Assembly (NCBI GenBank): GCA_045546995.1 | Contig: JAZQDW010000067.1 | Coordinates: forward strand, 1,864-65,863 | From: Eubacteriales bacterium | GTDB lineage: Bacteria; Bacillota; Clostridia; Oscillospirales; QAKW01 | DNA length: 64,000 nucleotides | Reading direction: 5' to 3' | Shown here: positions 1-64,000 of the stretch, piece by piece | How the letters are laid out: each line of letters opens with the position of its first letter | Position numbering within the stretch: position 1 is the first letter of the stretch | Translations under genes and position numbers: made by a program | The notes under the pieces: model-generated | The model's database searches: none | The model's input: the letters and a program-made list of their open reading frames with translations, nothing else | Told to the model about the DNA's origin: nothing

Positions 1-772
1 TAGGGTTGACACCTTTTTCCGCCGCCATTTTACGAATGAAATCCAGTCGCTCGCCGCCGATATATTCTGCCGGCAGGCGCTCGGGATACTCATAGCCACC
101 CTTACACAGACAAGCGTAAGAAACCAGCGGCATATTTTTATCGCACAGATAACGCAAGCGTTCTCTGTTGCAGATCTCATTAAAGGCATAGGTGGGCGCC
201 ACGGGATAGTTGGGGTGCAGATAGGTCAGACGCTGTTGCATCACGGTGAATTCCGTTTGTCCGTGGTCGGCGGCAATGGTATTGGCCTGCGCCAGCCGCC
301 AGGTATCGTAATTGCTGGCGCCGAGCGTGCGCACCTTCCCCTTTTCTACCAAACGGTGGAAGGCCTCCATCGTTTCGTCTTGCGGGGTATTCATATCATC
401 AGTATGGGCGTAGTACAGATCTATATAGTCGGTCTGCAGCTTCCGCAGGCTTTCATCCACCCAGTACTCGATCTGCTCTTTTTTAAGTCCCTGCCCCTTT
501 CCGTGGCGATCAAAGCCGACCTTGGTGGCCAAAACCACCTGATCACGGCATTTACGGGAAGCAAAGTATTTACCCAGCACCGTTTCGCTTTCATCGCCGG
601 TGCCGGCCCAATGAGCGTAGTTATTGGAGGTATCAATAAAATTACCGCCTTGCTCAAGATACAGGTCCAGCACCTCAAAGGCCTCTGCCTCGGAGGTGGT
701 GGTACCGAAATTCATCGCACCCAATGCAATCTGGGAAACGTTAAGTCCGTTGGGAAGAATGATCTTTTTCAT
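1..772 (-). CDS. aldo/keto reductase family oxidoreductase (C-terminus runs off window start)
   Basis: Absent from ORF track because edge-truncated. Reverse translation from ATG 772-770 reads MKKIILPNGLNVSQIALGAMNFGTTTSEAEAFEVLDLYLEQGGNFIDTSNNYAHW...YIDLYYAH. ORF 215..781(+) is its antisense shadow. Confidence 0.85.
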   Translation of the reverse strand, partial: MKKIILPNGLNVSQIALGAMNFGTTTSEAEAFEVLDLYLEQGGNFIDTSNNYAHWAGTGDESETVLGKYFASRKCRDQVVLATKVGFDRHGKGQGLKKEQIEYWVDESLRKLQTDYIDLYYAHTDDMNTPQDETMEAFHRLVEKGKVRTLGASNYDTWRLAQANTIAADHGQTEFTVMQQRLTYLHPNYPVAPTYAFNEICNRERLRYLCDKNMPLVSYACLCKGGYEYPERLPAEYIGGERLDFIRKMAAEKGVNP

Positions 773-790
773 ATTATTTAAGCCCTTTCT

Positions 791-3001
791 TTATTTAAAA
801 CGATCGATCACGTCGTCCTGCAATCGCTTGCAAAGATCGACAAACACGCCACTGTAGCCCGTGACCCGCACCCGCAGATCACGATGCTCGTAAGGTGATT
901 CTTGCGCGGACAGCAATTCGTCCAGTCCTGCGGCGGAAACCTGCGCGTGCAGGCCGCCACGGTTAAAGTACGTGCCCAGCATTGCCGCAAATACAGCCTT
1001 TCCCTGCTCGCCTTTATAATCAGCAGGATCCACGTCCAGATTCAGCGCCCCGGAAAGCAAAGCATCATGGGGCAAGGAGGCTACCGCCTCCAGCATTGCA
1101 ACCACACCGTTTTCACAGGCGCCGCACGATGGGCGGAGATTTTGAGAAAACGAGGTATGGGCACGCCGTCCGTCCGGTGTGGCGCCATATAATTGACCGG
1201 TCTTGAGATGCCAGGTATCACTCTGCAGGGTGGGAGAAAGAAACAGCCCCATTTCTTTTAAATACGGGCGACTTTTCTCCATCAAGAGATCGGAGTAGCT
1301 CCGCGCCAAACGATAGGCCCAATGATTAGATAAGACTGAACCGGAACCGTATTTTTCAACACTTCGGCACAAGGCAAGGATCTCAGGATATCCTTCAAAA
1401 TCGGCTTCTACCGCTTGTAAAAGTTCAGCAAGGGTCAGCCGCTTTTGACGAAATACAAGCTCGTCCACCGTGGTAAAGCAGTCTACCACCGTACCAAACA
1501 TATGGAAGGATTGCAAGCCCAAATAATATTTGGCCGAAGCCGTAAAGCTTTCGGCATTTTGCAAGGCATGTTCCGTAAAGCAATCCGTATAATTCAGCAA
1601 TGCCGACGGGCGTCGTTTACAAACACGTATATCGGTGGAAAAGCGGAGCAGTTTTGCATCCGCAAACTCCGCCATACAGGAAAGAAAACCATCAAAGACA
1701 TCATCTATCGTGGCGTTGGCGCCCAATTCCTGTAACACGTTCATAAAATCGTTGGGCCAGCTGTACTCGGCGTGCATACGGCGCAGTGGCTGGGAAAGCA
1801 ACGCGGTTTCCTCCGGCGTGGCCGTACCGAACTGCAGGGCTCTGGGACTGCTCTGCATCCAGGCGCAGTGATCCCCCAAGGTCGGCCAGTTACAGCCAAA
1901 ATGCTCGTAGCGCACCGCATCCTCCCACGGGATGCCCATACGCTGATAGGCTGCAAGAATGGTAGTATCGTTATAATACATCATCGCCGCGCTTTGCAAC
2001 GATTTTTCCGTCAGTACAGACCACAGTTCCGGATACAGCGTATCCATATCCTTAAAATATCGAACCACGATCACGGGATTTTTAAATTCGGGGCGGATGC
2101 AACGGGCAAATATTTCGGTCAGCTCGTTGACCGCCGGTCTGCCCTCGTTGTCCGTACCGGCAAGCAGTAAATACTGCGGCGCATCAAAATTTAAGATTCG
2201 AGAGAAGGTGGTGGAGTTGGTCTCATCCCCCAACTGATGCTCGCCTCTGCCCATGATCAGATTGTGCTTGCAATAATAATCGGTAATGAGCGCTGCCGCT
2301 TGTTCCCGGGTCAGGCGACCCTCGGCAATATCACGGCAATACAGCGGATACAAAATCTGATCCAGCCGTCCCACCGTCAACGTAGGATTTTCGGTAATAT
2401 AGGCGCAATCGATCAACGTGATGATCCACAATAGCTGCAAAGCCGCATAAAAGCTTTGCGGGGTGGCCGTTGCCGCCTCCTCCAAGGCCTGCGCCAGTGA
2501 GAGATTTCCCAGTGCTTTTGCCTGCTCGGCATAGCGAAGCATATACGAAGATATGGCATCATAGATCTCTACAATGCTCTCCAAAAAGATCCGTTTATCC
2601 TCATCCTGCTCACTGTCCAGACGTTCCAGCGCCAACTGACGCATTCCCCCAAGACCGTGCTGTACAACAAAATCCCAGGAATAGGTGCAATGACCTGACG
2701 GATACAGCACGCAACGGGAGGGATAATCCGGATGATGAATAAAGGCTTGAAATGCCGCCTCCTCCGTTTCGGTCAGTTCACGGTTGATGCAACGCCCCGC
2801 GATCAAGTCGTGAGGTTCCAACGGCACCGATACCCGTTGCAACAGGATCGATAAAAATTTTGCCGCCCGCTTGGGCTGCGGCAGGTTGGCATATTCACTT
2901 TTAATCTCGTTAAAAATCAAAAAACGTTCAGCCGTGGTGGCAAACAACGGCTGTTCGGTCAGCGCGATGATCGCCTCGTTGATATTACGGGTCAAATCCA
3001 T
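791..3001 (-). CDS. glycyl radical enzyme (pyruvate formate-lyase-like family)
   Basis: C-terminal glycyl radical motif RVRVTGYSGVF (Gly codon 857-859). Candidate Cys loop HFGCNWP about 345 aa upstream (Cys codon 1892-1894). Track start is GTG 3010; ATG 3001 has AAGGTG 6 nt upstream. Confidence 0.85.
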   Translation of the reverse strand: MDLTRNINEAIIALTEQPLFATTAERFLIFNEIKSEYANLPQPKRAAKFLSILLQRVSVPLEPHDLIAGRCINRELTETEEAAFQAFIHHPDYPSRCVLYPSGHCTYSWDFVVQHGLGGMRQLALERLDSEQDEDKRIFLESIVEIYDAISSYMLRYAEQAKALGNLSLAQALEEAATATPQSFYAALQLLWIITLIDCAYITENPTLTVGRLDQILYPLYCRDIAEGRLTREQAAALITDYYCKHNLIMGRGEHQLGDETNSTTFSRILNFDAPQYLLLAGTDNEGRPAVNELTEIFARCIRPEFKNPVIVVRYFKDMDTLYPELWSVLTEKSLQSAAMMYYNDTTILAAYQRMGIPWEDAVRYEHFGCNWPTLGDHCAWMQSSPRALQFGTATPEETALLSQPLRRMHAEYSWPNDFMNVLQELGANATIDDVFDGFLSCMAEFADAKLLRFSTDIRVCKRRPSALLNYTDCFTEHALQNAESFTASAKYYLGLQSFHMFGTVVDCFTTVDELVFRQKRLTLAELLQAVEADFEGYPEILALCRSVEKYGSGSVLSNHWAYRLARSYSDLLMEKSRPYLKEMGLFLSPTLQSDTWHLKTGQLYGATPDGRRAHTSFSQNLRPSCGACENGVVAMLEAVASLPHDALLSGALNLDVDPADYKGEQGKAVFAAMLGTYFNRGGLHAQVSAAGLDELLSAQESPYEHRDLRVRVTGYSGVFVDLCKRLQDDVIDRFK

Positions 3002-3011
3002 AGTATTCACC

Positions 3012-3947
3012 TTATAATACGTTGATCAGTATGATGCCGCCAAATGCTACGATCATACCCAATATACTTCTCTTTGTGATCTTTTCACCAAAAAACACCA
3101 TACCGGTCGCGCTGTTGATGATCAGGGCGCCGCCCTTCACGATCGGATAGAGTATCTGAGAGGGCATCCCCATCACACCCGTCGCCAAGGTTTGCAAAAA
3201 GTTGGTAGCAAACAAAAAGCTGGCCATAATACCGATGTGGATCCAGGTCGGACGCAAAGAAGCGCCAATGTTTTTACAGTACTCACGTCTATACGGCGCC
3301 GGTCGTTTCAACAAAAGCACCACCAGTATCATCAATACCGCAAGGAAACAACAAACGAAGGAATAAAAATGAAATACCGACATCGGATATACCGTTTCCC
3401 CTGCGAAGGCGCCACCCTCTTGGTAAAACTTGGTATAAAGTTGCTGTGAAAAGGAGATCATTCCGTCACCAAGCAACGCCATAATCAACCAAAGGATGCC
3501 GCCAAAGGTCTTTTTGGGTCCGGTTTTATTAAACTTTGAAAGAATGGCGGATGCGATTACGATCAGCGCAAAGCCTGCCATCTTGGGAAGTTTGATCGGC
3601 TCGGCAAAAAAGAATGCGCACAACACCGCCGGAATGATCGATCCCAATGTGAGCGTCACGTCCACCGTGACCAAAGCGTTATGTTGCACGGCAAGCATCC
3701 AGCCAATCAAAAATGCCAAATTTGCCAGACCCGATAGCAGACAAACGGCAAGCATACCGCCGCTCACGGGTATAGCGCCACCGTCAAACAGCATCAGCAC
3801 AAAGCCAATGGCCATACATATAGCCATACGGATGGTGCTGAATAGATATGCATCCTCCGTATGCGTTGCCTGAATGCTGACTTTTTTTCCACTGTATCCC
3901 TTTGCGGCGTTGAAAAACAGAGCCAGCAGAACCACCAGGTATACCAC
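3012..3947 (-). CDS. DMT/EamA-like polytopic membrane transporter
   Basis: About 10 hydrophobic segments. The track ORF (to 4346) has an implausible non-membrane N-extension. GTG 3947 is preceded by GGAGGA at 7 nt. Stop lies 1 nt from the GRE ORF, consistent with an operon. Confidence 0.65.
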   Translation of the reverse strand: MVYLVVLLALFFNAAKGYSGKKVSIQATHTEDAYLFSTIRMAICMAIGFVLMLFDGGAIPVSGGMLAVCLLSGLANLAFLIGWMLAVQHNALVTVDVTLTLGSIIPAVLCAFFFAEPIKLPKMAGFALIVIASAILSKFNKTGPKKTFGGILWLIMALLGDGMISFSQQLYTKFYQEGGAFAGETVYPMSVFHFYSFVCCFLAVLMILVVLLLKRPAPYRREYCKNIGASLRPTWIHIGIMASFLFATNFLQTLATGVMGMPSQILYPIVKGGALIINSATGMVFFGEKITKRSILGMIVAFGGIILINVL

Positions 3948-4076
3948 GACAATTTCCTCCAAAATGTGATATTCTGTCCTAATTGTAAATAAAACGCGGA
4001 AGCAGTTCCATATATTTTTGTATAAAATATGGATTTTTCTATACAAATATAGTATAATGAAAGAGAGGTGAGCAGG

Positions 4077-4898
4077 ATGCGTTACGTAGATATCAAAAAA
4101 CTCTGTCAAGAAGATCTGAACGTGCAAGGAGTGGAGATATTTCCCGAAATGTGGGCCCGACACAGGCAGTTTAACCAATATCAGACACGCCCCCGTCCCA
4201 CGTCGGCCCTGTTTTTGATCTGTACGGAGATTACGGTAACCTTTTTTCCCCGGGGCGAAGCGCCGATTACGGGAAAAATAGGAGACGTGATCTATATTCC
4301 CAAGGGCATCTGTTATCACGTCCACACATCCGATACACAAGATCAAGTGGCTACCTATACCGTCAATTTCGTTTTAAGCGCTGAAAAAGAGATCCTGCTT
4401 CAATCCAAAATCACCAAGCTCGCCACCTGTACCGACGGGCGTTTGGCGGCAAGCGCAGAACGATTACATCGGGCGATCTACGGACAGCCGGGACCCCAAA
4501 ACCTTGTAAAAATAAAATCTGCATTTTTCTCGCTGCTGGAGCTAATCTGCGAAGTGGCAAACGCCGATCGAGACAGCTATTATCCCATCCGTGCGGGCGT
4601 CAAAGCCCTGCAGACGGAATGGAACCAAAACCGAAAAGTGGAAGAATATGCTATTCTGTGCGGTATCTCTCCTGCTTATTTTTATCGTTGTTTTAAAAAT
4701 TGGTGCGGTCAAAGTCCGGTGGAATACCGAAACAGCCTGCGAATGCGCTATGCCGCCGACCTGTTGTCACACACCGATATGCAGATCGGTGAAATCGCCG
4801 CAATGGTGGGATTTGAAGACCCGTTTTATTTCAGTCGGATTTTCACGGCACAATTCGGTCGTTCTCCCAGACAGTACCGCCGCAATCGGGAACGGTAG
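4077..4898 (+). CDS. AraC family transcriptional regulator (cupin-like N-domain plus C-terminal HTH)
   Basis: C-terminal AraC HTH signature (...YFYRCFKNWCGQSPVEYRNSLRMRYAADLL...GFEDPFYFSRIFTAQFGRSPRQYR). Divergent from the transporter-GRE operon. Confidence 0.85.
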   Translation: MRYVDIKKLCQEDLNVQGVEIFPEMWARHRQFNQYQTRPRPTSALFLICTEITVTFFPRGEAPITGKIGDVIYIPKGICYHVHTSDTQDQVATYTVNFVLSAEKEILLQSKITKLATCTDGRLAASAERLHRAIYGQPGPQNLVKIKSAFFSLLELICEVANADRDSYYPIRAGVKALQTEWNQNRKVEEYAILCGISPAYFYRCFKNWCGQSPVEYRNSLRMRYAADLLSHTDMQIGEIAAMVGFEDPFYFSRIFTAQFGRSPRQYRRNRER

Positions 4899-4902
4899 CT
4901 CG

Positions 4903-5670
4903 CTATATCTTCTTTTGCTGCTTCAGCCAAATATAAGTCACCAAGGGCTCGGGCAGCAATTTCACACCCAATACCTGCAGACGAATACGAACATCGTGAA
5001 TAGACAGTTTTTTACGCTTACGCAGATCCTTGAGGGCAGTCTTAACAATCTGATCCGGAGTAAAAACAATATTATAGTAGGTTACCGCATCCACCTCTTT
5101 GGTTTTTGCGCGGTCAAAAAAGGGTGTTTGTACCCAGCCGGGACAAATGGCCATAACATGAATCCCACGGGGCTTCAGCTCGGCATACAAGCCTCTGCTG
5201 TAGCTGAGTACAAAGGCCTTCGTCGCGGCGTAGGTGTTCAGATACGGCACGCTTTGAAAAGCGGAGAGCGAATCGAGATTTAAAATGGTACTCCCCTTTC
5301 TCATATGCGGTAAACAAAGGCGGGTCATTCGCACCAGAGCGCGAACGTTTAGATCAATCATTCCCAGATCGTCCTCCAGCGGCACACTTTCTACGCCACC
5401 GAATTTTCCGTAGCCACTGCAATTAAGCAGCAATGAAACGTCGGGCCGGACGTCCTTTAAAAGTGTTTCCAAACGCGCAAAACCGGCCTCCTCCGTAAGA
5501 TCCATCGGCAACGGACGTACCTTTGCGCGGGTCAATGCATCCAGTGTCTCCAATTTGTCCGCACTGCGGGCGATGGCCCATATTTCGTCATATTCGTATT
5601 CCCGATCCAGCGCCAGTAAAAATTCACGTCCCATTCCGGTGCTGGCACCGGTGATCACAGCGATTTTCAT
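4903..5670 (-). CDS. SDR family short-chain dehydrogenase/reductase
   Basis: N-terminal TGASTGMG Rossmann motif and a YxxxK-type region (YAATKAFV). Confidence 0.85.
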   Translation of the reverse strand: MKIAVITGASTGMGREFLLALDREYEYDEIWAIARSADKLETLDALTRAKVRPLPMDLTEEAGFARLETLLKDVRPDVSLLLNCSGYGKFGGVESVPLEDDLGMIDLNVRALVRMTRLCLPHMRKGSTILNLDSLSAFQSVPYLNTYAATKAFVLSYSRGLYAELKPRGIHVMAICPGWVQTPFFDRAKTKEVDAVTYYNIVFTPDQIVKTALKDLRKRKKLSIHDVRIRLQVLGVKLLPEPLVTYIWLKQQKKI

Positions 5671-5728
5671 TTGAGTAATTCCCCCTGAAAAAAGGCAGTC
5701 TTTTATAACAAAAGACTGCCTTTCTTAT

Positions 5729-6682
5729 TTATTTGAGCATACCGAGATAGGCAGCGCCGATGATGCCGGCGTCATTGCCCAGAGTTGCCGTACGCAATTG
5801 GGTACGCTTTGCAAAGTTGCGGGCAAAATCGTTTTTATCCAAAAATGCCTCGATAGGATCGGTCAGCACCTTACCCTGACCGCAAATACCACCGCCGATG
5901 GACAGGATATCCGGCTGGAAGATATTGATCAGGTCGGTAATACCTTCGGCAATATAGGTGATATACCGATTGACCACCGCCTTGGCAGTGGAATCACCGT
6001 CGTGCATGGCGTCGAATACCATTTTGCCGTCTACGTTGTCAATGTTACCGTTGCACATCAGCCACAGCTTACTGCCCTCGTCACTCTTCATGGCCTTTTT
6101 GGCCTGACGAATCAGCGCGGAAGCGGAAGCATAAGCCTCCCAACAGCCGTGTCTGCCACAGGAACACTTCTCGCCGCCCTCACGAATGGCGATATGGCCC
6201 AGTTCGGCGCCGGCATAGTTACAGCCGACCAGCATTCTGTTATCCATAATCACGCCGCCACCGACACCGGTACCCAGTGTGATCATTACAAAGCTTTCCG
6301 CATCCTTACCGGAACCGGCCAGATACTCACCGTATGCAGCCGCATTGGCATCGTTGCCCACAAAACAATCGATACCCAACTGCTCTTTGATCATTGCAGC
6401 CACCGGAACATCGAAAAAGTCCAGATTAAAGGCCTGCACAACAATACCCTCTTTGGAATTGATGGCACCGGGAGAACCAACGCCCACACCGTCAACCTGA
6501 TCGGCGGTGATGCCTGCGTCTTCCATCGCCATTTTGGCGGCCTTAACCATATCAGCCACGATCTCCTCCGCAGGGCGGGGACAATTGGTCTTAACCTGAC
6601 CGCGGCCGATGATATTATAGTTTTCATCTACGACACCAACGGCAATGTTGGTACCGCCAAGATCAATACCTATTTTATACAT
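5729..6682 (-). CDS. glcK: ROK family glucokinase
   Basis: MYKIGIDLGGTNIAVGVV N-terminus and ROK zinc motif CSCGRHGCWEAYAS. Confidence 0.85.
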   Translation of the reverse strand: MYKIGIDLGGTNIAVGVVDENYNIIGRGQVKTNCPRPAEEIVADMVKAAKMAMEDAGITADQVDGVGVGSPGAINSKEGIVVQAFNLDFFDVPVAAMIKEQLGIDCFVGNDANAAAYGEYLAGSGKDAESFVMITLGTGVGGGVIMDNRMLVGCNYAGAELGHIAIREGGEKCSCGRHGCWEAYASASALIRQAKKAMKSDEGSKLWLMCNGNIDNVDGKMVFDAMHDGDSTAKAVVNRYITYIAEGITDLINIFQPDILSIGGGICGQGKVLTDPIEAFLDKNDFARNFAKRTQLRTATLGNDAGIIGAAYLGMLK

Positions 6683-6691
6683 AGATTACTC

Positions 6692-7753
6692 CTAAATATT
6701 TTCTTTGATCAGGATGCCTTCTTTTGCAGAACGGAAGGCAGCCTCCATAACCTTTGTGGATCGGCGAACGTGATCGGGCTGTACGACAACCTTGCTGTAA
6801 TCGCCGCTCTCAATGGCATCCGCCAGACGGATATGCAGTTCATGATTGCTGGTATGCTCGTCAATATCAATATGAGATTCTTCGGTACTGTCAGCAGGAC
6901 GGGCGGCCATGGTACGGGTGGGGCCGGCAGCGGTATAAATTACGCTGGCCTTCCAATCCATGGTGGTATCCAGTTCTCTGACAATATCCACGCCACTGCC
7001 CCAATCGGCAATCTTCATGGAGCCGGCATCACAATGCACCAACCAACGGGGAGAGGTCAGGAAATGGAAAGTGCCGATCTCAATGGTAACGCAGGTGCCG
7101 TTTTCAAACTTCATAAAAAGTTTGAAGTTGTCGTCAACCTCGGCGTATTTGAGATTGAACATCTGACAATACAACTCGGTAATGGGACAAGGGAACAGTT
7201 GAAGGATCTGATCGATCAAATGCACACCCCAATCAAACATCATACCGCCGCCCGCTTCTTTAGCGCAACGCCAGTCACCGGGAATACCTCTGGCGCCGTT
7301 CACACGGCTCTCAATAAAGAAAGGCTTACCAATGGTGCCTTCTTCCAGCACACGCTTGATGAGCAGATAATCTCTGTCCCAACGGCGGTTTTGATGAACG
7401 GTAAAGATCTTACCCGTCTCCTTGGAAACCGCCAATACCTCCTCCAGATCCTCGGAGGACAGCATGCAGGGCTTTTCGCACAGAACGTGCTTACCCGCTT
7501 TCATAGAACGAATGGCATAGTCCTTATGGAAATTGTTGGGAGTAGAAATGAGAACCAGATCGATCTCGGGATCCTGCAACAGACTCTCTGCATCAGGATA
7601 TACGATCAAGCCCATTTCCTTGATATTTTCATTCTTTTCGGGGTTGATGTCATAGGCACCCTTAACGGTGATCTGCGGCACTTTTTTATTAATAAGCTTT
7701 GTGTGCCAATTACCCATACCGCCAAAGCCGAAAATACCCATTGTGATACTCAT
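6692..7753 (-). CDS. Gfo/Idh/MocA family oxidoreductase
   Basis: N-terminal Rossmann GIFGFGGMG and the EKP motif (HVLCEKP). Confidence 0.85.
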   Translation of the reverse strand: MSITMGIFGFGGMGNWHTKLINKKVPQITVKGAYDINPEKNENIKEMGLIVYPDAESLLQDPEIDLVLISTPNNFHKDYAIRSMKAGKHVLCEKPCMLSSEDLEEVLAVSKETGKIFTVHQNRRWDRDYLLIKRVLEEGTIGKPFFIESRVNGARGIPGDWRCAKEAGGGMMFDWGVHLIDQILQLFPCPITELYCQMFNLKYAEVDDNFKLFMKFENGTCVTIEIGTFHFLTSPRWLVHCDAGSMKIADWGSGVDIVRELDTTMDWKASVIYTAAGPTRTMAARPADSTEESHIDIDEHTSNHELHIRLADAIESGDYSKVVVQPDHVRRSTKVMEAAFRSAKEGILIKENI

Positions 7754-7789
7754 AATAAATTACCTCGCTATTTTTAACTACCTTTTATA

Positions 7790-8755
7790 TTATGCCCAGA
7801 AAACGTCGGTCTGGATGGGATCCTTCATAACAACTTCCTTGAGCACGTCTACAGCCTTCTCCAGACCTTCCTCGGTGCTCATCATAGCATCCTCGTGCTC
7901 GATAGAGATGGCGCCGTCATAACCGATCAGTCGCAGGGCACTCATCATATCCTTCCAATCCTTCATATCGTGACCATAGCCCAAAGAACGGAAGTACCAA
8001 CGGCGCTCGGCCAGATTAGCAAAATCGCCGGTATCCAGCACGCCGTTTTTCTTAATTTCTTCCTCATCCAGGTAAACGTCCTTGGCATGGAAGTGATAAA
8101 TAGCGCCCTTCAGCTCCTTAATGGCGTAAACGGGATCGATGCCCTGCCAATACAGATGAGAGGGGTCGAAGTTGGCACCGATGATGTCGCCGACTGCGGC
8201 ACGCAGCTTAAGCAGGGTCTGGGGATTGTAAACACAAAAGCCGGGATGCATCTCAAAGGCGATCTTCTTAATACCGTGCGCCTTGGCAAATTCGGCCATT
8301 TCTTTCCAGTAGGCAATAACGATTTCCCACTGATAGTCCAGAATCTTAACAAAGTCGTTGGGCCAACGGCAGGTTACCCAGTTGGGATACTTGCTTCCTT
8401 CGCTGTCACCGGGGCAACCGGAAAAGCCGATAACGGTATCAACACCCATCGCCTCTGCAAACAGAATGGCACCCTTGAAATCCTCATGATACTCACTTGC
8501 AATTTTGGCATCGGGATGCACGGGGTTGCCGTGGCAGGAAACGGCGCTGATGGACAGGTTGTACTTGGCCAAAGTGTCCTTCATTGCCTGAATCTTCTCG
8601 GGCTGATCCATAATGGTCAAAGGATCGGTATGATGCTTACCGGTGGTGCCACCACAGGCAAGCTCAACCGCATCAACGCCCAGAGAATTGAGATACTTAC
8701 ACATCTCCTCAAAACTACGGTCACGGAATAATGCTGTAAAAACGCCGATCTTCAT
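7790..8755 (-). CDS. sugar phosphate isomerase/epimerase (xylose isomerase-like TIM barrel)
   Basis: MKIGVFTALF...VDAVELACGG pattern. ATG 8755 follows GGAGGA. The track start at 8782 adds 9 codons. Confidence 0.8.
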   Translation of the reverse strand: MKIGVFTALFRDRSFEEMCKYLNSLGVDAVELACGGTTGKHHTDPLTIMDQPEKIQAMKDTLAKYNLSISAVSCHGNPVHPDAKIASEYHEDFKGAILFAEAMGVDTVIGFSGCPGDSEGSKYPNWVTCRWPNDFVKILDYQWEIVIAYWKEMAEFAKAHGIKKIAFEMHPGFCVYNPQTLLKLRAAVGDIIGANFDPSHLYWQGIDPVYAIKELKGAIYHFHAKDVYLDEEEIKKNGVLDTGDFANLAERRWYFRSLGYGHDMKDWKDMMSALRLIGYDGAISIEHEDAMMSTEEGLEKAVDVLKEVVMKDPIQTDVFWA

Positions 8756-8957
8756 ATTGGAAGTTCCTCCTAAATTTAACATATTATAATTTTATTATAT
8801 TAAACAACAACGCGGATTGCAAGACAAAAACCGAAAAAAAGCAGACCTTTTTTGGCTTTTCCCTTATAATCGTCACATTTATTTGGACAATAAATAAAAA
8901 TGTGACCAAAAATGTAAAACAGGCCGCATCAATCGACGCAGCCTGTTTTTTTAAAAA

Positions 8958-10154
8958 TCAGTTTCCTTTTACCAGACGCTCGGTATCCAAAGCGATGGCC
9001 AGTTCCTCGTTGGTAGGAATAACGAAAGCGGCAACACGGCTGGCATCGGTGGTGATCTTCACGGCCTTGCCACGGCAATTGTTGGCCTCACTGTCCACCT
9101 CAACGCCCAAAAATGCAACCTGATTGAGGATATCGGCGCGCATAATGGGGTTGTTTTCGCCGACGCCGGCGGTAAATACTACGGCATCCAGACCACCCAT
9201 AACGGCAGCGTAGGAACCGATATATTTTACGATCTGATAATTGAACATATCCAGTGCCAACTGAGCGCGGTCATTGCCCTCATCGGCGGCCTTATCCAAA
9301 TCGCGGAAGTCGCTGGAGACGCCGCTGACACCCAGAACGCCGCACTTTTTATTGAGGAAATCGCCGATCTCATCCACGGAGATGTTAAATTTCTTCATAA
9401 TGAACGGCAGGATGGCCGGGTCGATATCACCGCAACGGGTGCCCATCAGCAGACCGGCAAGAGGCGTAAAGCCCATGGAGGTATCCACGCACTTACCGCC
9501 GTCAACGGCAGTAATGGAAGAGCCGTTACCCAGATGGCAGGTGACGATCTTCAGCTCTTTGGGATCTTTGCCCATCATTTCGGCGCATTTGGCGGCAACG
9601 TATTTATGAGAGGTGCCGTGAGCGCCGAAGCGGCGGATCCCGTGATCGGTATAATATTCATAAGGCAGCGCGTAAACACTGGCGACCTTGGGCATAGTTT
9701 GATGGAAGGAGGTGTCGAAAACGCAGATCTGCGGAATGCCCTCACCCATAACCTCAATACAGGCGCGGATGCCGGTAACAGCAGGCGGATTGTGAAGCGG
9801 TGCAAACTCGGTCAGCGTTTCCAGCGTTTTGATCTTTTCCTCGTCCATAATGCAGCTTTCGGGGAAGATCTCACCGCCGTTAACTACGCGGTGACCAACA
9901 GCAGAAATGTCGGAAACGTTTTCAATAACACCGTATTCGGCGTCGGTAAGATACTTCAGCACCAATTCGATGGCAACCTTATGGTTGGGCAAAGCGATCT
10001 CCATTTTGATCTCTTTATCGCCGGCCACGTGTTTGAAAGCGCCGTCAACGTTGATACGCTCGCACTGACCCTTGGCCAGAACAGCGTGATCCTCCATATT
10101 GATCAGCTGGTACTTCAAAGAAGAACTGCCGGCATTGATAACCAGAATTTTCAT
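8958..10154 (-). CDS. ackA: acetate kinase
   Basis: MKILVINAGSSSLKYQL N-terminus, full length of about 398 aa. Confidence 0.95.
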   Translation of the reverse strand: MKILVINAGSSSLKYQLINMEDHAVLAKGQCERINVDGAFKHVAGDKEIKMEIALPNHKVAIELVLKYLTDAEYGVIENVSDISAVGHRVVNGGEIFPESCIMDEEKIKTLETLTEFAPLHNPPAVTGIRACIEVMGEGIPQICVFDTSFHQTMPKVASVYALPYEYYTDHGIRRFGAHGTSHKYVAAKCAEMMGKDPKELKIVTCHLGNGSSITAVDGGKCVDTSMGFTPLAGLLMGTRCGDIDPAILPFIMKKFNISVDEIGDFLNKKCGVLGVSGVSSDFRDLDKAADEGNDRAQLALDMFNYQIVKYIGSYAAVMGGLDAVVFTAGVGENNPIMRADILNQVAFLGVEVDSEANNCRGKAVKITTDASRVAAFVIPTNEELAIALDTERLVKGN

Positions 10155-10249
10155 TTTTATTATCCTCCGTAAAAAATTTTACTTTAAAAACATCAATATG
10201 TATTATATAATAGAAATATCAGAGTTTCAAGTATCACAGGAGAAAAAAA

Positions 10250-11380
10250 TTGGTCAATTTTATTATTTGTGAATTTAATCCCTTCCACAACGGGCACGCC
10301 CATCTGTTAAAAGAGGTCCGCCCCCATCCCACCGTATGCATTATGAGTTCCCACGTGACCCAGCGCGGCGATATCGCCGTCACGGACAAATGGACCCGCG
10401 CCCACATGGCGTTGGAATGCGGCGCTGATCTTGTGCTGGAATTATCCGCCCCCTTTGCCATGGGCAACGCCCATACCTTCGCAGCAGGAGCCGCCGCCCT
10501 TGCGCGGGCCACGGGACTGCAAGGCCGTTTTTGCTACGGCACCGAAGGAGAGGTCCTGCCAACACTGCAACGCTTGGCCGCCATTGATGACAACCGATTG
10601 GATCCGACGGTGAAGGCCTTGCAGAAGCAGGGGTATTCCTACGCCAAGGCGTTGGCCACCGCCTACGAGCAGATCGATCCACAGGCGGCGACCGTCCTAT
10701 CCACGCCCAACAACGTTTTGGCTCTTGAATATTTGCGGGCCGCCCCTGACTTTGCGCATTTTTCCATTTCGAGAATAGGCGCCGCCCACGATTCGCCGGA
10801 CGGGCAAGACGGCTTTTGCTCTGCTTCCCTGCTACGTGAAAATATGAGTCAATACGCCGCCTTCACGCCGTCTGCCATACACGTTCTTTATCAAAAGATT
10901 TTAGACGAAGGATGCTTTCCCGATGTCAAAAAGAAAGATTTATTGTGGTTGCACGCCTTACGTGGGTTAACGGTGGAGCAATGGGACGAGATCGCCCCCG
11001 ACGGTATCGGCCGACGGTTTGCGCGAGCCGTACAAACCGCCGAAAGCGTCGAGCAATTATTAAGCGAAGTTAAAACCAAATGCTGTACCCACGCCTCCCT
11101 GCGCCGCCTGGCCATGAAAGCGTTTTTGGGTCTGCCACCCACCGACTCGCCCCAATACATCCGTGTATTGGGCGCCAACGCCGTCGGGAGAAAAATATTG
11201 TCCTCCATGCGCCCCACTCTGCCCGTTTTGACCAAGCCTGCCGCCGTGCGAGAATTATCCGCCGAAGCCTGCGCACTGATGGAGTACGAAAGCAGACTGA
11301 CAGATCATTTTATGTTTATGTTTCCCGCCCCCCGTGGCAAGGGAGCAGAATTTTTGACCTCACCCGTAATGGTGGATTAA
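10250..11380 (+). CDS. tmcAL: nucleotidyltransferase of the TmcAL (tRNA-Met cytidine acetate ligase) / UPF0348 family
   Basis: N-terminal IICEFNPFHNGHAHLL motif. TTG start 6 nt after AGGAGA. Confidence 0.7.
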   Translation: MVNFIICEFNPFHNGHAHLLKEVRPHPTVCIMSSHVTQRGDIAVTDKWTRAHMALECGADLVLELSAPFAMGNAHTFAAGAAALARATGLQGRFCYGTEGEVLPTLQRLAAIDDNRLDPTVKALQKQGYSYAKALATAYEQIDPQAATVLSTPNNVLALEYLRAAPDFAHFSISRIGAAHDSPDGQDGFCSASLLRENMSQYAAFTPSAIHVLYQKILDEGCFPDVKKKDLLWLHALRGLTVEQWDEIAPDGIGRRFARAVQTAESVEQLLSEVKTKCCTHASLRRLAMKAFLGLPPTDSPQYIRVLGANAVGRKILSSMRPTLPVLTKPAAVRELSAEACALMEYESRLTDHFMFMFPAPRGKGAEFLTSPVMVD

Positions 11381-11880
11381 TCGTCAAGACCGTGGTACCA
11401 AGCCAGTACGTCTGCAAGGTGCTTTTCATCCACAAAGTCGCCGCCGGCTCGGATGAGCTGTAGCATTGCGGCTTCCTTCTCATCCGCATTCTTTTTGGCG
11501 GACAGCATTTTGATCAGCATCCGGATCATCCACTTATGGAGGCCCCGCAATTTAGCGTGATCCATACCACCCTGCAAAGTAAACAGCGGCATAGCGTCCG
11601 GTAGTTTTTCCGCCGTACGGATCTCACTTAACAATTCGCCTGTCGGACACAGACCGACGGCACACAGAGCGGCAATGCTACAATGCTTTGCCGCTTTTTT
11701 GTATTCTTTAATATGAGAAGCAAACAACCACCCCATATAAATCGCAGGTTGCGTTTTATCCCCGGATTTGATATATTGAGACAGAGATACACATGGCAAA
11801 TCAAGCTTTTGTGACAGTAGCGCGGCATATCGGGCGGTATGTCCGGTTTCGGACGTGTATACGATGATTGCGGGTTTCAT
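11377..11880 (-). CDS. flavodoxin-like protein
   Basis: MKPAIIVYTSETGHTARYA N-terminus. The track ORF is extended 40 codons upstream without support. Confidence 0.65.
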   Translation of the reverse strand: MKPAIIVYTSETGHTARYAALLSQKLDLPCVSLSQYIKSGDKTQPAIYMGWLFASHIKEYKKAAKHCSIAALCAVGLCPTGELLSEIRTAEKLPDAMPLFTLQGGMDHAKLRGLHKWMIRMLIKMLSAKKNADEKEAAMLQLIRAGGDFVDEKHLADVLAWYHGLDD

Positions 11881-11893
11881 TTTATTCCTCTTT

Positions 11894-12751
11894 TCATTTA
11901 TAAATATATGTCGTATCCTGCTCCGGTACACCCAGATGCCGGGACGGAAGCTGACCGATGTATTTTTTGTATACGTTTGAAAAATACGAAAAATTTTCAA
12001 AGCCGCACATCACGGCGACCTGCTTGACAGAATATTTGCCGCTGCGCAGTAATCGCTCGGCATAGCCACAACGCACCGCTTGGATATACTGCAACGGCGT
12101 CAAACCAAGATATTGCTTAAAGGCCCGCGCAAAATAGTATTTACTGAAGCCTGCACACGCAGCCATTTCCTCCAACGTCAGTTTTTTACCAACGTTGTTT
12201 TTAACGTATTCCATCGCCTGGTGCATACATTTTGCCCGTTGATCGTGATGCGCGTGAGTAGTGCGCGGGCTGCTGTACTGCCGGCACAGCGCCAGCAACA
12301 GCTCCAGCACCGCACTCTTAATGGCGGTTTGCCGAAAAGGTCCGTTTTCCATATATTCGGTAACAACACGCTGATACAACACATTGATCTGCTTTTCACG
12401 CACGATGGGCTGAAAGTGAAGCGTCTGCTCGTTTATACCATTACTGCGGCAAAAACTGCTATCAATAATAAGACAATGATATTCCAATTGTTGTTGTACC
12501 GTGACCTGATGCACGGCAAAGGAGTCAATGACCGCAACATCACCGGCAGAAACAGGATAAGACGTGCCGTTGATATACACCGCGCCACTGCCCCGGATAA
12601 AATATAAGATTTCCGGATTTTCGTGAAAGTTACCCACCGCCGTCGTCGTTAGCCGATCCGTGTGAAAAATAAAGGGCAGTTGATGACCGAGCAAATGCGG
12701 CTCAAATTTAAAATCACGGGATGAGAGCAATATTTTGTTATCCATAAGCAA
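11894..12751 (-). CDS. AraC family transcriptional regulator
   Basis: Cupin-like N-domain plus C-terminal AraC HTH (GFSKYYFARAFKQYLGLTPLQY...GFENFSYFSNVYKKYIGQLP). Divergent from the GH20 gene. Confidence 0.85.
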   Translation of the reverse strand: MLMDNKILLSSRDFKFEPHLLGHQLPFIFHTDRLTTTAVGNFHENPEILYFIRGSGAVYINGTSYPVSAGDVAVIDSFAVHQVTVQQQLEYHCLIIDSSFCRSNGINEQTLHFQPIVREKQINVLYQRVVTEYMENGPFRQTAIKSAVLELLLALCRQYSSPRTTHAHHDQRAKCMHQAMEYVKNNVGKKLTLEEMAACAGFSKYYFARAFKQYLGLTPLQYIQAVRCGYAERLLRSGKYSVKQVAVMCGFENFSYFSNVYKKYIGQLPSRHLGVPEQDTTYIYK

Positions 12752-12828
12752 TATTCTCCATTTTCATTTACAAAATTATTATATATAATCGTATTAAAGA
12801 AATCAATAGAAATTAGGAGGTTTTCCAA

Positions 12829-14526
12829 ATGATCCATCTGATTCCGTCCGTAAAAGAATTGCAGTTTTTTAACGACGTCGTAGAAAAGAAAGCAATATTT
12901 TACAAATCCGATACCATAGATGCACGCATTGCAAAAGCGTTGCAAGCATTGCCCTTTGCCGAGGGCGGATTGCCCGTCAGCATAGTGTGCGGCGAGCAAG
13001 GCGAGGCCTATGAACTGAATGTTTCCAATCAAGGTGTTTCCATAAAAGCCGCCGGTCCCGCCGGTGCCTTTTATGCCGTACAGACCTTGCGGCAATTGTT
13101 TGAACAGGACCAACTTCCCTGCGTGAAAATCAAGGACGAGCCCGATTTCCCCTACCGCGGTTTTTATCACGACGTGACCCGCGGCAAGATCCCTACAATG
13201 GAAACGATGAAAAAGCTCATCGACGACATGGCCTACTACAAGATGAACGCCCTGCAATTGTACGTAGAGCATACCTACGAGTTTGAGGAATATAAAGACG
13301 TACACGCCAAGACGGGTTGTCTGACAGCCGCGCAGCTCAAAGAGCTGGACGCCTACTGTGCCGAGCGTTTTATCAGCTTTGAGCCGTCGCTGTCCACCTT
13401 CGGTCATCTCTTTGAGTTGCTCAATCAGGACAAATACGCGCACCTGCGTGTCAACAAGGGCGAATTGGCAAAAAATGCCTGGCATCACCGTATGGCCCAT
13501 CACACCATTGATCCCCTCCATCCTGAAAGCATCGAGATCATCAAAAGTCTGATCGACCAGTACGAGCCTAATTTTACCACCGATATCTTCAACATTTGCT
13601 GTGACGAGACCTTCGATTTGAAACACTACGGCAAAGAAGGCGAGGAGGTCGACACCGGCAAGCTGTACATTGATTTTGTCAAAAAGATCATTGCCCATCT
13701 GAAGGCGAAGGGCAAAACAGTTATGATGTGGGCCGATATTTTGCTGGAGCATCCCGAAGTGATCGAAGAATTACCCGAGGATACCATTTTTCTCAGTTGG
13801 CAATACGGCGCCGTCCCCAACGAGCAGAAGATCATCAAATTTAAGGATCTGGGGCGCACGCAGATCGTTTGCCCCGGCACCACCACCTGGAGCCGTCTGT
13901 GTGAGAACCCCAGTATTTCTCAACGCAACATCGCCAAAATGGCAGAATACGGCAAAAAGCACGGCGCTTTGGGTGTGCTGAATACCAACTGGGGTGATTA
14001 TGCCAACCCCTGTTCCCTGGAGCTGGCCATGTTCGGTATGATCTGGGGCGCAGAGAAGTCCTGGTCGGTCAACACACCTGCGGATGAAAAGTTCAATGAT
14101 GCCATCAACCATCTGTGCTATCACAACGATCATTTCACCGATTTGCTGTTTGAGCTGAACACCCTGCACAGTCTGGTCAACTGGAATGCATTTACACTGT
14201 GCTATCACGAAAAGCAAAACGGTCTGCCCACCGATCATCGCGGCATTGCCACCGTTAATATGGTTACCCTGCAGGACGGTTATCTGGCGCTGAAGAAAAA
14301 GCTGGACAAGGAGCCGGAAAGCCCGTTTATCACCGAAATGAAGGTGGCCGCCGAAGGTTTGTGCGTATTGACCGAGTTGACTGCCAAAATGATTGGCTAC
14401 AATCTGGAACGCGTAACCGACACCAAAGAATGGCTGGCAAAATACAGCAAGCTGTGGCTGGAGAAAAATCAACCCAACGAGCTGTACCGCATCGAAGAAA
14501 TGATCAATGATTGCGAAAATTACTGA
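12829..14526 (+). CDS. glycoside hydrolase family 20 beta-N-acetylhexosaminidase-like
   Basis: IKDEPDFPYRGFYHDVTRG...MNALQLYVEHTYEF pattern typical of GH20 catalytic domains. Confidence 0.75.
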   Translation: MIHLIPSVKELQFFNDVVEKKAIFYKSDTIDARIAKALQALPFAEGGLPVSIVCGEQGEAYELNVSNQGVSIKAAGPAGAFYAVQTLRQLFEQDQLPCVKIKDEPDFPYRGFYHDVTRGKIPTMETMKKLIDDMAYYKMNALQLYVEHTYEFEEYKDVHAKTGCLTAAQLKELDAYCAERFISFEPSLSTFGHLFELLNQDKYAHLRVNKGELAKNAWHHRMAHHTIDPLHPESIEIIKSLIDQYEPNFTTDIFNICCDETFDLKHYGKEGEEVDTGKLYIDFVKKIIAHLKAKGKTVMMWADILLEHPEVIEELPEDTIFLSWQYGAVPNEQKIIKFKDLGRTQIVCPGTTTWSRLCENPSISQRNIAKMAEYGKKHGALGVLNTNWGDYANPCSLELAMFGMIWGAEKSWSVNTPADEKFNDAINHLCYHNDHFTDLLFELNTLHSLVNWNAFTLCYHEKQNGLPTDHRGIATVNMVTLQDGYLALKKKLDKEPESPFITEMKVAAEGLCVLTELTAKMIGYNLERVTDTKEWLAKYSKLWLEKNQPNELYRIEEMINDCENY

Positions 14527-14543
14527 TTCTTAAAAACAATTTT

Positions 14544-14565
14544 TACTAATTGATAATAATTACTA
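14544..14565. promoter_or_regulatory. AT-rich imperfect palindrome, candidate Fur/PerR-family operator
   Basis: TACTAATTGATAATAATTACTA (16 of 22 positions self-complementary) abutting the -35 of the perR-rbr promoter. Confidence 0.35.
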
Positions 14566-14594
14566 TTGACAACAAGCCTCTGCTGTGATACAAT
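14566..14594 (+). promoter_or_regulatory. sigma-A type promoter of the perR-rbr operon
   Basis: TTGACA, 17-nt spacer, TACAAT, with TG at -15/-14. Confidence 0.7.
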
Positions 14595-14657
14595 GAAACC
14601 ATCAAGCAGAGGCTTGTTTCATTAACAAGCACATCAAACGAAAAGAGAGGTGACCAA

Positions 14658-15032
14658 ATGCGTCAAATCAGAAACACCCCCCAACGTGACATCGTTCGGG
14701 AAGCGATGCACGAAAACTACAACCATCCCACCGCTGAAGAGATTTTTGAAAAGATCCATCAAGAGCACCCCTCCATCAGCTTTGCCACCGTTTATCGCAA
14801 CCTGAATCTTTTGGCAGAGCAAGGGGAAATTTTACGGTTGCACATGCCGGAGGGTCCGGATCACTATGACTGCACCACTTCCCCACACTATCATTTCTTA
14901 TGCAGAAAATGCAATCGCATTCAGGACACAGACATCCCCTTTACGGAGGATTTTGATCACATTTGTCCCGAAGGATGCACAGCAGAGACTCACGTTTTGA
15001 CCTTAATCGGTCTATGCCAACATTGTAATTAA
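14658..15032 (+). CDS. perR: Fur family transcriptional regulator (PerR-like)
   Basis: TPQRDIV...HPTAEEIF...[10 protein letters not shown] winged helix and C-terminal CxxC...CxxC. Sits directly upstream of rubrerythrin. Confidence 0.8.
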
Positions 15033-15057
15033 TAATTTTTTTAAAGGAGCGTTTATT

Positions 15058-15594
15058 ATGAATTTGAAAGGTAGCAAAACCGAAAGAAACTTAATGGAGG
15101 CATTTGCCGGCGAAAGCATGGCCAGAAACAAATACACCTATTTTGCCTCCAAAGCAAAAAAAGATGGATACGAGCAGATCGCCGCGATCTTCCAGTCCAC
15201 TGCCGACAACGAAAAGGAGCACGCCAAGCTGTGGTTTAAACTGCTCAATGACGGTATCGGCTCTACCCTGGACAATCTGAGAGCTGCCGCCGCCGGCGAA
15301 AACGAAGAGTGGACCGATATGTATGCCAGAATGGCAAAAGAGGCCCACGAAGAAGGCTTTGAGGATATTGCCCGCCTGTTCGAGGGCGTAGCCGCCATTG
15401 AAAAAGAGCACGAAGAAAGATACCTGAAACTGGTTGAAAACATCGAAAACGGCAGTGTATTTAAGAAAGACAGCAAGGTCGTATGGATCTGCCGCAACTG
15501 CGGTCACATTGTTGACAGCATCGAAGCTCCCGAATCCTGCCCCGTCTGCGCCCATCCCCAGGCATACTTTGAGTTGCGCGTCATCAATTACTAA
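15058..15594 (+). CDS. rbr: rubrerythrin
   Basis: Ferritin-like ExxH repeats ([18 protein letters not shown]) plus a C-terminal rubredoxin CRNCG...CPVC. Confidence 0.95.
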
Positions 15595-15614
15595 AGACTT
15601 CTCCCCTCTTCCGG

Positions 15615-15647
15615 CCCCGTGCGTAAAAAGCACGGGGCTTTCCTTTT
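15615..15647 (+). terminator. intrinsic terminator after rbr
   Basis: CCCCGTGC/GCACGGGG stem followed by a T-rich tract. Confidence 0.6.
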
Positions 15648-15654
15648 ATAAAAA

Positions 15655-15697
15655 ACTGCCCCCGTTTATGCGTACAGCACAAACGGGGGCAGTTTTC
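15655..15697. terminator. bidirectional intrinsic terminator (rbr / CPBP gene)
   Basis: 13-bp stem ACTGCCCCCGTTT/AAACGGGGGCAGT flanked by an A-run and a T-run. Confidence 0.7.
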
Positions 15698-15714
15698 AAC
15701 TTTAAAAAATATCA

Positions 15715-16617
15715 TCACAAAATATAGGTAAAAACCATCTTCAAAATACAACCGGCCACAAACAACCACAAACTGATACTGCTCCAAGGAGAAGCCTTGG
15801 AACGGCGTTTGACGTAACGAAGTTTTCCGTGATTTCCACGCTCCGCAATCACCTTTTCCAGCATTTTCAGCACACCGATCAAAATCAAAAAGAGGATCGC
15901 AATGATGAAAATGACAAACAACGTATCTTCCAAAATATAAGTGATATAGTCCTGATGATAAGAGATCATCAACGCCACAAGATTGTTGAGGATATGGGCG
16001 ATCAACGCCGGCCAGACTGAATCAAACAGCAAGGTCAGCACGCCAAAGCACATACCGGCCACAAACAGCGACAGCATCGTGATGGGATTGGCGTGAAACA
16101 GCGCAAAAATCAACGAGGTGATGACCACGGCGCGCACGCTACCGTACTGCTCATACTCGCTCAGCGCCACGCCGCGCAATAACAGTTCCTCCGTCACGGC
16201 GGGCAAAAGCACCATCGTCAGCAATAAAACCAACGGATTCTGGGAGGAAAAACCAACCAACGCCGTGGGCTGCACGGTGGAATTGACCGAGGTGAATACC
16301 ACGGCGCCCAGCACGTTGAGCAAGCCGCAAATCAAACAGATCGCCACACCCATTAACAGTGTAAAAGGGATATATTTTACAGGCAACGAATGCAGGCGCA
16401 TAATGCTTTTGGCTTTTTTGCCGCTTTTCTTGATATAAATCAACATCGGAATGATAAAGATAAAAGCATAAACGAGCATTACGCCCCAATTACGCAGTTT
16501 CAGCCAACCGAAATGCTGCAATGCGCTGAGCGCCAGCAAAAGCGCTAATATAATCAGGCAGAGAAGGGATATTTTATTTTTTCGTGGTGCTGCTGCCATA
16601 TTATACCTCACAAGCAA
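15715..16617 (-). CDS. CPBP family intramembrane glutamic endopeptidase (CAAX protease-like)
   Basis: Multi-TM with EELLLRG and FALFH...HILNN motifs. Confidence 0.8.
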   Translation of the reverse strand: MLVRYNMAAAPRKNKISLLCLIILALLLALSALQHFGWLKLRNWGVMLVYAFIFIIPMLIYIKKSGKKAKSIMRLHSLPVKYIPFTLLMGVAICLICGLLNVLGAVVFTSVNSTVQPTALVGFSSQNPLVLLLTMVLLPAVTEELLLRGVALSEYEQYGSVRAVVITSLIFALFHANPITMLSLFVAGMCFGVLTLLFDSVWPALIAHILNNLVALMISYHQDYITYILEDTLFVIFIIAILFLILIGVLKMLEKVIAERGNHGKLRYVKRRSKASPWSSISLWLFVAGCILKMVFTYIL

Positions 16618-17149
16618 GCTCTTGTTTTAAAGCTTCCATTCTTTCTTTACCGCAAAGCGTCTCCACCAGTACCAGAGAAAATTCCATTGCCGTGGCCGCT
16701 GAGCGGGAGGTGATGATCTTCCCGGACTTGCAGACTGCCTTTTTACTGAGTTTGGCGCCAAGCAGTCCATCCTCCATACCGGGATAACAGGTTGCTTCCC
16801 GATCCATCAACAGAAACATACGTCCCAAAATGGTAGGGGCGGCACAAATGGCGGCAATCCACGCATCCTGCTTCTCCGCGCGACGAATCATATCCCGAAC
16901 GAAATGCGATTCTTCCAATCTTTGATAACCGGGATAGCCACCGGGCAGGATGAGCATTTCCATATCACGCAAATCATCTGTCACACGCTCCTCGGTGCAA
17001 TCAGCGACCACCGTAACACCGCGGGCACCCGTGACCTCCCGATTTCTGATACTGACCGTCTTTACCGGCACGTCACAGCGGCGCAACAAATCTACAGGCG
17101 TCAGCGCCTCCACCTCTTCAAAGCCGTCGGCAAGTAAAACGTAAACCAT
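16601..17149 (-). CDS. DJ-1/PfpI family protein
   Basis: VLLADGFEEVEALTPVDLLRR...AAICAAP nucleophile-elbow Cys. Confidence 0.85.
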   Translation of the reverse strand: MVYVLLADGFEEVEALTPVDLLRRCDVPVKTVSIRNREVTGARGVTVVADCTEERVTDDLRDMEMLILPGGYPGYQRLEESHFVRDMIRRAEKQDAWIAAICAAPTILGRMFLLMDREATCYPGMEDGLLGAKLSKKAVCKSGKIITSRSAATAMEFSLVLVETLCGKERMEALKQELACEV

Positions 17150-18012
17150 TATTTCTTCTCCATTTCAACCTCGTATTTATGAACGATCAGCGCCGGCGCA
17201 TAAGACATCTTGGCCTTCCGCAGGCCCTTCTCCCCTGAATCGTCCTCACGATTGATATATTCATATCCGTTACAATAAGCACGGACGAATTCACGATTGA
17301 TCATCGGATAGGCGCCGCGAACGTAATGAAGCGCCTTTTCCACGTGTACGCAATAGGTCTGCGCCGTGATCGGCTCGCCGTAGGAATAGGCAACGATATC
17401 GCCGCCCGCATACAGCACCAGTCCGTCCAGACCCATTTGCAAAAACTGCTGCAGTTCGAGTTCTGCCGCATCCAGCTCATCCTGTAAATTTTCGTCCAAT
17501 TCCCGTTCGGCCGCCCACATTTGATGAAAGCGCACCACGTCGGACAGGTTATCCGCTGTGATGGGGGCGACATACCAATCAGGATAATCCCGAACAAAGG
17601 CATTGATATGATTCCGCTTTGCCGCCAATTTTTTCCCGGTCAACTCCGCCAACGGCTCCCGCCGGTAGAGATAATCCGACCATCGGCGATCGTAAAAAGC
17701 GCGAATATGGGTAAAATACTGCTCCAAAAACGAAAAATCTTCGTTTTCGACGGCAAACATTGCCACCTTTTCCGTCGGATAAAGCTCGATCACCTTTTGC
17801 AGAGCCGCCGCGCGGTTTTTACCGATGGGCAACGAATACCGATCCCCCAACCGACAGACCAGGGTGTCCATCACGTTGGCCACCTCAATACCAAAGGTAT
17901 TACCCCAGGTATAAAGGTTTGCAAAGCTTTCCTCACAACTCTTATGTTTGGTTTCCGCCATGACGGCACGGATCCATTCACGGTCGGCAAGGGTCACCTT
18001 GTGAAAATCCAT
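17149..18012 (-). CDS. DUF2156-like protein (lysyl-PG synthase C-terminal-like / GNAT fold)
   Basis: Motifs FANLYTWG...KLAAKRNHINAF resemble the DUF2156 family. Assignment is from memory only. Confidence 0.5.
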   Translation of the reverse strand: MDFHKVTLADREWIRAVMAETKHKSCEESFANLYTWGNTFGIEVANVMDTLVCRLGDRYSLPIGKNRAAALQKVIELYPTEKVAMFAVENEDFSFLEQYFTHIRAFYDRRWSDYLYRREPLAELTGKKLAAKRNHINAFVRDYPDWYVAPITADNLSDVVRFHQMWAAERELDENLQDELDAAELELQQFLQMGLDGLVLYAGGDIVAYSYGEPITAQTYCVHVEKALHYVRGAYPMINREFVRAYCNGYEYINREDDSGEKGLRKAKMSYAPALIVHKYEVEMEKK

Positions 18013-18013
18013 C

Positions 18014-18688
18014 TTACAAAACCTCTTGTTTTACAATACTGTAGATCCGCTCGGCGTTTTCTTCGATGGAAAAGGCGTGAGTATCATCACACAGGCGTAC
18101 CACGCGCCAATCCCAATACTCACCGGCATACAACGCACTTTTTCTGCAAAAACGCAAATACTCGATATCCTTTTCGTGGATATCCTTTTTCCCCTCGTCT
18201 CCGTGATAGCGGCCGGTCATCAGCCGTTGGGAGATGTCGGGATCCATATCCAGATACAACGTGATATCCGGGCGAGGCAATCCCAGCAGGGTGTATTCAT
18301 ATTCCTCCAGCCACCGCAAAAAGGCATCCCATTCGTCGGCGGGCAGTTTGCCCATCTGATGGGTGGCGTTACTGGTGGTATAGCGATCGGCGATGATGAT
18401 GCCGCCGTTATTATAAAAATCCTGCCAGTATTTCTTATAGCTTGCAAACCGATCCACCGCATAAAACGAGGAGGCGGCATAAGCGTTGACGTCCTCCGGT
18501 CGGGTGCCGAATTCGCCGCCAAGATACATCTTAACCAATTCACTGGAACGCTCGTTATAATCGGGGAAGGTGATTTTTTTCACCTGCAACCCTTCCTCGG
18601 TCAGCCGTTGCGCCAGACGTGCGGCGTGTGTCCCCTTGCCACTACCGTCCAGACCCTCCAGCACGATCAATTTTCCCATATTACTCAC
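18014..18688 (-). CDS. tmk: thymidylate kinase-like (dTMP kinase)
   Basis: P-loop LEGLDGSGKGT. Adjacent to and overlapping thyX. Confidence 0.75.
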   Translation of the reverse strand: MSNMGKLIVLEGLDGSGKGTHAARLAQRLTEEGLQVKKITFPDYNERSSELVKMYLGGEFGTRPEDVNAYAASSFYAVDRFASYKKYWQDFYNNGGIIIADRYTTSNATHQMGKLPADEWDAFLRWLEEYEYTLLGLPRPDITLYLDMDPDISQRLMTGRYHGDEGKKDIHEKDIEYLRFCRKSALYAGEYWDWRVVRLCDDTHAFSIEENAERIYSIVKQEVL

Positions 18689-19412
18689 CCAAAAACTTTT
18701 CTTTCATTTCCTGCATTTTGCCGCAGGTCATCTTCCCCTCCGGACAACGGCCCTTCAGGCAGGGCGGACCGGCATAACGGAAGATCGTAGGCGCCACCTC
18801 TTTTACCAGCGCGCACATCTGTGTGGCCAGTTCTCTGATCTCCCACTGCGCGCGGTTACAGCACCGCAGGCGGAAGAAGTTGAGCAGGCTACGGGCGTTC
18901 ATCGTCATAATCATTTTGGTGGCGCAGGCGTTGGGCAAAACGAAACGGGCATCCTCGATCGCCTTTTTCTCTGCCGCCTTGGCATCCATCTGTCCGATAT
19001 ATTTTTGCTCCAGCGTAGCCGCCAGATCCTGATAAGCCGCAAAAATATCCTGCATAGTCTTTTCATATTTGGCCAGCGCCACGGCATCCTCGGCAATAGC
19101 GGGCGGCGTTACAAAGCTGAAAATATTTTCCTTAACGTATCGTTGGCTCTGCACGCTGAAGGAGGCGATACGGTGCCGTGTAATCTGCGCCAGCAACGCG
19201 CGGCTGACCCCCTCGATACCGAAGGTGAAGGTGATATGCTCAATGGGGCTTTCGTGACCCAAAGAGGCAAGCATCTCCAAAAACTTTTCCGTTTTTTCCG
19301 GCGTCAGACCCTCCATAACCGTATCAATATCTGCGCTGGCATAGCACAACTTGGCCGCCGCGGCAACGGTTTTTTCCCCGTCGGGGGTATAATTAAGCAG
19401 GGTTACCTTCAT
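18681..19412 (-). CDS. thyX: FAD-dependent thymidylate synthase
   Basis: ThyX motif RHRIASFSVQSQRY. Confidence 0.95.
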   Translation of the reverse strand: MKVTLLNYTPDGEKTVAAAAKLCYASADIDTVMEGLTPEKTEKFLEMLASLGHESPIEHITFTFGIEGVSRALLAQITRHRIASFSVQSQRYVKENIFSFVTPPAIAEDAVALAKYEKTMQDIFAAYQDLAATLEQKYIGQMDAKAAEKKAIEDARFVLPNACATKMIMTMNARSLLNFFRLRCCNRAQWEIRELATQMCALVKEVAPTIFRYAGPPCLKGRCPEGKMTCGKMQEMKEKFLGE

Positions 19413-20143
19413 TTTGCCTGCCTCCTTTGCTTTTTATATTTGTAAACGCTTACAAAAAACTTGGGCAGTTTCATCATTCGTTTGGCGCGCCAAGGTTCCT
19501 TAAGCAAGCGGTACAGCCATTCCAGACCCAGTTTAATAAAAATCTTGGGCGCCCGTTTTACCGTGCCGGCAAATACATCCAGACTACCGCCCAGACCCAT
19601 CATCAGGCTGATATTAAGTTCCGCCTTATGCTGCATCATCCACTGCTCCTGCTTAGGTACGCCCAGGCAAACGAACAGCGCATCGGTATCGGCGGCGTTG
19701 ATGGCATCTACCACCGGACCGTCCTCTTTGAAATAACCGTCCTGCACGCCGCAGATGATCAGATTGGGATGCGCCTGCTTCATCTTTTCAGCGGCGGCGG
19801 CGGCCACACCGGGCTTGGCCCCCAGCAAAAACAGGCGTTTTCCCTTACGTTCCATTTCAGCCAGCAGGTTCCACGCCAGATCGCAACCGGCCACCTTCTG
19901 CTTCAGCGGGGTGCCCAAAATCTGCGCGCCCTTGACCACACCGATTCCGTCCGGAATGATATAGTCGGCGCTGCCGATGATCTTGTGCACGCCCTCGTCC
20001 TCAACGCACAGTTGTAAAATTTCTGCATTGGGGGTGACGATCACCCGTTTATCTTTGGTGTCCAAAAAGGCGCTGACATCCTGCACCGCCTGTTCCATCG
20101 TAACGTTTTGAATGGGAATTCCCACAACATCAACTGTCATCAA
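19409..20143 (-). CDS. WecB/TagA/CpsF family glycosyltransferase
   Basis: IVTPNAEIL...IIPDGIGVV...LGVPKQE pattern. Confidence 0.8.
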   Translation of the reverse strand: MMTVDVVGIPIQNVTMEQAVQDVSAFLDTKDKRVIVTPNAEILQLCVEDEGVHKIIGSADYIIPDGIGVVKGAQILGTPLKQKVAGCDLAWNLLAEMERKGKRLFLLGAKPGVAAAAAEKMKQAHPNLIICGVQDGYFKEDGPVVDAINAADTDALFVCLGVPKQEQWMMQHKAELNISLMMGLGGSLDVFAGTVKRAPKIFIKLGLEWLYRLLKEPWRAKRMMKLPKFFVSVYKYKKQRRQAK

Positions 20144-20311
20144 AAATACACTCCTTTATGGGTGGACATACTTGTATTTATTATAACAAAATATCAAATA
20201 TATTGCAATAAATATAAAGAAAAATATAGGATATTCTTTTCTCTTTACAAAAGAACAAAGTTGTGCTATACTGTTTGGAGAGAAAAAACTTACAAAGGAG
20301 TTTGATATACT

Positions 20312-20608
20312 ATGGCAGCCGCAAAACAAAAATCCGAATTTTTCACCTATAAGGGTCTGCCCTTCGTTCGCAGCAAAAACTTTATTTACTACGGCAATCC
20401 CGGCGACAAGCACATTATTTTCATCAACATTCTGGAAACGGACGGCAGCGCCGAGGATCTGCCCACCCGCGTCAGCGTTGAATTATTGCTGACCGACGAG
20501 ACGTTACTTCCCAACGAGCGTTCGCTGAAGAAAAAGGAAAAAAGCTCGCTGTACGAAGCATTTGATCTGGGCCAGATCTGGTTGCAGAGAGCAAACAAGG
20601 CAAAATAA
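20312..20608 (+). CDS. hypothetical small protein (98 aa)
   Basis: ORF with its own terminator. No motif recognised. Confidence 0.5.
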   Translation: MAAAKQKSEFFTYKGLPFVRSKNFIYYGNPGDKHIIFINILETDGSAEDLPTRVSVELLLTDETLLPNERSLKKKEKSSLYEAFDLGQIWLQRANKAK

Positions 20609-20615
20609 TTAAAAA

Positions 20616-20642
20616 GGTGACGGGTTTCCGTCACCTTTTTTC
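20616..20642 (+). terminator. intrinsic terminator
   Basis: GGTGACGG/CCGTCACC stem followed by T7. Confidence 0.75.
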
Positions 20643-20703
20643 TTGCAAAAGCACCGAAGATCAGAGTACAATATATATAAGATTTCAAGAGAGGGCGTAC
20701 AGT

Positions 20704-21321
20704 ATGGCAACATATATTTTTATTATGGAGCTGATCGGTAGCGTGGCCTTTGCCATTTCGGGAGCCGTGCAGGCCATTCAGCACAAAATGGACGTATTCG
20801 GCGTAATGGTATTGGGGCTGGTCACCGCTGTGGGCGGCGGGATCGTACGTGACGTGATCATCGGTGACGTGCCGCCAAAAATGTTCCGCGATCCCACCTG
20901 CGCCATCGTAGCGCTGGTTACGTCGCTGATCGTCTTTTTCGTATTTCACCGCATCCAGTATGCAAAATGGGCGGAAAAACTGTTGTACGTCGCTGACAGT
21001 GTAGGGCTGGCGGTATTTACCGTAGTCGGTGTGGAGTGCGCCTATGTCATGGGACACAAATCGCTGACGCTGATGATCTTCGTCGGTGTAATCACCGGTG
21101 TGGGTGGCGGCCTCCTGCGGGACGTTTTTACCGGTACCATTCCCTATGTTTTCCGCAAACACGTCTACGCCACAGCTTCGCTGGCTGGAGTGCTGTCCAT
21201 TTGGCTCTGCTCCTTCGTCACCGATTTCACCGTTGCTATGGGTGTTGGTGCCGGAGTGATCGTCATCATCCGCTTGTTGGCCATCCTCCTCCACCTTAAT
21301 CTCCCCACCAGTCAAGAATAA
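20704..21321 (+). CDS. trimeric intracellular cation channel (UPF0126/YadS-like) membrane protein
   Basis: Duplicated glycine-rich motif VGGGIVRDV / VGGGLLRDV. ATG 20704 chosen; the track N-extension overlaps the upstream terminator. Confidence 0.75.
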   Translation: MATYIFIMELIGSVAFAISGAVQAIQHKMDVFGVMVLGLVTAVGGGIVRDVIIGDVPPKMFRDPTCAIVALVTSLIVFFVFHRIQYAKWAEKLLYVADSVGLAVFTVVGVECAYVMGHKSLTLMIFVGVITGVGGGLLRDVFTGTIPYVFRKHVYATASLAGVLSIWLCSFVTDFTVAMGVGAGVIVIIRLLAILLHLNLPTSQE

Positions 21322-21368
21322 AAAAGCCACTCTGTATAAAGTGTACCCTAAAGGGCAGTAATTCAAAA

Positions 21369-21400
21369 GGCAGAAACGATTAAATTCGTTTCTGCCTTTT
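21369..21400. terminator. bidirectional intrinsic terminator
   Basis: GGCAGAAACGA/TCGTTTCTGCC stem followed by a T-run. Confidence 0.7.
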
Positions 21401-21429
21401 ATCGTAAGGTTCAGCGTTTTATAATGTTT

Positions 21430-23214
21430 CTAATTGAAATCAAATGAAATTACAGGGATTTTTTTATGATTGCCCCAGTTATCAACGGGGATTAAAATAA
21501 GCTTATCAAATGTTTGATGAACGTTTATATGATAGGAGCGTTTTCGGTTATTTAAAATATGCAAAAGTTCATATTGACAACCATTTAATTCACCTATCAG
21601 TTTAAATTCCTTGCACAATGTTTTTGGCATACACATTTGTGGGCTGTCCAAACGATGATTGGCACGGGTTGAGTGTATGCGTTCGCAAACAGTTCCGGGA
21701 AGAGTATCACGATTTAAATCACTGCAAAACACAATATGTACAGCAGCTATGTTCGTTTGGCTGAAACTGTAACAGATTTGCTCGCCAGCATTTGCTATAT
21801 ATGAACAATTATTCTCGTCGGTATTATAAATACGATGTGCTCTATCCTGGCCATTCCTTATAACTTCGCTATTAATGTTAAGCTTGGCATTCAAACATAA
21901 TGAAGATATCTCTCTTGTTTTGGAAGGAAGAAAACAATCTTCATTCATAAGTAAATTCTGTAACAAATCAATTTTATTACAATATACATCGTGAGGGGTA
22001 AACCGATTTTTAACAGCAATAGATGCAGCTTTTCCTACGGCTTCTCCCAACAAAGCACACGTTGCCATAACACGGATACTACTCATCGCCGTATGTGTCA
22101 TACTGATGTTTCTTCCTGCAAAAAACAGATTTTCAACATTCTTTGAATACAAGGCCCGATAAGGTATTGAATAAGGTGCGGGTGTTGCATAATGAGTATT
22201 AGGAATCCCCTTATGGTAAAATCCCCCGGGGAAATGATCATCAAGGGGCCAACCTCCAAATGCAATTTCATCAGTAAAAATTTTTTCGTTACTGATGTCC
22301 TTCTGCGTAATCATATATTCACCGCACATTCTGCGAGATTCTCTTTTACCCGGTAAAAATCCCAAAAAGTCCAAATCCCATTTCGATGCATTATATTTTC
22401 CCGAGTTTTTTATATAATCCCATGTTCCTGTAGCAAGAGCAATAAGTTCATCTCTCAATTCTTCTGTATCATCAATGGTGTTTTTGTTGCCGCCTAACTC
22501 AAGATACCAGAAGTTTTCGGAGTCATTATATATATCCGGCCTTCTGTTTGTAAAGTCCTCCTCTGTCAGGGGTGTACTCCATAAAGGAGGAATAAATTCT
22601 ATATTTTGAGTGGTTTCACGCCCTTGAATCAAACAAGACATACCCATTGTCATCTCATCGGCAACTTTTGTTTCTGTACATTCTCCAAATTCACTGTCTG
22701 CCTCGCGTCCTATGCGAAACTGGGCATCGCAAAGAGGGGCAAGAATACTGTCGCCTGAACTATCACAAAAAAAGTGAGCCTTAACTTCATAAAAACATTG
22801 TGTTGTCATCTGATATCCAATAACCGTATTTATTTTAGTATCACGATTATATTTAAATTCGCCTTTTTCAACTGTTGCATCCATACAGGTGCAATTTAAA
22901 AGCAAGGTGATATTTTCTTCGCGCCGAACGAAATCATACAATACTGTATCCCATATTGCATAGCTTTTTGTCGGGTTTCGATATAGATTTTCCAAAGCGA
23001 TTTCTTCCAATATACCCGTTTCACGATTATCTCTGCCTTTTGCTCCACATATCCACATTCGTATTTCAGATGAAGCATTACCACCTAAAATGGGGCGTTC
23101 ATGCATAAGTACCACCTTTAGACCCTCTCTCGAAGCTGAAATTGCGGCAGCTATACCTGACATACCACCACCCACAACACACAAATCACAATCGATTAAT
23201 CTCTTTTTCAGCAA
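21430..23214 (-). CDS. FAD-dependent oxidoreductase (594 aa)
   Basis: N-terminal dinucleotide-binding CVVGGGMSGIAAA. The gene is visibly more AT-rich than its surroundings. Confidence 0.75.
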   Translation of the reverse strand: MLKKRLIDCDLCVVGGGMSGIAAAISASREGLKVVLMHERPILGGNASSEIRMWICGAKGRDNRETGILEEIALENLYRNPTKSYAIWDTVLYDFVRREENITLLLNCTCMDATVEKGEFKYNRDTKINTVIGYQMTTQCFYEVKAHFFCDSSGDSILAPLCDAQFRIGREADSEFGECTETKVADEMTMGMSCLIQGRETTQNIEFIPPLWSTPLTEEDFTNRRPDIYNDSENFWYLELGGNKNTIDDTEELRDELIALATGTWDYIKNSGKYNASKWDLDFLGFLPGKRESRRMCGEYMITQKDISNEKIFTDEIAFGGWPLDDHFPGGFYHKGIPNTHYATPAPYSIPYRALYSKNVENLFFAGRNISMTHTAMSSIRVMATCALLGEAVGKAASIAVKNRFTPHDVYCNKIDLLQNLLMNEDCFLPSKTREISSLCLNAKLNINSEVIRNGQDRAHRIYNTDENNCSYIANAGEQICYSFSQTNIAAVHIVFCSDLNRDTLPGTVCERIHSTRANHRLDSPQMCMPKTLCKEFKLIGELNGCQYELLHILNNRKRSYHINVHQTFDKLILIPVDNWGNHKKIPVISFDFN

Positions 23215-23328
23215 AGCAATATTCCTCCTCTGATTGACAAAATTGTTATTTGTAGTATAATTGTATTATATTTCTGATGAATTTTCTATGAATAAAACGC
23301 CAAAAAATATAAAGAAAATGCAAACTAT

Positions 23329-24141
23329 ATGAATAATCTTATTAAAAATATCGCTTCATACCTCAATTATCTGAACAAGGAATGCGGATTAATTGTTTCC
23401 GTACACTTTAGGAAAGATGTGTTTAACCATATACACGATAGTTTGGCATCAATCATTTTGCCTTACAACCGCCACACAAACTCATATTGTGTAATGGTAA
23501 AAAACGCAAATCACAACAAATGTTTACTGAATCAGAAAACAATTTTAACAAAATGCCAAAAAGGAGAAGCTTTTTGCCATATTTGTCACGCAGAAGTGCA
23601 TGAATACATATATCCCATTTGCAAAAATGATAATACGGTAGGGTTTATTGCTGTCAGCGGATACAGAAGGAATGATCCAACTGAATGTAATATTTTAAAT
23701 TACAATTTATGGAAAAGTGCCCTTGGCACAGAAATTCCTTTAAAAATATGTAATTCGGTTATTCCACCGCTTAGCACTATGCTTGAATGTGCGTTGCATA
23801 CATATTGGGTAGAAAATGGTGATGAATATAATCAAATATTGCAATTATTATATGAATATCACTCAAATATTACCCTTTCTGATTTAACGCAACATTTTCA
23901 CAGAAGTAAATCGAATATCAGCCATCTGTTTAAGAAAGAAAACGGTATGACCATTCGTGCCTACTGCAACAAGCTAAAGCTGGAAGATGCAAAAAAACTT
24001 CTTTTAGAAACAGATATCCCTATTACGGAAGTTGCACTGAATGTTGGGTTTAATGATACAAGCTATTTTATTCATCTTTTCAAAAACAAGTATGGAATAT
24101 CACCGCTTCAATATCGAAAAGCAAATAAATATACAAAATAA
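23329..24141 (+). CDS. AraC family regulator with Cys-containing N-terminal sensor domain (PocR-like?)
   Basis: C-terminal AraC HTH (GFNDTSYFIHLFKNKYGISPLQYRK). AT-rich. Divergent from the FAD oxidoreductase. Confidence 0.75.
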   Translation: MNNLIKNIASYLNYLNKECGLIVSVHFRKDVFNHIHDSLASIILPYNRHTNSYCVMVKNANHNKCLLNQKTILTKCQKGEAFCHICHAEVHEYIYPICKNDNTVGFIAVSGYRRNDPTECNILNYNLWKSALGTEIPLKICNSVIPPLSTMLECALHTYWVENGDEYNQILQLLYEYHSNITLSDLTQHFHRSKSNISHLFKKENGMTIRAYCNKLKLEDAKKLLLETDIPITEVALNVGFNDTSYFIHLFKNKYGISPLQYRKANKYTK

Positions 24142-24186
24142 CGAGAGGTTTAGTGGCAATATTAAAAATAAATATTCATATATAGT

Positions 24187-24220
24187 AAAACGTGAATGCG
24201 AAACACCGCATTCACGTTTT
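24187..24220. terminator. bidirectional intrinsic terminator
   Basis: 12-bp stem AACGTGAATGCG/CGCATTCACGTT flanked by A- and T-runs. Confidence 0.7.
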
Positions 24221-24257
24221 ATTATTATTTAGAGTCCCCTCATACAGAGTAGCTTTT

Positions 24258-25475
24258 TTATGGATTTTCTTTACGAAGGATGTCCATAGGACTCAGAGGT
24301 ATACTGCAGGGCATATACAACAGTTGTTGCGAATGAGGGGCATCGGGTACGCTCTCCCCCTCCTCCGTCACAAGACTTTCCACCCGTAAGGCAAAATCGT
24401 CCCGATGGGGGGAAAGCACCTCCAGCATATCCCCCACGGCAAATTTATTTTTCTGTCGGATCAGCGCCACGCCGTCCTTCCACGATTCCACCGTTGCCAC
24501 CACGTCGTAGGGACGGATATAACCGCCGTCCAGCGGGTTAAAGCCGTCCTCTCCCATCGGAGCGTAATAAAAGCCGGTGGAAAAATCCCGATGCGAGGCC
24601 TTTCCGGCCTGTATCAGATAACGTTCTCCGTTTTCAAGCATACCGCGGGCGCAATATTCGTCAATGGCCTGCCGATACGCCTTGACGGTGGTGGCAACGT
24701 AATAAAAGGTTTTCATCCGTCCTTCGATCTTAAAGCTGTCCACGCCGGCCTCGATCAGCTCGTCCACGTGCTGTACCATACAAAGATCCTTGGAGTTGAA
24801 AATATACGTTCCTTTACCGTCCTGCTCCACGGGAAAATACTGGCCCTCCCGTTTGGCCTCGGTCATCGTATATTCCCAGCGGCAGGGTTGGGCGCAGGCG
24901 CCCCGATTGGCATCCCGCCCCGTCAAAAAGGCGGACAAATGGCACCGTCCCGATACCGACATACACATAGCGCCGTGGACAAAGCACTCGATCTCCAGTT
25001 TGTCCCCCACGGCGGCGCGGATGGCGCGAATCTGCTCCAACGACACCTCCCTAGCCAACACCACACGGGTGGCCCCCAGCGCGGCATATTGCAGCGCCGT
25101 GACAGCGTTGGTGATATTGGCCTGGGTCGAAACGTGGATCGCCACGTTGGGAGCATACTGTTTTGCCAGCGCCATCACACCGATATCCGCAATGATAAAC
25201 GCATCCGGGCCGATGGCGGCCATCGTTTTGAAAAATTCCGGCAGACGCGCGGTTTCCTGTTCGGTGGGATAGGTGTTGACCGTGACGTACACCTTGACTC
25301 CTTGACCGTGGCACAGCGTAATTGCCTGCCGCAACTCGTCCAGATCAAAATTGCCAGCCGCGGCACGCATACCGAATTCACGGTACGCCAAGTATACCGC
25401 GTCAGCGCCGTAAGCAAGAGCGTATTCCAATCGGGTCATATCCCCTACCGGCGCCAAAAGTTCAGGTCGTTTCAT
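24258..25475 (-). CDS. peptidase U32 family protein
   Basis: MKRPELLAPVG...GADAVY...VYVTVN pattern. ATG 25475 chosen. Confidence 0.8.
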   Translation of the reverse strand: MKRPELLAPVGDMTRLEYALAYGADAVYLAYREFGMRAAAGNFDLDELRQAITLCHGQGVKVYVTVNTYPTEQETARLPEFFKTMAAIGPDAFIIADIGVMALAKQYAPNVAIHVSTQANITNAVTALQYAALGATRVVLAREVSLEQIRAIRAAVGDKLEIECFVHGAMCMSVSGRCHLSAFLTGRDANRGACAQPCRWEYTMTEAKREGQYFPVEQDGKGTYIFNSKDLCMVQHVDELIEAGVDSFKIEGRMKTFYYVATTVKAYRQAIDEYCARGMLENGERYLIQAGKASHRDFSTGFYYAPMGEDGFNPLDGGYIRPYDVVATVESWKDGVALIRQKNKFAVGDMLEVLSPHRDDFALRVESLVTEEGESVPDAPHSQQLLYMPCSIPLSPMDILRKENP

Positions 25476-25534
25476 ATTCTTCCTCACAATCAAAGCACTC
25501 CGATGAAACGCCATCGGAGTGCCTTTGTTTTATT

Positions 25535-26827
25535 TTACGATACGGTACTGGTTCCGCCGGTGCCGTTGCCCGCTTTTTTAACATTGGAGAGATGCTCGCT
25601 GTAGGTTTTGGAGAAGAGCGTGCCCTCGGATGAGGCAACGAAGAAATAATAATCCGTATCTGCCGGATCCAGCGCCGCCTTAATGGCATCCAGACCGGGA
25701 CAGGAAATGGGACCGGGCGGCAAGCCTTTGTTGATATAAGTATTATAAGGATTGTTCATTTCGGTATCGGCGTAGGACAATACCGGTTTCCGTTCGGGCA
25801 GAACGTACTGCACTGTGGCGCAGGACTCAAGATAAGGATAGGTCTCCGAATCAAGACGGTTATAGAATACACTGGCCACCTTGGGGAATTCCTTACTGTT
25901 GGCGCCCTCCCGTTCAACGATGGAGGCCATGGTAATGATCTCGTCCAAGGTATACTTACTCTTACTGAGCAGTTTTGCGATCTCGTCCTTCTCGATCTTC
26001 TTTTTGAAGTTATCGAGCATAGTGGTGATCATACCGACCTCATCCCCCAGATATACCTCGTAGGTATCGGGGAACAAATAGCCCTCCAGGCGGTTGTTCC
26101 GCTTGGGAAGTCCCTCCAAAAAGGCATAATCAAACTTGTGATCGGCCAAAACCTTTTCCAGCACCGCACGATCTGCCTGCGCCTCGCTGACCAGCAGATC
26201 CACGATCTCCCGTTGTTCCATACCCTCGGTAATGGTGATCTTGACCACATCCCGCTTTTCACTGTTTTTCTTCAAAGCGGTAATGATCTCTTTATAACAC
26301 ATATTGGAATTCAACTCGTACTCACCGTACTGAAAGCCGGTGGTCTTTTTGAATTTACAATATCCCTGAAAGGCAAGAGACGAGTCGATAACGCCGTTGT
26401 TTTTCAGTACCTCACCGATCTGCTTGGCAGAGGCACCCTTGGGCACGGTGACCACGATCACCTCATCCTCTTTGACAAAGGCGTTGATATCGTTGGCGGC
26501 CACGACGATGCACCAGGTGATCAGTACCGAAATGGTAACCAATACAACATAAAAAATGATATGCTTTGTAAATTTAATCATATTCTTTTTTGAAAATAAC
26601 TCCGCAAAGTCAAAACGTTCTTTTTCCGCATTATGCGCCACCGTTTCGGGCACTGCCCGTGTATGGCGACGAATCCGTTCCCGATCCCCCAGGCGCACAG
26701 GCCGTGTTTCGGACGAGGTATGACCGCTGCGGCGATAACTGCCGGCCGGCTGATCGCCGTTATTGCGTCGCCCCGTGTAGGAACCGGTGGATGCCCTGCG
26801 CGGTGTTTGATTATTTTGATCGCTCAC
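25535..26827 (-). CDS. mltG: endolytic transglycosylase MltG (YceG-like)
   Basis: Single TM then a YceG domain with EGYLFPDTYEV. GTG 26827 lies 8 nt after AAGGAGG; the track start is 26887. Confidence 0.8.
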   Translation of the reverse strand: MSDQNNQTPRRASTGSYTGRRNNGDQPAGSYRRSGHTSSETRPVRLGDRERIRRHTRAVPETVAHNAEKERFDFAELFSKKNMIKFTKHIIFYVVLVTISVLITWCIVVAANDINAFVKEDEVIVVTVPKGASAKQIGEVLKNNGVIDSSLAFQGYCKFKKTTGFQYGEYELNSNMCYKEIITALKKNSEKRDVVKITITEGMEQREIVDLLVSEAQADRAVLEKVLADHKFDYAFLEGLPKRNNRLEGYLFPDTYEVYLGDEVGMITTMLDNFKKKIEKDEIAKLLSKSKYTLDEIITMASIVEREGANSKEFPKVASVFYNRLDSETYPYLESCATVQYVLPERKPVLSYADTEMNNPYNTYINKGLPPGPISCPGLDAIKAALDPADTDYYFFVASSEGTLFSKTYSEHLSNVKKAGNGTGGTSTVS

Positions 26828-26954
26828 GACATTGACCTCCTTTGCACGATTACAATTATTATATAATATATTTTTGAATTTGTCCACACTTTTGCCAATT
26901 CTTTCACCAATCCTTTACTTTCTCATACACTGAAAAGTGAAGGAGTGATCGTTT

Positions 26955-28010
26955 ATGCATACATTTCTCGCCGCCAACACGGCAAACGGCTTTTACAGTC
27001 TGTTTGACGAGTTGTGCAGGCAGACAGACCATAATATATTGCTGATCAAAGGAGGGCCGGGTACCGGCAAAAGTACCCTGATGCGTACCATCGCTGACGC
27101 CGCCGAGCAGAAAGGGTATCGGGTGGAGCGCATTCACTGCTCCTCCGACCATAACTCGCTGGACGGTGTGGTGGTGACGGAAAAACGGCTGATCCTGTTG
27201 GACGCCACCCCACCCCACTGCGTAGATCCGAAATATCCCGGAGCAGTGGAGCAAATCCTGCCGCTGGGAGAATATTGGGATCGAAGCAAGTTGATCCCCC
27301 ACCGTCGAAAAATCATCCGACTGACGGAAGAGATCCATCACTTGTTTACCCGCATTTATCGGTTATTACACGGCGTGGGAACGTTGCAACAATACAGCGA
27401 CGGTTTACTGGAGCCGACGTTTGATACACTGCGGGGCGAAAAAGCCGTACAGAAGATCCTGTCCCGACAAGCGGCCACCGATCAACATCGAACGGCCACC
27501 GTCACGAAACGCTTTCTTTCCGCCATTACCGCAGAGGGGCACGTTTTGTTCGAGGATGCCTTTGCAAATTGCCGCAACGTTGTGATGATCGAGGACAGTT
27601 TTGACGACGGACATCGGCTGACTGCCCTGTTTGATGCACGATTGCTCGCCTTAGGGTATGACCGGACGGTGTTTTGTGATCCGTTGTTACCGCAAAGGAT
27701 CGACCACATTTACGTCCCTGCGCTGGATCTGGGCATTCTGCGGCAAAACAGCCGCCTGCAATGGAAACAACCCCTTTCGGTCGAGCGTACCATTCATATG
27801 CGACAGCTGAGCGATCACGAACAACTCTCCGAAATCAAAAACAAACTGCAATTTGCCAAAAAACTGTGCCGAAGTATCTATGATGAGGTAGCAGAGTTGA
27901 TGGCAAGCGAAAAAGCTTTACACGATGAATTAGAACAATGTTATATAGAGGCAATGGACTTTGACGCCTTACAAGAGAAAGCGGATGAATTGCGGTCGAC
28001 GTTGCTGTAA
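26955..28010 (+). CDS. P-loop ATPase, function unknown
   Basis: Walker A GGPGTGKST. No further assignment. Confidence 0.6.
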   Translation: MHTFLAANTANGFYSLFDELCRQTDHNILLIKGGPGTGKSTLMRTIADAAEQKGYRVERIHCSSDHNSLDGVVVTEKRLILLDATPPHCVDPKYPGAVEQILPLGEYWDRSKLIPHRRKIIRLTEEIHHLFTRIYRLLHGVGTLQQYSDGLLEPTFDTLRGEKAVQKILSRQAATDQHRTATVTKRFLSAITAEGHVLFEDAFANCRNVVMIEDSFDDGHRLTALFDARLLALGYDRTVFCDPLLPQRIDHIYVPALDLGILRQNSRLQWKQPLSVERTIHMRQLSDHEQLSEIKNKLQFAKKLCRSIYDEVAELMASEKALHDELEQCYIEAMDFDALQEKADELRSTLL

Positions 28011-28041
28011 AAAAGACAAGGGAATGTTTTTCCCTTGTCTT

Positions 28042-29901
28042 TTATTCTTCTTCCAGTTCCAGCCATTCATCGGTCAGATCTGAAATTTTTTGCTTATTTT
28101 CTGCCAAAGCATCACAGAACTGTTGCAGTTTTTGATAGTCGTTTTCGCCGGCGGACAGTTTCGCCTCCAGTTCGGCGTTTTCCTGCTCCAGCGCCTCCAT
28201 TTCCCGCTCAATGGCCGCAAGACGGGCACGGCGTTTGGCCAAACGGGCGCGTTCCTTTTTATCCTTATGATAGGAGGTATTGTCTGTCGACTTTTTCTCT
28301 GTCGGTTCCTTCGACGGAGCGATGAAGGTATTTTGATATTCCTCCAAACTTGCAAACCGTTGCAGGCCGGCAGGTGTCATACAATAGATGGCCGTGGGTA
28401 CACGGGAAAGCAGATATCGGTCATGAGAGATCATCAACAGCGTTCCCTCATAGGCCGCCAGCGCATCCTCCAGATTTTCACGGCTGGCCAGGTCCAGATG
28501 GTTGGTCGGCTCGTCCAGCATCAAAACGTTATCTCCATCCCGCATCAGGCGGGCAAAGCTGACGCCGGCCTTCTGTCCGCCGCTAAGGGTGGAAATGGGC
28601 GCAAAAACCGCCTCCCCCTTCAGTTGAACGGCTGCCAGCAGATCACGGATCACGCCGTCGGCATCGCCCACGTGATCTTCTCTTATTTGCTCCAGCGGCG
28701 TAAGAGACGGGTCAAGAGCAGCACCGTGCTGATCGAAATAACCGATCTCAACACCTTTGCCCCAACAGATCTCTTTACCTTCCGATTGCAAAAGACGGTT
28801 AAAAAGCGTGGTCTTTCCGACGCCGTTTTGTCCCACCAAAGCAATTTTTTCACCTCGTTTAATTTCTATTTCGATTTTTTTACACAGTTCCCGCTCGCCG
28901 ATGGTCAGCGACATCGGTTGCACTGAAAGCACGTCAAAGCCGCTTTTCCGTGTGACGGAAAAAGAAAACCGCATTCCACGGTGCGCCGGCGGCGGAAGTT
29001 GTGGAATTTCCAGCTTTTCCAACTGTTTGCGGCGGCTCTTGGCCATAGCAGAGGTGGAGGCGCGTACCAGATTGCGCGCCACGTAATCCTCCAGTTGCGC
29101 CTTTTGCAGCATTGCCTTATCATATTCACGCCGCAGGGTCAGGCACCGCTCTTCCCGCAGCGTCTTATATTTGGAATAATTTCCGGGGTAGCAGACCAGA
29201 TGGGGCTGTTCCACTTCCCAGATTTGACTGACGGTGCGGTCGAGAAAATAGCGATCATGGGAGACCATCAGCACCGCGCCCTTATATTCCGCCAAAAAGT
29301 CCTCCAAAAAATGCAAGGTGGCAAAATCCAAATGGTTGGTCGGCTCGTCCAGCATCAACAGCTCCGGGGCGCTGAGAAGTAATTTACCCAAAGACAAGCG
29401 AACACGCTCACCGCCCGAAAGGTGATCCACCACCCGATCCCACCACGAGGCATCAAAGCCAAGACCGGTCAGTACACGGGCGATACGCACGTCGATATTA
29501 TAGCCGTCGGCGGCCTCAAACTGCTGTGTCAGGCTCTGCAAACGGTGTAACAGCACGGCGTCCTCCGCCTCTCCCGCGCCAAGCTGACGGCGGCACTGCT
29601 CCATCTGTTCCTCAATGGTCAGAGTGTCGGCAAAGACGCTACGCATTTCGGCGATCACAGTATTGCCGCTGGAAAGGGGCGTGTTTTGCCGCAAATAGCC
29701 CACCCGCACGTTTTTACCCAAGATCACCTCACCGCCGTCAGCAGGCAATAATCCGGCGATCACATTGAGCAGGGTGGATTTACCGGCGCCGTTGATACCG
29801 ATCATACCGATGCGGTCCCCTTCCTCGATCTTGGCATTGATGGAGGAAAGGACGGTATGCTCACCGTAGCTTTTTTCAATTTCCTTAAGTGTTAATATCA
29901 T
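28042..29901 (-). CDS. ABC-F family ATPase (tandem ABC domains, no TM)
   Basis: Two Walker A sites (GINGAGKST, GQNGVGKTT), two LSGG signatures, C-terminal coiled-coil tail. Confidence 0.9.
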   Translation of the reverse strand: MILTLKEIEKSYGEHTVLSSINAKIEEGDRIGMIGINGAGKSTLLNVIAGLLPADGGEVILGKNVRVGYLRQNTPLSSGNTVIAEMRSVFADTLTIEEQMEQCRRQLGAGEAEDAVLLHRLQSLTQQFEAADGYNIDVRIARVLTGLGFDASWWDRVVDHLSGGERVRLSLGKLLLSAPELLMLDEPTNHLDFATLHFLEDFLAEYKGAVLMVSHDRYFLDRTVSQIWEVEQPHLVCYPGNYSKYKTLREERCLTLRREYDKAMLQKAQLEDYVARNLVRASTSAMAKSRRKQLEKLEIPQLPPPAHRGMRFSFSVTRKSGFDVLSVQPMSLTIGERELCKKIEIEIKRGEKIALVGQNGVGKTTLFNRLLQSEGKEICWGKGVEIGYFDQHGAALDPSLTPLEQIREDHVGDADGVIRDLLAAVQLKGEAVFAPISTLSGGQKAGVSFARLMRDGDNVLMLDEPTNHLDLASRENLEDALAAYEGTLLMISHDRYLLSRVPTAIYCMTPAGLQRFASLEEYQNTFIAPSKEPTEKKSTDNTSYHKDKKERARLAKRRARLAAIEREMEALEQENAELEAKLSAGENDYQKLQQFCDALAENKQKISDLTDEWLELEEE

Positions 29902-30431
29902 AAAGGGTACTCCAAAACATAGGTGGTGATTTGGTGATATTCGGCCGTAGCCTTAATAACAAAACCGCGGGAAAGATACATCTGCAGATGCTGATCACCG
30001 AAGATCTCGGTCAGCGGGGTCAGCCTCTCCCGTCTGCAATAGGCAATAAAATGATCGATCATTTTACCCGCCCAGCCCTGACCGCGATGGTCGGGAGCCA
30101 CCGCCATAATGTCAAGCACCGCAAAATCTCGGTAATAATATTGATCCAAAATCTGAAAACGATTCAGTTCCTCCAGCGCGGGCGGACAGTCAAAATCCTC
30201 CTCCGGCGGGCTATCCCAGCGATACAGGCATAGCACACCCTCCAATGCATCGGATGGCGTGTAAAGCAATAGCTCTTTACAGTTCGAAAGATAGCCGTAA
30301 AAGAACTGATACAGCCATTGCCGTCCGTCGGAATGGCCGCGCAGGCAATGAGCAAAAGCAGGGTCGCCAAAAAAGCCATCGGCAAACAGCTTTGCCGCCG
30401 TTTCGATTTGTTGCTCCTGCAATAATTGCAT
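29898..30431 (-). CDS. GNAT family N-acetyltransferase
   Basis: Acetyl-CoA binding-like HRGQGWAGKM. 4-nt overlap with the ABC-F gene. Confidence 0.7.
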   Translation of the reverse strand: MQLLQEQQIETAAKLFADGFFGDPAFAHCLRGHSDGRQWLYQFFYGYLSNCKELLLYTPSDALEGVLCLYRWDSPPEEDFDCPPALEELNRFQILDQYYYRDFAVLDIMAVAPDHRGQGWAGKMIDHFIAYCRRERLTPLTEIFGDQHLQMYLSRGFVIKATAEYHQITTYVLEYPL

Positions 30432-30535
30432 CCAAACGCCCTCCTTTTTTCATAATAAACTCATTATAACACATTCTGCGTCGGTATAAAACAGTTTTTT
30501 TGAGAAAAACTAACAGAAATCGAAGGAGGGATCGA

Positions 30536-31810
30536 ATGAAATATACGATTGCAAAAATCAATGCACAAATGATCTTAGACAGCCGAGGGATGCCGACCGT
30601 GCAGGCACGGGTAGAAACGAGTGACGGCGCCCTGGGTGTGGCGGCCGTTCCCAGCGGCGCCTCCACCGGAAAATATGAAGCGGTGGAAAAGCGAGACAAG
30701 CGGGAGGCATTCGGCGGCAAAGGGGTAAGCGATGCCATCGGAGGGATTTATGAAGAGATCGCTCCGGCGCTGGAAGGCAAAAACATTTTTGCCCAATGGG
30801 AGCTGGACCGTGCCATGATCGAGCTGGACGGAACCCCCGGCAAGGAGCGACTGGGAGCCAATGCCATACTGGCCGTTTCGCTGGCCTGCGCCCGCGCGGC
30901 GGCCGCCGCCAAGCAAAGTCCCCTGTTCCGTTATCTGGGAGGCCTGGATGCCTGCATTATGCCGGTACCGATGATGAACATTCTCAACGGCGGCGCGCAC
31001 GCTTCCAATGCCTTGGACTTTCAGGAATTTATGATTATGCCGGTAGGCGCGGACAGCTTTAGCGACGGACTGCAGATGGGGGTTGGCGTTTATCACGCCT
31101 TACGGCGATTATTAAAGGAAAAAGGGCTTTCCACCGCCGTGGGCGACGAGGGTGGCTTTGCCCCCGAGATTGACAGCGAATATACCGCCCTGGAGCTGCT
31201 TTGCGATGCGGTCACAGCCGCCGGATACCGCCCCGGAGAGGACGTGGTGTTTGCGCTGGACGCCGCCGCCTCGGAATGGATCAAGGGAGATCACTACCAT
31301 CTGCCCAAGGCGGATCGGGAAATACAGGAGGCAGAACTTATGGAGCAGTATCGCCGTCTGTGCAGCGCTTTTCCCATTCGTTCTATTGAAGATCCCTTTG
31401 GGGAGGAATCCTTTGACGGATTTCGGCAGTTGACCCATCATTTTGCCGGTCAGGTGCAGATCGTGGGAGATGATCTATTCGTCACCAACCCCAACCGTCT
31501 GCTACACGGCATTCAAAGCAGAAGCGCCAATGCCATTCTGATCAAACCCAATCAGGTGGGCACACTGAGCGAAACGATGGAAACAGTGCGGCTGGCCAAA
31601 CGGCACGGATATCGCTGCATTATGTCCCATCGCAGCGGCGAAACGGAGGACACCACCATTGCTGACCTTGCCGTAGCGTTGGGATGCGGTCAGATCAAGA
31701 CCGGCGCCCCCGCCAGAAGCGAGCGTGTCTGCAAATACAACCGTCTGCTGCGCATCGAGCAAATGTTGGGAAGCAGCGCCTACTATCCCGGACGGAGTGT
31801 GATGAACTGA
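30536..31810 (+). CDS. eno: enolase (phosphopyruvate hydratase)
   Basis: ILDSRG...VPSGASTG...SHRSGETED...[12 protein letters not shown] 30536 after GAAGGAGGG. Confidence 0.9.
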
Positions 31811-32487
31811 TGTGTGAAATGGATACGCCGGAAGAGGCGCCCCTTTCCCCTGCGGAGGACAATGGAATCATTACCACGGCCGGCGGGATTCAGGCGTTGA
31901 CCATCATCGGCCAAATCGAAGGGCATTATATTTTGCCCGGACAAAACAAAACCACCAAATACGAGCACGTATTGCCCGCGCTGGTGGAGATGGAGGAAAA
32001 CGAAGCCGTCAAGGGTCTGTTGATCTTGCTGAACACGGTGGGCGGCGACGTGGAGGCGGGGCTGGCCATTGCAGAGATGATCGCCTCCATGACCAAGCCC
32101 ACCGTTTCCCTGGTGCTTGGCGGTGGCCACTCCATCGGCGTACCGCTGGCGGTGGCGGCAAAGCGCTCCTTTATCGTCCCCAGCGCCACCATGACCATGC
32201 ATCCGGTACGCACTACAGGGCTGGTCATCGGTGTGCCGCAGACCTTCCGTTTTTTTGACAAGATGCAGGACCGCATCTCCGATTTTATCTGCGCCCATTC
32301 CAATATTTCCCGTTCCGTCTTACAGCAAATGATCCGCAACGTAGGAGAGCTTGTCAACGACATGGGAACGGTTTTGGACGGTCGGCAGGCGGTGGAATAC
32401 GGTCTGATCGATGCCGCCGGCGGATTGGGCGAGGCATTGGATGCACTGTACGAAATGATCGGTACGGCGGATGAGCAGAAAAGCTGA
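31810..32487 (+). CDS. ClpP-fold serine protease family protein (TepA-like)
   Basis: [14 protein letters not shown]...GGGHSIG...TMHPV pattern. The ATG overlaps the eno stop (tgATG). Confidence 0.65.
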
Positions 32488-32561
32488 CGGAGCAATAACC
32501 GCCTATCTTACCTTGTAATTATGCACAATTTTAAAATGCTTTTCTTGTACACTTTTTCATA

Positions 32562-32590
32562 TTGTATAGGTTGGTAAAATATGGTAAAAT
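32562..32590 (+). promoter_or_regulatory. candidate sigma-A promoter of the leader
   Basis: TTGTAT, 17-nt spacer, TAAAAT, with TGg extended -10. Conserved in the right copy. Confidence 0.55.
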
Positions 32591-32624
32591 AAAATTACAG
32601 AAATCTATGAAAGAGGTGAGCCCC

Positions 32625-32693
32625 ATGGTAATAGACTGTTCCGTGATCGGTTGCAGTTCCTTTCGTGCGGCTCATTTTTCTTTCCACCGGTAG
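32625..32693 (+). CDS. 22-aa small ORF MVIDCSVIGCSSFRAAHFSFHR (leader peptide or small peptide candidate)
   Basis: AAAGAGGTG SD 6 nt upstream. Conserved in the second copy as MAIDCSVIGCSSFRAAHFSFHR. Coding status unproven. Confidence 0.4.
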   Translation: MVIDCSVIGCSSFRAAHFSFHR

Positions 32694-32709
32694 AACCAAA
32701 CAAGCCAAA

Positions 32710-32743
32710 GCGCAAGGGGGCTGTAGCCACCCTTGCGCTTTTT
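32710..32743 (+). terminator. intrinsic terminator between the leader ORF and the rhs gene
   Basis: GCGCAAGGG...CCCTTGCGC stem with inner GGCT/AGCC extension, then T5. The rhs ATG lies 35 nt downstream with no promoter recognised in between. Confidence 0.7.
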
Positions 32744-32777
32744 ACATATTCATTATTGCTTAGAAAGGAGCAAAAAA

Positions 32778-35700
32778 ATGAAAACAAAGTTATGGCTACG
32801 CAGTATTTCTTGGCTTGTTTGTTTACTGCTGATCACTCAATGCTGTACTTTTGCGGTTTCTGCCGAAACGGAAACTGTAGCCACTGAAGCAACAGAAGAG
32901 CCTGTGCAGATCGAAGGCGAGTTGATCCAAAAGCGCACGGCGAATGAAAAATACTTTATGCGCAGTGACCAAAGTATTCTGGCGGCGGTTTATCCGAATG
33001 CCGTTCATTATAAGGACGTGGATGGCACCTGGAAAGAGATCGACAACCGCTTAACTGAATCCACCGATGGTGCAGAGACGGTATTTTCCAACACCGTCAA
33101 TGCGCTGAACGTCAAATTTGCCAAAAAAGCAAAAGATGGTAAGTTGGTGAAGCTTCATTATGAAGATACCAAAATTGCTTGGTACTTAAATGGCGCCGCC
33201 AAAACCACCGCCACCCCATTGGAAAACGACTGGCCGGAGCAAACGGATCCTACGGCAGTGATTGGCAATCAATCCGCCGTCTTATATGAAAATATTTTAC
33301 CGAAAGTAGATCTGGAATATCTGCTCATCGGTGATGAACTGAAGGAAAATATTGTCTTAAAAGACCGCACGGCCATAGGTACCTACACCTTTACCTATGA
33401 AACGGGCGCGCTTACAATGACCCTTTCCGACAATATGATCACTCTTTGGCAAGGGGATAAGGCGGTTCTGTTTTTGAACGCGCCTCTGATGACCGATGCC
33501 GCCGGCAACACAAGTGATGCCATTACGCTTTCTTTGCGGCCGGAAAAGGAAAACGAAAATAATCACGTTTATACGGTTTCCGTCACCCCCGATGCCGAAT
33601 GGCTGAACGCCGCCAGGCGTGTATATCCCGTCAAGGTGGATCCTTCCCTGACCACCGAGCAGACCTATGAAAACATAATGGACACCTACGTCAGCAAGTT
33701 GGCTCCCGGGTCTAATTATACAGATGAGATCACGTTCCGTGTTGGCAAGGATGCATCCACCAATGATGTCTATCGGGCGTTTCTAAAGTTTGATCTTCCC
33801 ACGGATATCGGCGAAAGCGATCGTGTGGTAAATGCTACCCTAAATCTGTATCCCGATCCACGATTGACCCATCTGGATACCCTGAATGCCATGGCATCAC
33901 AGCGTCCCGTGTTGCAGGCGCACGCCGTCCAAGAGACGTGGGCTACAAACGAGATCACGTGGGGCAATCAACCCGAGACGGACAGCGATATGCTGGATTA
34001 TGAGATCGTTGAGGCCAAAAACGGCTCAGAAGATGCCACCCGTTGGTACGGATGGAATATTACCTCCTTGGTGGATGATTGGTATACCTCCGGTGTCAAT
34101 AACGGTGTGATGCTGAAACTGGATAATGAATCCGGTTATACCGGCAATACGGTTGCCAAATTCTGTTCTTCGGAATTTAATTTGCTGGAAGATGATAATT
34201 CAATCGTATTCCCCTTGGTCAGTATTACCTATCTTAATATGCTGGGTCTGGAGGACTATTGGACGTATCATTCTTTGGATGCCGGCGTGGGCGGTACTGC
34301 CTACGTCAATGATTTTACCGGTGGCCTGACGATCGTGACTCCTGTGGCATCGGTAGACAGCGCTCACACGCCGCTGAACGTGTCGCTGGTCTATTCTCCC
34401 GGCTCTAACGATGCAAGCATCAATGCGCTGAACGTGGGCAATCATTTTATGCTCAATCTGCAGTGCTACGTAAAGCCGGTCACGATCGGCGACGTTCAAA
34501 AATATAAATACGTCGATGGGGACGGCACCACCCACTATTTTGCACAAAAAAATAATAAATGGACGGATGAAAGCGGCCAGGACCTGACCCTATCAATGGG
34601 CGACGGATATTATACCATACGGGATAAAAAAGATAATCTCCTGCGCTTTTATGCAGATACCGGCCGCCTGTGTAATATTAAAGACAGCGTGGGCAATAAT
34701 ACCCAATTGTATTATACGGTGGTGAACGGAAAATACTATCTCTCCTCCGTCACCAACGGTACCCACACCATCACCTTTACCCGTGACAGTAACAACCGTT
34801 TGTCGCGCGTGTATTATCCCGATGCCGACGGAACCAACGATCAGCGCTTTGCACAGATCACCTATACGGCATCTAAAAATGGCATTTACCATTTGACACA
34901 ATATATTCAGCAGGGCACCACATTGACCCCGACCCACATCGTCAGCTTCCCCTGTGATCATAACGTGGTCAGTCGGATCATCAGTTGTCCGTATGATGCA
35001 GATCGGGCAGATGGTGCCGCATTAAGCGGAACGGCATTGATCTTCGGTTATACCAACGAAGGGAATCTGTCTGAGCACCGTCGACGTATCACCTCTTATA
35101 AGATGGTGCCTTACGTAAACGGCACCCTGCAATCCAATCAACCGGAATACCATTATGCGGTCACTTATCATCGCAATGCTACGCGTTTTACCTCTCAAAT
35201 TGCAGGAGATAGCGGTGTATTTAGTAATGAACTCTACACCTTTGATGCATTGGGCAGAACACGCTCGGCCCAGGATCAGGACGGCTATGCCACCTATCAG
35301 GAGCACGGCATCAGCGGTGGCGCCAAGAATAAGGTCACCTTTACCTCCGATACACGCCGCCACGTTGCAAATCTTCTGAAAAATCACAGCTTTGAAAAGG
35401 GCGATGCCACCACCCTGACCCAATGGGCAAAAATCGGCAACAGCGGCGATAATGCAGCCATTAAAGGGACTGCCGATAACGAGCCGGTCTTTGTCGGCAC
35501 AAAGGCAATGAAGGTATATAAAAATGATGCCGCCCAAACCGTCAATTCCTCGGTGCGGCAGGCCATTACGCTGACAAAGGGCAAAAAATATACCCTCTCC
35601 GCCTATGTCTACACCGATTTGACCACCCTTTCCACTTCCGGCTATACCGGCGCATTTTTGTGCGTAGAAACGGCGGATTATTCACCCCAGAGCTATTGTC

Positions 35701-38700
35701 ACAATATTATCAGTGACGGCGCTTGGTCACGCCATTTTGTCACCATCGACCTGACCGGGAACGTGGATATGGCAACCAGTGAAACGTTTTACGTTTATCT
35801 TGGTATTGAGCGAGCAAAGGGTGCGGTATATTTTGACGGTGTCCAACTGGAAGAGGGCGGCTCGGTCAATTCCTATAACCTGATCGAAAACGCCGGCTTT
35901 GAGGACAGCACGGACACCGCCTGGATCGGTACCGAGCTGCAAAGCGGCGATGGCCGCACCACCGATTCCTCCCGTGTGGGATACTTCTATAAAATGGTCG
36001 GCAACAGTAAAACGTCCAAAAAGCTGGCCCGGACCGTCACCGTCAGCGGTAAACAGGGCGATGGCATAACGGCAGGTGCCTTTATTCGCAACTTCGGCCT
36101 GCCCAATAAGGATACCTATCATAACGGCACCAAACAGGATTGTGCCATCACGTTGGAAATTTGCCATTCCGACGGTTCCTCCCAATTTGTCACCCAAAGT
36201 GCGGAAAATGAGGTCGATCATTGGCAATACGTTTGCCTGGGAGCTGTTGCCGAGGAGAATTATACACAGCTTAAACTGTATCTAAAGTTCATTTATAACG
36301 GCAATACCGCATATTTTGATGACGTCGGTCTGTATCGGGACACCTTCGGGCAAAGCCTGACCTACGATGAAAAGGGCAACGTTACCACCGTGGTAGATAT
36401 GGCCAATAATACCAAAAACATCATCACCGACGGTAATAACGATATGACCTCCTATACGGACGGCGAGGGCAACGAGTATACCTTCGAGTATGACGGTGGA
36501 AACAGTGCGACGAAAAAGCATCTGCTGACCAAGGTGACCGATCCTTTGGACGATCAAACGGCATATACGTATGATGCAAAGGGCAACGTTACCAAGACCA
36601 CCTTAACGGATGCGGCGGGTAATATGACGATGTCCGCCTCCACCGCCTATACGGCAGATGGACATTACGTTGCAAGTCAGACGGATGCGGCAGGTATGTC
36701 CATTCGTTATAATCGTTCAACCGTGGACGGACGGGTAAATGACGTTCGTGCACCGTTGCCCGACGGTTATGATCTTAAAACTAGTTATACCTACGATCCG
36801 CTTACCAAGGAGACGGTGGGCGTTGAAGTGGCAACCGATATTCCCTACGGTGGCGAACACCGTTCTTTGCCCGCCAACGTAACCTATGCTTATGACCGTG
36901 GCAATTTGACGGATATCGTCCGTAAGGCTGACACAACCAAGCAGATGGGCTATCATATGACCTACGATAACGTTGGCAAACGCACCGGCGTGTATTGGTC
37001 GGGCAAAACCAACACCCAATCGCTGTTGCAATCCGCCACTTATAAAGATTTTGGTGCAGTGGATACCGTTACCTACGGCAATGGCCAAACCTTGTCTTAT
37101 ACCTACAACAACGCAGGCTTGGTCACTGAAAAGGCATATAATAATACGCCGGTGGTAAAATACGACTACAATGCAAACTATGCCCTCGGTGCCGCCGCCT
37201 ATTATCGCCCGGTCAGCAACACCTGGGAGCGTACCAACTACTTTTATGACCTGGCAGGCCGGATCTCCGAAACTAAGGATACCCGCGGTCTCAGCACCGG
37301 CGCCTATTCGTATGATAAAAACAATCGTCTGCTCTCCTATCGGTCGGTCTTGGAGGATGCCCACGTAGATCTTGGGTATACTACGCGCTATACCTATTTG
37401 GCCGATAACACGCTCAAATCCATCTGTCTGGATCCCGATGGCGGATATGAAAGCGGTACGATGCGGTACGGCTATGATGGGATCGGGCGACTGTATATCA
37501 AGAGATTATCGCTGGATAGTATGGACAATTCTTTCAGAATAGACTATACTTATAAGCAGAATGAGGACGGTTCCCGTACCACCCGACCTTCCACTACCTC
37601 TTACAAGGGTATATACAATGGTACCACCGTGGAGGGTTCGTACTACAGCACCTATTATGACGACGGCAAAATTGCCTCTCATCGGGTCATCGATAACAAC
37701 GGTACAAAAACCACGGCATTTGAATATGATGCATTGGGGCAACTTACTTCCACCGATGACGGCACCGACGAATACACCTATTCCTACGATGCCGGTGGCA
37801 ACCTCACCGCAAAAACCTTCACCACTTCGGCAGATGACAGCGATTATACTGCCACCTATACCTACGACAGCAACTTTTCCGACCTGTTGACCGGATATGC
37901 CAAAACCGAGGACGGTGTCACCACCACCCGCACCTATAATTATACTGCGAGCAATGGTACCAAATTTGTCAATCCCGTTTCCATTACCGAAACCAACGGC
38001 ACCACCAGCAGTGTGATGCAGCTTGGTTGGCGGCAGGGCCGGACGTTGGAAAGCATTACCACCGATGCCGGTACCGTTCGCTATGAGTACAATGAAAACG
38101 GTCAGCGTATTTTGCGACAACTGGTCAACGGCGCCAAACGGGAATACTATTACAACGGCACGCAGTTGGAGTATATCAAGATCCTTACGGCGGCGGGTAA
38201 CCTGACAAGCACGATGCGTTATATTTATAATGCAAACGGTCAGGCGGAATATATTCTGTACATTACCAAAGGCAATGCAAAAACTCCCGCGGCCTACAAC
38301 CTGTACTACATTCTGCGAGATAACACGGGCGTGATCCAAAAGCTCATCAAGGTGCGCGCGGCAAGTTCTACCTCTGTCACCCCCACCTTGTCCGTGGCAG
38401 TGGAATATAAGTACGACCCCTACGGTAAGCTTCTGTCTATCACCAAGGCCAGCGGCGAGAGCGTTGGCACCTACAACCCCCTCGTTTATAAGGACTATAT
38501 CTGGGACAGCGAGACTGATTGGTACTACTGCAACAGCCGTTATTACGATCCCGAAACGGGCAGATGGATCAATGCGGATGCATATTTAACTACGGAACAA
38601 AGTATTACCGATACCAATATGTTTTTGTATTGCGGAAATAATCCTGTTCTTTTTGAAGATGCTAGTGGAAATAGGTACGCTGTTTCCGCTTCGCAAATAG

Positions 38701-39188
38701 AAGACGAAACATGGGAGGAGAGAGGCTATTCATGTGATCATATGAATAAGCAAAGTGGTCGTGGGCTCAATCCATCCCACAGAGAAGAACTTCCGACAGG
38801 AGAACGACTCATATATTATACAGTTGGAAACAGCAAGGTTGTTACACCGAAATCTTTAGGAAAAAATACAATTATTATCAAGGATGTGAGAAATAATAGC
38901 CTTGACCCAGGAAATGCAAATATGCAAATTGTAGATTCGTACAAATACACTCGTCGTCAAAATGAATTAAGGATTAATATTCTTAATAGTATGCTACATT
39001 ATTGCCAAAGAGTTCCAAATTCCGGTAATGGATGGATTAGAAGTGTTCCATCGATGCTGTGGGAGTGGGATTTGCACAATTTGGCACACGACTTGTATCT
39101 TAAGCGATCAAGTAGCGGAAGCGTTGATCTTGATAATAAATCAGAAGATTGGGGGATCATTCAACATATATGGTACGCAATTTCTTGA
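32778..39188 (+). CDS. Rhs/YD-repeat polymorphic toxin, Sec-signal, WapA-like (2136 aa)
   Basis: Signal peptide MKTKLWLRSISWLVCLLLITQCCTFAVSA. DNRLRE-like and two CBM-like regions. Many YD repeats (YxYDxxGN/R). Core end ...RYYDPETGRWINAD...LYCGNNPVLFEDASG, followed by a 170-aa unassigned AT-rich tip. Confidence 0.9.
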   Translation: MKTKLWLRSISWLVCLLLITQCCTFAVSAETETVATEATEEPVQIEGELIQKRTANEKYFMRSDQSILAAVYPNAVHYKDVDGTWKEIDNRLTESTDGAETVFSNTVNALNVKFAKKAKDGKLVKLHYEDTKIAWYLNGAAKTTATPLENDWPEQTDPTAVIGNQSAVLYENILPKVDLEYLLIGDELKENIVLKDRTAIGTYTFTYETGALTMTLSDNMITLWQGDKAVLFLNAPLMTDAAGNTSDAITLSLRPEKENENNHVYTVSVTPDAEWLNAARRVYPVKVDPSLTTEQTYENIMDTYVSKLAPGSNYTDEITFRVGKDASTNDVYRAFLKFDLPTDIGESDRVVNATLNLYPDPRLTHLDTLNAMASQRPVLQAHAVQETWATNEITWGNQPETDSDMLDYEIVEAKNGSEDATRWYGWNITSLVDDWYTSGVNNGVMLKLDNESGYTGNTVAKFCSSEFNLLEDDNSIVFPLVSITYLNMLGLEDYWTYHSLDAGVGGTAYVNDFTGGLTIVTPVASVDSAHTPLNVSLVYSPGSNDASINALNVGNHFMLNLQCYVKPVTIGDVQKYKYVDGDGTTHYFAQKNNKWTDESGQDLTLSMGDGYYTIRDKKDNLLRFYADTGRLCNIKDSVGNNTQLYYTVVNGKYYLSSVTNGTHTITFTRDSNNRLSRVYYPDADGTNDQRFAQITYTASKNGIYHLTQYIQQGTTLTPTHIVSFPCDHNVVSRIISCPYDADRADGAALSGTALIFGYTNEGNLSEHRRRITSYKMVPYVNGTLQSNQPEYHYAVTYHRNATRFTSQIAGDSGVFSNELYTFDALGRTRSAQDQDGYATYQEHGISGGAKNKVTFTSDTRRHVANLLKNHSFEKGDATTLTQWAKIGNSGDNAAIKGTADNEPVFVGTKAMKVYKNDAAQTVNSSVRQAITLTKGKKYTLSAYVYTDLTTLSTSGYTGAFLCVETADYSPQSYCHNIISDGAWSRHFVTIDLTGNVDMATSETFYVYLGIERAKGAVYFDGVQLEEGGSVNSYNLIENAGFEDSTDTAWIGTELQSGDGRTTDSSRVGYFYKMVGNSKTSKKLARTVTVSGKQGDGITAGAFIRNFGLPNKDTYHNGTKQDCAITLEICHSDGSSQFVTQSAENEVDHWQYVCLGAVAEENYTQLKLYLKFIYNGNTAYFDDVGLYRDTFGQSLTYDEKGNVTTVVDMANNTKNIITDGNNDMTSYTDGEGNEYTFEYDGGNSATKKHLLTKVTDPLDDQTAYTYDAKGNVTKTTLTDAAGNMTMSASTAYTADGHYVASQTDAAGMSIRYNRSTVDGRVNDVRAPLPDGYDLKTSYTYDPLTKETVGVEVATDIPYGGEHRSLPANVTYAYDRGNLTDIVRKADTTKQMGYHMTYDNVGKRTGVYWSGKTNTQSLLQSATYKDFGAVDTVTYGNGQTLSYTYNNAGLVTEKAYNNTPVVKYDYNANYALGAAAYYRPVSNTWERTNYFYDLAGRISETKDTRGLSTGAYSYDKNNRLLSYRSVLEDAHVDLGYTTRYTYLADNTLKSICLDPDGGYESGTMRYGYDGIGRLYIKRLSLDSMDNSFRIDYTYKQNEDGSRTTRPSTTSYKGIYNGTTVEGSYYSTYYDDGKIASHRVIDNNGTKTTAFEYDALGQLTSTDDGTDEYTYSYDAGGNLTAKTFTTSADDSDYTATYTYDSNFSDLLTGYAKTEDGVTTTRTYNYTASNGTKFVNPVSITETNGTTSSVMQLGWRQGRTLESITTDAGTVRYEYNENGQRILRQLVNGAKREYYYNGTQLEYIKILTAAGNLTSTMRYIYNANGQAEYILYITKGNAKTPAAYNLYYILRDNTGVIQKLIKVRAASSTSVTPTLSVAVEYKYDPYGKLLSITKASGESVGTYNPLVYKDYIWDSETDWYYCNSRYYDPETGRWINADAYLTTEQSITDTNMFLYCGNNPVLFEDASGNRYAVSASQIEDETWEERGYSCDHMNKQSGRGLNPSHREELPTGERLIYYTVGNSKVVTPKSLGKNTIIIKDVRNNSLDPGNANMQIVDSYKYTRRQNELRINILNSMLHYCQRVPNSGNGWIRSVPSMLWEWDLHNLAHDLYLKRSSSGSVDLDNKSEDWGIIQHIWYAIS

Positions 39189-39994
39189 AAACCGCGTTTT
39201 CGGCGGTCAACATTATTTTGTATATAGTACTGATGCTTCCATTGATAGCATTTCCGATCCTTTTGTTCTTTCCCTATATATTTGAAGCAAACCTGTACTT
39301 TTCAACCATCTATTACTATCTGCTATCAGGACAGATCGAACTCTTTTTGCTTTTGGTTATTTTACTGCTGTTCTTTTTTATAAAAATCATTCGTCGGGAA
39401 AAAGTTTATTATTTATTCTCATCGCTGTTGCTGATAGCAAATTGCATTTTTGACGTTTTGACTTGGAACAAACCATTGCACGCGGTTGGAATTATCGTCA
39501 AACTGTTGATTGCGATCTCATTTTTTGTTGAAGGATGGAGGGCGCGCGGAGATTATTTCTCAAAGCACAGGAAAAACTTGCGTTTTTCTGTTTGTTGGGG
39601 TAGTGTGTTGTTTTTTGCCGGCTTTTTGCAATATATGTTGCTGAAATTTGAGCAAGGTCCCATTCTCATTTTTGCGGTCGCCATCTTATTTGTTGTCGGA
39701 CAAGCAATTTGGTTCATCTGTCAGCACATGTCCGCAAGGGATGTTGGTTACATTTGGCTTGGCTCGACATTTGTATGGGGGCTCCTTTCTTCTTGGTTAT
39801 CGTTGCTGCTGTATAAGCCGTTTCCATATTGGTTTGATGTTTCCGAAGATTATATGAATGAAAAATTTTGGCCGTTTTTTGTTTTCCAAATCCTTCATTT
39901 GGTAACAATGGGCATTGTGTGGTGCATCAAGGCAAGAGGCGGTTCTAAGAAAACAGAAAGAAATAACACAGGGGACGATTCTCTTGTCTCCTGA
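39170..39994 (+). CDS. polytopic membrane protein, putative cognate immunity protein
   Basis: Overlaps the rhs stop by 19 nt. AT-rich like the toxin tip. About 8 hydrophobic segments. Start choice uncertain (TTG 39149, ATG 39170 or ATG 39233). Confidence 0.55.
   Translation: MVRNFLKTAFSAVNIILYIVLMLPLIAFPILLFFPYIFEANLYFSTIYYYLLSGQIELFLLLVILLLFFFIKIIRREKVYYLFSSLLLIANCIFDVLTWNKPLHAVGIIVKLLIAISFFVEGWRARGDYFSKHRKNLRFSVCWGSVLFFAGFLQYMLLKFEQGPILIFAVAILFVVGQAIWFICQHMSARDVGYIWLGSTFVWGLLSSWLSLLLYKPFPYWFDVSEDYMNEKFWPFFVFQILHLVTMGIVWCIKARGGSKKTERNNTGDDSLVS
39967..39991 (+). repeat. REP-like element (degenerate core GGGGACGATTCT, mixed arms)
   Basis: cacaGGGGACGATTCTcttgtctcc. Supplies the last codons and the stop of the immunity gene. 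Confidence 0.7.
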
Positions 39995-40052
39995 CCTGTT
40001 GACCGGCTATGCTAAAACCGAGGGCGGTGTCACCCCCACCTTGTCCGTGGCA
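39993..40052 (+). pseudogene. orphan rhs fragment A
   Basis: Matches rhs 37881..37922 joined to 38382..38399 at a shared GTCACC, equivalent to an in-frame 459-bp deletion. Ends at a REP-like element. Confidence 0.8.
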
Positions 40053-40063
40053 AATTGCAAGGG

Positions 40064-40088
40064 AACACAGGGGACGGTTCTGTGTGTT
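40064..40088 (+). repeat. REP-like element, stem version 2 (ACACAG/CTGTGT)
   Basis: aacacagGGGACGGTTCTgtgtgtt. Confidence 0.8.
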
Positions 40089-40089
40089 G

Positions 40090-40249
40090 ACGGGCGTGAT
40101 CCAAAAGCTCATCAAGGTGCGGGCGGCAAGCTCTACCTCGGTCACCCCCACCTTGTCCGTGGCGGTGGAATATAAGTACGACCCCTACGGTAAGCTTCTG
40201 TCTATCACCAAGGCCAGCGGCGAGAGTGTGGGCACCTACAACCCCCTCG
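40090..40249 (+). pseudogene. orphan rhs fragment B
   Basis: 160 bp matching rhs 38325..38484 with 6 mismatches by hand alignment. Homology stops exactly at the next REP-like element. Confidence 0.85.
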
Positions 40250-40281
40250 GGGGGGACAAGGGGACGGTTCTCTTGTCCCCC
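40249..40281 (+). repeat. REP-like element, stem version 1 (GGGGGACAAG/CTTGTCCCCC)
   Basis: gggggggacaagGGGACGGTTCTcttgtccccc. Confidence 0.85.
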
Positions 40282-40330
40282 GGCTCCTTAACAAACGGAA
40301 ATACAACAAATAGCTTTGGTGTAAAATTGC

Positions 40331-40368
40331 AACACAGGGGACCAACACAGGGGACGGTTCTATGTGTT
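40331..40368 (+). repeat. REP-like element, version 2, with a partial 5' duplication
   Basis: aacacaggggacc then aacacagGGGACGGTTCTatgtgtt. The 3' flank runs into the -35 of the RAYT-like gene. Confidence 0.8.
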
Positions 40369-40395
40369 GACGATTTTAGTTTGCTATGTTACAAT
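40367..40395 (+). promoter_or_regulatory. candidate promoter of the RAYT-like gene 1
   Basis: TTGACG, 17-nt spacer, TACAAT, with TGt extended -10. The -35 overlaps the end of the REP-like element. Confidence 0.55.
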
Positions 40396-40412
40396 CAAAT
40401 TGGTGATGCGAT

Positions 40413-41159
40413 ATGCCAAGACAGGCGAGACAGAAAAGCGAAAGCAGAATCTACCATGTAATGCTTCGCGGAATCAATCAACAACAAATTTTTGAGGATT
40501 CAGAAGATTATGATAAGTTCCTCAATATTATGAAAGACTGTAAGGCAATATGCGAATTTAAGCTATTTGCATATTGCCTTATGAGAAATCATATTCATTT
40601 ACTTATTAAAGAGTGCAAAGAGCCGTTGGAACAAATATTTAAACGAATCTGCGGACGATTTGTATACTGGTATAATATCAAGTACCGACGTACAGGCCAC
40701 TTGTTTCAGGATCGTTTTAAAAGCGAGCCGGTGGATTCGGAGAAGTATTTCTTCACCGTACTGCGCTATATCCACCAAAACCCTACCAAGGCAGGTATTT
40801 GTAAGTGTGTTGAGGACTATGCCTACAGCAGTTATTCGGAATATACTGGTATAAGCAGACTTGTTGACACAGAATATGTTTGGGCACTGACTACGCTTGA
40901 AGATTTTGTTGGCCTTAATCATGAAACAGTTGACACGCCCTGTTTGGATGTTTCCGAGAAAGTCATTGCGCGCGTAACGGACGAACAAGCAAGAGCAATC
41001 ATCAAAAAGATCGCGCGGTGTGACAACGTTTCGGATTTCCAAAACTTAGATCTTGTGACCAGGGATAAATGTTTGAAAAAGTTTAGAGACAAAGGAATTT
41101 CAATCAGACAGCTAAGCAGATTAACGGGCATCAGTTTTAGTATTGTGAGAAAATTCTAA
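40413..41159 (+). CDS. RAYT-type (IS200-like Y1/HUH) transposase-like protein with C-terminal HTH
   Basis: HUH motif NHIHLLI. Tyr motif LRYIHQNP. GHLFQDRFKS. C-terminal GISIRQLSRLTGIS helix-turn-helix. Confidence 0.8.
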   Translation: MPRQARQKSESRIYHVMLRGINQQQIFEDSEDYDKFLNIMKDCKAICEFKLFAYCLMRNHIHLLIKECKEPLEQIFKRICGRFVYWYNIKYRRTGHLFQDRFKSEPVDSEKYFFTVLRYIHQNPTKAGICKCVEDYAYSSYSEYTGISRLVDTEYVWALTTLEDFVGLNHETVDTPCLDVSEKVIARVTDEQARAIIKKIARCDNVSDFQNLDLVTRDKCLKKFRDKGISIRQLSRLTGISFSIVRKF

Positions 41160-41160
41160 T

Positions 41161-41216
41161 CACACACAGAACCGTCCCCTGTGTTCTATCACACACAGAA
41201 CCGTCCCCTGTGTTCT
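41161..41216 (-). repeat. two tandem REP-like elements (version 2) inverted relative to the upstream copies
   Basis: cacacacAGAACCGTCCCCtgtgttct repeated with a 29-bp period, starting 2 nt after the RAYT stop. Confidence 0.85.
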
Positions 41217-41399
41217 AATATTAACTGTTCTGTTAATCCAAGGTATCATCTGTATAATTCGGTTTTTCAAAAAGTAAATAATAGGTAGGATACAGAGGAT
41301 GGCTTCCAGATTGGCAACTCGTAATCTCAACAACAAAAATAGGGACGATTCTCCATTAAAAAGGAACTTTTATGTGACAATCAAGGAACGGACAATCAA

Positions 41400-41461
41400 G
41401 GGACAGTTCTTTGCCTCGGAAAAACTTAAACAGGGGGACAAGGGGACGGTTTTCTTGTCTC
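41400..41461 (+). repeat. direct-repeat copy 1 (gggacagttctttgcctcggaaaaacttaaacaggg) fused to a version-1 REP-like element
   Basis: 36-nt block repeated at 42577..42612 with 1 mismatch. REP gggggacaagGGGACGGTTTTcttgtctc at 41433..41461. Confidence 0.75.
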
Positions 41462-41480
41462 GAACAAAGGAGATGTTGCT

Positions 41481-42566
41481 ATGATAAAAAAACGAATGGT
41501 CTGCATATGTGCTATTATGTTGCTGTTGTTTTCTTCTTGTGGAAGCACAAATATAGTAGATCGTTTTGCCGAAACGGAACTGACAAAAGAAATCGCACAA
41601 ACCATTGTGCATTCTTTTAATTCTGCTCAGATTGATCAACCTTTTTCAACATCAGATGTTGTTCCCTATGAAATGGCATTTAAGTATTTTCGTTATTTTG
41701 GATTTTATAATGAAAAGGGTGAAATGCGCCCACAAGTGGTTTCATATCAAGATGGCTTGAAATACAAGGTGCCACGCAAAGTGGTGGATACGTATTTGAG
41801 TTCAAAGTTTAATACGACTCCAAGCGCCAAAAGCATTTCATGCTATGATGCACAGAGCGACTCTTATGTGATCGCACCCGTAGACAGTTATGCCGGAAAA
41901 ATAACGATTGATTCCATTGATAAGCTGGATAACAACCAATATCAAATCCACGCAACTGTGCAAGATGAACCGACAGAAACTCTTTTTTCTTTTGAGCAAA
42001 CGTTTACAATTGAGTATAACGGGTCATTTAAGTTTTTATCCTTTGAAGAAAAAGAGAAGGCATTTCAAGAGTTGACGGCAGAGGAACAAAAACTTTTATC
42101 GTATATTAATGATTATTATTTCTTTGATACACGTCAGTATTATGATGAAGATCACAAGATTCCTTATGACGTTGCTTTTAAGTGTTTTGCCATCTACGGT
42201 TTTTGGGATAACAATGGGGCTCTGCGCAAGGAATTAAAGCAGTATGCCACCGGAAATGAATACGAAGATCCATATAATATTCCTGCGAAAATAGTAGATG
42301 ACTTTGTCGCTTCAAGGTTTGACGTAGAGATAGATCGATCCAATATTGAAAATTACAATAAAGAAAGCGACTCATATCTCATTCTACCGAACGCTGCAGA
42401 TGGGCACGATTTTGCAGAATTGATAAGTTATGAACGTTCCGGAAACATCTATAGGATTATTGTAAATCAGCGGAATTGGTTAGATCCGAATTTGGTTGAA
42501 AAGCAAATGTTTCGTCTTGAAATAAATGACGAGAACTGCAAATATCTTGCTTTTACCAAGATTTGA
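41481..42566 (+). CDS. lipoprotein with internal two-fold duplication, function unknown (possible orphan immunity protein)
   Basis: Lipobox LLLFSSCGS. Two ~170-aa repeats (PYEMAFKYFRYFGFYNEKGEMR... and PYDVAFKCFAIYGFWDNNGALR...). AT-rich. Confidence 0.65.
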   Translation: MIKKRMVCICAIMLLLFSSCGSTNIVDRFAETELTKEIAQTIVHSFNSAQIDQPFSTSDVVPYEMAFKYFRYFGFYNEKGEMRPQVVSYQDGLKYKVPRKVVDTYLSSKFNTTPSAKSISCYDAQSDSYVIAPVDSYAGKITIDSIDKLDNNQYQIHATVQDEPTETLFSFEQTFTIEYNGSFKFLSFEEKEKAFQELTAEEQKLLSYINDYYFFDTRQYYDEDHKIPYDVAFKCFAIYGFWDNNGALRKELKQYATGNEYEDPYNIPAKIVDDFVASRFDVEIDRSNIENYNKESDSYLILPNAADGHDFAELISYERSGNIYRIIVNQRNWLDPNLVEKQMFRLEINDENCKYLAFTKI

Positions 42567-42572
42567 AAGAGA

Positions 42573-42639
42573 CAATGGGACAGTTCTTTGCCTCGGGAAA
42601 ACTTAAACAGGGCGGGAGATTTTCTCCCGCCCTGTTTTT
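42573..42639 (+). repeat. direct-repeat copy 2 plus terminator hairpin; left copy of the nested inverted repeat (partner 50712..50782)
   Basis: gggacagttctttgcctcgggaaaacttaaaCAGGGCGGGAGAttttTCTCCCGCCCTGttttt. The hairpin works as a bidirectional terminator for the lipoprotein and nitroreductase genes. Confidence 0.8.
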
Positions 42640-43165
42640 ATTTATAGCTGACAAGTTCGTCCAGGGATTTGCGCTTTTTGGGGCGAAGCTTGTCTCCCTC
42701 GGCGGCGTAGCCTAACGTGATGACCAACCGCACCGGCGTGTTCAGATCGCAGGCCGTGCGGATCTTTTGATCGTCAAACCAGCCGAGGATACAGGTGGAC
42801 AAGCCCTGCGCCGTTGCCTCGGCGGTAAGATAGGCACTGAGAATGCCGATATCAATGGAACGGTAATCGTTCCCCTTGAGTTTGGCCCCAACGGCGGCTG
42901 TGCGCACGTAGGGGCGTTCGCTGATAACGATCAGTACGGGGGCTTTGGCGGCAAATTTATTCATTCCCATACCCATAGTAGCGCCGGCCACGGTACGGGC
43001 AGTATCACCGGTACATACTGTTATATGATAGGGCTGACCGTTGCAGGCAGAGGGAGCAAGGCGCGCCGCCTGCAGCACCGCCTCCAGCTTGTCCTGTTCC
43101 ACCGACCGATCGGCATCATAAGCGCGGCAGGACTGCCGCAGACGTGCGATCTCTGAAAAATTCAT
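42638..43165 (-). CDS. nitroreductase family protein
   Basis: RQSCRAY...APSACNGQP motif. Confidence 0.8.
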   Translation of the reverse strand: MNFSEIARLRQSCRAYDADRSVEQDKLEAVLQAARLAPSACNGQPYHITVCTGDTARTVAGATMGMGMNKFAAKAPVLIVISERPYVRTAAVGAKLKGNDYRSIDIGILSAYLTAEATAQGLSTCILGWFDDQKIRTACDLNTPVRLVITLGYAAEGDKLRPKKRKSLDELVSYK

Positions 43166-44031
43166 AGTTCTTTCTCCTTTCGGGCGGCGATAAATGCCGT
43201 AATTTCTTCGAGTCGGCGTTTGCCTTCCGCCACACCCTCGTCATACACGCGCTGCAGGACGGCCGGGTCGTGCTCGATATGCCCGATCTGCAGGGGCGCA
43301 GACGGACGAATGACCAAAGCCTTCCCTGCCCTCTCCAGCGTTTCGATATAAGCAAGAGTTTCGTTATACACCGTATGGCGCTGTTGCATCGCCCGAACAA
43401 TGCCGGGATGCTTTCGCAACAGCAGGCGCATCAACGGCACCAGCTTGTTGGGTTTTTTACGGTATCCGTCGGGTCGGGTCAAGATGATGATATTATGCCC
43501 ATATCCCCGCTCCTCCAAAAACCGAATGGGAATAGAATCGGCAATACCGCCGTCCAGATACGTCCTTCCTTCCAGTTTGACCGGCGTGGATACCAACGGC
43601 ATCGAGGCAGAAGCACGCATCCATTCCAGCCCTTCCCGATCGCTACGCTCCAGCTTACGGTAGGTCGGCGCACCGCTGATCGTTTCGGTGCAGACCACGT
43701 AAAATTCGGTGGGATCGGCGGCAAAGGCATCGTTATCAAAGGGATCCAGCGTTTCGGGCAGCTCCCGATAGCAAAAATCTGCGCCGTACAAGTCCCCTGT
43801 TTTGATCAACGAGCGAAAGCTGCAAAACCGTGGGTCCTTACAATATTTTTTATTATAACGCAGTACCCGACCGATCTGTCGAGATTTATAATTACATCCA
43901 AAGGCCGCCCCTGCCGAAACGCCCACAATGGCATCCACCGACAGGCCTGCCGTCAGCATTACGTCCAGCACACCGGCCGTAAACAGACCGCGCATGGCGC
44001 CGCCTTCCAAAACCATACCTGTTTTCATCAT
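43162..44031 (-). CDS. patatin-like phospholipase
   Basis: GGAMRG oxyanion motif and GVSAG nucleophile elbow. Confidence 0.85.
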   Translation of the reverse strand: MMKTGMVLEGGAMRGLFTAGVLDVMLTAGLSVDAIVGVSAGAAFGCNYKSRQIGRVLRYNKKYCKDPRFCSFRSLIKTGDLYGADFCYRELPETLDPFDNDAFAADPTEFYVVCTETISGAPTYRKLERSDREGLEWMRASASMPLVSTPVKLEGRTYLDGGIADSIPIRFLEERGYGHNIIILTRPDGYRKKPNKLVPLMRLLLRKHPGIVRAMQQRHTVYNETLAYIETLERAGKALVIRPSAPLQIGHIEHDPAVLQRVYDEGVAEGKRRLEEITAFIAARKEKEL

Positions 44032-45767
44032 TCTTCTGCGATCAGATCATTATCACGGAATTGCAGAGCGTATAGATCCTTATACGTTCCGCCGGCTGCC
44101 ATCAATTCCTCGTGGGTGCCCCGTTGGGTGATCTTTCCGTCAACTACCACGGCGATCTCGTCCGCATTGCGGATGGTGGACAGACGATGGGCGACCACCA
44201 GAGTGGTACGGCCCTTACACAACTCATCGAGCGCCTGCTGGATCAATACCTCGGTGGTATTATCCAGCGCGCTGGTGGCCTCGTCCAAAATCAAAATGGC
44301 CGGATCCTTCAAAAACACGCGAGCGATGCTCAACCGTTGCTTTTGACCGCCGGAAAGCTTTACGCCACGTTCACCGATCTCGGTATCATAGCCGTTTTCC
44401 AGCGTCATCACGTAATCGTGAATTTTGGCCTGTTTGGCGGCGGTGATCATCTCCTCCTCGGTGGCGTCGGGGCGACCGTACATAATGTTCTCCCGAATGG
44501 TGCCCACAAACAAAAATACGTCCTGCTGTACGATGCCGATATTCCGCCGCACCGAATCCAGCGTCAGTTTGCGCAGGTCGGTGCCGTCAATGCAGATACT
44601 GCCGCCATCCTCCCCGAGCTGATAAAAGTTGGGCAAAAGATGGCACAGGGTGGTTTTACCGCCGCCCGAGGGGCCGACCAACGCCAGCTTACGGCCGGGG
44701 GCCAGATGCAGATCAATATGATGCAGTACCTCATTTTCCTCTTCATAGGCGTAGCAAACGTCCTTGAATTCGATCTCACCACGGACGTTTTCCAACGGTA
44801 TCGCATCGGGAGCATCCTGCTCGGCCGGCTCCTCCATGACCTCCACAAAGCGTTTAAAGCCGCTGACACCGTTTTGAAATTGCTCCATGAAGCCGATAAG
44901 GGTAGTCACGGGGTTGATAAACAAATTGACCGATACGATAAAGGTGGAATAATCACCGAAGGAGATCCGTCCGGCGTAGAGAAACAGGCCGCCGGCAATC
45001 AGAATAAACACGTTAAATACGTCGGTCACAAAGGTGGTGGAGGAATGAAACTTCGCCATGGCGTGATACGCCCGACGGGAGGAATCCACAAATTCCTCAT
45101 CCCCCACCCCGAATTTTTCGATTTCACGCTCGGCATTGGTATAGGCCTTCGTCACGCGGATGCCGGTGACACTGCTTTCCACCGCCGCATTGATGGTGGC
45201 ATTGCTTTTGCGCCGATCATCAAAGGCCAGGCGCATTGCCTTGCGATAATGCATAGTCACCGCCATCAAAATGGGCACGCAGGTGAAGATGATCAGCGTC
45301 AATATCCAATCAATGGACATCAGATAGGCAAAGGACAGCACGATCATCACCGTACAGATCAGCAGATTTTCCGGGCCGTGATGCGCCAGTTCGCACACCT
45401 CGAACAGATCGCTGGTGATACGGGTCATAATTCGTCCCGTTTCGTTTTGATCGTAAAAGCGGAACGGCAGTCTTTCCAGATGGGCAAACAGATCCTTCCG
45501 CATCTGCGACTGCATCCGTACGCCGATGACGTGGCCATAATATTGCACAAAATACCGCAAAAACATCCGCACCACGTACAGCGCCAGCACGATAACGCCG
45601 GCAATAACGATAGTGGTATACATCTTTTGCGGGATATATTCATTGAGCATCTTATTGGTGACGATGGGATAGACCATACCGATCACCGAGATCATCAGCG
45701 CCGCCAGCATATCGAATATCAGCATTTTAATATGCGGTTTATAGTAGGCGATAAAACGTTTAAGCAT
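44028..45767 (-). CDS. ABC transporter, fused permease/ATPase (MsbA-like exporter)
   Basis: 6-TM N-domain. Walker A GPSGGGKTT, LSGGQKQR, ILILDEATSALD. ATG 45767 after AGGAGG. Confidence 0.9.
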   Translation of the reverse strand: MLKRFIAYYKPHIKMLIFDMLAALMISVIGMVYPIVTNKMLNEYIPQKMYTTIVIAGVIVLALYVVRMFLRYFVQYYGHVIGVRMQSQMRKDLFAHLERLPFRFYDQNETGRIMTRITSDLFEVCELAHHGPENLLICTVMIVLSFAYLMSIDWILTLIIFTCVPILMAVTMHYRKAMRLAFDDRRKSNATINAAVESSVTGIRVTKAYTNAEREIEKFGVGDEEFVDSSRRAYHAMAKFHSSTTFVTDVFNVFILIAGGLFLYAGRISFGDYSTFIVSVNLFINPVTTLIGFMEQFQNGVSGFKRFVEVMEEPAEQDAPDAIPLENVRGEIEFKDVCYAYEEENEVLHHIDLHLAPGRKLALVGPSGGGKTTLCHLLPNFYQLGEDGGSICIDGTDLRKLTLDSVRRNIGIVQQDVFLFVGTIRENIMYGRPDATEEEMITAAKQAKIHDYVMTLENGYDTEIGERGVKLSGGQKQRLSIARVFLKDPAILILDEATSALDNTTEVLIQQALDELCKGRTTLVVAHRLSTIRNADEIAVVVDGKITQRGTHEELMAAGGTYKDLYALQFRDNDLIAEE

Positions 45768-46041
45768 CTGATTCCTCCTGTCTTGTTCATTGATCACGTC
45801 GATTTATTCTTATAAGTTAATTATAAAAAAATTATAACATATTGCGCAAAAGTTTTGCAATAAAAAGTAGGCAAAGCGCACTTAAAAAAAGAAAGCCAAC
45901 AGCCGTCGTATCTCATCAAGGTGCAAGAGGGTTTATGCACGGCTATGCCGTGATGATATGCGGGGCCTGCGGCTTGGATAAAAAAAGAACAGCTAAACGG
46001 TGCGTAAAGCATGATAAGAAAAGCGATTAGGTGCGTAAATC

Positions 46042-46518
46042 CTATCTTTGATTGAATGTAGATAACTCCTCACACTTGGGATATCTTTTCAGATAGCCAT
46101 CTATGATAGCCTTATCCCTACTAATAATGAGAGTCCACGAACTGTCACAAGGGACAATTTCTACAGAGGAAAGCGGATGTTGGAGAGATACTGGATTTTG
46201 ATAATACCCATTATAATCTTCGGCAGACGGCAATGGATATTTTAAGACTTCTTCAACTGTGATATTTTTAGGAAAACCGCAAAAACATCCCCAAATCCAT
46301 TGAAAATCCTCTTGTTCAATTATAGCAGATAATTCATCACCCGAAAACCAACAATACTCTTGATCAAGCAGTTTTTTGATATCCTTATTCCGTGGATAAC
46401 ATACACCATCCGTAATAAGCCAATTATATTGCAGTTGTGCATTGTTAATTGCCTGAAAAACCTTGCTCATATAAGTGTAGTATTTATGATTTCTCCTATC
46501 AACAATGCCATATGTCAT
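46042..46518 (-). CDS. hypothetical protein (158 aa), AT-rich islet
   Basis: ATG overlaps the stop of the upstream four-helix-bundle gene (ATGA). No motif assigned with confidence (possibly DUF2691-like, from memory). Confidence 0.55.
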   Translation of the reverse strand: MTYGIVDRRNHKYYTYMSKVFQAINNAQLQYNWLITDGVCYPRNKDIKKLLDQEYCWFSGDELSAIIEQEDFQWIWGCFCGFPKNITVEEVLKYPLPSAEDYNGYYQNPVSLQHPLSSVEIVPCDSSWTLIISRDKAIIDGYLKRYPKCEELSTFNQR

Positions 46519-46868
46519 CTTACATTCTCCTTTGCAGTTCGGCAGGATGCGATCAGCATTGCTCTTAACGAAGTACACTTTGCAGAAAGTGTTTTATAAG
46601 TTTGTTCGTCAATGTATTTTGTTCTGTACAAAAGTTCAAGCCAGTAACCTGTTTCGCTTGCTTCTTTTAAGGCGATTTCAAGCTTGGAAATAAAATCCTT
46701 CTTGCCTTGTGCATACTGTGTTTCGTGGATGTTGGCACCAATGCTTGTACCACTTCTGCCGATTTGATTGGAAACGATAGATTCCTTGACAGATTTTAAT
46801 TTTTTTACCAATTCAATTATATCAACTGAGAATTCCATAGAAAGTTCCCTAAGTTTTGATTCTGACAT
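46515..46868 (-). CDS. four-helix-bundle protein (23S rRNA intervening-sequence protein / Avd-like family)
   Basis: MSESKLRELSMEFSVDIIELVKKL...IGRSGTSIGANIHETQ...ALKEASETGYWLELL is typical of this family. Confidence 0.7.
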   Translation of the reverse strand: MSESKLRELSMEFSVDIIELVKKLKSVKESIVSNQIGRSGTSIGANIHETQYAQGKKDFISKLEIALKEASETGYWLELLYRTKYIDEQTYKTLSAKCTSLRAMLIASCRTAKENVR

Positions 46869-46923
46869 AATATACACCTCGCTTTTCAATATTATATCGC
46901 ATAATTGGATTGTTTGTAAATAA

Positions 46924-47052
46924 GTGATAAGTGATGCAGCTACGCTGTGATAGGTGATGCGATGCGTTCCATTCACGCGCCGCAGGCGTGCATCACGGGC
47001 GACGCCTGCATCACGCACGCAGTGCGCATCACGTTCCGAAGGAACGCATCAC
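46924..47052. repeat. mirror array of heptamer GTGATGC / GCATCAC interleaved with unique short GC hairpins
   Basis: Left half: GTGAT at 46924, 46931, 46947, 46954. Right half: GCATCAC at 46990, 47008, 47026, 47046 (18-20 bp period). Spacers are CGCCgcaGGCG, GGCGaCGCC, GCACgcaGTGC, GTTCCgaaGGAAC. Confidence 0.7.
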
Positions 47053-47053
47053 G

Positions 47054-47096
47054 CAAAGAAACCTGATTTGTCTGGTAGACAAATCAGGTTTCTTTG
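47054..47096. other. 20-bp perfect-stem hairpin abutting the tRNA-Val(GAC) 3' end
   Basis: CAAAGAAACCTGATTTGTCT ggt AGACAAATCAGGTTTCTTTG. Confidence 0.7.
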
Positions 47097-47097
47097 T

Positions 47098-47173
47098 TGG
47101 TGGGAGTAACAGGACTCGAACCTGTGACCCCTTGCACGTCAAGCAAGTGCTCTACCAGCTGAGCTATACTTCC
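47098..47173 (-). tRNA. tRNA-Val (anticodon GAC), with encoded CCA
   Basis: Cloverleaf read by eye. Anticodon loop TTGACGT. GTTCGAGTC T-loop. One A3:C70 mismatch in the acceptor stem. Confidence 0.8.
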
Positions 47174-47188
47174 ATTTTGTACTATGTT

Positions 47189-47216
47189 ATTATATCACAC
47201 TTTTTTGAAAATGCAA
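47189..47216 (-). promoter_or_regulatory. candidate separate promoter for tRNA-Val(GAC)
   Basis: On the minus strand: TTGCAT, 16-nt spacer, TATAAT, with TGa extended -10. Confidence 0.45.
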
Positions 47217-47295
47217 TACCTTTTTTAAAAAAGTGATCGAAAGTCGCTGTATCGCCTGCGGCGAGACAGCTCTGCGCGAACTGCAGACTGCGACC

Positions 47296-47333
47296 AAAAG
47301 AAAAAGCATCCCGATAGGGATGCTTTTTCTTTT
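47296..47333 (-). terminator. long hairpin terminator after the three-tRNA unit
   Basis: AAAAGAAAAAGCATCCC gata GGGATGCTTTTTCTTTT, a 17-bp stem. Confidence 0.6.
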
Positions 47334-47408
47334 GGTGGAAGTTACAGGGCTCGAACCTGTGACCCTCTGCTTGTAAGGCAGATGCTCTCCCAGCTGAGCT
47401 AAACTTCC
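47333..47408 (-). tRNA. tRNA-Val (anticodon TAC), with encoded CCA
   Basis: Perfect acceptor stem GGAAGTT/AACTTCC. Anticodon loop CTTACAA. Confidence 0.85.
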
Positions 47409-47416
47409 GTGGGATA

Positions 47417-47491
47417 TGGTGACCCGGACGGGAATCGAACCCGTGTTACCGCCGTGAAAGGGCGGTGTCTTAACCGCTTGACCACCGGGCC
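47417..47491 (-). tRNA. tRNA-Glu (anticodon TTC), with encoded CCA
   Basis: GGCCCGGTGGTCAAGCGGTTAAGAC...CTTTCAC anticodon loop...GGTTCGATTCC. Confidence 0.85.
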
Positions 47492-47495
47492 AAAA

Positions 47496-47572
47496 TGGTA
47501 GCGGCAGCGGGATTCGAACCTGCGACCAATCGGGTATGAACCGAGTACTCTAGCCAACTGAGCTATGCCGCC
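47496..47572 (-). tRNA. tRNA-Met (anticodon CAT, elongator-like), with encoded CCA
   Basis: GGCGGCATAGCTCAGTTGGCTAGAG...TTCATAC anticodon loop. Lacks the initiator features. Confidence 0.8.
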
Positions 47573-47610
47573 ATATATTCGGCCGCTTGATTTCTCAACG
47601 GCGCTCGTAT

Positions 47611-47639
47611 ATCTTACTACAACTCGGCAACTTTGTCAA
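47611..47639 (-). promoter_or_regulatory. candidate promoter of the tRNA operon
   Basis: On the minus strand: TTGACA, 17-nt spacer, TAAGAT. Confidence 0.55.
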
Positions 47640-47657
47640 CAGTTTTTTAAAAAAAAA

Positions 47658-47685
47658 TTGATTTTTTTCATTTATATGGTATAAT
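47658..47685 (+). promoter_or_regulatory. candidate promoter of dusB
   Basis: TTGATT, 16-nt spacer, TATAAT, with TGg extended -10. Confidence 0.55.
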
Positions 47686-47718
47686 GTTAGCGCAATCAAC
47701 AGGAAATGGTATGGATAT

Positions 47719-48675
47719 ATGACGTTTAAACAACAACCGATCTTTTTAGGCCCGATGGCGGGCAACGGCGATTACGCCTTTCGGCGGATCTGCAAGGAGG
47801 CGGGCGCCGATTTTGTAGTCACCGAAATGATCAGCGCAAAGGCCGTATTTTACCACGACAAAAAAACAAAGTTATTGGCTAACATACGGGCGGATGAGCG
47901 ACCCTGTTTTTTACAGTTGTTCGGCTCGGAGGAACAATGTCTGGACTACGCCGTTAAGGAGCTGGAGGAGGAATTTTCTCCCGAAGGCTTTGACATCAAT
48001 ATGGGTTGCCCTGCCCCCAAGATCTTCAACAACGGTGAGGGCAGTGCCCTATTGCAGGATCTGCGCAAGGCAGAACGAGTGCTGGGCGCCGTGCGGCGCG
48101 CCACAAAGTTGCCCGTAAGCGTCAAAATGCGGCTGGGCGTGGCAACGGGAGATTACGTTGCCGTGGAGGCAGCAAAGTGCTTTGAGGCGGCCGGCGCGGA
48201 TTTTTTGGCCGTACACGGCCGTTACAGAGAGCAATATTACAGCGGCAAAGCGGATTGGAACAAAATCGCCCCCGTCAAGGCCGCCGTCAACATCCCCGTC
48301 ATTGCCAACGGCGATATTACCACGGTGCAAGACTATCGGGACGTTTTGAAGGTCACCGGTGCCGACGGCATTATGGTGGCAAGAGGCGCGTTGGGCGACC
48401 CCCATTTATTCACCCGTCTTGCCGCCTGGAGAGACAGCGGCGCCGTGCTTGCCCCCCAACCCCTTGCCCAACGGCTGGAGACCGCCCTGCAGCAGTTGGA
48501 TCTGGCCATTGCCGACAAGGGCGAAAAGGCGGCTGTTTTGGAAATGCGTAAGCATCTTTTATGGTACGTTAAAGGCGTCCGCGGCGCCGCCGCTTATAAA
48601 AACCGATGCTGTAAGGTCACCACGCGGGCTGAATGCGTGGCGTTATTGACCCAAATTGCAGAGAACAACAAATAA
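47719..48675 (+). CDS. dusB: tRNA-dihydrouridine synthase
   Basis: LGPMAG...FDINMGCPAPK catalytic Cys region. Confidence 0.9.
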   Translation: MTFKQQPIFLGPMAGNGDYAFRRICKEAGADFVVTEMISAKAVFYHDKKTKLLANIRADERPCFLQLFGSEEQCLDYAVKELEEEFSPEGFDINMGCPAPKIFNNGEGSALLQDLRKAERVLGAVRRATKLPVSVKMRLGVATGDYVAVEAAKCFEAAGADFLAVHGRYREQYYSGKADWNKIAPVKAAVNIPVIANGDITTVQDYRDVLKVTGADGIMVARGALGDPHLFTRLAAWRDSGAVLAPQPLAQRLETALQQLDLAIADKGEKAAVLEMRKHLLWYVKGVRGAAAYKNRCCKVTTRAECVALLTQIAENNK

Positions 48676-48676
48676 A

Positions 48677-48722
48677 GCAGGCTGTCAAAGTGGTGAAACG
48701 ACTTTTTGACAGCCCGCTTTTT
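48677..48722. terminator. bidirectional terminator (dusB / cupin gene)
   Basis: GGCTGTCAAA/TTTGACAGCC stem followed by a T-run. Confidence 0.65.
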
Positions 48723-49122
48723 ATTTACATAGAGCGACGATCTGCGCCTTTTGCTCCTCGGTAAGATCCACAATGGGAGAATTGGACAGGCCCGTTTCAA
48801 TATTTTCTACCACCACGACGGCGGTGCCGGGCTCCAGAATATGGGTGTGCCACACGCCTTTTTTGACGTTGTAATATTGCAATGGCTCCATAGACACGCC
48901 GTGGATCTCCCCCGGAGCATCCCCGTCCCCTGCTTCAATCAACGTACATTTGCCCTGCAGCAGAATAAATACCTCGTCGGTCAGCGTATGCTTTTGCAGG
49001 TAGGAAACGCCGTCCGGGGAAGTTTTGTAGCTATCCTTTAAGATGGCGGCGGTCCAGCCACCGAATTCCACCAAACGCTTGTACCCCTCTCCCGGATGGG
49101 AAACGATCTCGATCATTGCCAT
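48721..49122 (-). CDS. cupin domain protein (133 aa)
   Basis: ATG 49122 after AAGGAGGG. Beta-rich cupin-like sequence with HTH...E. The track ORF extension to 49431 is unsupported. Confidence 0.6.
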   Translation of the reverse strand: MAMIEIVSHPGEGYKRLVEFGGWTAAILKDSYKTSPDGVSYLQKHTLTDEVFILLQGKCTLIEAGDGDAPGEIHGVSMEPLQYYNVKKGVWHTHILEPGTAVVVVENIETGLSNSPIVDLTEEQKAQIVALCK

Positions 49123-49221
49123 ATTAAACCCTCCTTTTTTAATATTATACACAACGGAGGGAAGATTGACAAGTACCGCGGGATATGATATCATATTAAA
49201 GTTTTTAAAGGAGAGTGTAAA

Positions 49222-49827
49222 ATGAGCATTTTTGAGATACTGGTACTGGGCGTCGCCTTTTCCATGGACGCCTTTGCCGTAGCCATCTGCAAGGGTTTGT
49301 CCGTGCAAAAGATGAAACTGCAGCACGCACTGACCGTCGGCGCATACTTTGGTATTTTTCAGGGTGTGATGCCCGCCCTTGGCTATTTGATGGCATTTAA
49401 ATTTGAAAGAATGATCAATTCCTTTTCCCACTGGATCGCCTTTGTTCTATTGGCGTTAATCGGCGCCAATATGATCAAGGAGGCGCTGGACAAGGAGGAG
49501 GAGTGCTGTAACGCCTCCTTTGGCTTCCGCACCATGCTGCCGCTGGCCGTTGCCACCAGCATCGATGCATTGGTGGGCGGCGTTAGCTTCGCCTTTGCCG
49601 GGATGACCCCCGCTTTTTTATTGGTGGCCGTATCCACCATTGCGGTCATGACCTTCACCTTCTCCGCCATTGGTGTAAAGGTGGGCAATATGTTTGGCGC
49701 AAAATACAAAAACAAGGCCGAGCTGGCCGGCGGCATTGCGTTGATCGTTATCGGCATCAACGTGGTGCTCAACCGTTACGGCATCGGCAGTGATGCGCTG
49801 ATTGAATGGATTAAAGGATTGTTTTAA
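49222..49827 (+). CDS. mntP: manganese efflux pump MntP
   Basis: Duplicated DAFAVA / DALVGG motifs in a 6-TM protein. Confidence 0.85.
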   Translation: MSIFEILVLGVAFSMDAFAVAICKGLSVQKMKLQHALTVGAYFGIFQGVMPALGYLMAFKFERMINSFSHWIAFVLLALIGANMIKEALDKEEECCNASFGFRTMLPLAVATSIDALVGGVSFAFAGMTPAFLLVAVSTIAVMTFTFSAIGVKVGNMFGAKYKNKAELAGGIALIVIGINVVLNRYGIGSDALIEWIKGLF

Positions 49828-49828
49828 G

Positions 49829-50647
49829 ATGGAGCATTTTATTTGTCCGGTTTGCGGAGAAAACTTAACAGAGAGCGCACACGAGTTTCGTTGCGGCAAC
49901 AACCATTGCTTTGACCGGGCTAAAAGCGGATACGTAAATCTCCTGCGCAGTCAGGTCTCGGGCAAAAAGCGGCACGGCGACGACAAGCTGATGATTCGCG
50001 CCCGCACCGATTTTTTGGAAAAAGGATACTATCAACCGCTGTTGGACGGCATTTTGGAAATTTGTGACCGTCTACAGGACAGAAAGGTACATATCTGTGA
50101 CATTGGTTGCGGTGAAGGATGGTACACCGACGGTGTTTTCCGTCATCTGCGGACGCAGGACAAGGTGGTACAGATGGAGGGCATCGACATTTCCAAGGAT
50201 GCGCTGACCGCCGCCGCCAAACGCAACGAAAAGATCGGCTTTGCCGTGGCCAGCATTTCCGCCCTGCCCATTGCCGACGAAAGCGTAGATCTGCTGCTGA
50301 ATTTATTTGCGCCCTTTGACGAGGGCGAATATGCCCGTGTGCTGAAAAAGGGCGGCATCTGGCTGAAAGCCATTCCGTTGGAGCGACATCTGTTCGGTCT
50401 GAAGGCCGCCATCTATGAAAGGCCATATGAAAACGAGGTCAAAACAGAGGAGCATCCCGGCTTTACGTTAACAGAAACCAAGAAGATCCGCTATAGCATC
50501 ACCTTGAGCGGCGAGGACAAGGGTAATTTATTCCGTATGACCCCCTATTACTACAAAACCGGCAAAGAGGATCAGCAGAAACTGGAAAATGCGGAAAGTA
50601 TTACCACAGAGATCGAGTTTGCCCTGTTGTGCTATCAAAAGCAGTGA
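49829..50647 (+). CDS. SAM-dependent rRNA methyltransferase, RlmA(I)/RrmA-like
   Basis: N-terminal Zn ribbon CPVCGENL...CGNNHCFD and SAM motif DIGCGEGWY. Confidence 0.75.
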   Translation: MEHFICPVCGENLTESAHEFRCGNNHCFDRAKSGYVNLLRSQVSGKKRHGDDKLMIRARTDFLEKGYYQPLLDGILEICDRLQDRKVHICDIGCGEGWYTDGVFRHLRTQDKVVQMEGIDISKDALTAAAKRNEKIGFAVASISALPIADESVDLLLNLFAPFDEGEYARVLKKGGIWLKAIPLERHLFGLKAAIYERPYENEVKTEEHPGFTLTETKKIRYSITLSGEDKGNLFRMTPYYYKTGKEDQQKLENAESITTEIEFALLCYQKQ

Positions 50648-50676
50648 GGATATGCCGATAACAGAAGATACCACTT

Positions 50677-50708
50677 CCCCCTTATTCAAAATAAGGGGGC
50701 TCTTTTTT
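50677..50708 (+). terminator. intrinsic terminator
   Basis: CCCCCTTAT/ATAAGGGGG stem followed by a T-run. Confidence 0.75.
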
Positions 50709-50711
50709 GCT

Positions 50712-50782
50712 CAAAAACAGGGCGGGAGAAAATCTCCCGCCCCGTTTAAGTTTTTCTAAGTCAGAGAACCGTCCCCTGATTG
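50712..50782 (-). repeat. right copy of the nested inverted repeat (hairpin plus aaaacttaaac block plus REP-like core)
   Basis: Its reverse complement caatcaGGGGACGGTTCTctgacttagaaaaacttaaacggggcgggagattttctcccgccctgttttt aligns to 42573..42639. The 42-nt inner block has 2 mismatches. Confidence 0.8.
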
Positions 50783-51306
50783 CCCTTGATCAACTGTTGA
50801 ATTATAGTTTCCTCTTGTGATCCCATAGATAACTGCGTAATATCTTTTATACTAATATAACTCTTGCCGTCTTCGTTTCCATCAACATCAAATTGTTTTA
50901 TAACACAGATATCATGTAGTACAGAATCGACTTTACCAATAACATCCCATTCGCCACTGCTAAGCAATTCCAAAGATACAAGTTGTTTTTTATTTTGAGC
51001 AAAATTCAACAACGACATTAAAGCATTTTCTTGAAATTCTATATCAATCTCAGGCAAAGCTTTTGTTTGCATCAATTTCTGCATTCGTTGATTGTAACAA
51101 CTATCAAGTTCTATACGAAAAACATCTCCAACACTTTTGAGCATAATGCCATCATAATTTCCGTCCGGTAGCAGAAGATACATAACAAACCACTCTGCAT
51201 CTACATACAGCACTTTGCCAAATAAAAATTTGGAGGTGTTATACCCGTTTGTGTATACCGAAGCAAAAATGTTTTTATCACGAATCTCTTTTAAAGTAAT
51301 CAACAT
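50761..51306 (-). CDS. hypothetical cytoplasmic protein (181 aa), possible orphan immunity protein
   Basis: AAGGAGA SD 7 nt upstream. AT-rich. The last 7 codons and the stop lie in a REP-like element. Confidence 0.6.
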   Translation of the reverse strand: MLITLKEIRDKNIFASVYTNGYNTSKFLFGKVLYVDAEWFVMYLLLPDGNYDGIMLKSVGDVFRIELDSCYNQRMQKLMQTKALPEIDIEFQENALMSLLNFAQNKKQLVSLELLSSGEWDVIGKVDSVLHDICVIKQFDVDGNEDGKSYISIKDITQLSMGSQEETIIQQLIKGNQGTVL

Positions 51307-51340
51307 ATCTTATTCTCCTTATGTAGTAATAATTTTCTGC

Positions 51341-51400
51341 GCAAGGGACAAGGGAGGGACAAGAGGACAGAGGGACAAGGGGACGGTTCTCTTGTCCCCC
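51341..51400 (+). repeat. REP-like element (version 1) with an iterated GGGACAAG 5' arm
   Basis: gcaagggacaagggagggacaagaggacagagggacaagGGGACGGTTCTcttgtccccc. Confidence 0.8.
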
Positions 51401-51513
51401 TGGCCAAAATTACTTTACACGGTTAAGTTTATACAATATCCTTTTCCCCAAGTTCCTATCAAAAGTTTGGTATCATGATCATAAAACTCGGCAAAACAGC
51501 CGTGATCTATCTC

Positions 51514-51545
51514 GGGGAGACAAGGGGACGGTTCTCTTGTCTCCT
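51514..51545 (+). repeat. REP-like element (version 1)
   Basis: ggggagacaagGGGACGGTTCTcttgtctcc followed by T7. Lies 5 nt from the RAYT-like gene 2 stop. Confidence 0.85.
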
Positions 51546-51549
51546 TTTT

Positions 51550-52293
51550 TTAAATGTTTGATTCTACAATTTTCTTAGAAATACCAGTTAATCGAGCAAT
51601 TTGCCTTATCGATAAACCTTTGTTATGCAATTTGCTAATATAGAAATTACGTTTTTCTTTATCAAGTTTTTGAAAATCTGCTGCTGTCTTACATTTTGTG
51701 CTTTTCAATATAATCGTTTTTGCTTCAGCATCTGTCAAGCGATAATGTTCATCCATTTCTAAACAATTATCCGCATTTTCTTCTCTGTGATACTCAATAA
51801 ATTGATCCTTCGTAATCATCGAAAGAGCAAAACTTGTATCAACAAAAACCGGAGTTCCTAAATATTCTTTTATGCTACTGTTGGCGTATTCCTCTGCCTT
51901 TATGCATATCCCTGCCTTCACAGGATTCTGATGAATATACCGCAACACCGTGAGAAAATAGCTATCATCCTCAACAGGTTCACTCTTGAATCGATCCTGA
52001 AACAAATGTCCACAGCGGTGATATTTCCAGTTATACCAATAAACATAACTCCCGGCAATTCGTTTAAATATGGCGCTTAATTCTTCTGCGCCTTCTCGCA
52101 ACAGAATATGTATATGATTCCCCATCAAGCAATACGCATATACTGTATATCCGCATAATTCCTTATATAGGGCAAGTGTTTCAACAAATCTTTGACAATC
52201 TTCTCCATCCTCAAATATCTGTTGACGATTGATTCCTCTCAATATTATGTGGTATATTCCACTATCGCTCTTTTTTCGTGCTTGACGTGGCAT
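51550..52293 (-). CDS. RAYT-type (IS200-like Y1/HUH) transposase-like protein with C-terminal HTH, diverged paralog
   Basis: NHIHILL, LRYIHQNP, GHLFQDRFKS, GLSIRQIARLTGIS. N-terminal domain about 64% identical to the 40413..41159 product by hand alignment, C-terminal part lower. Confidence 0.8.
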   Translation of the reverse strand: MPRQARKKSDSGIYHIILRGINRQQIFEDGEDCQRFVETLALYKELCGYTVYAYCLMGNHIHILLREGAEELSAIFKRIAGSYVYWYNWKYHRCGHLFQDRFKSEPVEDDSYFLTVLRYIHQNPVKAGICIKAEEYANSSIKEYLGTPVFVDTSFALSMITKDQFIEYHREENADNCLEMDEHYRLTDAEAKTIILKSTKCKTAADFQKLDKEKRNFYISKLHNKGLSIRQIARLTGISKKIVESNI

Positions 52294-52310
52294 AACTATC
52301 ACCCAATTTG

Positions 52311-52339
52311 ATAATACATCATCATCTATTTTTTGTCAA
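52311..52339 (-). promoter_or_regulatory. candidate promoter of the RAYT-like gene 2
   Basis: On the minus strand: TTGACA, 17-nt spacer, TATTAT. The -35 directly follows a REP hairpin plus T5. Confidence 0.55.
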
Positions 52340-52345
52340 GAAAAA

Positions 52346-52435
52346 GGGGACAAGAGAACCGTCCCCTTGTCTCCCAGAGAACCGTCCCCTTGTCTCCCGA
52401 GAAAAAGGGGACAAGAGAACCGTCCCCTTGTCTCC
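52346..52435 (-). repeat. three REP-like elements (version 1) in inverted orientation
   Basis: Complement cores AGAACCGTCCCC at 52355, 52378 and 52416. On the minus strand two of them read as hairpin plus T5. Confidence 0.85.
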
Positions 52436-52662
52436 TAAATATAATAGTCCCCTTGCGTTGTTTTGACAATCAATCGGGAATCTGTTGTGAATTTAGCAAC
52501 GCTCGGTTGCACCATATCGGAGAAACGCGAAACGTGCTCTCCCGTTTTTTTGTCATATAAATTCGCGCTGCCGCCGCAACAACAAAAATATTTCTCATTA
52601 TGCGCGATGTGATATGATTTCTTGAAAGTAAATAGAATCTCTTTTTTATCAATCACTTTCAT
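52435..52662 (-). CDS. 75-aa ORF, probably a truncated gene remnant
   Basis: AAGGAGG upstream (a GTG at 52656 is better spaced). The ORF ends exactly at the REP cluster boundary. No motif recognised. Confidence 0.35.
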   Translation of the reverse strand: MKVIDKKEILFTFKKSYHIAHNEKYFCCCGGSANLYDKKTGEHVSRFSDMVQPSVAKFTTDSRLIVKTTQGDYYI

Positions 52663-52711
52663 TCCCTCCTTACCATAATCCGCCCATTTGTATATCCCAT
52701 TTTACAAATCA

Positions 52712-52723
52712 TGGGACGGTTCC
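52712..52723 (+). repeat. degenerate REP-like core
   Basis: tGGGACGGTTCC followed by ctgattg (compare 50777..50783). Confidence 0.5.
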
Positions 52724-52737
52724 CTGATTGACTCCTG

Positions 52738-53079
52738 CTATGTCTTTTCGTTTTGACTTGACCATCCGCATTGATCACAACAAATCACATTGTTTCGCAT
52801 GGTGACAGTACCAAATAAAATGCGCGTCGTTCCCAAAGTAACACGTTCCTTTTGTGGGTCAGCCAAATGTTTGTGCCATACTTTATGCGTTTTGGCACCG
52901 CAATTCGGACAAACTTTAAATCGACGTTCAAAAAGTATATGTTGAACAAAGATCGTAATTGCAATCATCACAAATAAAACTCCAGCCGCAATGATGGATG
53001 CTTTAAGTCCGAAAACTTGTTTAATAATGCCCAAAATCACGAACATAAATAATGGAAATAGTAGTTTGTTGTTCTTCAT
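52738..53079 (-). CDS. small membrane protein with C-terminal zinc ribbon (113 aa)
   Basis: Two hydrophobic helices then CPNCG...CDQCG. AT-rich. Confidence 0.55.
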   Translation of the reverse strand: MKNNKLLFPLFMFVILGIIKQVFGLKASIIAAGVLFVMIAITIFVQHILFERRFKVCPNCGAKTHKVWHKHLADPQKERVTLGTTRILFGTVTMRNNVICCDQCGWSSQNEKT

Positions 53080-53088
53080 TGGAAACTA

Positions 53089-53388
53089 TCACTCCTCAGA
53101 TTCTATGTTCTTCTTTTGCCAGCGTATAAGTGCATAACTCATAGAAAGAAAGCAGAAATATGTTGTAATCATGAATACGATGGGCATCTCCGGAAATCGG
53201 TGATTTAAAATTGCATGTACGATTATTGCGGGAATCATATGTAAAAAAGTATAACCAATAGATCCCCACCATAGTTTAAAACTTTTATGGGGATAATATA
53301 TATAATTGTACAGCCAAACAAAAAGACTAAAAATATGAATAATTGGTATCCACATAATTTTCTTTTGCGTACTAATCGAAATTTTCAT
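53089..53388 (-). CDS. small polytopic membrane protein (99 aa)
   Basis: ATG 53388 after GAGGAGAAAAG. The track N-extension is a translated REP element. Confidence 0.55.
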   Translation of the reverse strand: MKISISTQKKIMWIPIIHIFSLFVWLYNYIYYPHKSFKLWWGSIGYTFLHMIPAIIVHAILNHRFPEMPIVFMITTYFCFLSMSYALIRWQKKNIESEE

Positions 53389-53402
53389 TTCTTTTCTCCT
53401 CA

Positions 53403-53429
53403 GAGACAAGGGGACGGTTCTCTTGTCCC
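53403..53429 (+). repeat. REP-like element (version 1) between the right leader and the first gene
   Basis: gagacaagGGGACGGTTCTcttgtccc. Confidence 0.85.
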
Positions 53430-53440
53430 ATAATAAAAAC

Positions 53441-53668
53441 AATATGTAAAAAGCGCAAGGGTGGCTACAGCCCCTTGCGCTTTGGCTTGTTTGGTTCTAC
53501 CGGTGGAAAGAAAAATGAGCCGCACGAAAGGAACTGCAACCGATCACGGAACAGTCTATTGCCATGAGACCCACCTCTTTCATAGATTTCTGTAATTTTA
53601 TTTTACCATATTTCACCAACCTATACAATATGAAAAAGTATACAAAAAAGACATTTTGAAATTGTGCA
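53441..53668 (-). repeat. leader module, right copy of the ~229-bp inverted repeat
   Basis: See 32522..32750. Promoter equivalents at 53600..53628, terminator at 53448..53480. Confidence 0.9.
53497..53565 (-). CDS. 22-aa small ORF MAIDCSVIGCSSFRAAHFSFHR (second copy)
   Basis: Same SD and spacing as the left copy. One amino-acid difference (V2A). Confidence 0.4.
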   Translation of the reverse strand: MAIDCSVIGCSSFRAAHFSFHR

Positions 53669-53770
53669 CTATTGCACGGTTGTTTTGGCACAGAACAACG
53701 AAAAATGATGACGTTGCGCCAGATGTATATCCTCGCCGTTTTTGCGCAAACTAACTTACGGGGTGAAAAA

Positions 53771-54205
53771 ATGAAAGCTATCAACGATGAAGCAATGCTG
53801 CAATATATCAACAAGGCCGGCGAAACCGGTGTGCGCAGTATCCGCAACGTGTTGAATATTGCCAAGGGAGAGGGGTTGCGGCGACAGCTCAAAGAGCAAC
53901 AAATCGAGTACGGCGAGATCTACGCCCAAAGCCGGCAAATGCTCCGACGAAAAGGACGGGAGCCGAGTCATCTGAGCCGACGGGCAAAGTTGAATCTGAA
54001 AATGGGCGTTGCCATGGGCACGATGACCAACCGTTCCCCTTCCAAAATTGCCGAAATGATGATCCGGGGCAACACGATGGGGCTGACCAAAAGCATTCAG
54101 ACCCTGAATCATTATAATGGCAACAGCGAGAGCGTGCGAGCATTGGCCGTCAAGCTGTTGCGCACCGAGCAGGCCAACATTGATGCACTGAAATCCTTTT
54201 TGTGA
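53771..54205 (+). CDS. hypothetical helical protein (144 aa)
   Basis: ATG after GGGGTGA. No family assigned. Confidence 0.5.
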   Translation: MKAINDEAMLQYINKAGETGVRSIRNVLNIAKGEGLRRQLKEQQIEYGEIYAQSRQMLRRKGREPSHLSRRAKLNLKMGVAMGTMTNRSPSKIAEMMIRGNTMGLTKSIQTLNHYNGNSESVRALAVKLLRTEQANIDALKSFL

Positions 54206-54235
54206 TTGACGGCAACCGCCTTTTAAGCTATAATA

Positions 54236-54267
54236 AATACTGCGGGCGACCGCAGTATTTATTTTTT
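54236..54267 (+). terminator. intrinsic terminator
   Basis: AATACTGCGG/CCGCAGTATT stem followed by a T-run. Confidence 0.75.
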
Positions 54268-54280
54268 GAGGTGGCAAGAC

Positions 54281-54823
54281 ATGGCGCATCCGTTAAAGCA
54301 TTTTGCCGTCATCACCCGACATCGGCACAAGGTGATGGCGCATTGTTGGAAGGCAGGCATTTTCTGGCAAGGGCTGGGACACGATCTGTCCAAATACGCA
54401 CCGGTGGAGTTTATTCCCGGCGCCAGATATTATCAGGGCAGCCGTTCGCCCAACGAAAAAGAACGGGAACTGTTTGGCTACAGCCGCGCCTGGATGCACC
54501 ACAAGGGCCGCAACCGCCATCATTTTGAATACTGGACCGACTATAATCCCAAAACACGCACCATGGAGCCGGTGGAAATGCCCGACCGTTTTATCATCGA
54601 AATGTTTTGTGATCGGGTGGCCGCCAGCAAGATCTACGGCGGCAAAAAATATACCGACGATTACGCCCTGAACTATTATCTGCGGGGCTGTGATACCCGC
54701 CGCATCCATCCAAACACCGCCACAAAGCTGGAATTTTTATTGCGGCATCTGGCAGAAAAGGGAGAAAAGGCCACCTTTGCTCTGATCCGAAAAGCAAGAA
54801 AAACGGGCCTGCCCCAAAAATGA
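54281..54823 (+). CDS. DUF5662-like protein (His-rich, HD-like?)
   Basis: HFAVITRHRHKVM...LGHDLSKY...WMHHKGRNRHHFEYW. Family name from memory. Confidence 0.5.
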   Translation: MAHPLKHFAVITRHRHKVMAHCWKAGIFWQGLGHDLSKYAPVEFIPGARYYQGSRSPNEKERELFGYSRAWMHHKGRNRHHFEYWTDYNPKTRTMEPVEMPDRFIIEMFCDRVAASKIYGGKKYTDDYALNYYLRGCDTRRIHPNTATKLEFLLRHLAEKGEKATFALIRKARKTGLPQK

Positions 54824-54828
54824 TAGAA

Positions 54829-54857
54829 CAACGCCCCTGCTGTTGCAGGGGCGTTTG
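54829..54857. terminator. bidirectional terminator
   Basis: AACGCCCCTGC/GCAGGGGCGTT stem. Confidence 0.7.
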
Positions 54858-54860
54858 ATA

Positions 54861-56078
54861 TTATAAGGTGATTTTTTTGAAGGTCTTTTTGCCGCGTTTG
54901 ACGACCAGACCGTCAGCAAAGGCATCCTTGGGGAAGGTGGCGCGGAAATCGGTGACCTTTGCACCGTCTACGCTGACACCGCCCTGCTCGACAGCGCGTC
55001 TGCCCTCGCTACGGGTAGAGACCAAACCGCCCTTAACCAGCACGGAAATGATATCGATCACACCGTCGGTAAAGTCCTCGTCGCTCAAAGCGGCGGAAGG
55101 CATATTGGCGGCGTCGCCTGCGCTGAAGATGGCGCGGGCAGCGGTTTGCGCCTTGACAGCCTCTTCCTCGCCGTGCACCAGCTTGGTCAGCTCGTAGGCC
55201 AAGATCTCTTTAGCGGTATTCAACTGACTGCCCTCCCAGGCATCCATCTTGACGATTTCCTCCAGAGGCAGGAAGGTGAGCATACGAATACATTTGAGAA
55301 CGTCGTCATCCCCAACGTTTCTCCAATACTGATAGAAATCGTAGGGAGAGGTCTTATTGGGATCCAGCCACACGGCGCCGCCGGCAGTCTTACCCATCTT
55401 TTTACCCTCGGAATTGAGCAGCAGGGTGATGGTCATGGCATCAGCCTCACCGCCCAGCTTACGGCGGATCAGTTCTCTGCCGCCCAGCATATTGCTCCAC
55501 TGATCGTCGCCACCGAACTGCAGATTACAACCCAGCGTCTGATACATATGATAAAAGTCATAGCTCTGCATGATCATATAGTTGAACTCAAGGAAGGACA
55601 AGCCTTTCTCCATCCGCTGCTTATAGCACTCGGCGCGCAGCATATTGTTGACCGAGAAGCAAGCGCCGACCTCACGCAGCAGATCCACGTATTTCAGTTC
55701 CAACAGCCAATCGGCGTTATTGACCATAATGGCCTTACCCTCGCCAAATTCAATAAAGCGCTCCATCTGCTTTTTAAAGCAATCGCAGTTGTGCTGAATG
55801 GTCTCCGCCGTCATCATAGAACGCATATCGGTACGGCCGCTGGGGTCACCGATATGACCGGTGCCGCCGCCGATGAGGGCAATGGGGCGGTTGCCTGCCT
55901 GCTGCAATCTTTTCATCAGGCACAGCGCCATAAAGTGGCCCACGTGCAAGCTGTCCGCCGTGGGATCAAAACCAATATAAAATACAGCCTTACCGCTGTT
56001 GACAAGTTCTCTTACCTTTTCTTCGTCAGTCACCTGGGCGATGAGGCCGCGGGCGACCAATTCTTCATAAATCTGCAT
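54861..56078 (-). CDS. tyrS: tyrosine--tRNA ligase
   Basis: HVGH (HIGH) motif, KMGKT (KMSKS) motif, C-terminal S4 domain. Confidence 0.95.
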   Translation of the reverse strand: MQIYEELVARGLIAQVTDEEKVRELVNSGKAVFYIGFDPTADSLHVGHFMALCLMKRLQQAGNRPIALIGGGTGHIGDPSGRTDMRSMMTAETIQHNCDCFKKQMERFIEFGEGKAIMVNNADWLLELKYVDLLREVGACFSVNNMLRAECYKQRMEKGLSFLEFNYMIMQSYDFYHMYQTLGCNLQFGGDDQWSNMLGGRELIRRKLGGEADAMTITLLLNSEGKKMGKTAGGAVWLDPNKTSPYDFYQYWRNVGDDDVLKCIRMLTFLPLEEIVKMDAWEGSQLNTAKEILAYELTKLVHGEEEAVKAQTAARAIFSAGDAANMPSAALSDEDFTDGVIDIISVLVKGGLVSTRSEGRRAVEQGGVSVDGAKVTDFRATFPKDAFADGLVVKRGKKTFKKITL

Positions 56079-56210
56079 CTGTCTTCTCCTTATTACATCA
56101 TTAAATTATATTATAAGAATTATCATTTCTTTTGTCAACTCTTTTTATGGTTGATTTCCGGGAGCAAATGGGCTATAATACTTTGGTAAAGATTTGAAAG
56201 GAGCAAATGA

Positions 56211-56768
56211 ATGAAACGTTGGTCGCTTATACGAAAACTGTTTTGGATCTTTTTTAAGATCGGCGCCTTTACCTTCGGCGGCGGATACGCCATGATCCCG
56301 CTGATCCAGAAGGAAGTGGTGGAAAACAACCAATGGATCACCGATGACGACATTTTGGACATCATCGCCATTGCCGAATCCACCCCCGGACCCATCGCCA
56401 TCAATTCGGCCACCTTTGTAGGCTATAAGATAGCCGGCTTTTGGGGGGCGGCGGCCGCCACAACGGGCGTGGTGCTCCCCTCTTTTGTGATCATTTTGGC
56501 CATTTCCTTTGTACTGAATCAATTTCAGAATCTAAAGGCGGTCAAATACGCCTTTTTCGGCATCCGCGCCGGTGTGCTGGCCCTGTTGATCAAGGCGCTG
56601 TGGAGCATGTATACCAAGTGCCCCAAAGGGATCCTTACCTACTGCCTGATGGCCGCCGCATTTATTGCCGTAGCCGTATTTGATATCGGCGTACTGTGGG
56701 TGATCCTGGGTTGCGCCGTCGCCGGTATCATCGTCGCTCTCATCACGGAAAGGAGGGCGAAAGCATGA
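56211..56768 (+). CDS. chromate transporter family protein (half-size, N-type)
   Basis: FGGGYAMIPL...ESTPGPIAIN. Confidence 0.8.
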   Translation: MKRWSLIRKLFWIFFKIGAFTFGGGYAMIPLIQKEVVENNQWITDDDILDIIAIAESTPGPIAINSATFVGYKIAGFWGAAAATTGVVLPSFVIILAISFVLNQFQNLKAVKYAFFGIRAGVLALLIKALWSMYTKCPKGILTYCLMAAAFIAVAVFDIGVLWVILGCAVAGIIVALITERRAKA

Positions 56769-57361
56769 TCTTTTTAGAGTTGTTTCTGACCTTCTTTATG
56801 ATCGGCGCCTTTACGGTGGGCGGCGGATACGCCATGCTCCCCTTCATTCAATCCGAGGTATTGGCCAAGGGTTGGATGGAGAATGAGGTTCTGACCAACT
56901 TTATTGCCGTCAGTGAGTCCACCCCCGGCCCCTTCGCCATCAACATTTCCACCTACATCGGCGCCGTTAAGGGAGGCGAGGCATTGGGCATCGGCGGCAG
57001 CTTTTTAGGCTCCTTTTGCGCCACCATGGGCGTAGTGCTCCCCTCGTTTATCATCATTTTAATCGTTGCCCGTATCTTTGAGGCGTTTAAGACCAACAAA
57101 TACGTCAAGGGCGCCATGACCGGTCTGCGGCCCGCAGTAGTGGGACTGATCGGCGCGGCTATCATTTCGGTAGCGTTGACCGTGTTTTTCCCCGATGGGC
57201 TGAATCTAACCGTTTTCAAGGAGGTCACCACCTATATTTCCTTGGCCGTCTTTGCCGTGATGACGGTACTGGCCTTCAAAAAGGTACATCCCATTATCAT
57301 TATCTGCATTTCCGCCGTGATCGGCATCGCGGCAGGCTATGCCCTGCAATTACCTATGTAA
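56765..57361 (+). CDS. chromate transporter family protein (half-size, second subunit)
   Basis: VGGGYAMLPF...ESTPGPFAIN. ATGA overlap with the previous gene. Confidence 0.8.
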   Translation: MIFLELFLTFFMIGAFTVGGGYAMLPFIQSEVLAKGWMENEVLTNFIAVSESTPGPFAINISTYIGAVKGGEALGIGGSFLGSFCATMGVVLPSFIIILIVARIFEAFKTNKYVKGAMTGLRPAVVGLIGAAIISVALTVFFPDGLNLTVFKEVTTYISLAVFAVMTVLAFKKVHPIIIICISAVIGIAAGYALQLPM

Positions 57362-57380
57362 AATTTTAAAGGACACACCG

Positions 57381-57419
57381 CAGAGAGACACTTCGTAAAG
57401 AAGTCGTCTCTCTGTTTTT
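57381..57419 (+). terminator. intrinsic terminator
   Basis: CAGAGAGAC...GTCTCTCTG stem followed by T5. Confidence 0.75.
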
Positions 57420-57533
57420 ATATAAAAATGACACTTTACGCAAAAGCGAAAGTGTCATAGTGGGTTACGTATTTTAAAGCATATATAAAAGTTACTTGCC
57501 GAAAACAAGAAATTTATTTTTCGGCAGGTTTAA

Positions 57534-57706
57534 GTGATATTGCAAACTACCGTTTGCAGTGATATTTTGCCTTGCGGCAAAGTGAGATAAAAGCCTGCGG
57601 CTTTTGTGATATTATATTCGCTCCACAACTCGGCGAAGCCGAATATCACACGGCATAACCGTATATCACTGCGAAGCAATATCACTCGCCTTTAGGCGAA
57701 TATAAC
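57534..57706. repeat. mirror array of heptamer GTGATAT / ATATCAC interleaved with unique short hairpins
   Basis: GTGATAT at 57534, 57559 and 57606; GTGAGAT at 57582. ATATCAC at 57643, 57663 and 57679; ATATAAC at 57700. Each unit carries a different 9-19 nt palindrome. Confidence 0.7.
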
Positions 57707-57752
57707 TGCGGCACCTTCCTTACGGAGGGTGCCGCCAGTGTGTCCTTTTTAT

Positions 57753-58475
57753 TTATTGCATCATAGTGTCCAACAGGGACGAAGCGAAAAGATAATTCAT
57801 CTCCCGCTTGGGATGATTGATGTAATTGGCCAGCAGATCGGTGGTGTCCACCCCCAGGGCGGCCAACCGTTTCCATTTGGCATAGACGTCGCAAACAGGC
57901 ACGTCATACTCTGCCGCCACGGCCTTCGCCGCATCAATATAGCGATCCAGCACCCCTGCATTTTGCCGCTCGGCCACCTTACCTGCAAACTCACGCAGGT
58001 TTTCCCACGGGATATGACAGCTGACCTCGGTGTTTTGCATATTGGGGGTCATAAAGATCACCTCACCGCCGTCGGCCTTGAGCTTTTCAAAAATGCCGGC
58101 AAGGGCGGTGGTGTAACGATCTAATTTATCAAGGCCCTGGGCGTTGTCATTCAGACCGAAGCAAACCACCGTAAGGTCCGGATGATGAGACAGCACGTCC
58201 CGTTCCAGCCGTTCCAACGCTCTGGGGGCATTATCGCCACTGATGCCCGCATTGATGATATTCACCGGGCTTTCGGGGAACAGCAGCGTCAACATATCAT
58301 AAAGATACTTATGATATGCACTGGATTTATCAAATACGGTCTCAAGATTTCCATCGTTTTTGTAGTAGACCTCAAAGCAACCCTGAGTCACACTGTCCCC
58401 CAAAAAGGCAATGGTGGGCGTAGGTCTACCCTGGCGATCGCGCCCCTTGGCAGCCAGTTTTTCCATTATTTTCAT
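57753..58475 (-). CDS. SGNH/GDSL hydrolase family protein
   Basis: FLGDSVTQG block I and a GLNDN block. ATG 58475 after AAGGAG. The track N-extension overlaps the upstream gene. Confidence 0.8.
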   Translation of the reverse strand: MKIMEKLAAKGRDRQGRPTPTIAFLGDSVTQGCFEVYYKNDGNLETVFDKSSAYHKYLYDMLTLLFPESPVNIINAGISGDNAPRALERLERDVLSHHPDLTVVCFGLNDNAQGLDKLDRYTTALAGIFEKLKADGGEVIFMTPNMQNTEVSCHIPWENLREFAGKVAERQNAGVLDRYIDAAKAVAAEYDVPVCDVYAKWKRLAALGVDTTDLLANYINHPKREMNYLFASSLLDTMMQ

Positions 58476-58485
58476 AAAAAACTCC

Positions 58486-59058
58486 TTATTCGGGTTTGGT
58501 TTCCAATTGCAGAGGAAAATCGCCCAATTTGTTGACCTTAAATCCGTTTTGCTTGTACGTCTCGTAATCAAAGGCTTCCAGCTCGTCAATGGCCAATTTG
58601 TGGAACTCATAAAAATTATGCCACCATTCATAGCCACTGCCAAGTTCTGCATTGAGATAGGCGTCTGCAATATCACAGCCCATGGCAGGCGCCACATAAA
58701 AGGCTCCCATGGCCAATACGTTAACACCGTTGCCCGTGATGGCGCGCAACGCTGCCGGCACACTTTCTACTACGCCGGCATGGACGTGAGGGCATTTGCT
58801 GGCCGCAATATGGATACCCATACCGGTACCGCAAAACAGCAACGCTCTTTCAAACTCCCCTTCACTGATCATCGCGCCCGCCCGCAGGCCTACACGATGA
58901 AACATCAAGTCGGTATCGTCCGGATCGCTATCGGCGCGAACGCCCACGTCCGTCACCTTCCATCCCTTTGCCTGCAGATGGGCGACCACCGCCTCCTTCA
59001 GCGGAAATCCGGCAAAATCAGCGCCAACCAAAATATATTTATCCTTTACTGTCTTCAT
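58486..59058 (-). CDS. RpiB/LacA/LacB family sugar-phosphate isomerase with C-terminal extension
   Basis: LFCGTGMGIHIAASK motif. Confidence 0.75.
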   Translation of the reverse strand: MKTVKDKYILVGADFAGFPLKEAVVAHLQAKGWKVTDVGVRADSDPDDTDLMFHRVGLRAGAMISEGEFERALLFCGTGMGIHIAASKCPHVHAGVVESVPAALRAITGNGVNVLAMGAFYVAPAMGCDIADAYLNAELGSGYEWWHNFYEFHKLAIDELEAFDYETYKQNGFKVNKLGDFPLQLETKPE

Positions 59059-59203
59059 AAAACGTTCTCCTTTCCAAGTACTGACTCAATTATAAAATGA
59101 ATTGCCTGTAAAATCAAGCATATTCTTTTACTTTGCTCCCTTGCAATCACAATCGCTCTATGGTACAATAATGACAATTTGCCAAAGAAGAGAGGGTGTT
59201 TGT

Positions 59204-60583
59204 ATGGCCGGTCGTTTTTTCGGTGATCGACAGTTTTATAAAAAGATCATCTATCTGATGATTCCCATCATGATCCAGAACGGAATTACCAACTTCGTCA
59301 ATATGCTGGATAATATCATGGTTGGCCGTGTGGGCACAGCAGAAATGACGGGTGTTGCCGTCAGTAACCAATTGTTGTTCGTATTTAATTTGTGCATTTT
59401 CGGCGCCATCAGCGGCGCCGGCATTTTCGGCGCTCAATTTTTCGGTAAGGGCGACCAAAAAGGTGTGCGGCACACCTTCCGCTTTAAACTGATTTTTTGC
59501 ACTCTCATCACCGTCGGCGCTATCGCTTTGCTGTTTTTCGGTGCGGATGCGCTGATCGGTCTGTACCTCAAAGGAGAGGGCAACGCCGCCGATATTGCCG
59601 CCACGCTGGCCTACGCCAAAGAGTATTTATTCATTATGCTGATCGGTTTGTTCCCCTACAGCATCGCGCAGTGTTATTCCGGTACCCTGCGTGAATCGGG
59701 CGAGACCGTATTGCCCATGGTGGCAGGCGTAACCGCCGTTTTGGTCAATCTCGTTTTAAATTACGTATTGATCTTCGGTAATTTCGGCGCTCCGAAATTG
59801 GGTGTGGCGGGCGCCGCCATCGCCACGGCAATCTCCCGTTTTGTCGAATGCGGCATCGTAATGATATGGACCCGTATGCAGGCAAAGCGATTTCCGTTTA
59901 TCCTTGGGACCTATCGCAGTATGTACGTACCGATGGCTCTGGTCAAACAAATTTTCGCCAAAGGTTTGCCACTGATGGCAAACGAGGTAATGTGGGCGGC
60001 CGGTATCGCGCTGATCAATCAATGCTATTCGGTACGGGGACTGGACGTGGTAACCGCCACCAACATCTCGCAGACCTTTTGGAACGTGTTTTCCGTCGCC
60101 TTTATGGCGGTGGGCGTTGCTATCGGCATCGTCGTCGGTCAAATGCTGGGCGCCGGCGAAACGGAGGAGGCAAAGCTGGCCGCCTCCCGTATGATTACCT
60201 TTTCCATTCTGCTTTCTGCGGCAATGGGGCTGTGCTATTGCGTTGCCGCCATTTGGATCCCCGCCGCATACAACACCACCGACGATATTCGTCAAATGGC
60301 CACCCGCATTATGCAGATCAGCGCCCTGGCCATGCCGCTGGATGCCTGCGCCCATGCCAGTTATTTCACCCTGCGCTCGGGAGGAAAGACCTTTATCACC
60401 TTTATCTTTGACAGCGGATACGTTTGGCTGTTTCATTTACCGGTAGCCGCGCTGTTGGTGTATTGCACCGACCTGCCCATTTTACCACTGTATCTGATCT
60501 GTCAGCTGTTGTTGATTTTCAAAAGTATTCTCGGCCTTGTGTTCGTTGCCAAAGGCAACTGGGCCAACCGTATCGTTGCATAA
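59204..60583 (+). CDS. MATE family efflux transporter
   Basis: 12-TM profile. N-terminal IPIMIQNGITNFVNMLDNIMVG. Confidence 0.85.
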   Translation: MAGRFFGDRQFYKKIIYLMIPIMIQNGITNFVNMLDNIMVGRVGTAEMTGVAVSNQLLFVFNLCIFGAISGAGIFGAQFFGKGDQKGVRHTFRFKLIFCTLITVGAIALLFFGADALIGLYLKGEGNAADIAATLAYAKEYLFIMLIGLFPYSIAQCYSGTLRESGETVLPMVAGVTAVLVNLVLNYVLIFGNFGAPKLGVAGAAIATAISRFVECGIVMIWTRMQAKRFPFILGTYRSMYVPMALVKQIFAKGLPLMANEVMWAAGIALINQCYSVRGLDVVTATNISQTFWNVFSVAFMAVGVAIGIVVGQMLGAGETEEAKLAASRMITFSILLSAAMGLCYCVAAIWIPAAYNTTDDIRQMATRIMQISALAMPLDACAHASYFTLRSGGKTFITFIFDSGYVWLFHLPVAALLVYCTDLPILPLYLICQLLLIFKSILGLVFVAKGNWANRIVA

Positions 60584-60617
60584 AATAAAAGGAGCAAGTT
60601 TTTGCTCCTTTTATTTT
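60584..60617. terminator. bidirectional terminator
   Basis: AAAAGGAGCAA/TTGCTCCTTTT stem. Confidence 0.75.
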
Positions 60618-61077
60618 ATTCAGGATAATTCATACGGTCCACGTTCCAGTTTGCTAAAACCATTTTCATTTCAGCGGCAATGTCCTTGGCTCCGGGTAGA
60701 TCGTGCTCCTTATAATTGCCACACTCCTCTTTTTTACTGCCGGGAATCGCGCCCACAAAGCCGCTGATAAAATCCACCGATGCCTGCACCAAAGCAAGAG
60801 CATCTGCGTAACTGACCGTGTCCCGCAGCAGAAGATAAAACCCGGTACGACAGCCCATGGGCCCGACGTAGATCACCTGCTCACCCAGTGTGCTGTTGCG
60901 GGCGTAGGTGGCAAATAAATGCTCGAAAGTGTGCATGGCGCCGTTGGAAAGATAATCACCGCCGTTGGGCAGTTTCATCCGAATATCATAGGTCACCACG
61001 TCCCCGTCCACACGGGAGATATACATTCCACGGGTCAGGGTATCGTGATTGATGGTAAAGCTGGCAATTTTTTTCAT
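60616..61077 (-). CDS. luxS: S-ribosylhomocysteine lyase
   Basis: HTFEHL metal motif and GCRTGFY. Confidence 0.95.
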   Translation of the reverse strand: MKKIASFTINHDTLTRGMYISRVDGDVVTYDIRMKLPNGGDYLSNGAMHTFEHLFATYARNSTLGEQVIYVGPMGCRTGFYLLLRDTVSYADALALVQASVDFISGFVGAIPGSKKEECGNYKEHDLPGAKDIAAEMKMVLANWNVDRMNYPE

Positions 61078-61188
61078 ACTTCATTCTCCTTTGTATATTT
61101 TATTGTAGCACGGTTGTCTGTCCGTGTCAATCTTCCCCCTTGCAATACGAGTGCAGATATAGTAAAATAAGGCAAAGGAGAACGGGAT

Positions 61189-61842
61189 ATGTATTATTTA
61201 TTTGATTTGGACGGCACGCTGACCAAGCCGGAAACGGGCATCACCAATTCCATCAAGTATGCCCTGCAAAAATTTGATATTACCGAAGAGGATATGGATA
61301 AATTGCGGTTGTGCATCGGACCGCCGCTGATCGACTCGTTTGAAACGTTCTGGCACTTTCCCCGTCCCAAGGCCGAGCAGGCCGTGGCGTATTATCGGGA
61401 GTATTTTGCCGTAAAAGGATTGTTTGAAAACGAGGTATACGAGGGCATCCCCACGCTGCTGCAACGGCTGTCCGCCAAGGGTGGAAAGCTGATTTTGGCC
61501 ACCTCCAAGCCGGAGGAATACGCCGCGCAGATCTTAGATCATTTCGGTCTGCTGTCCTATTTTACGGCGGTCGTGGGCAACACCTTAAAAGAAGAGCGTC
61601 CCAAGAAAGAGGACGTGCTGGCCCACATTTTAACGTTGTTTCCCGACATCAGCAAGGAAAACGCCATTATGATCGGCGACCGAAAATACGATATCATCGG
61701 CGCCGCCCGTATGGGTCTGCCCTCGGTGGGTGTGCTGTACGGCTATGGCGACAGAGCAGAAATGAAAGCGGCAGGCGCCACCGATATATGTGAAACCGTG
61801 GCTGACCTGCAGGAATTTTTACTGGAAAGGACCAAATTATGA
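61189..61842 (+). CDS. HAD family hydrolase (phosphoglycolate phosphatase-like)
   Basis: DLDGTL motif I, TSK motif II, GDRKYD motif IV. Confidence 0.8.
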
Positions 61843-62282
61843 GAGCAGTTGTAACCCGTGTCAAAGAGGCATCCGTCACCATTGACGGTACGGTAAACGG
61901 CGCCATTGGCAAAGGATATTTGATTTTGTTGGGCATTGCCCCCACCGATACGGAGGCGCAGGCTGATTGGCTGGCCGATCGGATCGTGGGATGCCGTGTA
62001 TTTGAGGACGAAAACGGAAAAATGAATTTATCCCTGGGTCAGATAGAAGGCGCGCTGTTGGTGGTATCCCAGTTCACCCTGTACGCCGATCTGAAAAGCC
62101 GCCGTCCCGGCTTTACCGGCGCCGCCCGACCCGACATTGCCGAGCCGCTGTACCGTTATTTTTTGAAAGCGTTGGCCGCAAAGGGCTTTACCGTGGCGCA
62201 CGGTGAATTTGGCGCAGATATGCAGGTCTACTCCATCAACGATGGGCCGGTGACCCTGCTGTTTGACAGTGAAAACAAATAA
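61839..62282 (+). CDS. dtd: D-aminoacyl-tRNA deacylase
   Basis: MRAVVTRV...SQFTLYAD...GPVTLL. Confidence 0.95.
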
Positions 62283-62320
62283 ACAGAAGCCGCTTGTCAC
62301 AAAACAAGCGGCTTCTGTTT
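62281..62320. terminator. bidirectional terminator
   Basis: 17-bp stem AAACAGAAGCCGCTTGT/ACAAGCGGCTTCTGTTT. Confidence 0.8.
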
Positions 62321-63161
62321 ACAGATCGTCATAAGGGTGCTCGGGCAAAATGTTTTCAAAAATATAGGTGCTTACGTATTGTTTAGCCAAGCGCAGCTGT
62401 TCTTCCGTACGGATGGTCCAGCCGGCGGTGGCCGCACCCAGCATTTTACAAACGCCGAAGGCCAGCGCATTGGTGTCCATCACGTCATAGCTGATAAAAT
62501 CGGGGCGTGCCAGAAAATTAAAAAGCAACCAGCCCGAGAGGATATTTAAAAATTTGCGGTCCTTTTTTTCGTGTACCAGAAAATTACGCGAAAGCTGTCC
62601 GCGACAGATGGAGGCATGATGCAGGCGGTACCACCACAGCACCGGCGGATAAAAGGACTGAATGATATATTTTCCGTGGTATTCCCGCAGAATCCGATCT
62701 GCCGCCGCGCAGAGGGCGGCGCTGTTTCCGCGGACACATTTAAATTCCAACAAAAGGGGCACGTCGCCATCCACCAGTTTCAGCACCTGCTGCAACGTAG
62801 GAATGGTCTGATCGGTACCGTCCAGATGCAGCGCCTGCAATTCGGCCAAAGTGGATCCTTCTATCGACAGATCCTGCTCACACAAGCGACCGGTGGTATC
62901 ATCGTGAAAGACTACCACGTGACCATCCTTGGTCAAATGGATATCCGTTTCAATGCAAAACCCCAGCTTTTTTGCAAGCAAAAAGGCATTGATCGAGTTT
63001 TCGGGGGCGCCCATTTCCCGATTATGAAGTCCACGGTGCGCCACGTACATTCCGCGCATCAACACCCTGTCCCCATGGCGACGCAGGGCGGGAAAAATCA
63101 AAAACAAATACAGCAAAAAAACTGCGACGATCACAATGACCGCAACTGTCATAGCCATCAC
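62319..63161 (-). CDS. glycerophosphodiester phosphodiesterase family protein with N-terminal TM anchor
   Basis: VAHRG...ENS...ETDIHLTKDGHVVVFHD. Confidence 0.85.
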   Translation of the reverse strand: MMAMTVAVIVIVAVFLLYLFLIFPALRRHGDRVLMRGMYVAHRGLHNREMGAPENSINAFLLAKKLGFCIETDIHLTKDGHVVVFHDDTTGRLCEQDLSIEGSTLAELQALHLDGTDQTIPTLQQVLKLVDGDVPLLLEFKCVRGNSAALCAAADRILREYHGKYIIQSFYPPVLWWYRLHHASICRGQLSRNFLVHEKKDRKFLNILSGWLLFNFLARPDFISYDVMDTNALAFGVCKMLGAATAGWTIRTEEQLRLAKQYVSTYIFENILPEHPYDDL

Positions 63162-63292
63162 CTACCTTATTATGTATTGTATCAGTTTATGCGGAAATAT
63201 GCAAGTCGGCATTGTATTTTTACGCAAATTATGATACACTTTGAAAAAGACCGATATACACGGCCGACCACAGCCGAGAAAGGAGGCACGCC

Positions 63293-64000
63293 ATGCGTTT
63301 AAGCGGCATCACCATCCCCGTCGACCAACATCAGGACATCATTGCCGCCGCAACCAAAAAATGCGGCAGAAAGCCCACGAGCGTCCGCATTCTGAAGCGG
63401 TCCGTTGATGCGCGAAAAGCGCCCGTACGCTTTGTTTACAACCTGGAAGCCACGTTTGACGGCGTTCCGTTGCCACCCATCGAGCGTCTGCAGGTACCGC
63501 AAAAGAAAGCGGAGAGACGACCGGTGGTCATCGGCTTCGGCCCGTGCGGAATGTTTGCCGCATTAATATTGGCGCAGGCAGGATTACGCCCCATTGTACT
63601 GGAACGGGGCAAAAGCGTTAATCAGCGGCAAAAGGATATCGATGCGTTTTGGAAGGGCGGTCCCCTACTGCCTCACAGTAACGTGCAGTTTGGCGAAGGC
63701 GGCGCCGGAACCTTTTCCGACGGCAAGCTGACCACCCTCATCGGCAGTCCTCTTTGCGCCGAAGTGTTGGAAACCTTTATTGAGTGCGGTGCGCCCGAGG
63801 AGATCCGATGGCTGTCCAAGCCACATATCGGCACGGACGTTTTGCGACAGGTAGTGACAAATCTGCGGCAGAAAATCATTGCTCTGGGCGGGGAGATCCG
63901 CTTTGAAACGCAGGTTACCGAACTCATTACCCAAAACGGCATTCTGCAGGGTGTGGTGGCCGGTGAGGTCATCCCGGCCAAACAGGTCGTTTTGGCCATC
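63293..64000 (+). CDS. FAD-dependent protein (COG2509-like NAD(FAD)-utilizing dehydrogenase), 3' end off window
   Basis: Absent from the track (edge-truncated). AGGAGG then ATG 63293. MRLSGITIPV...VVIGFGPCGMFAAL...FGEGGAGTFSDGKL. Confidence 0.75.
   Translation, partial: MRLSGITIPVDQHQDIIAAATKKCGRKPTSVRILKRSVDARKAPVRFVYNLEATFDGVPLPPIERLQVPQKKAERRPVVIGFGPCGMFAALILAQAGLRPIVLERGKSVNQRQKDIDAFWKGGPLLPHSNVQFGEGGAGTFSDGKLTTLIGSPLCAEVLETFIECGAPEEIRWLSKPHIGTDVLRQVVTNLRQKIIALGGEIRFETQVTELITQNGILQGVVAGEVIPAKQVVLAI

Follow-up and report, generated by a model that had tools for sequence, protein, structure and literature searches.

Two inverted copies of a predicted promoter-leader module head two inserted islands with a common tail and strain-variable cargo

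Leader-peptide attenuators of the trp and pyrBI type consist of a promoter, a short ORF and an intrinsic terminator placed in front of a structural gene. In the known rearrangements of Rhs loci, recombination takes place through the coding core of rhs. Rhs loci were reportedly described as rearrangement hot spots by Lin, Capage and Hill in 1984, a framework for Rhs toxin/immunity systems is said to have been given by Zhang et al. in 2012, and recombination of orphan Rhs toxin/immunity cassettes was reportedly found by Koskiniemi et al. in 2014. A different type of repeat, the putative mobile promoter, is described by Matus-Garcia, Nijveen and van Passel (2012; commentary PMC3575422) as an upstream non-coding sequence shared by unrelated genes of one genome with an identity of at least 80% across 50 nt or more; most of their cross-taxon groups are said to match no Rfam family and to lack a known mechanism of mobilisation. 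The rAID-1 arrays of Bacteroidales, which belong to T6SS biology, have a conserved XerD-family tyrosine recombinase (bioRxiv 10.1101/471110).

The window, the whole stretch of 64 000 nt that was analysed, contains one such repeated upstream sequence in two copies. Repeat search and alignment, together with pattern counts for the left copy (32522..32750, +) and folding for the right copy (53441..53668, −), delimited the module. In a gapped alignment, the left copy differed from the reverse complement of the right copy by 10 substitutions and one 1-nt indel in a G-run, exactly the numbers given by a first-pass annotation made from the sequence, and its count for the stretch between the ATG of a small ORF (32625 / 53565) and the T-run, one substitution (GTA/GCA, codon 2) plus the G-run indel, was also reproduced. 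Without gaps, the inverted arms at 32510–32719 and 53471–53680 were 93% complementary over 210 nt. Sub-patterns of 41 nt and 29 nt each occurred at the two module sites only and were absent from 100 shuffles. The two copies are identical without interruption for more than 130 bp and, as annotated, face inward across a block with four tRNA genes and housekeeping genes (20.7 kb between the arms). The 5′ edge of the left module (32500..32521, +) is locus-specific: it is ~55% identical with the right copy, and in a four-allele alignment it is common to the left-locus alleles (the window and L004, a contig described below) and unlike the two right-locus alleles, so any homology of this edge with the right copy is uncertain.

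The two copies are ~95% identical across their 229 nt, with over 100 nt of this homology within −150 to −50 of both first cargo genes, and the coding sequences next to them are non-paralogous. In this the module resembles the putative mobile promoters: it is a similar upstream sequence before unrelated genes, with neither an Rfam match nor a known means of mobilisation. The first cargo genes have ATGAAAA alone in common, and comparisons of the 99-aa protein behind the right copy with the Rhs N-terminus and with the 138-aa protein of a second strain both gave E=1.4, in line with the annotation's view that the arms behind the leaders are otherwise unrelated. Unlike the putative mobile promoters, however, a promoter, structured leader, terminator and RBS are here reused as a whole, and the module bounds inserted islands that have a shared tail and cargo exchanged between strains. 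The reading that we favour, and consider rather probable, is that two paralogous islands were inserted into a conserved backbone, one in each orientation, with the repeat as their shared head, and that this head serves both as a recombination arm and as a read-through leader.

The anatomy of the segment, from folding, ORF analysis and inspection, agrees with the promoter-leader nature assigned to it earlier, the promoter being a prediction. A putative extended −10 promoter can be read at 32562..32590 (+), with a −35 element TTGTAT at 32562–32567, TG at 32582–32583 and a −10 element TAAAAT at 32585–32590, from which transcription would start near 32597. Both hexamers are unchanged in all four module alleles. 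A consensus promoter scan did not call this promoter because its −35 element matches the consensus at only three of six positions. Downstream, a long imperfect RNA hairpin of 91 nt (32604..32694, +; 33 base pairs, approximately −35 kcal/mol; fold z-scores of −6.0 and −4.1 for the module hairpin) encloses a Shine–Dalgarno sequence (32610–32618) and an entire 22-codon ORF, MVIDCSVIGCSSFRAAHFSFHR followed by a stop codon (32625..32693, +). The hairpin has 7–9 G-U pairs, depending on the allele, and its fold is therefore specific to the sense strand. Among the four alleles, the substitutions in four stem pairs (A-U/G-U, C-G/U-G and G-C/G-U) always keep the pairing and the remaining ones fall at unpaired positions; no pair is changed on both sides, as there are only four alleles of one species. 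The hairpin is followed by an intrinsic terminator (32707..32745, +), with a GC-rich stem at 32707–32741 of 12–15 bp and TTTTT (approximately −26 kcal/mol). In the right copy, the corresponding parts (−) are the −35 element at 53628–53623, the −10 element at 53605–53600, the hairpin at 53586–53496, the ORF at 53565–53497 and the terminator stem at 53483–53450.

The homology does not end where it had been reported to end. The Shine–Dalgarno sequence AAAGGAG and ATG of the first cargo gene, at 32764..32780 (+) for Rhs, still align with the right copy and, in the second strain, with L004 and L016, and in the right copy the alignment resumes, up to ATGAAAA, past a REP element of 27 nt found in that copy only between terminator and Shine–Dalgarno sequence (53403..53429, −). 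Such an extension fits a 5′ UTR rather than a separate gene. The T-run and the Rhs ATG are 35 nt apart, and neither the scan nor inspection found a consensus promoter in these 35 nt; thus the Rhs gene would rely on the module promoter. Like the leader-peptide attenuators, the module has a short ORF that looks translated and an intrinsic terminator between promoter and structural gene. Unlike them, it has no mutually exclusive antiterminator, its peptide shows no enrichment of any single amino acid and the start of its small ORF is itself sequestered. The terminator formed in all 5′ truncations and co-transcriptional prefixes folded, and none of these folds contained a competing antiterminator, so control by read-through is a conjecture. 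The stop codon of the small ORF lies 16 nt upstream of the terminator stem, so that a ribosome terminating there would probably not reach and melt the stem.

Alternatively, the terminator may do no more than end a short transcript of its own. The module would then be a self-contained small gene with a transcript of ~145 nt, encoding an sRNA or the 22-aa peptide, that lies upstream of the cargo by chance, which we regard as rather unlikely. The strong terminator without a competing fold, the good start signals of the ORF (Shine–Dalgarno GAGGTG, a 6-nt spacer and ATG), the very stable hairpin and the small variation of the peptide would suit such a gene: only codons 2 (V/A) and 3 (I/L) vary, and codons 4–22 are invariant in the four alleles. 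However, these start signals are buried in the −35 kcal/mol stem, the homology runs on into the cargo RBS and ATG, and there is neither room for nor a match to a separate Rhs promoter. Furthermore, no small protein homologous to the ORF was found among 1.84 billion representative proteins; a phmmer search with the extended ORF gave three weak matches inside large proteins, two of them in multiple stretches, which were rejected as homologues. Rfam 15 had no match to the module at gathering thresholds, the best sub-threshold one being rli28 (24 bits compared with a gathering score of 45, E=0.53).

No copy of the module was found outside this species in any collection searched. The JGI metagenomes did not match a wobble-tolerant 29-nt pattern or a 21-mer of the 3′ arm, IMG/VR had no module match, and blastn found none in plasmids and phages. 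An exact search with a 19-mer of the hairpin apex gave three matches of 21–26 nt in 185 579 species genomes, which were discarded since they came from unrelated phyla and ~4 were expected by chance. A search of the window and the loci of seven relatives with a covariance model of the four alleles found nothing beyond the known copies. Homologues of the Rhs N-terminus at 52% and 37% identity had unrelated upstream regions, which rules out the module as a general Rhs leader. The annotation's suggestion to look for further copies and the genes that follow them thus led to contigs of the same species only, with 138-aa/DUF5071 genes or Rhs behind the module.

Three relatives (L007/L019, L013 and L022; 73–80% protein identity) showed what the two sites look like without the module. 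All of them lack it and the flanking accessory genes: the ClpP-like gene is followed directly by the nitroreductase gene and RlmA directly by the 144-aa gene, with plain terminators. Therefore each module copy heads an inserted island, at 32488–42639 (left) and 50713–53770 (right). Both islands end in a tail of 63 nt, a REP-like motif plus a terminator (GGGCGGGAGATTTTCTCCCGCCC in the left island), at 42577..42639 (+) and 50713..50775 (−), and the two tails are 89% identical. These data show that the islands are insertions with head and tail in common; that the two copies are the starts of paralogous islands with a common tail had been missed by the first-pass annotation. The islands have a GC content of 40–42% compared with ~50% for the backbone. 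A further low-GC region at 20–24 kb was rejected as a third island, as it encodes an FAD oxidoreductase and an AraC regulator without module or REPs, and a classical transposon was rejected because visual inspection of the island borders revealed neither a target-site duplication nor terminal inverted repeats.

The left copy runs, as annotated, into an Rhs polymorphic toxin gene on the + strand (32778..39188, 2136 aa), whose product has a signal-peptide-like N-terminus, RHS repeats (PF05593) and a TIGR03696 core domain followed by ~170 unassigned residues. Repeats, core, variable C-terminal tip and a downstream gene are thus all present. The rest of the left cargo (39149..41480, +) comprises a multi-transmembrane ORF, presumed to be the immunity protein, Rhs-core remnants split by REPs, a RAYT gene (40413–41159) and further REPs, and it is followed by a lipoprotein-like gene of 361 aa (41481..42566, +) that is missing from the relatives and present in the left island of both strains. 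Like known Rhs loci, this one has an immunity-like ORF downstream, repeated core fragments (D1 and D5) and rhs-associated repeats whose homology could allow rearrangement and cassette replacement. Unlike in those loci, the homology is the non-coding 5′ promoter-leader and the REP/tail repeats, and the whole gene rather than the toxic tip alone changes locus. Starting at the module, the right cargo (50761..53388, −) comprises three ORFs (99, 113 and 75 aa), then a RAYT gene (51550–52302) and a 181-aa ORF. The small membrane-protein genes annotated behind the right copy hold, by inspection, for the first two of three ORFs (99 and 113 aa), and domain searches found no recognisable toxin or immunity domains in this cargo.

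The window has 16 REP motifs (GGGACGGTTCTC; 0.2 expected by chance), all of them within the two islands, where nearly every cargo gene is followed by one; their stems differ among copies yet remain complementary. Both RAYT genes of the window, with Y1_Tnp domains and their own promoters, are likewise in the islands, one in each. They are 53% identical overall and 63% identical over the first 120 residues, close to the ~64% noted before for the N-terminal part. Inverted REPs at 51510–51549 and 52341–52380 bracket the right RAYT gene, so that the islands show the multicopy palindromes and the Y1 gene between inverted REPs that characterize REP/RAYT (REPIN) systems. Like rAID-1, the islands are strain-variable arrays of small genes, some of which may be for immunity, with repetitive intergenic sequence and skewed GC. 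Unlike rAID-1, they have REPs and RAYT genes, a Clostridia MAG as host and a putative immunity function, and no IntI or XerD, i.e. no integron- or rAID-1-like tyrosine recombinase, was found in or beside either island. Pfam found no serine or tyrosine recombinase among the ORFs scanned in 18.7–57.4 kb.

We compared the window with a second strain, represented by ENA metagenome contigs of the same species at a coverage of 1.5–3x. In three independent assemblies (L004–L006), the ClpP-like gene is followed by the module, a 138-aa gene, DUF5071, a REP and the start of the 361-aa gene, and from 41435, where repeat I4 ends, the contigs follow the window again. L016 contains, in this order, TyrRS, DUF5662, the 144-aa gene, the module and Rhs. 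Thus the Rhs cargo is behind the left copy in the window and behind the right copy in L016, and the 361-aa gene is in the left island and in + orientation behind different cargo. As the 138-aa/DUF5071 cargo is absent from the whole window, the cargo of the two strains is different irrespective of how the contigs were joined. The left junction between the strains falls within the first cargo codons, and the right one at a REP. The four module alleles (two strains, two loci) are mosaics: the first ~20 nt are specific for the locus, three sites as well as the segment after the terminator go with the Rhs cargo, and the promoter part of the L016 module is that of the window right copy. Mosaic alleles and the relocated Rhs gene support recombination within the module and relocation of cargo, and they favour the gene conversion that had been offered, beside purifying selection, for the near-identity of the leaders. 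These comparisons show that cargo differs between strains, that Rhs cargo occurs at alternative loci and that the module alleles are mosaic.

The same pattern could arise if short-read assembly had mis-joined the ENA contigs or the window contig through the 230-bp repeat, which we consider unlikely. The contigs have a coverage of 1.2–2.8x, the alleles contain identical stretches of 80–85 nt, which exceed typical k-mer sizes, and L017 and L018 end inside the module. However, the join of the left flank to the 138-aa gene is present in three independent assemblies and the alternative in none, the 138-aa/DUF5071 cargo is foreign to the window, and the Rhs segment of L016 is a distinct allele (95.9% identical, compared with 98.1% for the L016 flank). 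Repeats of this kind break or mis-join short-read MAG assemblies precisely at strain-variable loci.

Another explanation is that the hairpins act as DNA, with head, REPs and tail as recognition sites of the RAYT (Y1 HUH) proteins for integron-like capture and shuffling of cassettes. The confinement of REPs to the islands, a RAYT gene with its own promoter in each window island and the right junction at a REP are as expected from this; yet the module hairpin has no sequence in common with the REPs (no similarity to the REP consensus in repeat, blastn and nhmmer searches), its 7–9 G-U pairs would become mismatches in DNA and likewise on the opposite strand, no RAYT gene is present in the left island of L004 as far as it was sequenced, from the module to where the 361-aa gene begins, and the left junction is not at a hairpin. 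Homologous recombination is enough to explain the data, and we consider such sites very improbable. We give equally little credence to the broader proposal that head, REP hairpins and tail form a two-locus cassette platform in which RAYT or REP-guided recombination shuffles toxin/immunity cassettes behind the shared leader. If true, it would be an integron-like system made from REP/RAYT parts rather than from an integrase and attC sites.

RecA-dependent inversion of the 32.7–53.4 kb block, with orientations that coexist or alternate between strains, had been put forward by the first-pass annotation and is physically possible, because the 230-bp inverted arms share such long uninterrupted identity, and L016 joins Rhs to the right flank as an inversion would on that side, but it predicts the 99-aa cargo at the left flank and the 361-aa gene moved to the right, whereas in the sample of L016 and two others the left flank leads to 138-aa/DUF5071 and then the 361-aa gene (+), an arrangement that a simple 21-kb inversion cannot yield, so that we hold it to be a most doubtful explanation. 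In the window and in the three repeat-less relatives, the housekeeping genes between the islands run in the same orientation, no contig with an inverted backbone was found, and all contigs and relatives compared are consistent with a single orientation. Unlike in an inverton, the promoters lie within the arms themselves, 20.7 kb apart, and Pfam gave no site-specific invertase in the ORFs scanned. An inversion, if it occurred, would keep each cargo behind an equivalent promoter.

We return to the favoured reading, in which two islands share the repeat as their head. An island consists of head, cargo and tail. The head would be a sigma-A-type extended −10 promoter with a leader of ~180 nt, in the order of a hairpin that buries the Shine–Dalgarno sequence and the 22-codon upstream ORF, the intrinsic terminator and the cargo RBS and ATG. 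The cargo is a set of strain-variable genes with REP hairpins between them, for an Rhs toxin and its presumed immunity protein in one case and for small membrane and uncharacterized proteins in the other, and the tail is the REP-like motif with its terminator. Homologous recombination or gene conversion may keep the heads near-identical, and heads and REP/tail repeats may act as homology arms for exchanging cargo. Transcription is predicted to begin in the module and to end mostly at its terminator, so that cargo would be expressed from read-through transcripts only; this dependence would hold the toxin and other cargo genes at a low or conditional level, with the hairpin and upstream ORF as the regulatory part.

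On this reading, the module is a compact, uncatalogued leader in which a hairpin-buried upstream ORF is combined with an unconditional-looking terminator. If the reading holds, one non-coding promoter-leader would serve an uncultured lineage of gut Clostridia as a reusable expression head for interchangeable toxin or accessory cassettes and would also provide the homology by which an entire Rhs gene changes locus, which would widen the idea of Rhs hot spots from coding cores to a regulatory 5′ element.

The near-identical promoter–leader that heads each of the two inserted accessory gene sets (hereafter the module and the islands; left copy 32522-32750, plus strand, and right copy 53441-53668, minus strand) was recovered by a repeat search of the window as ungapped inverted arms at 32510-32719 and 53471-53680, 210 nt long, 93% complementary and 20.75 kb apart. 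Gapped alignment of 32522-32750 with the reverse complement of 53441-53668 reproduced the 10 substitutions and one 1-nt indel counted by hand in the first-pass annotation, and likewise the single substitution and that same indel between the small-ORF ATG and the terminator T-run. A 41-nt and a 29-nt sub-pattern were present at the two module sites only (0 in 100 shuffles). The homology extended slightly past the limits first proposed: a 27-nt REP (short palindromic repeat) element (53403-53429) is inserted 3′ of the terminator in the right copy, and beyond it the Shine–Dalgarno sequence of the first gene after the module, and its ATGAAAA, could still be aligned between the copies.

In left-copy coordinates, all on the plus strand, inspection pointed to a predicted extended −10 promoter (32562-32590; TTGTAT, 17 nt, TGgTAAAAT), the hexamers of which did not vary in any module allele; a simple consensus scan missed it, since the −35 element matches at only 3/6 positions. 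RNA starting at about 32597 would carry AAAGAGGTG, followed 6 nt on by the ATG of a 22-codon ORF (32625-32693; MVIDCSVIGCSSFRAAHFSFHR). In the predicted fold, a single imperfect hairpin of 33 bp (32604-32694; about −35 kcal/mol) encloses the Shine–Dalgarno sequence, the ATG and the entire ORF, and is followed by a terminator (32707-32745) with a 12-15-bp GC-rich stem and TTTTT. Against dinucleotide shuffles, the whole fold scored z = −6.0 in the left copy and −4.1 in the right, and the hairpin contained 7-9 G-U pairs, varying by allele, indicating that the fold is specific to the sense strand as RNA. On the opposite strand of both copies, the consensus scan called a promoter-like site (TTTACC, 16 nt, TACAAT; 32561-32588, minus strand, and 53602-53629, plus strand), that of the right copy being directed at the neighbouring 144-aa gene.

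The T-run lies 35 nt from the Rhs ATG (32778), and no promoter-like site was found between them by inspection or consensus scan. Since the homology runs through the ribosome-binding site of the genes behind the module (the cargo) and no other promoter is present, we reasoned that the module serves the first cargo gene as its 5′ control region. The majority of transcripts would end at the module terminator, and the toxin or other cargo would be expressed through read-through, weakly or conditionally. The small-ORF stop codon is 16 nt 5′ of the terminator stem, probably too great a distance for a ribosome terminating there to obstruct the stem. No structure competing with the terminator formed when 5′-truncated RNAs and co-transcriptional prefixes were folded; with no antiterminator, the module is not a classical attenuator. 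Nor is it an inverton, and no Rfam family matched it at gathering or permissive thresholds, so that it was rejected as a member of any. The main rival explanation, that the module is a gene in its own right for a small RNA or peptide, appears unlikely to us; no small protein homologous to the 22-codon ORF emerged when 1.84 billion representatives were scanned in full with HMMER. Among four alleles, the ORF varied at codons 2 (V/A) and 3 (I/L) only. At the four variable stem positions of these alleles pairing was kept throughout via G-U, and the other changes fell in bulges or loops, a pattern that fits, though weakly, selection acting on the fold of the RNA, as seen in four sequences with no two-sided pair change.

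A gene map of the window was built from Pfam and NCBIfam matches. On the left outer flank, enolase and a ClpP-like gene precede the left module, behind which lie the Rhs gene (32778-39188), a multi-transmembrane ORF at 39.2-40.0 kb, Rhs-core remnants, a RAYT (Y1_Tnp transposase) gene (40413-41159) and a 361-aa lipoprotein-like gene. The backbone of housekeeping genes comprises nitroreductase, patatin, ABC transporter and four tRNA genes, all on the minus strand, then Dus, MntP and RlmA. The right island contains, from left to right and all on the minus strand, a 181-aa ORF, a RAYT gene, ORFs of 75, 113 and 99 aa and the right module, and is flanked by the 144-aa gene (plus strand), DUF5662, and TyrRS (minus strand). 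As first described, then, both copies point inward, each reading into its own island, with the four tRNA genes and housekeeping genes between them. The tRNA cluster (47098-47572, minus strand) encodes tRNA-Val(GAC), tRNA-Val(TAC), tRNA-Glu and tRNA-Met and adjoins a gene for a 23S-rRNA-intervening-sequence-family protein (46515-47018). Elsewhere, a match to Gut-1 RNA (RF01706; 57638-57708, minus strand; 59 bits versus a gathering score of 50) lies downstream of a chromate-transporter pair, and an nSTAND3/AAA-type NTPase gene (26955-28010, plus strand) adjoins an ABC-F gene, a position kept in relatives.

Contigs of three relatives were reached via homologues of the ClpP-like and 144-aa proteins (73-80% identity). 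In all three, a convergent nitroreductase gene follows the ClpP-like gene by 12-30 nt and the 144-aa gene follows RlmA by 40-48 nt, with ordinary terminator hairpins only and no module-like sequence at either junction. Thus both 32488-42639 and 50713-53770 have been inserted, with one module at the outer edge of each and directed inward, and the backbone (42.6-50.7 kb) is in its ancestral orientation.

Sequence comparison indicated that the two islands are paralogous structures. Their tails (42577-42639 and 50713-50775; 63 nt, 89% identical), each the island end in its own transcription direction, consist of a REP-like motif and a strong terminator, GGGCGGGAGATTTTCTCCCGCCC; immediately before the 361-aa gene lies a partial third copy (41390-41435), at which a same-species contig, L004, rejoins the window. 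The REP motif GGGACGGTTCTC occurred 16 times at ≤1 mismatch versus 0.2 expected in the window, with all 16 copies inside the islands (39972-41454 and 50764-53422), the other 50 kb having none; its flanks form short stems that vary by copy and keep their complementarity (gacaag/cttgtc, acacag/ctgtgt). Both RAYT genes of the window are island genes, each with its own consensus promoter, and one is bordered by inverted REPs (repeat pair I3). They are 63% identical over the first 120 residues, in line with the earlier estimate, and 53% overall. Downstream of Rhs, REP-interrupted fragments at 39993-40040 and 40090-40249 repeat Rhs-core sequence at 37881-37928 and 38325-38484 (92-96% identical), and look like the decayed relic of an Rhs tip, orphan or displaced; no toxin domain follows them.

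Same-species evidence came from six short ENA contigs of one cohort, three carrying the ClpP-like and three the 144-aa protein with identical protein sequence, and 96-98% identical to the window in DNA. Three separate assemblies (L004-L006) contain the ClpP-like gene, the module, a 138-aa gene, a DUF5071 gene, a REP and the start of the 361-aa gene, and their sequence meets that of the window again at 41435, where repeat arm I4 ends. The start codon of the 138-aa gene is TTG, and its first six codons (KTKLW) match those of Rhs (L004 1769-1790 versus window 32778-32796); hence the left between-strain junction lies inside the first codons, which suggests that the module began as the 5′ region of the Rhs gene itself. 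On L016 the order is TyrRS, DUF5662, 144-aa gene, module and Rhs, and its positions 1-1510 match the reverse complement of window 32510-34019 at 95.9% identity, its flank matching at 98.1%. Rhs is therefore cargo of the left locus in the window and of the right locus in another strain, and comparison of the genes after the module, as proposed in the first-pass annotation, revealed three cargo types behind two loci. Chimeric joins in the ENA contigs are conceivable, given a coverage of only 1.2-2.8x and identical module stretches (80-85 nt) longer than assembler k-mers; however, the left join agrees across three independent assemblies, and the 138-aa/DUF5071 cargo is found nowhere in the window. 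L016 and L006 share one sample. Two further contigs stop within the module (L017 1-208 and L018 1-144), the repeat breaking short-read assemblies.

The inverted arms are a good RecA substrate, and inversion of the whole block between them had been proposed; however, had the window arrangement been inverted once, the 99-aa cargo would lie beside the ClpP-like gene and the 361-aa gene would have moved to the right, neither of which is seen in L004, the backbone is ancestral in the window, and when both orientations were sought in independent assemblies the inverted backbone appeared in none of the contigs from ENA, which cover the outer island borders, or from the relatives. Inversion would anyway leave every cargo behind an equivalent head, and thus would have no switch action.

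Judged from these contigs, the arrangement in the other strain would instead need cargo replacement. This could proceed by a double exchange, in which the module supplies one stretch of homology and the REP/tail repeats (I2, I4) the second, or alternatively by long-tract conversion or replacement following between-strain transfer. Alignment showed that the four module alleles are mosaics: variation in the first about 20 nt goes with the locus, and that at three internal sites and after the terminator goes with the Rhs cargo; in its promoter part L016 is identical to the right copy of the window, and the window's left copy carries private changes. Such mosaics are the expected trace of exchange within the module, supporting the earlier suggestion of gene conversion or recombination behind the near-identical leaders.

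The module falls within the operational definition of putative mobile promoters (PMC3575422). The REP-punctuated low-GC cargo arrays of the window resemble rAID-1 arrays, but the recombinase that defines the latter (10.1101/471110) is absent from the islands. A separate stretch of 36-43% GC (20000-24000; FAD-dependent oxidoreductase, an uncharacterized 325-aa ORF and an AraC-type regulator) contains no module or REP and was set aside as unrelated. The search for module copies in related genomes, also proposed earlier, succeeded in the same-species ENA contigs and found none in the three relatives. One genome per GTDB species yielded only chance 19-mers, no copy was detected in JGI metagenomes (two patterns), IMG/VR or plasmids and phages, and the nearest homologues of the Rhs N-terminus (52% and 37% identity) have unrelated leaders; within the limits of these collections, the module appears confined to one uncultured Clostridia species.

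Taken together, the island architecture and the relocation of cargo are solid results. Rhs loci are rearrangement hot spots with cassette recombination, the homology in the known cases being the coding core. The module acts alike, with the difference that the homology lies in the non-coding head rather than the coding core.

Follow-up and report, generated by a model that had tools for sequence, protein, structure and literature searches.

The window, a 64,000-nt stretch of a contig from an Eubacteriales bacterium, comes from the chromosome of an uncultured organism of Clostridia type and carries genes for enolase, a Clp-like protease and ABC transporters as well as tRNAs and a Gut-1 RNA. Within it, an rhs gene is preceded by a control unit of ~240 bases, consisting of a promoter, a small open reading frame (ORF) held within a long RNA hairpin, and a strong intrinsic terminator. 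Behind rhs, the left arm continues with a gene for a multi-pass membrane protein, likely the immunity protein, an orphan rhs C-terminal fragment, a RAYT-like Y1 transposase gene and a lipoprotein-like gene. The right arm contains an inverted second copy of the control unit, followed by two small membrane-protein genes, a second RAYT-like gene and one further ORF. The original prediction had read a promoter, a Shine–Dalgarno sequence (SD), a 22-codon ORF, a spacer, a hairpin and a T5 tract from the DNA upstream of rhs, and all of these lie exactly where it had placed them. We propose that positions 32562–32777 form a self-contained promoter with a leader RNA of ~146 nt, a candidate conditional terminator for the rhs operon.

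Table 1 Features of the two control units and of the genes behind them
Feature	Position	Strand	Description
Upstream block, 5′ of the −35	32522–32561	+	Kept in left copy, right copy and L010 (alignment)
Promoter	32562–32590	+	TTGTAT 32562–32567, 17-nt spacer, TGgTAAAAT extended −10 (TG 32582–32583, TAAAAT 32585–32590); read from sequence
P1, long imperfect hairpin	32604–32694	+	90 nt; encloses SD, ATG and whole small ORF
SD AAAGAGGTG	32610–32618	+	8 nt from GAGG to ATG; invariant in 4/4 copies, also retained in L011
Small ORF	32625–32693	+	22 codons, MVIDCSVIGCSSFRAAHFSFHR; ATG 32625, TAG 32691–32693
Antiterminator 5′ strand CGGUUGCAGUUCCUUUCGUGCG	32648–32669	+	Also upper P1, 3′ side
Intrinsic terminator	32707–32743	+	AAAGCGCAAGGGGGCU-GUAG-CCACCCUUGCGC + U5; hairpin 32710–32738, T5 32739–32743
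Antiterminator 3′ strand	32710–32729	+	Terminator 5′ arm and loop
rhs SD AAAGGAG	32764–32770	+	
rhs	32778–39188	+	2136 aa: signal peptide, RHS repeats, C-terminal toxin
Shared end terminator	42600–42634; right-arm copy 50749–50715	+; −	Closes each transcription unit
Two small membrane-protein genes	52738–53388	−	99 aa and 113 aa; behind right copy
Inverted second copy	53441–53680	−	Promoter 53628–53600, SD 53580–53572, ORF 53565–53497 (MAIDCSVIGCSSFRAAHFSFHR), terminator 53483–53448

The two units are 94% identical over 241 nt (32510–32750 against 53680–53441), a match that covers the promoter, the ORF, with a V2A exchange, and the terminator. Judged by sequence, the 99-aa and 113-aa genes behind the right copy look like orphan immunity genes. 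The 99-aa protein is the product of the leading right-arm gene. Its 68%-identical homologue in L012, P0010, comes immediately after a 2150-aa Rhs, and positions 53400–52762 of the window are colinear with L012:3989–4629. Because the homologue follows an Rhs there and the DNA is colinear, the right arm appears to be a derivative that has no Rhs and carries orphan immunity genes, which supports the suggestion that the same unit precedes immunity-like genes in that arm. Exact-protein look-ups with the Clp-like protein, the 99-aa protein and P0009 returned no record.

A search with the Rhs N-terminus revealed homologous leaders directly 5′ of rhs in two MAGs, one from Eubacteriales (L001) and one from Clostridia (L010). 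Their Rhs proteins share 55% and 64% amino-acid identity with that of the window, and their leaders were detected by nhmmer at E-values of 1e-77 and 1e-80, respectively. The arrangement is not due to chance: both leaders have a promoter, an SD, an ATG, an ORF of 22–23 codons and a terminator at equivalent places. Upstream of the L010 leader lie rhamnose-catabolism genes with their own terminator, at the place where the window has enolase and the Clp-like protease gene; since these upstream genes differ, the leader appears to travel with rhs and not with the neighbourhood. The window leader is 76–78% identical to those of L001 and L010, and the first 900 nt of rhs are 69–70% identical. Between L001 and L010 the corresponding values are 87% for the leader and 93–96% for the first 900 nt of rhs, with the leader differences mostly in the linker between P1 and the terminator and in the terminator loop. 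Three further relatives with 37–52% amino-acid identity (L009, L011 and L014) lack the leader and its terminator; L011 retains only the block GAAAGAGGTGAGACCGATGG, spanning SD to ATG, with the ATG in frame with rhs. L009 and L011 are, at 49–52% identity, the closest Rhs relatives without a terminator, and this Rhs family can therefore do without the switch. In L015 and L016, genes abut the match and leave no leader-sized gap.

The family as found comprises four copies in three lineages. An nhmmer search with a four-copy profile through all fetched DNA and the window gave no further copies, and neither did an exact 21-mer of the apical hairpin against 185k species genomes, the two-block pattern AAAGAGGTG-N40-60-GCGGCTCATTTT in viral contigs, or a ‘distant’ blastn search against plasmids and phages; the same two-block pattern had five matches in JGI metagenomes, all of them due to chance and without leader features. 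With Rfam 15, no family scored above threshold on the whole window in gathering mode or on both copies and both homologues in E-value mode, and nothing was found on the L001 and L010 leaders. The best scores, 24 bits for rli28 (threshold 45) and 23 bits for Atu_C9 (threshold 40), involved promoter and terminator parts only. The description of the unit as an unclassified leader with a small ORF and a terminator is therefore supported, both by the homologous leaders and by the lack of a matching Rfam class, and we regard it as a new and very small family, with three lineages, within a familiar type of regulator; its cargo is unusual.

A consensus promoter scan omits the TTGTAT-17-TAAAAT site, whose −35 hexamer matches at three of six positions. 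We call it a promoter because of its extended −10 and its positional conservation in L001 (TTGCAA-17-TGgTAAACT) and L010 (TGgTAAGAT); the alignment shows the promoter block AAATATGGTAA..T unchanged across the four copies. The transcription start would lie at about 32597–32599. The conserved block just upstream of the −35 may be an operator or an UP element. The right copy must use its own promoter, because nothing co-directional lies upstream and the unit is divergent from the neighbouring gene on the + strand. Between the end of the T5 tract and the rhs ATG lie 34 nt, and the promoter scan detected no promoter-like site on the + strand of 32744–32777, in agreement with the earlier claim that rhs has no promoter behind the terminator and would need read-through to be expressed; this stretch also shows no conservation among the homologues in the alignment. 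Downstream of the right-copy terminator, the − strand of 53447–53389 likewise has no promoter-like site. In all four copies, the unit sits directly 5′ of the gene with no other promoter.

The terminator, which starts its hairpin after a 16-nt spacer behind the ORF stop, folds with −26.5 kcal/mol (z = −4.9), and its stem GCGCAAGGG/CCCUUGCGC, unlike the variable loop, shows no change among the four copies; a simple terminator scan misses it on account of one bulge. Upstream, the hairpin P1 folds with −35 kcal/mol (z = −4.5; z = −2.0 to −2.6 in the homologues) and is present in every copy. RNAalifold on the four copies retains both P1 and the terminator, and double changes occur at four P1 pairs, in the base and in the apical stem (CCG/CGG to CUUU/AAAG). 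The SD is held inside P1 through several G–U pairs. Pairing of the SD with a downstream segment had been predicted and is real (32669–32685), but it forms the base of the 90-nt hairpin, which had been overlooked. Substitutions in the right copy had been described as transitions that keep pairing as wobble pairs; the differences in the SD–ATG segment are indeed transitions (A32619G, C32621T, C32623T and T32630C), and two of them turn Watson–Crick pairs of P1 into G–U pairs. The right-copy P1 is weaker, at −31.5 kcal/mol.

A third helix can form between the upper part of P1, on its 3′ side, and the terminator 5′ arm with its loop. In the left copy, this antiterminator has 19 bp and −30.2 kcal/mol, a value reached by none of 500 shuffled upstream sequences; in the right copy (−28.0 kcal/mol) and in L010 (−24.1 kcal/mol) one shuffle in 500 was as good, and in L001 (−17.0 kcal/mol) the result is weak, with 53 of 500. 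Over the four copies, 89% of the antiterminator cells are paired, against 38–50% with the partner slid. Among these copies the helix has no compensatory double changes, 12 of its 19 pairs never varying; it is conserved as a possibility, and covariation gives no proof. The alternative AGCCCC:GGGGCU pairing put forward in the original prediction can form in all four copies with 5–6 bp, but the main alternative is the 19-bp helix. P1, antiterminator and terminator are mutually exclusive, and we propose, on the basis of the folds, that P1 acts as an anti-antiterminator that contains the antiterminator strand.

In the full-length RNA without a ribosome, P1 plus terminator has the lowest energy in every fold, by a margin of 15–20 kcal/mol. 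This is also what would be expected of a constitutive terminator that does no switching and either yields a stable sRNA of ~146 nt or damps expression with a small, fixed read-through; promoter, hairpin and terminator are the layout of an sRNA gene as well, and rli80 was originally listed among sRNAs (PMC6310831). Such an element would not lead one to expect the 19-bp complementarity between P1 and terminator, matched by 0–1 of 500 shuffles in three copies, or the position of the unit right before an otherwise promoterless gene in each copy, and we consider this explanation unlikely.

Before the terminator 3′ arm is made, the balance differs, and the antiterminator equals or beats P1 with ddG values of −3.5 to −11.8 kcal/mol, largest in the right copy (−11.8 kcal/mol) and −6.0 kcal/mol in the left copy. 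We modelled a ribosome as a 27-nt footprint mask with the terminator 3′ arm left out of the fold, a rough thermodynamic stand-in for what is really a kinetic process. With the mask at P-site codons 1–5, the antiterminator had the lowest energy of all folds for both window copies and L010, and for L001 at codons 1–2; at codons 19–22 it was again the minimum-energy fold. Masks at codons 12–18 left the terminator arm paired with nt 25–33, which is the AGCCCC:GGGGCU helix, seen in minimum-energy folds at these mask positions only. With masks at codons 6–11, the left copy offered the arm nothing to pair with, and L010 hardly anything. In these models, any ribosome that opens P1 would tend to favour read-through, and the lack of a ribosome would give termination. 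A NusG TTNTTT pause motif, looked for by eye, is found at 32678–32683, but its position is not conserved in L001 and L010.

Taken with the computed features, namely a terminator without a later promoter, an exclusive antiterminator, P1, and a conserved SD–ORF that would disrupt P1, these folds make an attenuator that depends on ribosome occupancy the best explanation, one to which we give close to an even chance. P1 would be transcribed first and lock the antiterminator strand. Formation of the terminator would then halt RNA polymerase near 32743, leaving the system OFF by default. A ribosome that loads on the SD and sits at the start or first codons of the small ORF would keep P1 from closing, and the freed strand would capture the terminator 5′ arm, allowing read-through into rhs; late positions in the ORF have an equal effect in the folds. 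The switch would then respond to ribosomes that occupy the leader ORF or stall on it, irrespective of the peptide sequence, and occupancy could reflect translation-inhibiting stress or the coupling of translation to transcription. The inverted twin would do likewise for the orphan immunity cluster. Observed here are the anatomy, its conservation in three lineages, the unusual stability of P1, antiterminator and terminator, and the lack of another promoter, from which we infer conditional termination, translation of the ORF and the kind of signal.

In favour of ribosome loading is the SD itself, which is strongly complementary to the 16S 3′ end, correctly spaced, invariant, and still present in L011, which has lost the remainder of the leader. 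Against it stand the small number of independent lineages, only three, the chance of a 22-codon open frame, which is not small, and the timing: the finished RNA is predicted to bury the SD in P1, so a ribosome would have to load before P1 closes, within ~55 nt of transcription. In Firmicutes, transcription often outpaces translation unless RNA polymerase pauses.

No copy has a stop within the frame of the small ORF, which runs for 22, 22, 22 and 23 codons, and the other two frames contain stops. The encoded peptides are poorly conserved: the window and L001 differ by 3 synonymous and 9 non-synonymous codon changes (4/3/9 by codon position), and the closest relatives, L001 and L010, by none that is synonymous, four that are non-synonymous and a shifted stop. 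Homologous leaders thus keep the start, the SD and the open frame of the predicted ORF, but not its peptide. The parts of the peptide that are kept, M-A/V-I-D-C and S-F/L-R-A-A/T-H-F, both overlie stem strands of P1, so their conservation can be put down to RNA pairing just as well as to coding. An R/K-x-R/K arrest motif, such as the RLR of macrolide-type leader peptides, is absent from all four peptides (MVIDCSVIGCSSFRAAHFSFHR, MAIDCSVIGCSSFRAAHFSFHR, MAIDCSFKSYSSLRAAHFPLNR and MAIDCFFKSYRSLRATHFSLNQL). Judged from these comparisons, the small ORF most likely matters as a landing site for ribosomes, and its product does not. An MAI start, with its penultimate Ala, is one context of ribosome arrest by chloramphenicol and linezolid; lincosamides and pleuromutilins hold ribosomes at start codons. 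The relevance of both to this leader is speculative. The start codon and the MAI positions both fall within the window of ribosome positions that permits the antiterminator in the folds.

The label ‘Cys-containing’ given to the ORF at first holds for Cys5 (UGU), the sole Cys kept in all four peptides, but no Cys past codon 5 is conserved, codon 10 being Tyr in L001 and L010. A classical attenuator, in which a ribosome awaiting Cys-tRNA at codon 5, with codon 4 in the P site, frees the antiterminator, would fit both this conservation and the folds, since a P site at codon 4 lies within the range that favours the antiterminator. It would have to work with a single conserved codon and a cargo unrelated to cysteine, while amino-acid attenuators use runs of the sensed codon and Firmicutes mostly use T-boxes for amino-acid sensing, and we regard it as very improbable. 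Because the peptide is poorly conserved and only one Cys is kept, peptide sequence and Cys sensing are probably not the point. A terminating ribosome, which had been imagined lying against the left arm of the terminator, would end about 4–7 nt short of the stem.

If instead the ORF encoded a functional product, such as a signalling peptide or a RiPP precursor, with a terminator that just ends the transcript, conservation of ORF, SD and start in three lineages would be accounted for. The fast divergence, with only non-synonymous changes between close relatives and shifts in length and C-terminus, speaks against such a product, as do the position of the ORF inside a hairpin that blocks its own SD and the lack of a modification enzyme, exporter or receptor gene nearby, making this reading extremely improbable.

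The weak constraint on the peptide is also compatible with a riboregulator that works independently of ribosomes, in which P1 senses a ligand, a protein, a small RNA or temperature, and the ORF is incidental. It needs the same helices as the ribosome model. The apical stem is wholly changed at the amino-acid level and is still paired, and an unpaired AAUAGA is invariant among the aligned copies. The SD is paired, through a run of G–U and A–U pairs, with a U-rich strand, and an SD held by such a strand is a trait of fourU-type thermosensors. Against this reading, Rfam has no matching family, one long irregular hairpin would be an unusual ligand pocket, and neither arm has a gene for an RNA-binding antiterminator of the BglG, ANTAR or PyrR type. 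The invariant SD with its perfectly spaced ATG, which stands alone in L011, is more easily explained by use by ribosomes. A riboregulator therefore seems unlikely to us. Specific sites for such regulators were considered as well, by eye and against consensus sequences: a BglG-type RAT, an ANTAR site and a PyrR site each bore no convincing resemblance to the leader, and no gene for such a regulator lies nearby.

The proposed ribosome-dependent attenuator closely resembles the vmlR leader of B. subtilis, in which the promoter-proximal anti-antiterminator hairpin SL-1 holds the SD and start of a uORF, and a ribosome held at the uORF start opens SL-1, so that the antiterminator forms and the terminator is bypassed (PMC9226507). 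Both leaders have an anti-antiterminator with a uORF, an antiterminator and a terminator just 5′ of the gene, and in both the peptide sequence would be largely irrelevant. For vmlR, as for the Listeria system described below, this architecture has been demonstrated by experiment. The vmlR uORF has 3 codons, against 22–23 in the rhs leader, and vmlR has a NusG-dependent pause hairpin and a second hairpin sequestering the SD of the main gene, neither of which is evident here. The cargo is an antibiotic-resistance ABCF in one case and an Rhs toxin or immunity genes in the other, and Rfam and nhmmer detected no sequence homology between the two leaders. In the Listeria rli80–hflXr (lmo0762) system, a small ORF overlaps the anti-antiterminator and ribosome stalling induces read-through (PMC6310831). 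The likeness extends to a constitutive short terminated RNA, an ORF (of 14 aa in rli80) and a mutually exclusive antiterminator and terminator; induction of the rhs leader would follow by analogy. The peptides of rli80–hflXr, bmrB–bmrCD and msrD carry a drug-specific arrest motif (RLR), which the rhs-leader peptides do not, and the cargo of this group is a resistance gene, not a polymorphic toxin or its immunity.

The trp, his and leu attenuators share with the rhs leader the logic of 1:2, 2:3 and 3:4 pairings with a leader ORF that spans regions 1 and 2, and in both, the lack of translation as well as complete translation would favour the terminator. They differ in that the rhs leader has no run of regulatory codons and its cargo is not biosynthetic; attenuators of this type are rare in Firmicutes. 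Riboswitches and other cis-regulatory leaders in Rfam similarly combine a 5′ leader with a terminator-type expression platform, but the rhs leader has no multi-helix junction of the kind typical of aptamers, besides its lack of a match in Rfam 15.

Little is known of how Rhs/WapA-type polymorphic toxins of Gram-positive bacteria are regulated, and we found no report in the literature of an attenuator or a leader ORF before an Rhs gene. If the proposed mechanism is true, ribosomes occupying the leader would control, at a step after initiation, how these gut Clostridia express the toxin, the orphan immunity genes would share the signal of the toxin, and the link from stress to weapon could be tested with a simple reporter. 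A more specific and quite unlikely version is that the leader is a ‘competition sensor’, in which ribosome stalling by antibiotics or by an incoming translation-blocking toxin turns on Rhs and the orphan immunity genes. The weaker P1 of the right copy would then make immunity leakier than toxin, and antibiotic-sensing attenuators would extend from resistance genes to loci of interbacterial warfare. The claim remains modest, as leader-ORF attenuators are common in Firmicutes and this family is known from three uncultured lineages only; its interest rests mainly on what the leader controls.

Two other origins for the repeated unit were considered and set aside. The Y1 transposase genes in both arms could suggest the end of a mobile element of the IS200/RAYT kind, but the repeats associated with these genes are the short REP palindromes and not the leader, and the leader travels with rhs in the MAGs. 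An invertible promoter was rejected, since each arm of the inverted repeat has a complete promoter and inversion would change nothing. As a separate observation, with the right arm read as an Rhs-less derivative, a REP palindrome lies exactly at the junction.

Both arms, the left one leading into the rhs toxin gene and the right one into two small immunity-like membrane-protein genes, carry at their far ends a 63-nt inverted repeat (89%; window 42577-42639 and 50775-50713) made up of half a REP and the intrinsic terminator AAACAGGGCGGGAGATTTTCTCCCGCCCTGTTTTT. Sharing this terminator-bearing repeat marks the arms as paralogous transcription units that begin and end with the same modules. In the right arm the leader is joined via a REP element to the two small genes, and homologues of both lie directly 3' of a 2150-aa Rhs in another assembly (L012; window 53400-52762, minus strand, compared with L012:3989-4629). 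The right arm looks like what remains of an Rhs locus after loss of precisely the rhs ORF, with its orphan immunity genes left behind a putative attenuator.

The left arm contains a 160-nt direct repeat (96%; window 38325-38484 and 40090-40249), a second copy of the rhs core end placed before an orphan C-terminal fragment; together, repeat and fragment are the usual trace left by displaced Rhs toxin tips. The REP-like palindrome GGGACAAGAGAACCGTCCC(CTTGTC) occurs eight times in the window, where chance predicts no copies. Every copy falls within the two arms, and in both of them palindromes flank a RAYT-like Y1_Tnp gene. This arrangement resembles a REP/RAYT system, here in a Clostridia genome.

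Comparing P1, the hairpin around the small leader ORF, between window 53493-53590 (minus strand) and 32600-32697 (plus strand) shows that the right copy's transitions weaken it (-31.5 versus -35.0 kcal/mol on the left). The right-copy terminator is also shorter, by one missing G, and until its 3' arm has been transcribed, the energy difference in favour of the antiterminator state is -11.8 kcal/mol, as against -6.0 kcal/mol on the left. Leakage may be higher in the immunity arm than in the toxin arm.

Location of features in the window and in L010, a locus of another assembly with a homologous leader
Feature	Position	Strand	Remark
REP-like palindrome, copies 1-4	39972-39990, 40261-40279, 41443-41461, 51380-51398
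REP-like palindrome, copies 5-8	51525-51543, 52347-52365, 52408-52426, 53411-53429
Y1_Tnp (RAYT-like) gene	40413-41159	+
Y1_Tnp (RAYT-like) gene	51550-52302	-
Orphan rhs C-terminal fragment	ORF 40009-40461		interrupted by REP element
Block upstream of -35	32522-32561
Block upstream of -35	53668-53629	-
Block upstream of -35	L010:3735-3775
Gut-1 RNA	57638-57708	-
Cluster of four tRNA genes	47101-47572	-

Upstream of a Rhs relative with 49% identity (L011:658-752), only the block GAAAGAGGTGAGACCGATGG remains of the leader. The remnant ATG (L011:674) and the annotated start of rhs (749) share one reading frame; no stop codon separates them and there is no terminator, an arrangement that could represent a Rhs with an N-terminal extension or a fused leader ORF.

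Of the four leader copies, three have kept a block of ~40 nt lying 5' of the -35, GTGCACAATTTCAAAATG..TTCTTGTATACTTTTTCATA. The block could serve as an operator or as an UP element, and either would bring in further control at the initiation step.

The window also holds a cluster of four tRNA genes and a Gut-1 RNA (Rfam RF01706; 59 bits, exceeding the threshold), the latter match pointing to a gut-associated organism.

Follow-up and report, generated by a model that had tools for sequence, protein, structure and literature searches.

TIRtron-like Y1-HUH units with an invariant-loop hairpin, one of them beside an Rhs toxin gene, in a clostridial genome

Introduction

TIRtrons and their TIRYT proteins were described by Di Nocera et al. 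(2013; PMC3733652). TIRYTs have been equated with TnpAY1 subclass 2.1, which has a C-terminal helix-turn-helix (HTH), and no REP-like sequences were found near subclass 2.1 genes (Quentin et al., 2018; PMC6006769). Group 1 RAYTs, which have low-copy flanking repeats, are found in Clostridia (Bertels et al., 2017; PMC5581495).

The two elements described here, RAYT1 and RAYT2, lie in 64,000 nt of DNA from a Eubacteriales bacterium (contig JAZQDW010000067.1), the whole of which was analyzed and is called the window. Like TIRtrons, they encode a RAYT-like Y1-HUH protein that is longer than classical RAYTs and has a C-terminal HTH-like tail, and they have terminal inverted repeats (TIRs) at a fixed distance from the gene, with a G-rich motif in common (GGGGACGG here matches the published GGGGWSAS at 7 of 8 positions). 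As in TIRtrons, the repeats sometimes form moderately abundant families, as dimers or clusters, and a genome holds several paralogs, every one of which has a TIR of its own. Presence in Clostridia and low-copy flanking repeats are shared with TIRtrons and Group 1 RAYTs alike. Both elements fit the known TIRtron/TIRYT class, that is, Y1-HUH subclass 2.1, and we infer that both proteins probably also count among the RAYTs that Bertels et al. (2017) placed in Group 1. Unlike in published TIRtrons, the TIR here is a covarying hairpin with an invariant loop of 11-12 nt. New with respect to the papers on all three groups are identical 844-bp units in unrelated flanks, which appear mobile, the local clustering of hairpins, the association with Rhs arrays, and breakpoints at hairpin feet.

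Two low-GC islets in the window

A preliminary description, made from the letters of the window, placed one REP-like hairpin family and two diverged RAYT-type genes inside a single Rhs toxin/immunity cassette array. The repeat family is real. The sequence GGGGACGGTTCT has 12 exact matches in the window (0.00 expected) and 20 with up to 2 mismatches (3.6 expected); all 18 positions originally listed were found, two of them off by one base (41399 and 42576). These 12 exact and 6 near copies all lie inside 39971-53421, within the originally claimed 39967-53429, and the only matches elsewhere in the window (32364 and 37563, 2 mismatches each) are at chance level.

The single array, by contrast, dissolves into two low-GC islets (Table 1), separated by 8 kb of housekeeping DNA (42638-50647) that code for a nitroreductase, a patatin, an ABC exporter, Dus, MntP and RlmA and hold 4 tRNA genes. 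Only the first islet adjoins rhs. In the second (50.7-53.4 kb) there is no rhs sequence, and its small ORFs belong to no recognizable family; one of them, of 181 aa, matches only itself among 5.8 billion proteins. The supposed orphan rhs fragments amount to two short remnants, neither of them a toxin cassette. The longer one is cut exactly by a hairpin at either side. The main Rhs gene comprises a DNRLRE domain (aa 317-483), YD repeats and an Rhs-associated core (aa 1894-1979), followed by a C-terminal toxin region of 172 aa without a family match. Two ORFs owe their stop codons to hairpins, namely the membrane ORF in the immunity position (last ~10 codons and stop) and the 181-aa ORF (last codons and stop, from a type-C hairpin).

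Table 1. Features of the Rhs gene and the two hairpin islets, in window coordinates
Feature	Position	Strand	Remarks
Full-length Rhs toxin gene, 2151 aa	32733..39188	+	domain matches
Multi-pass membrane ORF, immunity position	39149..39994	+	likely start ~39170
Hairpin, hybrid A/B stem	39963..39990	+	core GGGGACGATTCT (1 mismatch)
Composite rhs remnant, ~60 nt	39993..40052	+	identity to main rhs: 39993-40040 92% identical to 37881-37928; 40028-40052 identical to 38375-38399
Solo hairpin, type A	40064..40092	+	TTGAC at 3' foot; directly abuts rhs remnant
rhs remnant, 160 nt	40090..40249	+	main-gene aa 1865-1917; 96% DNA identity to 38325-38484, 6/6 differences synonymous
Solo hairpin, type B	40252..40279	+	DNA fold -11.8 kcal/mol, z -3.4
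RAYT1 unit, 844 bp	40344..41187	+	left hairpin A 40344-40372; inverted right hairpin A 41159-41187
RAYT1 promoter			TTGACG (40367-40372), 17-nt spacer, TACAAT (ends 40395)
RAYT1 gene, Y1-HUH	40413-41159	+	Pfam PF01797
Tandem duplicate of RAYT1 right-end hairpin	41188..41216	-	exact, 29 nt
Three more hairpin copies	41341..41461	+	degenerate core 41341; decayed type C 41390-41420; type B 41434-41461, core GGGGACGGTTTT
Lipoprotein-like ORF, 361 aa	41481..42566	+	no family match; between 36-nt direct repeats 41400-41435 and 42577-42612 (97% identical), which include a decayed type-C hairpin
Decayed type-C hairpin, AAAACTTAAAC, terminator hairpin (42605-42637)	42568..42639	+	left copy of 63-nt inverted repeat
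Inverted composite: terminator and type-C hairpin (50756-50784)	50713..50785	-	right, inverted copy of 63-nt inverted repeat
ORFan, 181 aa	50761..51306	-	protein search
Solo hairpin, type B	51371..51398	+	preceded by stuttered GGGACAAG arm fragments 51346-51370
RAYT2 unit, 859 bp	51516..52374	-	right hairpin B 51516-51543; left hairpin B 52346-52374, then T-run
RAYT2 promoter			TTGACA, 17-nt spacer, TATTAT
RAYT2 gene, Y1-HUH	51550-52302	-	likely ATG 52293; Pfam PF01797
Truncated and extra hairpin B	52369..52435	-	truncated after loop (52369-52397); full extra copy (52407-52434)
Type-C hairpin	52705..52731	+	core GGGACGGTTCC
Solo hairpin, type B	53402..53429	+	just upstream of 117-aa membrane ORF; right edge of low-GC islet

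The hairpin repeat

What GGGGACGGTTCT represents is the 11-12 nt loop of a hairpin. This loop, (G)GGGACGGTTCT, stays the same across a range that extends from Clostridia to Atribacterota, while the stem covaries. Among 148 hairpins from protein-ascertained loci, 73% of cells are paired, against 55.5±0.9% after shuffling (0 of 500 shuffles reach 73%), and the covariation score is 0.507, compared with 0.218 for shuffles; with the register slid, it is 0.13-0.19. Folded as DNA, type B hairpins reach -8 to -12 kcal/mol (z -3 to -4). The stems on either side of RAYT1 are of type A (AACACAG...) and those on either side of RAYT2 of type B (GGGACAAG...), and a type-C class brackets a third RAYT paralog at another locus (L121). 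Of the one repeat family that the two paralogs were said to share, the loop is common to both, the stem is not.

Hairpins could in principle act mainly in transcription or as RNA, serving as terminators, insulators or portable -35 boxes, with the HUH-HTH protein being chiefly a DNA-binding regulator; their orientation relative to rhs would then mirror their function within the transcript. The strong same-sense bias of hairpins near rhs and the hairpin-supplied stop codons are compatible with such a role, as are the T-runs after type B hairpins (51516-51549 and, on the minus strand, 52339-52374) and the overlap of the left hairpin with the -35 box in the promoter of the enzyme gene. Yet the fold of type A hairpins is weak (-4 to -5.5 kcal/mol) and they have no T-runs, both orientations occur, inverted doublets included, TTGAC follows only 5% of solo copies, and no Rfam family matches. 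The HUH and Tyr residues needed for catalysis do not vary, and this role would leave unexplained why identical units occur in different flanks. We consider it very improbable.

The Y1-HUH proteins

That there are two diverged HUH genes was borne out. RAYT1 and RAYT2 (248-250 aa, with a small C-terminal HTH tail) both match PF01797 with E about 1e-13 and are 53% identical to each other; neither the HUH motif (H60/H62) nor the Tyr motif (Y119-IHQNP) varies among homologues. In a structure search with an AlphaFold model (pLDDT 87.7), the best PDB match was E. coli TnpAREP (4er8; E 8.6e-9, TM 0.83), the RAYT of the REPtron with its REP, BIME and REPIN sequences, with which the HUH and Y motifs align. 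The protein is predicted to be a nuclease/ligase for single-stranded DNA. The structures of ISDra2, IS200 and IS608 match less well (TM about 0.6).

These observations bear on whether the locus is an ordinary domesticated REP/RAYT system, in which genome-wide REPs are kept by a vertically inherited single-copy RAYT, the cluster and the Rhs neighbor being incidental. JGI labels the homologues 'REP element-mobilizing transposase RayT', TnpAREP is the closest solved structure, and inverted palindromic repeats bracketing the gene, a RAYT hallmark, as well as solo copies and REPIN-like +/- doublets in other genomes, recall the REPtron. However, the NCBIfam RAYT scores of 75.8 and 67.9 bits fall below the equivalog cut-off of 80, the hairpins lack a GTAG/GTGG tag, and the conserved part is the loop (11 nt, against 2-5 nt), not a 5' tetranucleotide. 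Unlike in REPtrons, the stem is variable, copy number is low (0.012 hairpins per kb away from the HUH genes), the protein has an extra C-terminal domain, and the unit of gene plus hairpins itself appears mobile. The two or three paralogs per locus, the identical units in different flanks and the fact that Quentin et al. (2018; PMC6006769) found no REPs around genes of subclass 2.1 likewise speak against a domesticated system, which we regard as improbable. The preliminary description had the superfamily and the layout right, but the REP-defining features are absent, and a classical REP/RAYT was rejected in favor of the TIRtron/TIRYT fit.

Discrete units in different flanks

As originally described, both genes have same-sense hairpins upstream and inverted ones downstream. 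Gene and inverted hairpins make a unit of 844-859 bp, and the gene is bracketed by inverted hairpins in 55 relatives. In the RAYT1 clade, the core lies 62 nt from the ATG, the two cores are 815-819 nt apart, and TTGACA is located at the foot of the left hairpin; the overlap of this hairpin with the -35 box suggests autoregulation, judging from promoter sequence.

Three loci (L127, L128 and L129) have in common a segment of exactly 844 bp, 100% identical, in unrelated flanks. In five unit families, homology is bounded by both hairpins and identical units lie in unrelated flanks, although the comparison loci are mostly metagenome contigs, in which an 850-bp repeat can give chimeric joins. The units are discrete and appear to be mobile, given identical units with different flanks. 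About half of RAYT1-type units lie among housekeeping genes. At the unit ends of the comparison loci, we found neither a target-site rule nor a duplication.

Elements of the IS200/IS605 type (IS608 and ISDra2 TnpA) share with these units the Y1-HUH fold, the small single-gene format, the lack of target duplication, identical copies in different contexts and, presumably, recognition of the hairpin ends as single-stranded DNA. They differ in that the ends here are inverted repeats and not two same-strand subterminal hairpins, so that the transposition geometry does not fit; moreover, the protein here is ~100 aa longer and no conserved target tetranucleotide was found.

Association with Rhs arrays

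Up to 2.5 kb from a RAYT gene, there are 0.68 hairpins per kb. The density is 0.105 per kb in the vicinity of rhs sequence and falls to 0.012 per kb in the remainder, the last value being 3 hairpins in 242 kb from the flanks of other loci. Rhs sequence lies within 2 kb of 9 of 23 independent RAYT1-type clusters and 0 of 10 RAYT2-type clusters (Fisher p = 0.03), and of 28 metagenome loci with a length of 4 kb or more, 11 gave Rhs matches. Relatives of the RAYT1 unit are thus in Rhs arrays far more often than chance, where the chance level rests on an assumed Rhs background of 3%. The unusual placement at toxin loci that had been proposed fares better than expected for the RAYT1 lineage but does not hold for the second cluster of the window.

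Layouts of Rhs, immunity gene, hairpin and RAYT recur at five loci (L126, L127, L128, L129 and L142), and in all cases seen the RAYT gene has the same orientation as the rhs array that precedes it. At L142, a same-orientation hairpin marks all four cassette borders and the RAYT gene sits at the distal end. Cassette-border hairpins were present in all three close relatives picked by Rhs homology alone (L208, L209 and L210); at L209, a solitary rhs' and immunity cassette lies between same-orientation hairpins, and the surrounding 5 kb hold no main rhs gene. In 38 of 40 matches, the hairpin that comes first after the end of the Rhs core points the same way as rhs (p = 0.008 even against an expectation of 80%), a count that overstates independence, as many comparison loci are interrelated.

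The layouts at L142 and L209, the orientation of hairpins and RAYT genes and the hairpins in all three Rhs relatives would fit a recruitment of enzyme and hairpins as a single-stranded recombination platform for Rhs modules. An rhs fragment with toxin and immunity gene between same-strand hairpins would have the left-end/right-end geometry of IS200/IS605; the segment could leave as a single-strand circle and insert next to a different hairpin, while the enzyme gene stays at the array's distal end. The analogy is with integrons (attC/IntI), where cassettes are likewise separated by imperfect hairpins folded from single strands and a recombinase gene lies at one end of the array; integrons, however, use a tyrosine recombinase instead of an HUH enzyme, the enzyme gene here is distal instead of proximal, and cassette movement here is hypothetical.

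In strain comparisons, homology stops 11-22 nt from hairpin centers, 3.9-kb and 3.8-kb indels lie beside the unit, and indels and rhs truncations stop at hairpin feet. But only HUH units, and no toxin/immunity cassette, were found bounded by hairpins in two contexts. The same orphan fragments have a 5' hairpin at L142 and L143 but none in the closely related strains L145 and L139, and the three identical hairpin/rhs junctions in L142 and L143 probably all go back to a single event. Many units and hairpins have housekeeping contexts, no Y1 gene occurs in the available flank of four Rhs-ascertained loci, and the rhs pieces of the window are debris, not cassettes. Border placement is also partly trivial, since borders are the only intergenic space of the array. 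Dedicated cassette shuffling by the HUH enzyme, like a domesticated locus-specific role, is unproven, and we consider recruitment as an exchange platform unlikely.

Discussion

Together, the data lead us to favor, with some confidence, a model of two selfish TIRtron-type elements in low-GC accessory DNA, of which the RAYT1/type-A lineage favors Rhs arrays. If it works like TnpAREP and IS608 TnpA, the enzyme would bind the hairpin extruded on single-stranded DNA, with the constant loop as recognition element and the stem telling paralogs apart. It would then cut and rejoin at the hairpin foot. Such cutting and rejoining could move the whole unit, seed solo hairpins nearby and cause deletions with one end placed precisely at a hairpin. 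The RAYT1/type-A lineage has a strong preference for Rhs arrays of Oscillospiraceae-like Clostridia, at their distal end or inside them, where its hairpins come to lie at cassette borders and truncate rhs fragments. With the same degree of confidence, the window is a small example, in which Rhs and its immunity gene are followed by hairpin-cut rhs remnants and then by the RAYT1 unit; the ~14 solo, tandem or truncated hairpins would be non-autonomous by-products of the two HUH units, and the RAYT2 islet an independent, non-Rhs insertion of a sister lineage.

The setting itself is familiar from Rhs orphan toxin/immunity arrays, in which 5'-truncated rhs fragments, accompanied by toxins and immunity genes of their own, come after a main rhs gene, and mobile elements occupy the variable downstream region. 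Insertion sequences of the H-rpt (ISAs1-type) family have long been known downstream of E. coli rhs cores. Here, by contrast, a Y1-HUH hairpin element occupies this place, the hosts are Gram-positive gut and rumen Clostridia, and short hairpins mark cassette borders and the precise positions at which rhs fragments are cut off at their 5' side.

A constant loop on paralog-specific stems

RAYT1 and its paralog RAYT2 belong to the Y1-HUH transposase superfamily by profile, motif and fold. Both match the Pfam family Y1_Tnp (PF01797, E ~1e-13), scoring 52.0 and 52.8 bits (cut-off 23), and they are 53% identical to each other over 245 residues. Twenty-five homologues all keep the motifs N59-H60-I-H62 and Y119-IHQNP, which align with HMH and YIYINP of E. 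coli TnpAREP (4er8). The same protein is the best structural match of the AlphaFold model (pLDDT 87.7; E 8.6e-9, TM 0.83), with the TnpA proteins of ISDra2, IS200 and IS608 as weaker matches (E ~1e-5, TM ~0.6); a plain sequence search reached 4er8 only at E = 0.07. Scores against the NCBIfam RAYT equivalog NF047646 (75.8 and 67.9 bits) lie below its cut-off of 80. Residues 190-246 are modelled as a confident helical tail, for which all HTH matches are sub-threshold (HTH_7 with 23.4 bits vs 23.8, plus HTH_23 and HTH_28). The family counts 7152 clusters at E <= 1e-10, JGI labels its members RayT, and a scan of viral contigs found no RAYT1 relatives.

The 12-mer GGGGACGGTTCT is present in 12 exact copies in the window, where none is expected, and in 20 copies at <=2 mismatches, where 3.6 are expected. 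Eighteen of the 20 are copies listed in the preliminary description, all within 39971-53421, and the remaining two (32364 and 37563, 2 mismatches each) are at chance level. With these counts and the Pfam matches, the repeat copies and the two HUH genes proposed there are borne out at sequence level.

The 12-mer is the loop of a hairpin, which can be defined as the loop GGGACGGTTC with a stem of 6-9 bp. Stems of class A (AACACAG / CTGTGTT) bracket RAYT1. Those of class B (GGGACAAG / CTTGTCCC) bracket RAYT2 and are also dispersed through both hairpin clusters. In the window, class C (CAATCAG / CTGATTG) is represented by decayed copies only; in a related genome, L121, it stands on both sides of a third paralog. 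Because the stem classes go with the paralogs, what the latter have in common is a loop and not, as had been claimed, one REP family.

The helix itself was examined in 148 non-redundant hairpins from loci found via the protein, so that the stems were not ascertained. Pairing cells amount to 73.2%, compared with 55.5±0.9% in shuffles, a level reached by 0/500 shuffles. The covariation score is 0.507, versus 0.218 for shuffles and 0.13-0.19 for slid registers, and two-sided changes occur in 9/9 stem pairs; a separate independent count was also made. Folded as DNA, type B hairpins reach -8 to -12 kcal/mol (z -3 to -4), and type A is weak. Rfam has no family matching the hairpins, and a literature search for the motif returned chance primer matches only. 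An exact scan in which each species was represented by one genome gave at least 120 loci where stems flank the loop. Among the matches listed, most are from Bacillota and some from Atribacterota, Omnitrophota, Aminicenantes and Bacteroidota, and several are +/- doublets or adjoin a RAYT homologue. Truncated tandem copies of the hairpin end just past the loop.

Coordinates of features in the window and in comparison loci (L numbers, mostly metagenome contigs)
Feature	Locus	Position	Strand	Remarks
Rhs gene	window	32733-39188		2151 aa; DNRLRE domain, YD repeats, Rhs core aa 1894-1979
First hairpin cluster	window	39.96-42.64 kb		contains RAYT1
RAYT1 unit	window	40344-41187		844 bp
RAYT1 gene	window	40413-41159	+
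Housekeeping block	window	42638-50647		nitroreductase, patatin, ABC exporter, 23S-IVP protein, Dus, MntP, RlmA, four tRNA genes
23S rRNA intervening-sequence protein gene	window	46515-47018
Four consecutive tRNA genes	window	47101-47572	-
Second hairpin cluster	window	50.7-53.4 kb		contains RAYT2
181-aa ORF	window	50761-51306	-
RAYT2 unit	window	51516-52374		859 bp
RAYT2 gene	window	51550-52302	-
Low-GC stretches	window	38000-43000; 50700-54000
63-nt inverted repeat	window	42577-42639 / 50713-50775		89% identical
36-nt direct repeat	window	41400-41435 / 42577-42612		97% identical
ORF ends within hairpin copies	window	39963-39994; 50761-50785
Stem-arm stutter	window	40333-40343; 51346-51370
Stem-arm stutter	L126	9880-9920
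Stem-arm stutter	L136	10760-10800
Paired Y1 paralogs	L121	10001-10747; 17367-18131
CBM96/DNRLRE-like protein	L130	6859-8517
Loop near-copies in rhs	L142	6828; 8053
Loop near-copies in rhs	L145	166; 2788; 4597
Nested hairpins	L143	2768-2900
Lone Rhs cassette	L209	5160-7020		hairpins 5160+, 6971+, 7009-

Unit boundaries and rearrangements between strains

Same-sense hairpins upstream and inverted ones downstream are found at both genes in the window, as first described, and also in 55 relatives, across which the geometry of the unit (the HUH gene with its inverted bracketing hairpins) is fixed. In the RAYT1 clade the distance from loop to ATG is 62 nt and from loop to loop 815-819 nt, and TTGACA stands at the foot of the left hairpin. 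The RAYT1 promoter in the window reads TTGACG, a 17-nt spacer and TACAAT with extended -10 (score 10/12), that of RAYT2 TTGACA, 17 nt and TATTAT. We also considered solo hairpins, that is, copies outside a unit, as left-end copies with a -35 box, and rejected this as a general rule: TTGAC follows 42% of left ends and 5% of solo hairpins. Directly outside both unit ends, the outer stem arm is stuttered 2-4x at many loci (for example TAGCA-TAGCA-TAGCACA-TAGCACAG). L121 has a paired layout like that of the window: a distance of 7 kb separates two diverged Y1 paralogs, which are convergent and have a stem class of their own each, in a setting of lexA, bofA, serS and parAB.

Units are discrete modules. 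One and the same segment of exactly 844 bp (100% identity), delimited by the outer hairpin feet, is present in L127, L128 and L129 between flanks that are unrelated. Similarly, L139, L140, L142, L143 and L145 have a common 848-bp unit at 98.7-99.5% identity, and homology stops 11-22 nt from the hairpin centres. A systematic search revealed five unit families with hairpin-bounded homology and, besides units, no segment that is bounded by hairpins on both sides. The flanks of identical units have no common target motif.

One chromosomal locus, recognised via its common right flank, could be compared between strains. A 3.9-kb segment with a subtilase/LRR gene directly to the right of the unit is present in L142 and L143 and absent from L145. 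To the left of the unit, ~3.8 kb of cassettes are present in L145 and absent from L139, and L140 has ABC-transporter genes in place of the Rhs array. On its left side, the unit adjoins an immunity gene in L142, and rhs fragments with different truncation points in L139, L141 and L143. The pattern is one of deletions anchored at the element end. At hairpin/rhs junctions, upstream rhs coding DNA that is still kept in sister strains has been replaced. Three identical junctions are probably copies of one event. The hairpin-cut rhs remnant of the window, a 160-nt copy of rhs positions 38325-38484 (96% identical, 6/6 differences synonymous) that has its left edge cut exactly by hairpin A and its right edge by hairpin B, is the same phenomenon.

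Two further observations concern these junctions. In L143, a stretch of 130 nt holds three nested hairpins, and after each comes an ever-shorter copy of one rhs 5' piece (TATTATTACTACAACGG...), which suggests repeated events at one junction. In L142 and L145, the rhs coding DNA itself has a sequence close to that of the loop (TCGGACGGTTCG) ~75 nt past the hairpin/rhs junction, which may be a coincidence.

A mechanism can be proposed. The enzyme would recognise the extruded hairpin on single-stranded DNA via the constant loop, the stem would give paralog specificity, and cutting and rejoining would take place at the hairpin foot. Such cut-and-join reactions would move the unit, shed solo hairpins locally and make end-anchored deletions. 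Binding to the left hairpin would also occlude the enzyme's own -35 box.

Local clustering and association with Rhs loci

Hairpin density was determined in 459 kb of loci >=9 kb that had been found through proteins. It is 0.68 per kb within 2.5 kb of a RAYT gene, 0.105 per kb near rhs sequence but away from RAYT, and 0.012 per kb elsewhere (3 in 242 kb). This pattern, a proxy from the flanks of other loci, argues against an evenly spread, high-copy REP family. It is in line with the roughly 12 flanking-repeat copies of Group 1 RAYTs (Bertels et al., 2017, PMC5581495).

A metagenome scan with RAYT1 yielded 74 loci, with Rhs matches in 16, and in 11 of the 28 loci of at least 4 kb. When clusters at 90% protein identity with >=3 kb of flank are counted, rhs lies within 2 kb in 9/23 RAYT1-type clusters versus 0/10 RAYT2-type clusters (Fisher p = 0.03); relative to a background assumed at 3%, the proximity for the RAYT1 type has p ~1e-8. 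Housekeeping genes (for example lexA/bofA, Mur ligase and SAM synthetase) surround about half of the RAYT1-type units. Three explanations may account for the tendency of the type-A lineage to reside at Rhs loci: simple tolerance of insertions in non-essential, frequently exchanged DNA, hitch-hiking on rhs modules that are exchanged horizontally, or a genuine preference for this target or a recruited function. A literature search for reports connecting Rhs with IS200, RAYT or HUH gave no relevant results.

Four loci serve as examples. L126 has the order Rhs'-AHH toxin, immunity gene, hairpin, Rhs', immunity gene, hairpin and RAYT, and L127 a full Rhs, immunity gene, hairpin B, unit, inverted hairpin B and inverted orphan cassette. 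In L128, the 844-bp unit of L127 directly precedes an Rhs fragment of 783 aa and an ankyrin immunity gene. L142 combines a main Rhs and three orphans with one same-sense hairpin per border and the RAYT at the far end. The first hairpin past the end of the Rhs core has rhs orientation in 38/40 cases, which are not all independent. Four other loci were picked solely by homology to the window's Rhs. The three close relatives among them (L208, L209 and L210, 44-69% Rhs identity) all have cassette-border hairpins, the one with a distant Rhs (L211) has no hairpins, and a Y1 gene is present in the available flank of 0/4. L209 has a lone rhs' + immunity cassette, made up of an Rhs fragment of 465 aa that is truncated at its 5' end and an ORF of 115 aa downstream of it. 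Same-sense hairpins enclose this cassette, followed by an inverted one; the surrounding genes are unrelated, and there is no full rhs gene within 5 kb.

On the most far-reaching reading, which we consider unlikely, a TIRYT-class Y1-HUH enzyme and its constant-loop hairpins would form a working single-stranded DNA recombination system for Rhs toxin/immunity cassettes in one lineage of gut and rumen Clostridia. Cassettes would be captured, excised, truncated and reordered as in integrons, with an HUH nuclease replacing the tyrosine recombinase. However, the systematic search detected no toxin/immunity cassette that is hairpin-bounded in more than one context, so that no cassette was seen to move, and the same orphans lack hairpins in sister strains; it is for these two reasons that we give the integron-like scheme a low probability. 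If true, it would provide the "domesticated" and poorly understood RAYT/TIRYT proteins with a concrete cellular job.

The protein encoded ahead of a RAYT1-type unit in L130 is similar to these Rhs proteins in their N-terminal portion but lacks the YD shell, and the region could be a truncated Rhs locus.

Relation to known systems

The observation is real, and the family is known. When features are compared with published descriptions, the best fit is the TIRtron/TIRYT class, in which RAYT-like genes are flanked by TIRs with a common GGGGWSAS and some TIR families are repeated (Di Nocera, 2013, PMC3733652). As in TIRtrons, a RAYT-like gene has terminal inverted repeats at a fixed distance. In a comparison with the published motif GGGGWSAS, GGGGACGG agrees at 7/8 positions. 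TIRtron/TIRYT proteins have been equated with TnpAY1 subclass 2.1, which is characterized by a C-terminal HTH-like extension (Bac_DnaA_C, HTH_23 or HTH_28), and for which no REP-like sequences were found (Quentin et al., 2018, PMC6006769). The elements probably also correspond to Bertels' Group 1 RAYTs, which occur in Clostridia and are the most IS-like group (PMC5581495).

The flanking of the gene by inverted repeats is also a feature of REP/RAYT systems. REPs, however, have a GTAG/GTGG 5' tag, a GC-rich stem and a loop of 2-5 nt (PMC6006769), whereas the hairpins described here have no such tag, an invariant 11-nt loop and variable, often AT-rich stems. Moreover, REP/RAYT genes are single-copy and vertically inherited, but there are two paralogs both here and in L121, and identical units in unrelated flanks. 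A classical REP/RAYT system was rejected because of the tag, the loop, the copy number (judged by proxy, 0.012/kb) and the lack of single-copy status. IS200/IS605 elements have two same-strand subterminal hairpins without TIRs and insert 3' of a fixed tetra- or pentanucleotide. Since the ends are inverted copies of one hairpin here and the flanks have no common motif, this class was rejected as well.

As far as the literature was searched, the hairpin anatomy, the mobility of the unit, the local clustering and the lineage-specific Rhs association are new. To our knowledge, next to nothing has been described of the function and DNA targets of RAYT/TIRYT proteins outside Proteobacteria. HUH proteins of this type are very widespread, with >7000 clusters matching this query alone. 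A candidate target for subclass 2.1 is a hairpin whose loop is conserved across phyla and whose stem is paralog-specific; the locus and its relatives also define clear unit boundaries and yield a cut-and-join prediction that can be tested. We likewise know of little that describes how Gram-positive bacteria assemble and prune their orphan Rhs arrays. A mobile element with ends at cassette borders and rhs truncation points would drive the turnover of toxin repertoires in gut communities.

The Rhs gene and the two islets of the window

The window contains an Rhs locus, with YD shell, core, variable C-terminus and a downstream membrane ORF that is a putative immunity gene by position only. The cluster with RAYT1 comes next. 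The placement of both genes inside an Rhs cassette array is correct only in part: the first cluster adjoins the Rhs locus, but the second lies past 8 kb of housekeeping genes and contains no rhs sequence. Orphan rhs fragments were also reported for the window; we find just two short remnants, the 160-nt copy and a composite of ~60 nt, which are debris, and no orphan toxin. No family matches the small ORFs of the second cluster; the one of 181 aa is an ORFan with only a self-match among 5.8 billion proteins. No homologues of the second-cluster small ORFs, the immunity ORF, the lipoprotein or the toxin tail are present in the fetched loci. The label "immunity-like" for the ORFs of the second cluster is therefore unsupported.

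Both hairpin clusters are low-GC islets (0.36-0.46 vs 0.50-0.56 in the surroundings), and the low-GC stretches also take in the Rhs C-terminal region and the immunity ORF. The 8-kb housekeeping block with its tRNA genes lies between the two copies of a 63-nt inverted repeat, in which a decayed type-C hairpin is combined with AAAACTTAAAC and a strong terminator hairpin. The repeat may be a composite repeat family or the trace of an inversion. As for an inversion that split one array, inverting the segment between the 63-nt repeats would not unite the clusters, and GC skew gave no signal. A 36-nt direct repeat, which contains a decayed type-C hairpin, is present on both sides of a 361-aa lipoprotein-like ORF, a cassette-like layout around a non-Rhs gene. 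The four tRNA genes lie beside the gene for the 23S rRNA intervening-sequence protein. Finally, the last codons and the stop of two ORFs come from hairpin copies: the ORF in immunity position ends in ...NNTGDDSLVS*, and the 181-aa ORF in ...GNQGTVL*.
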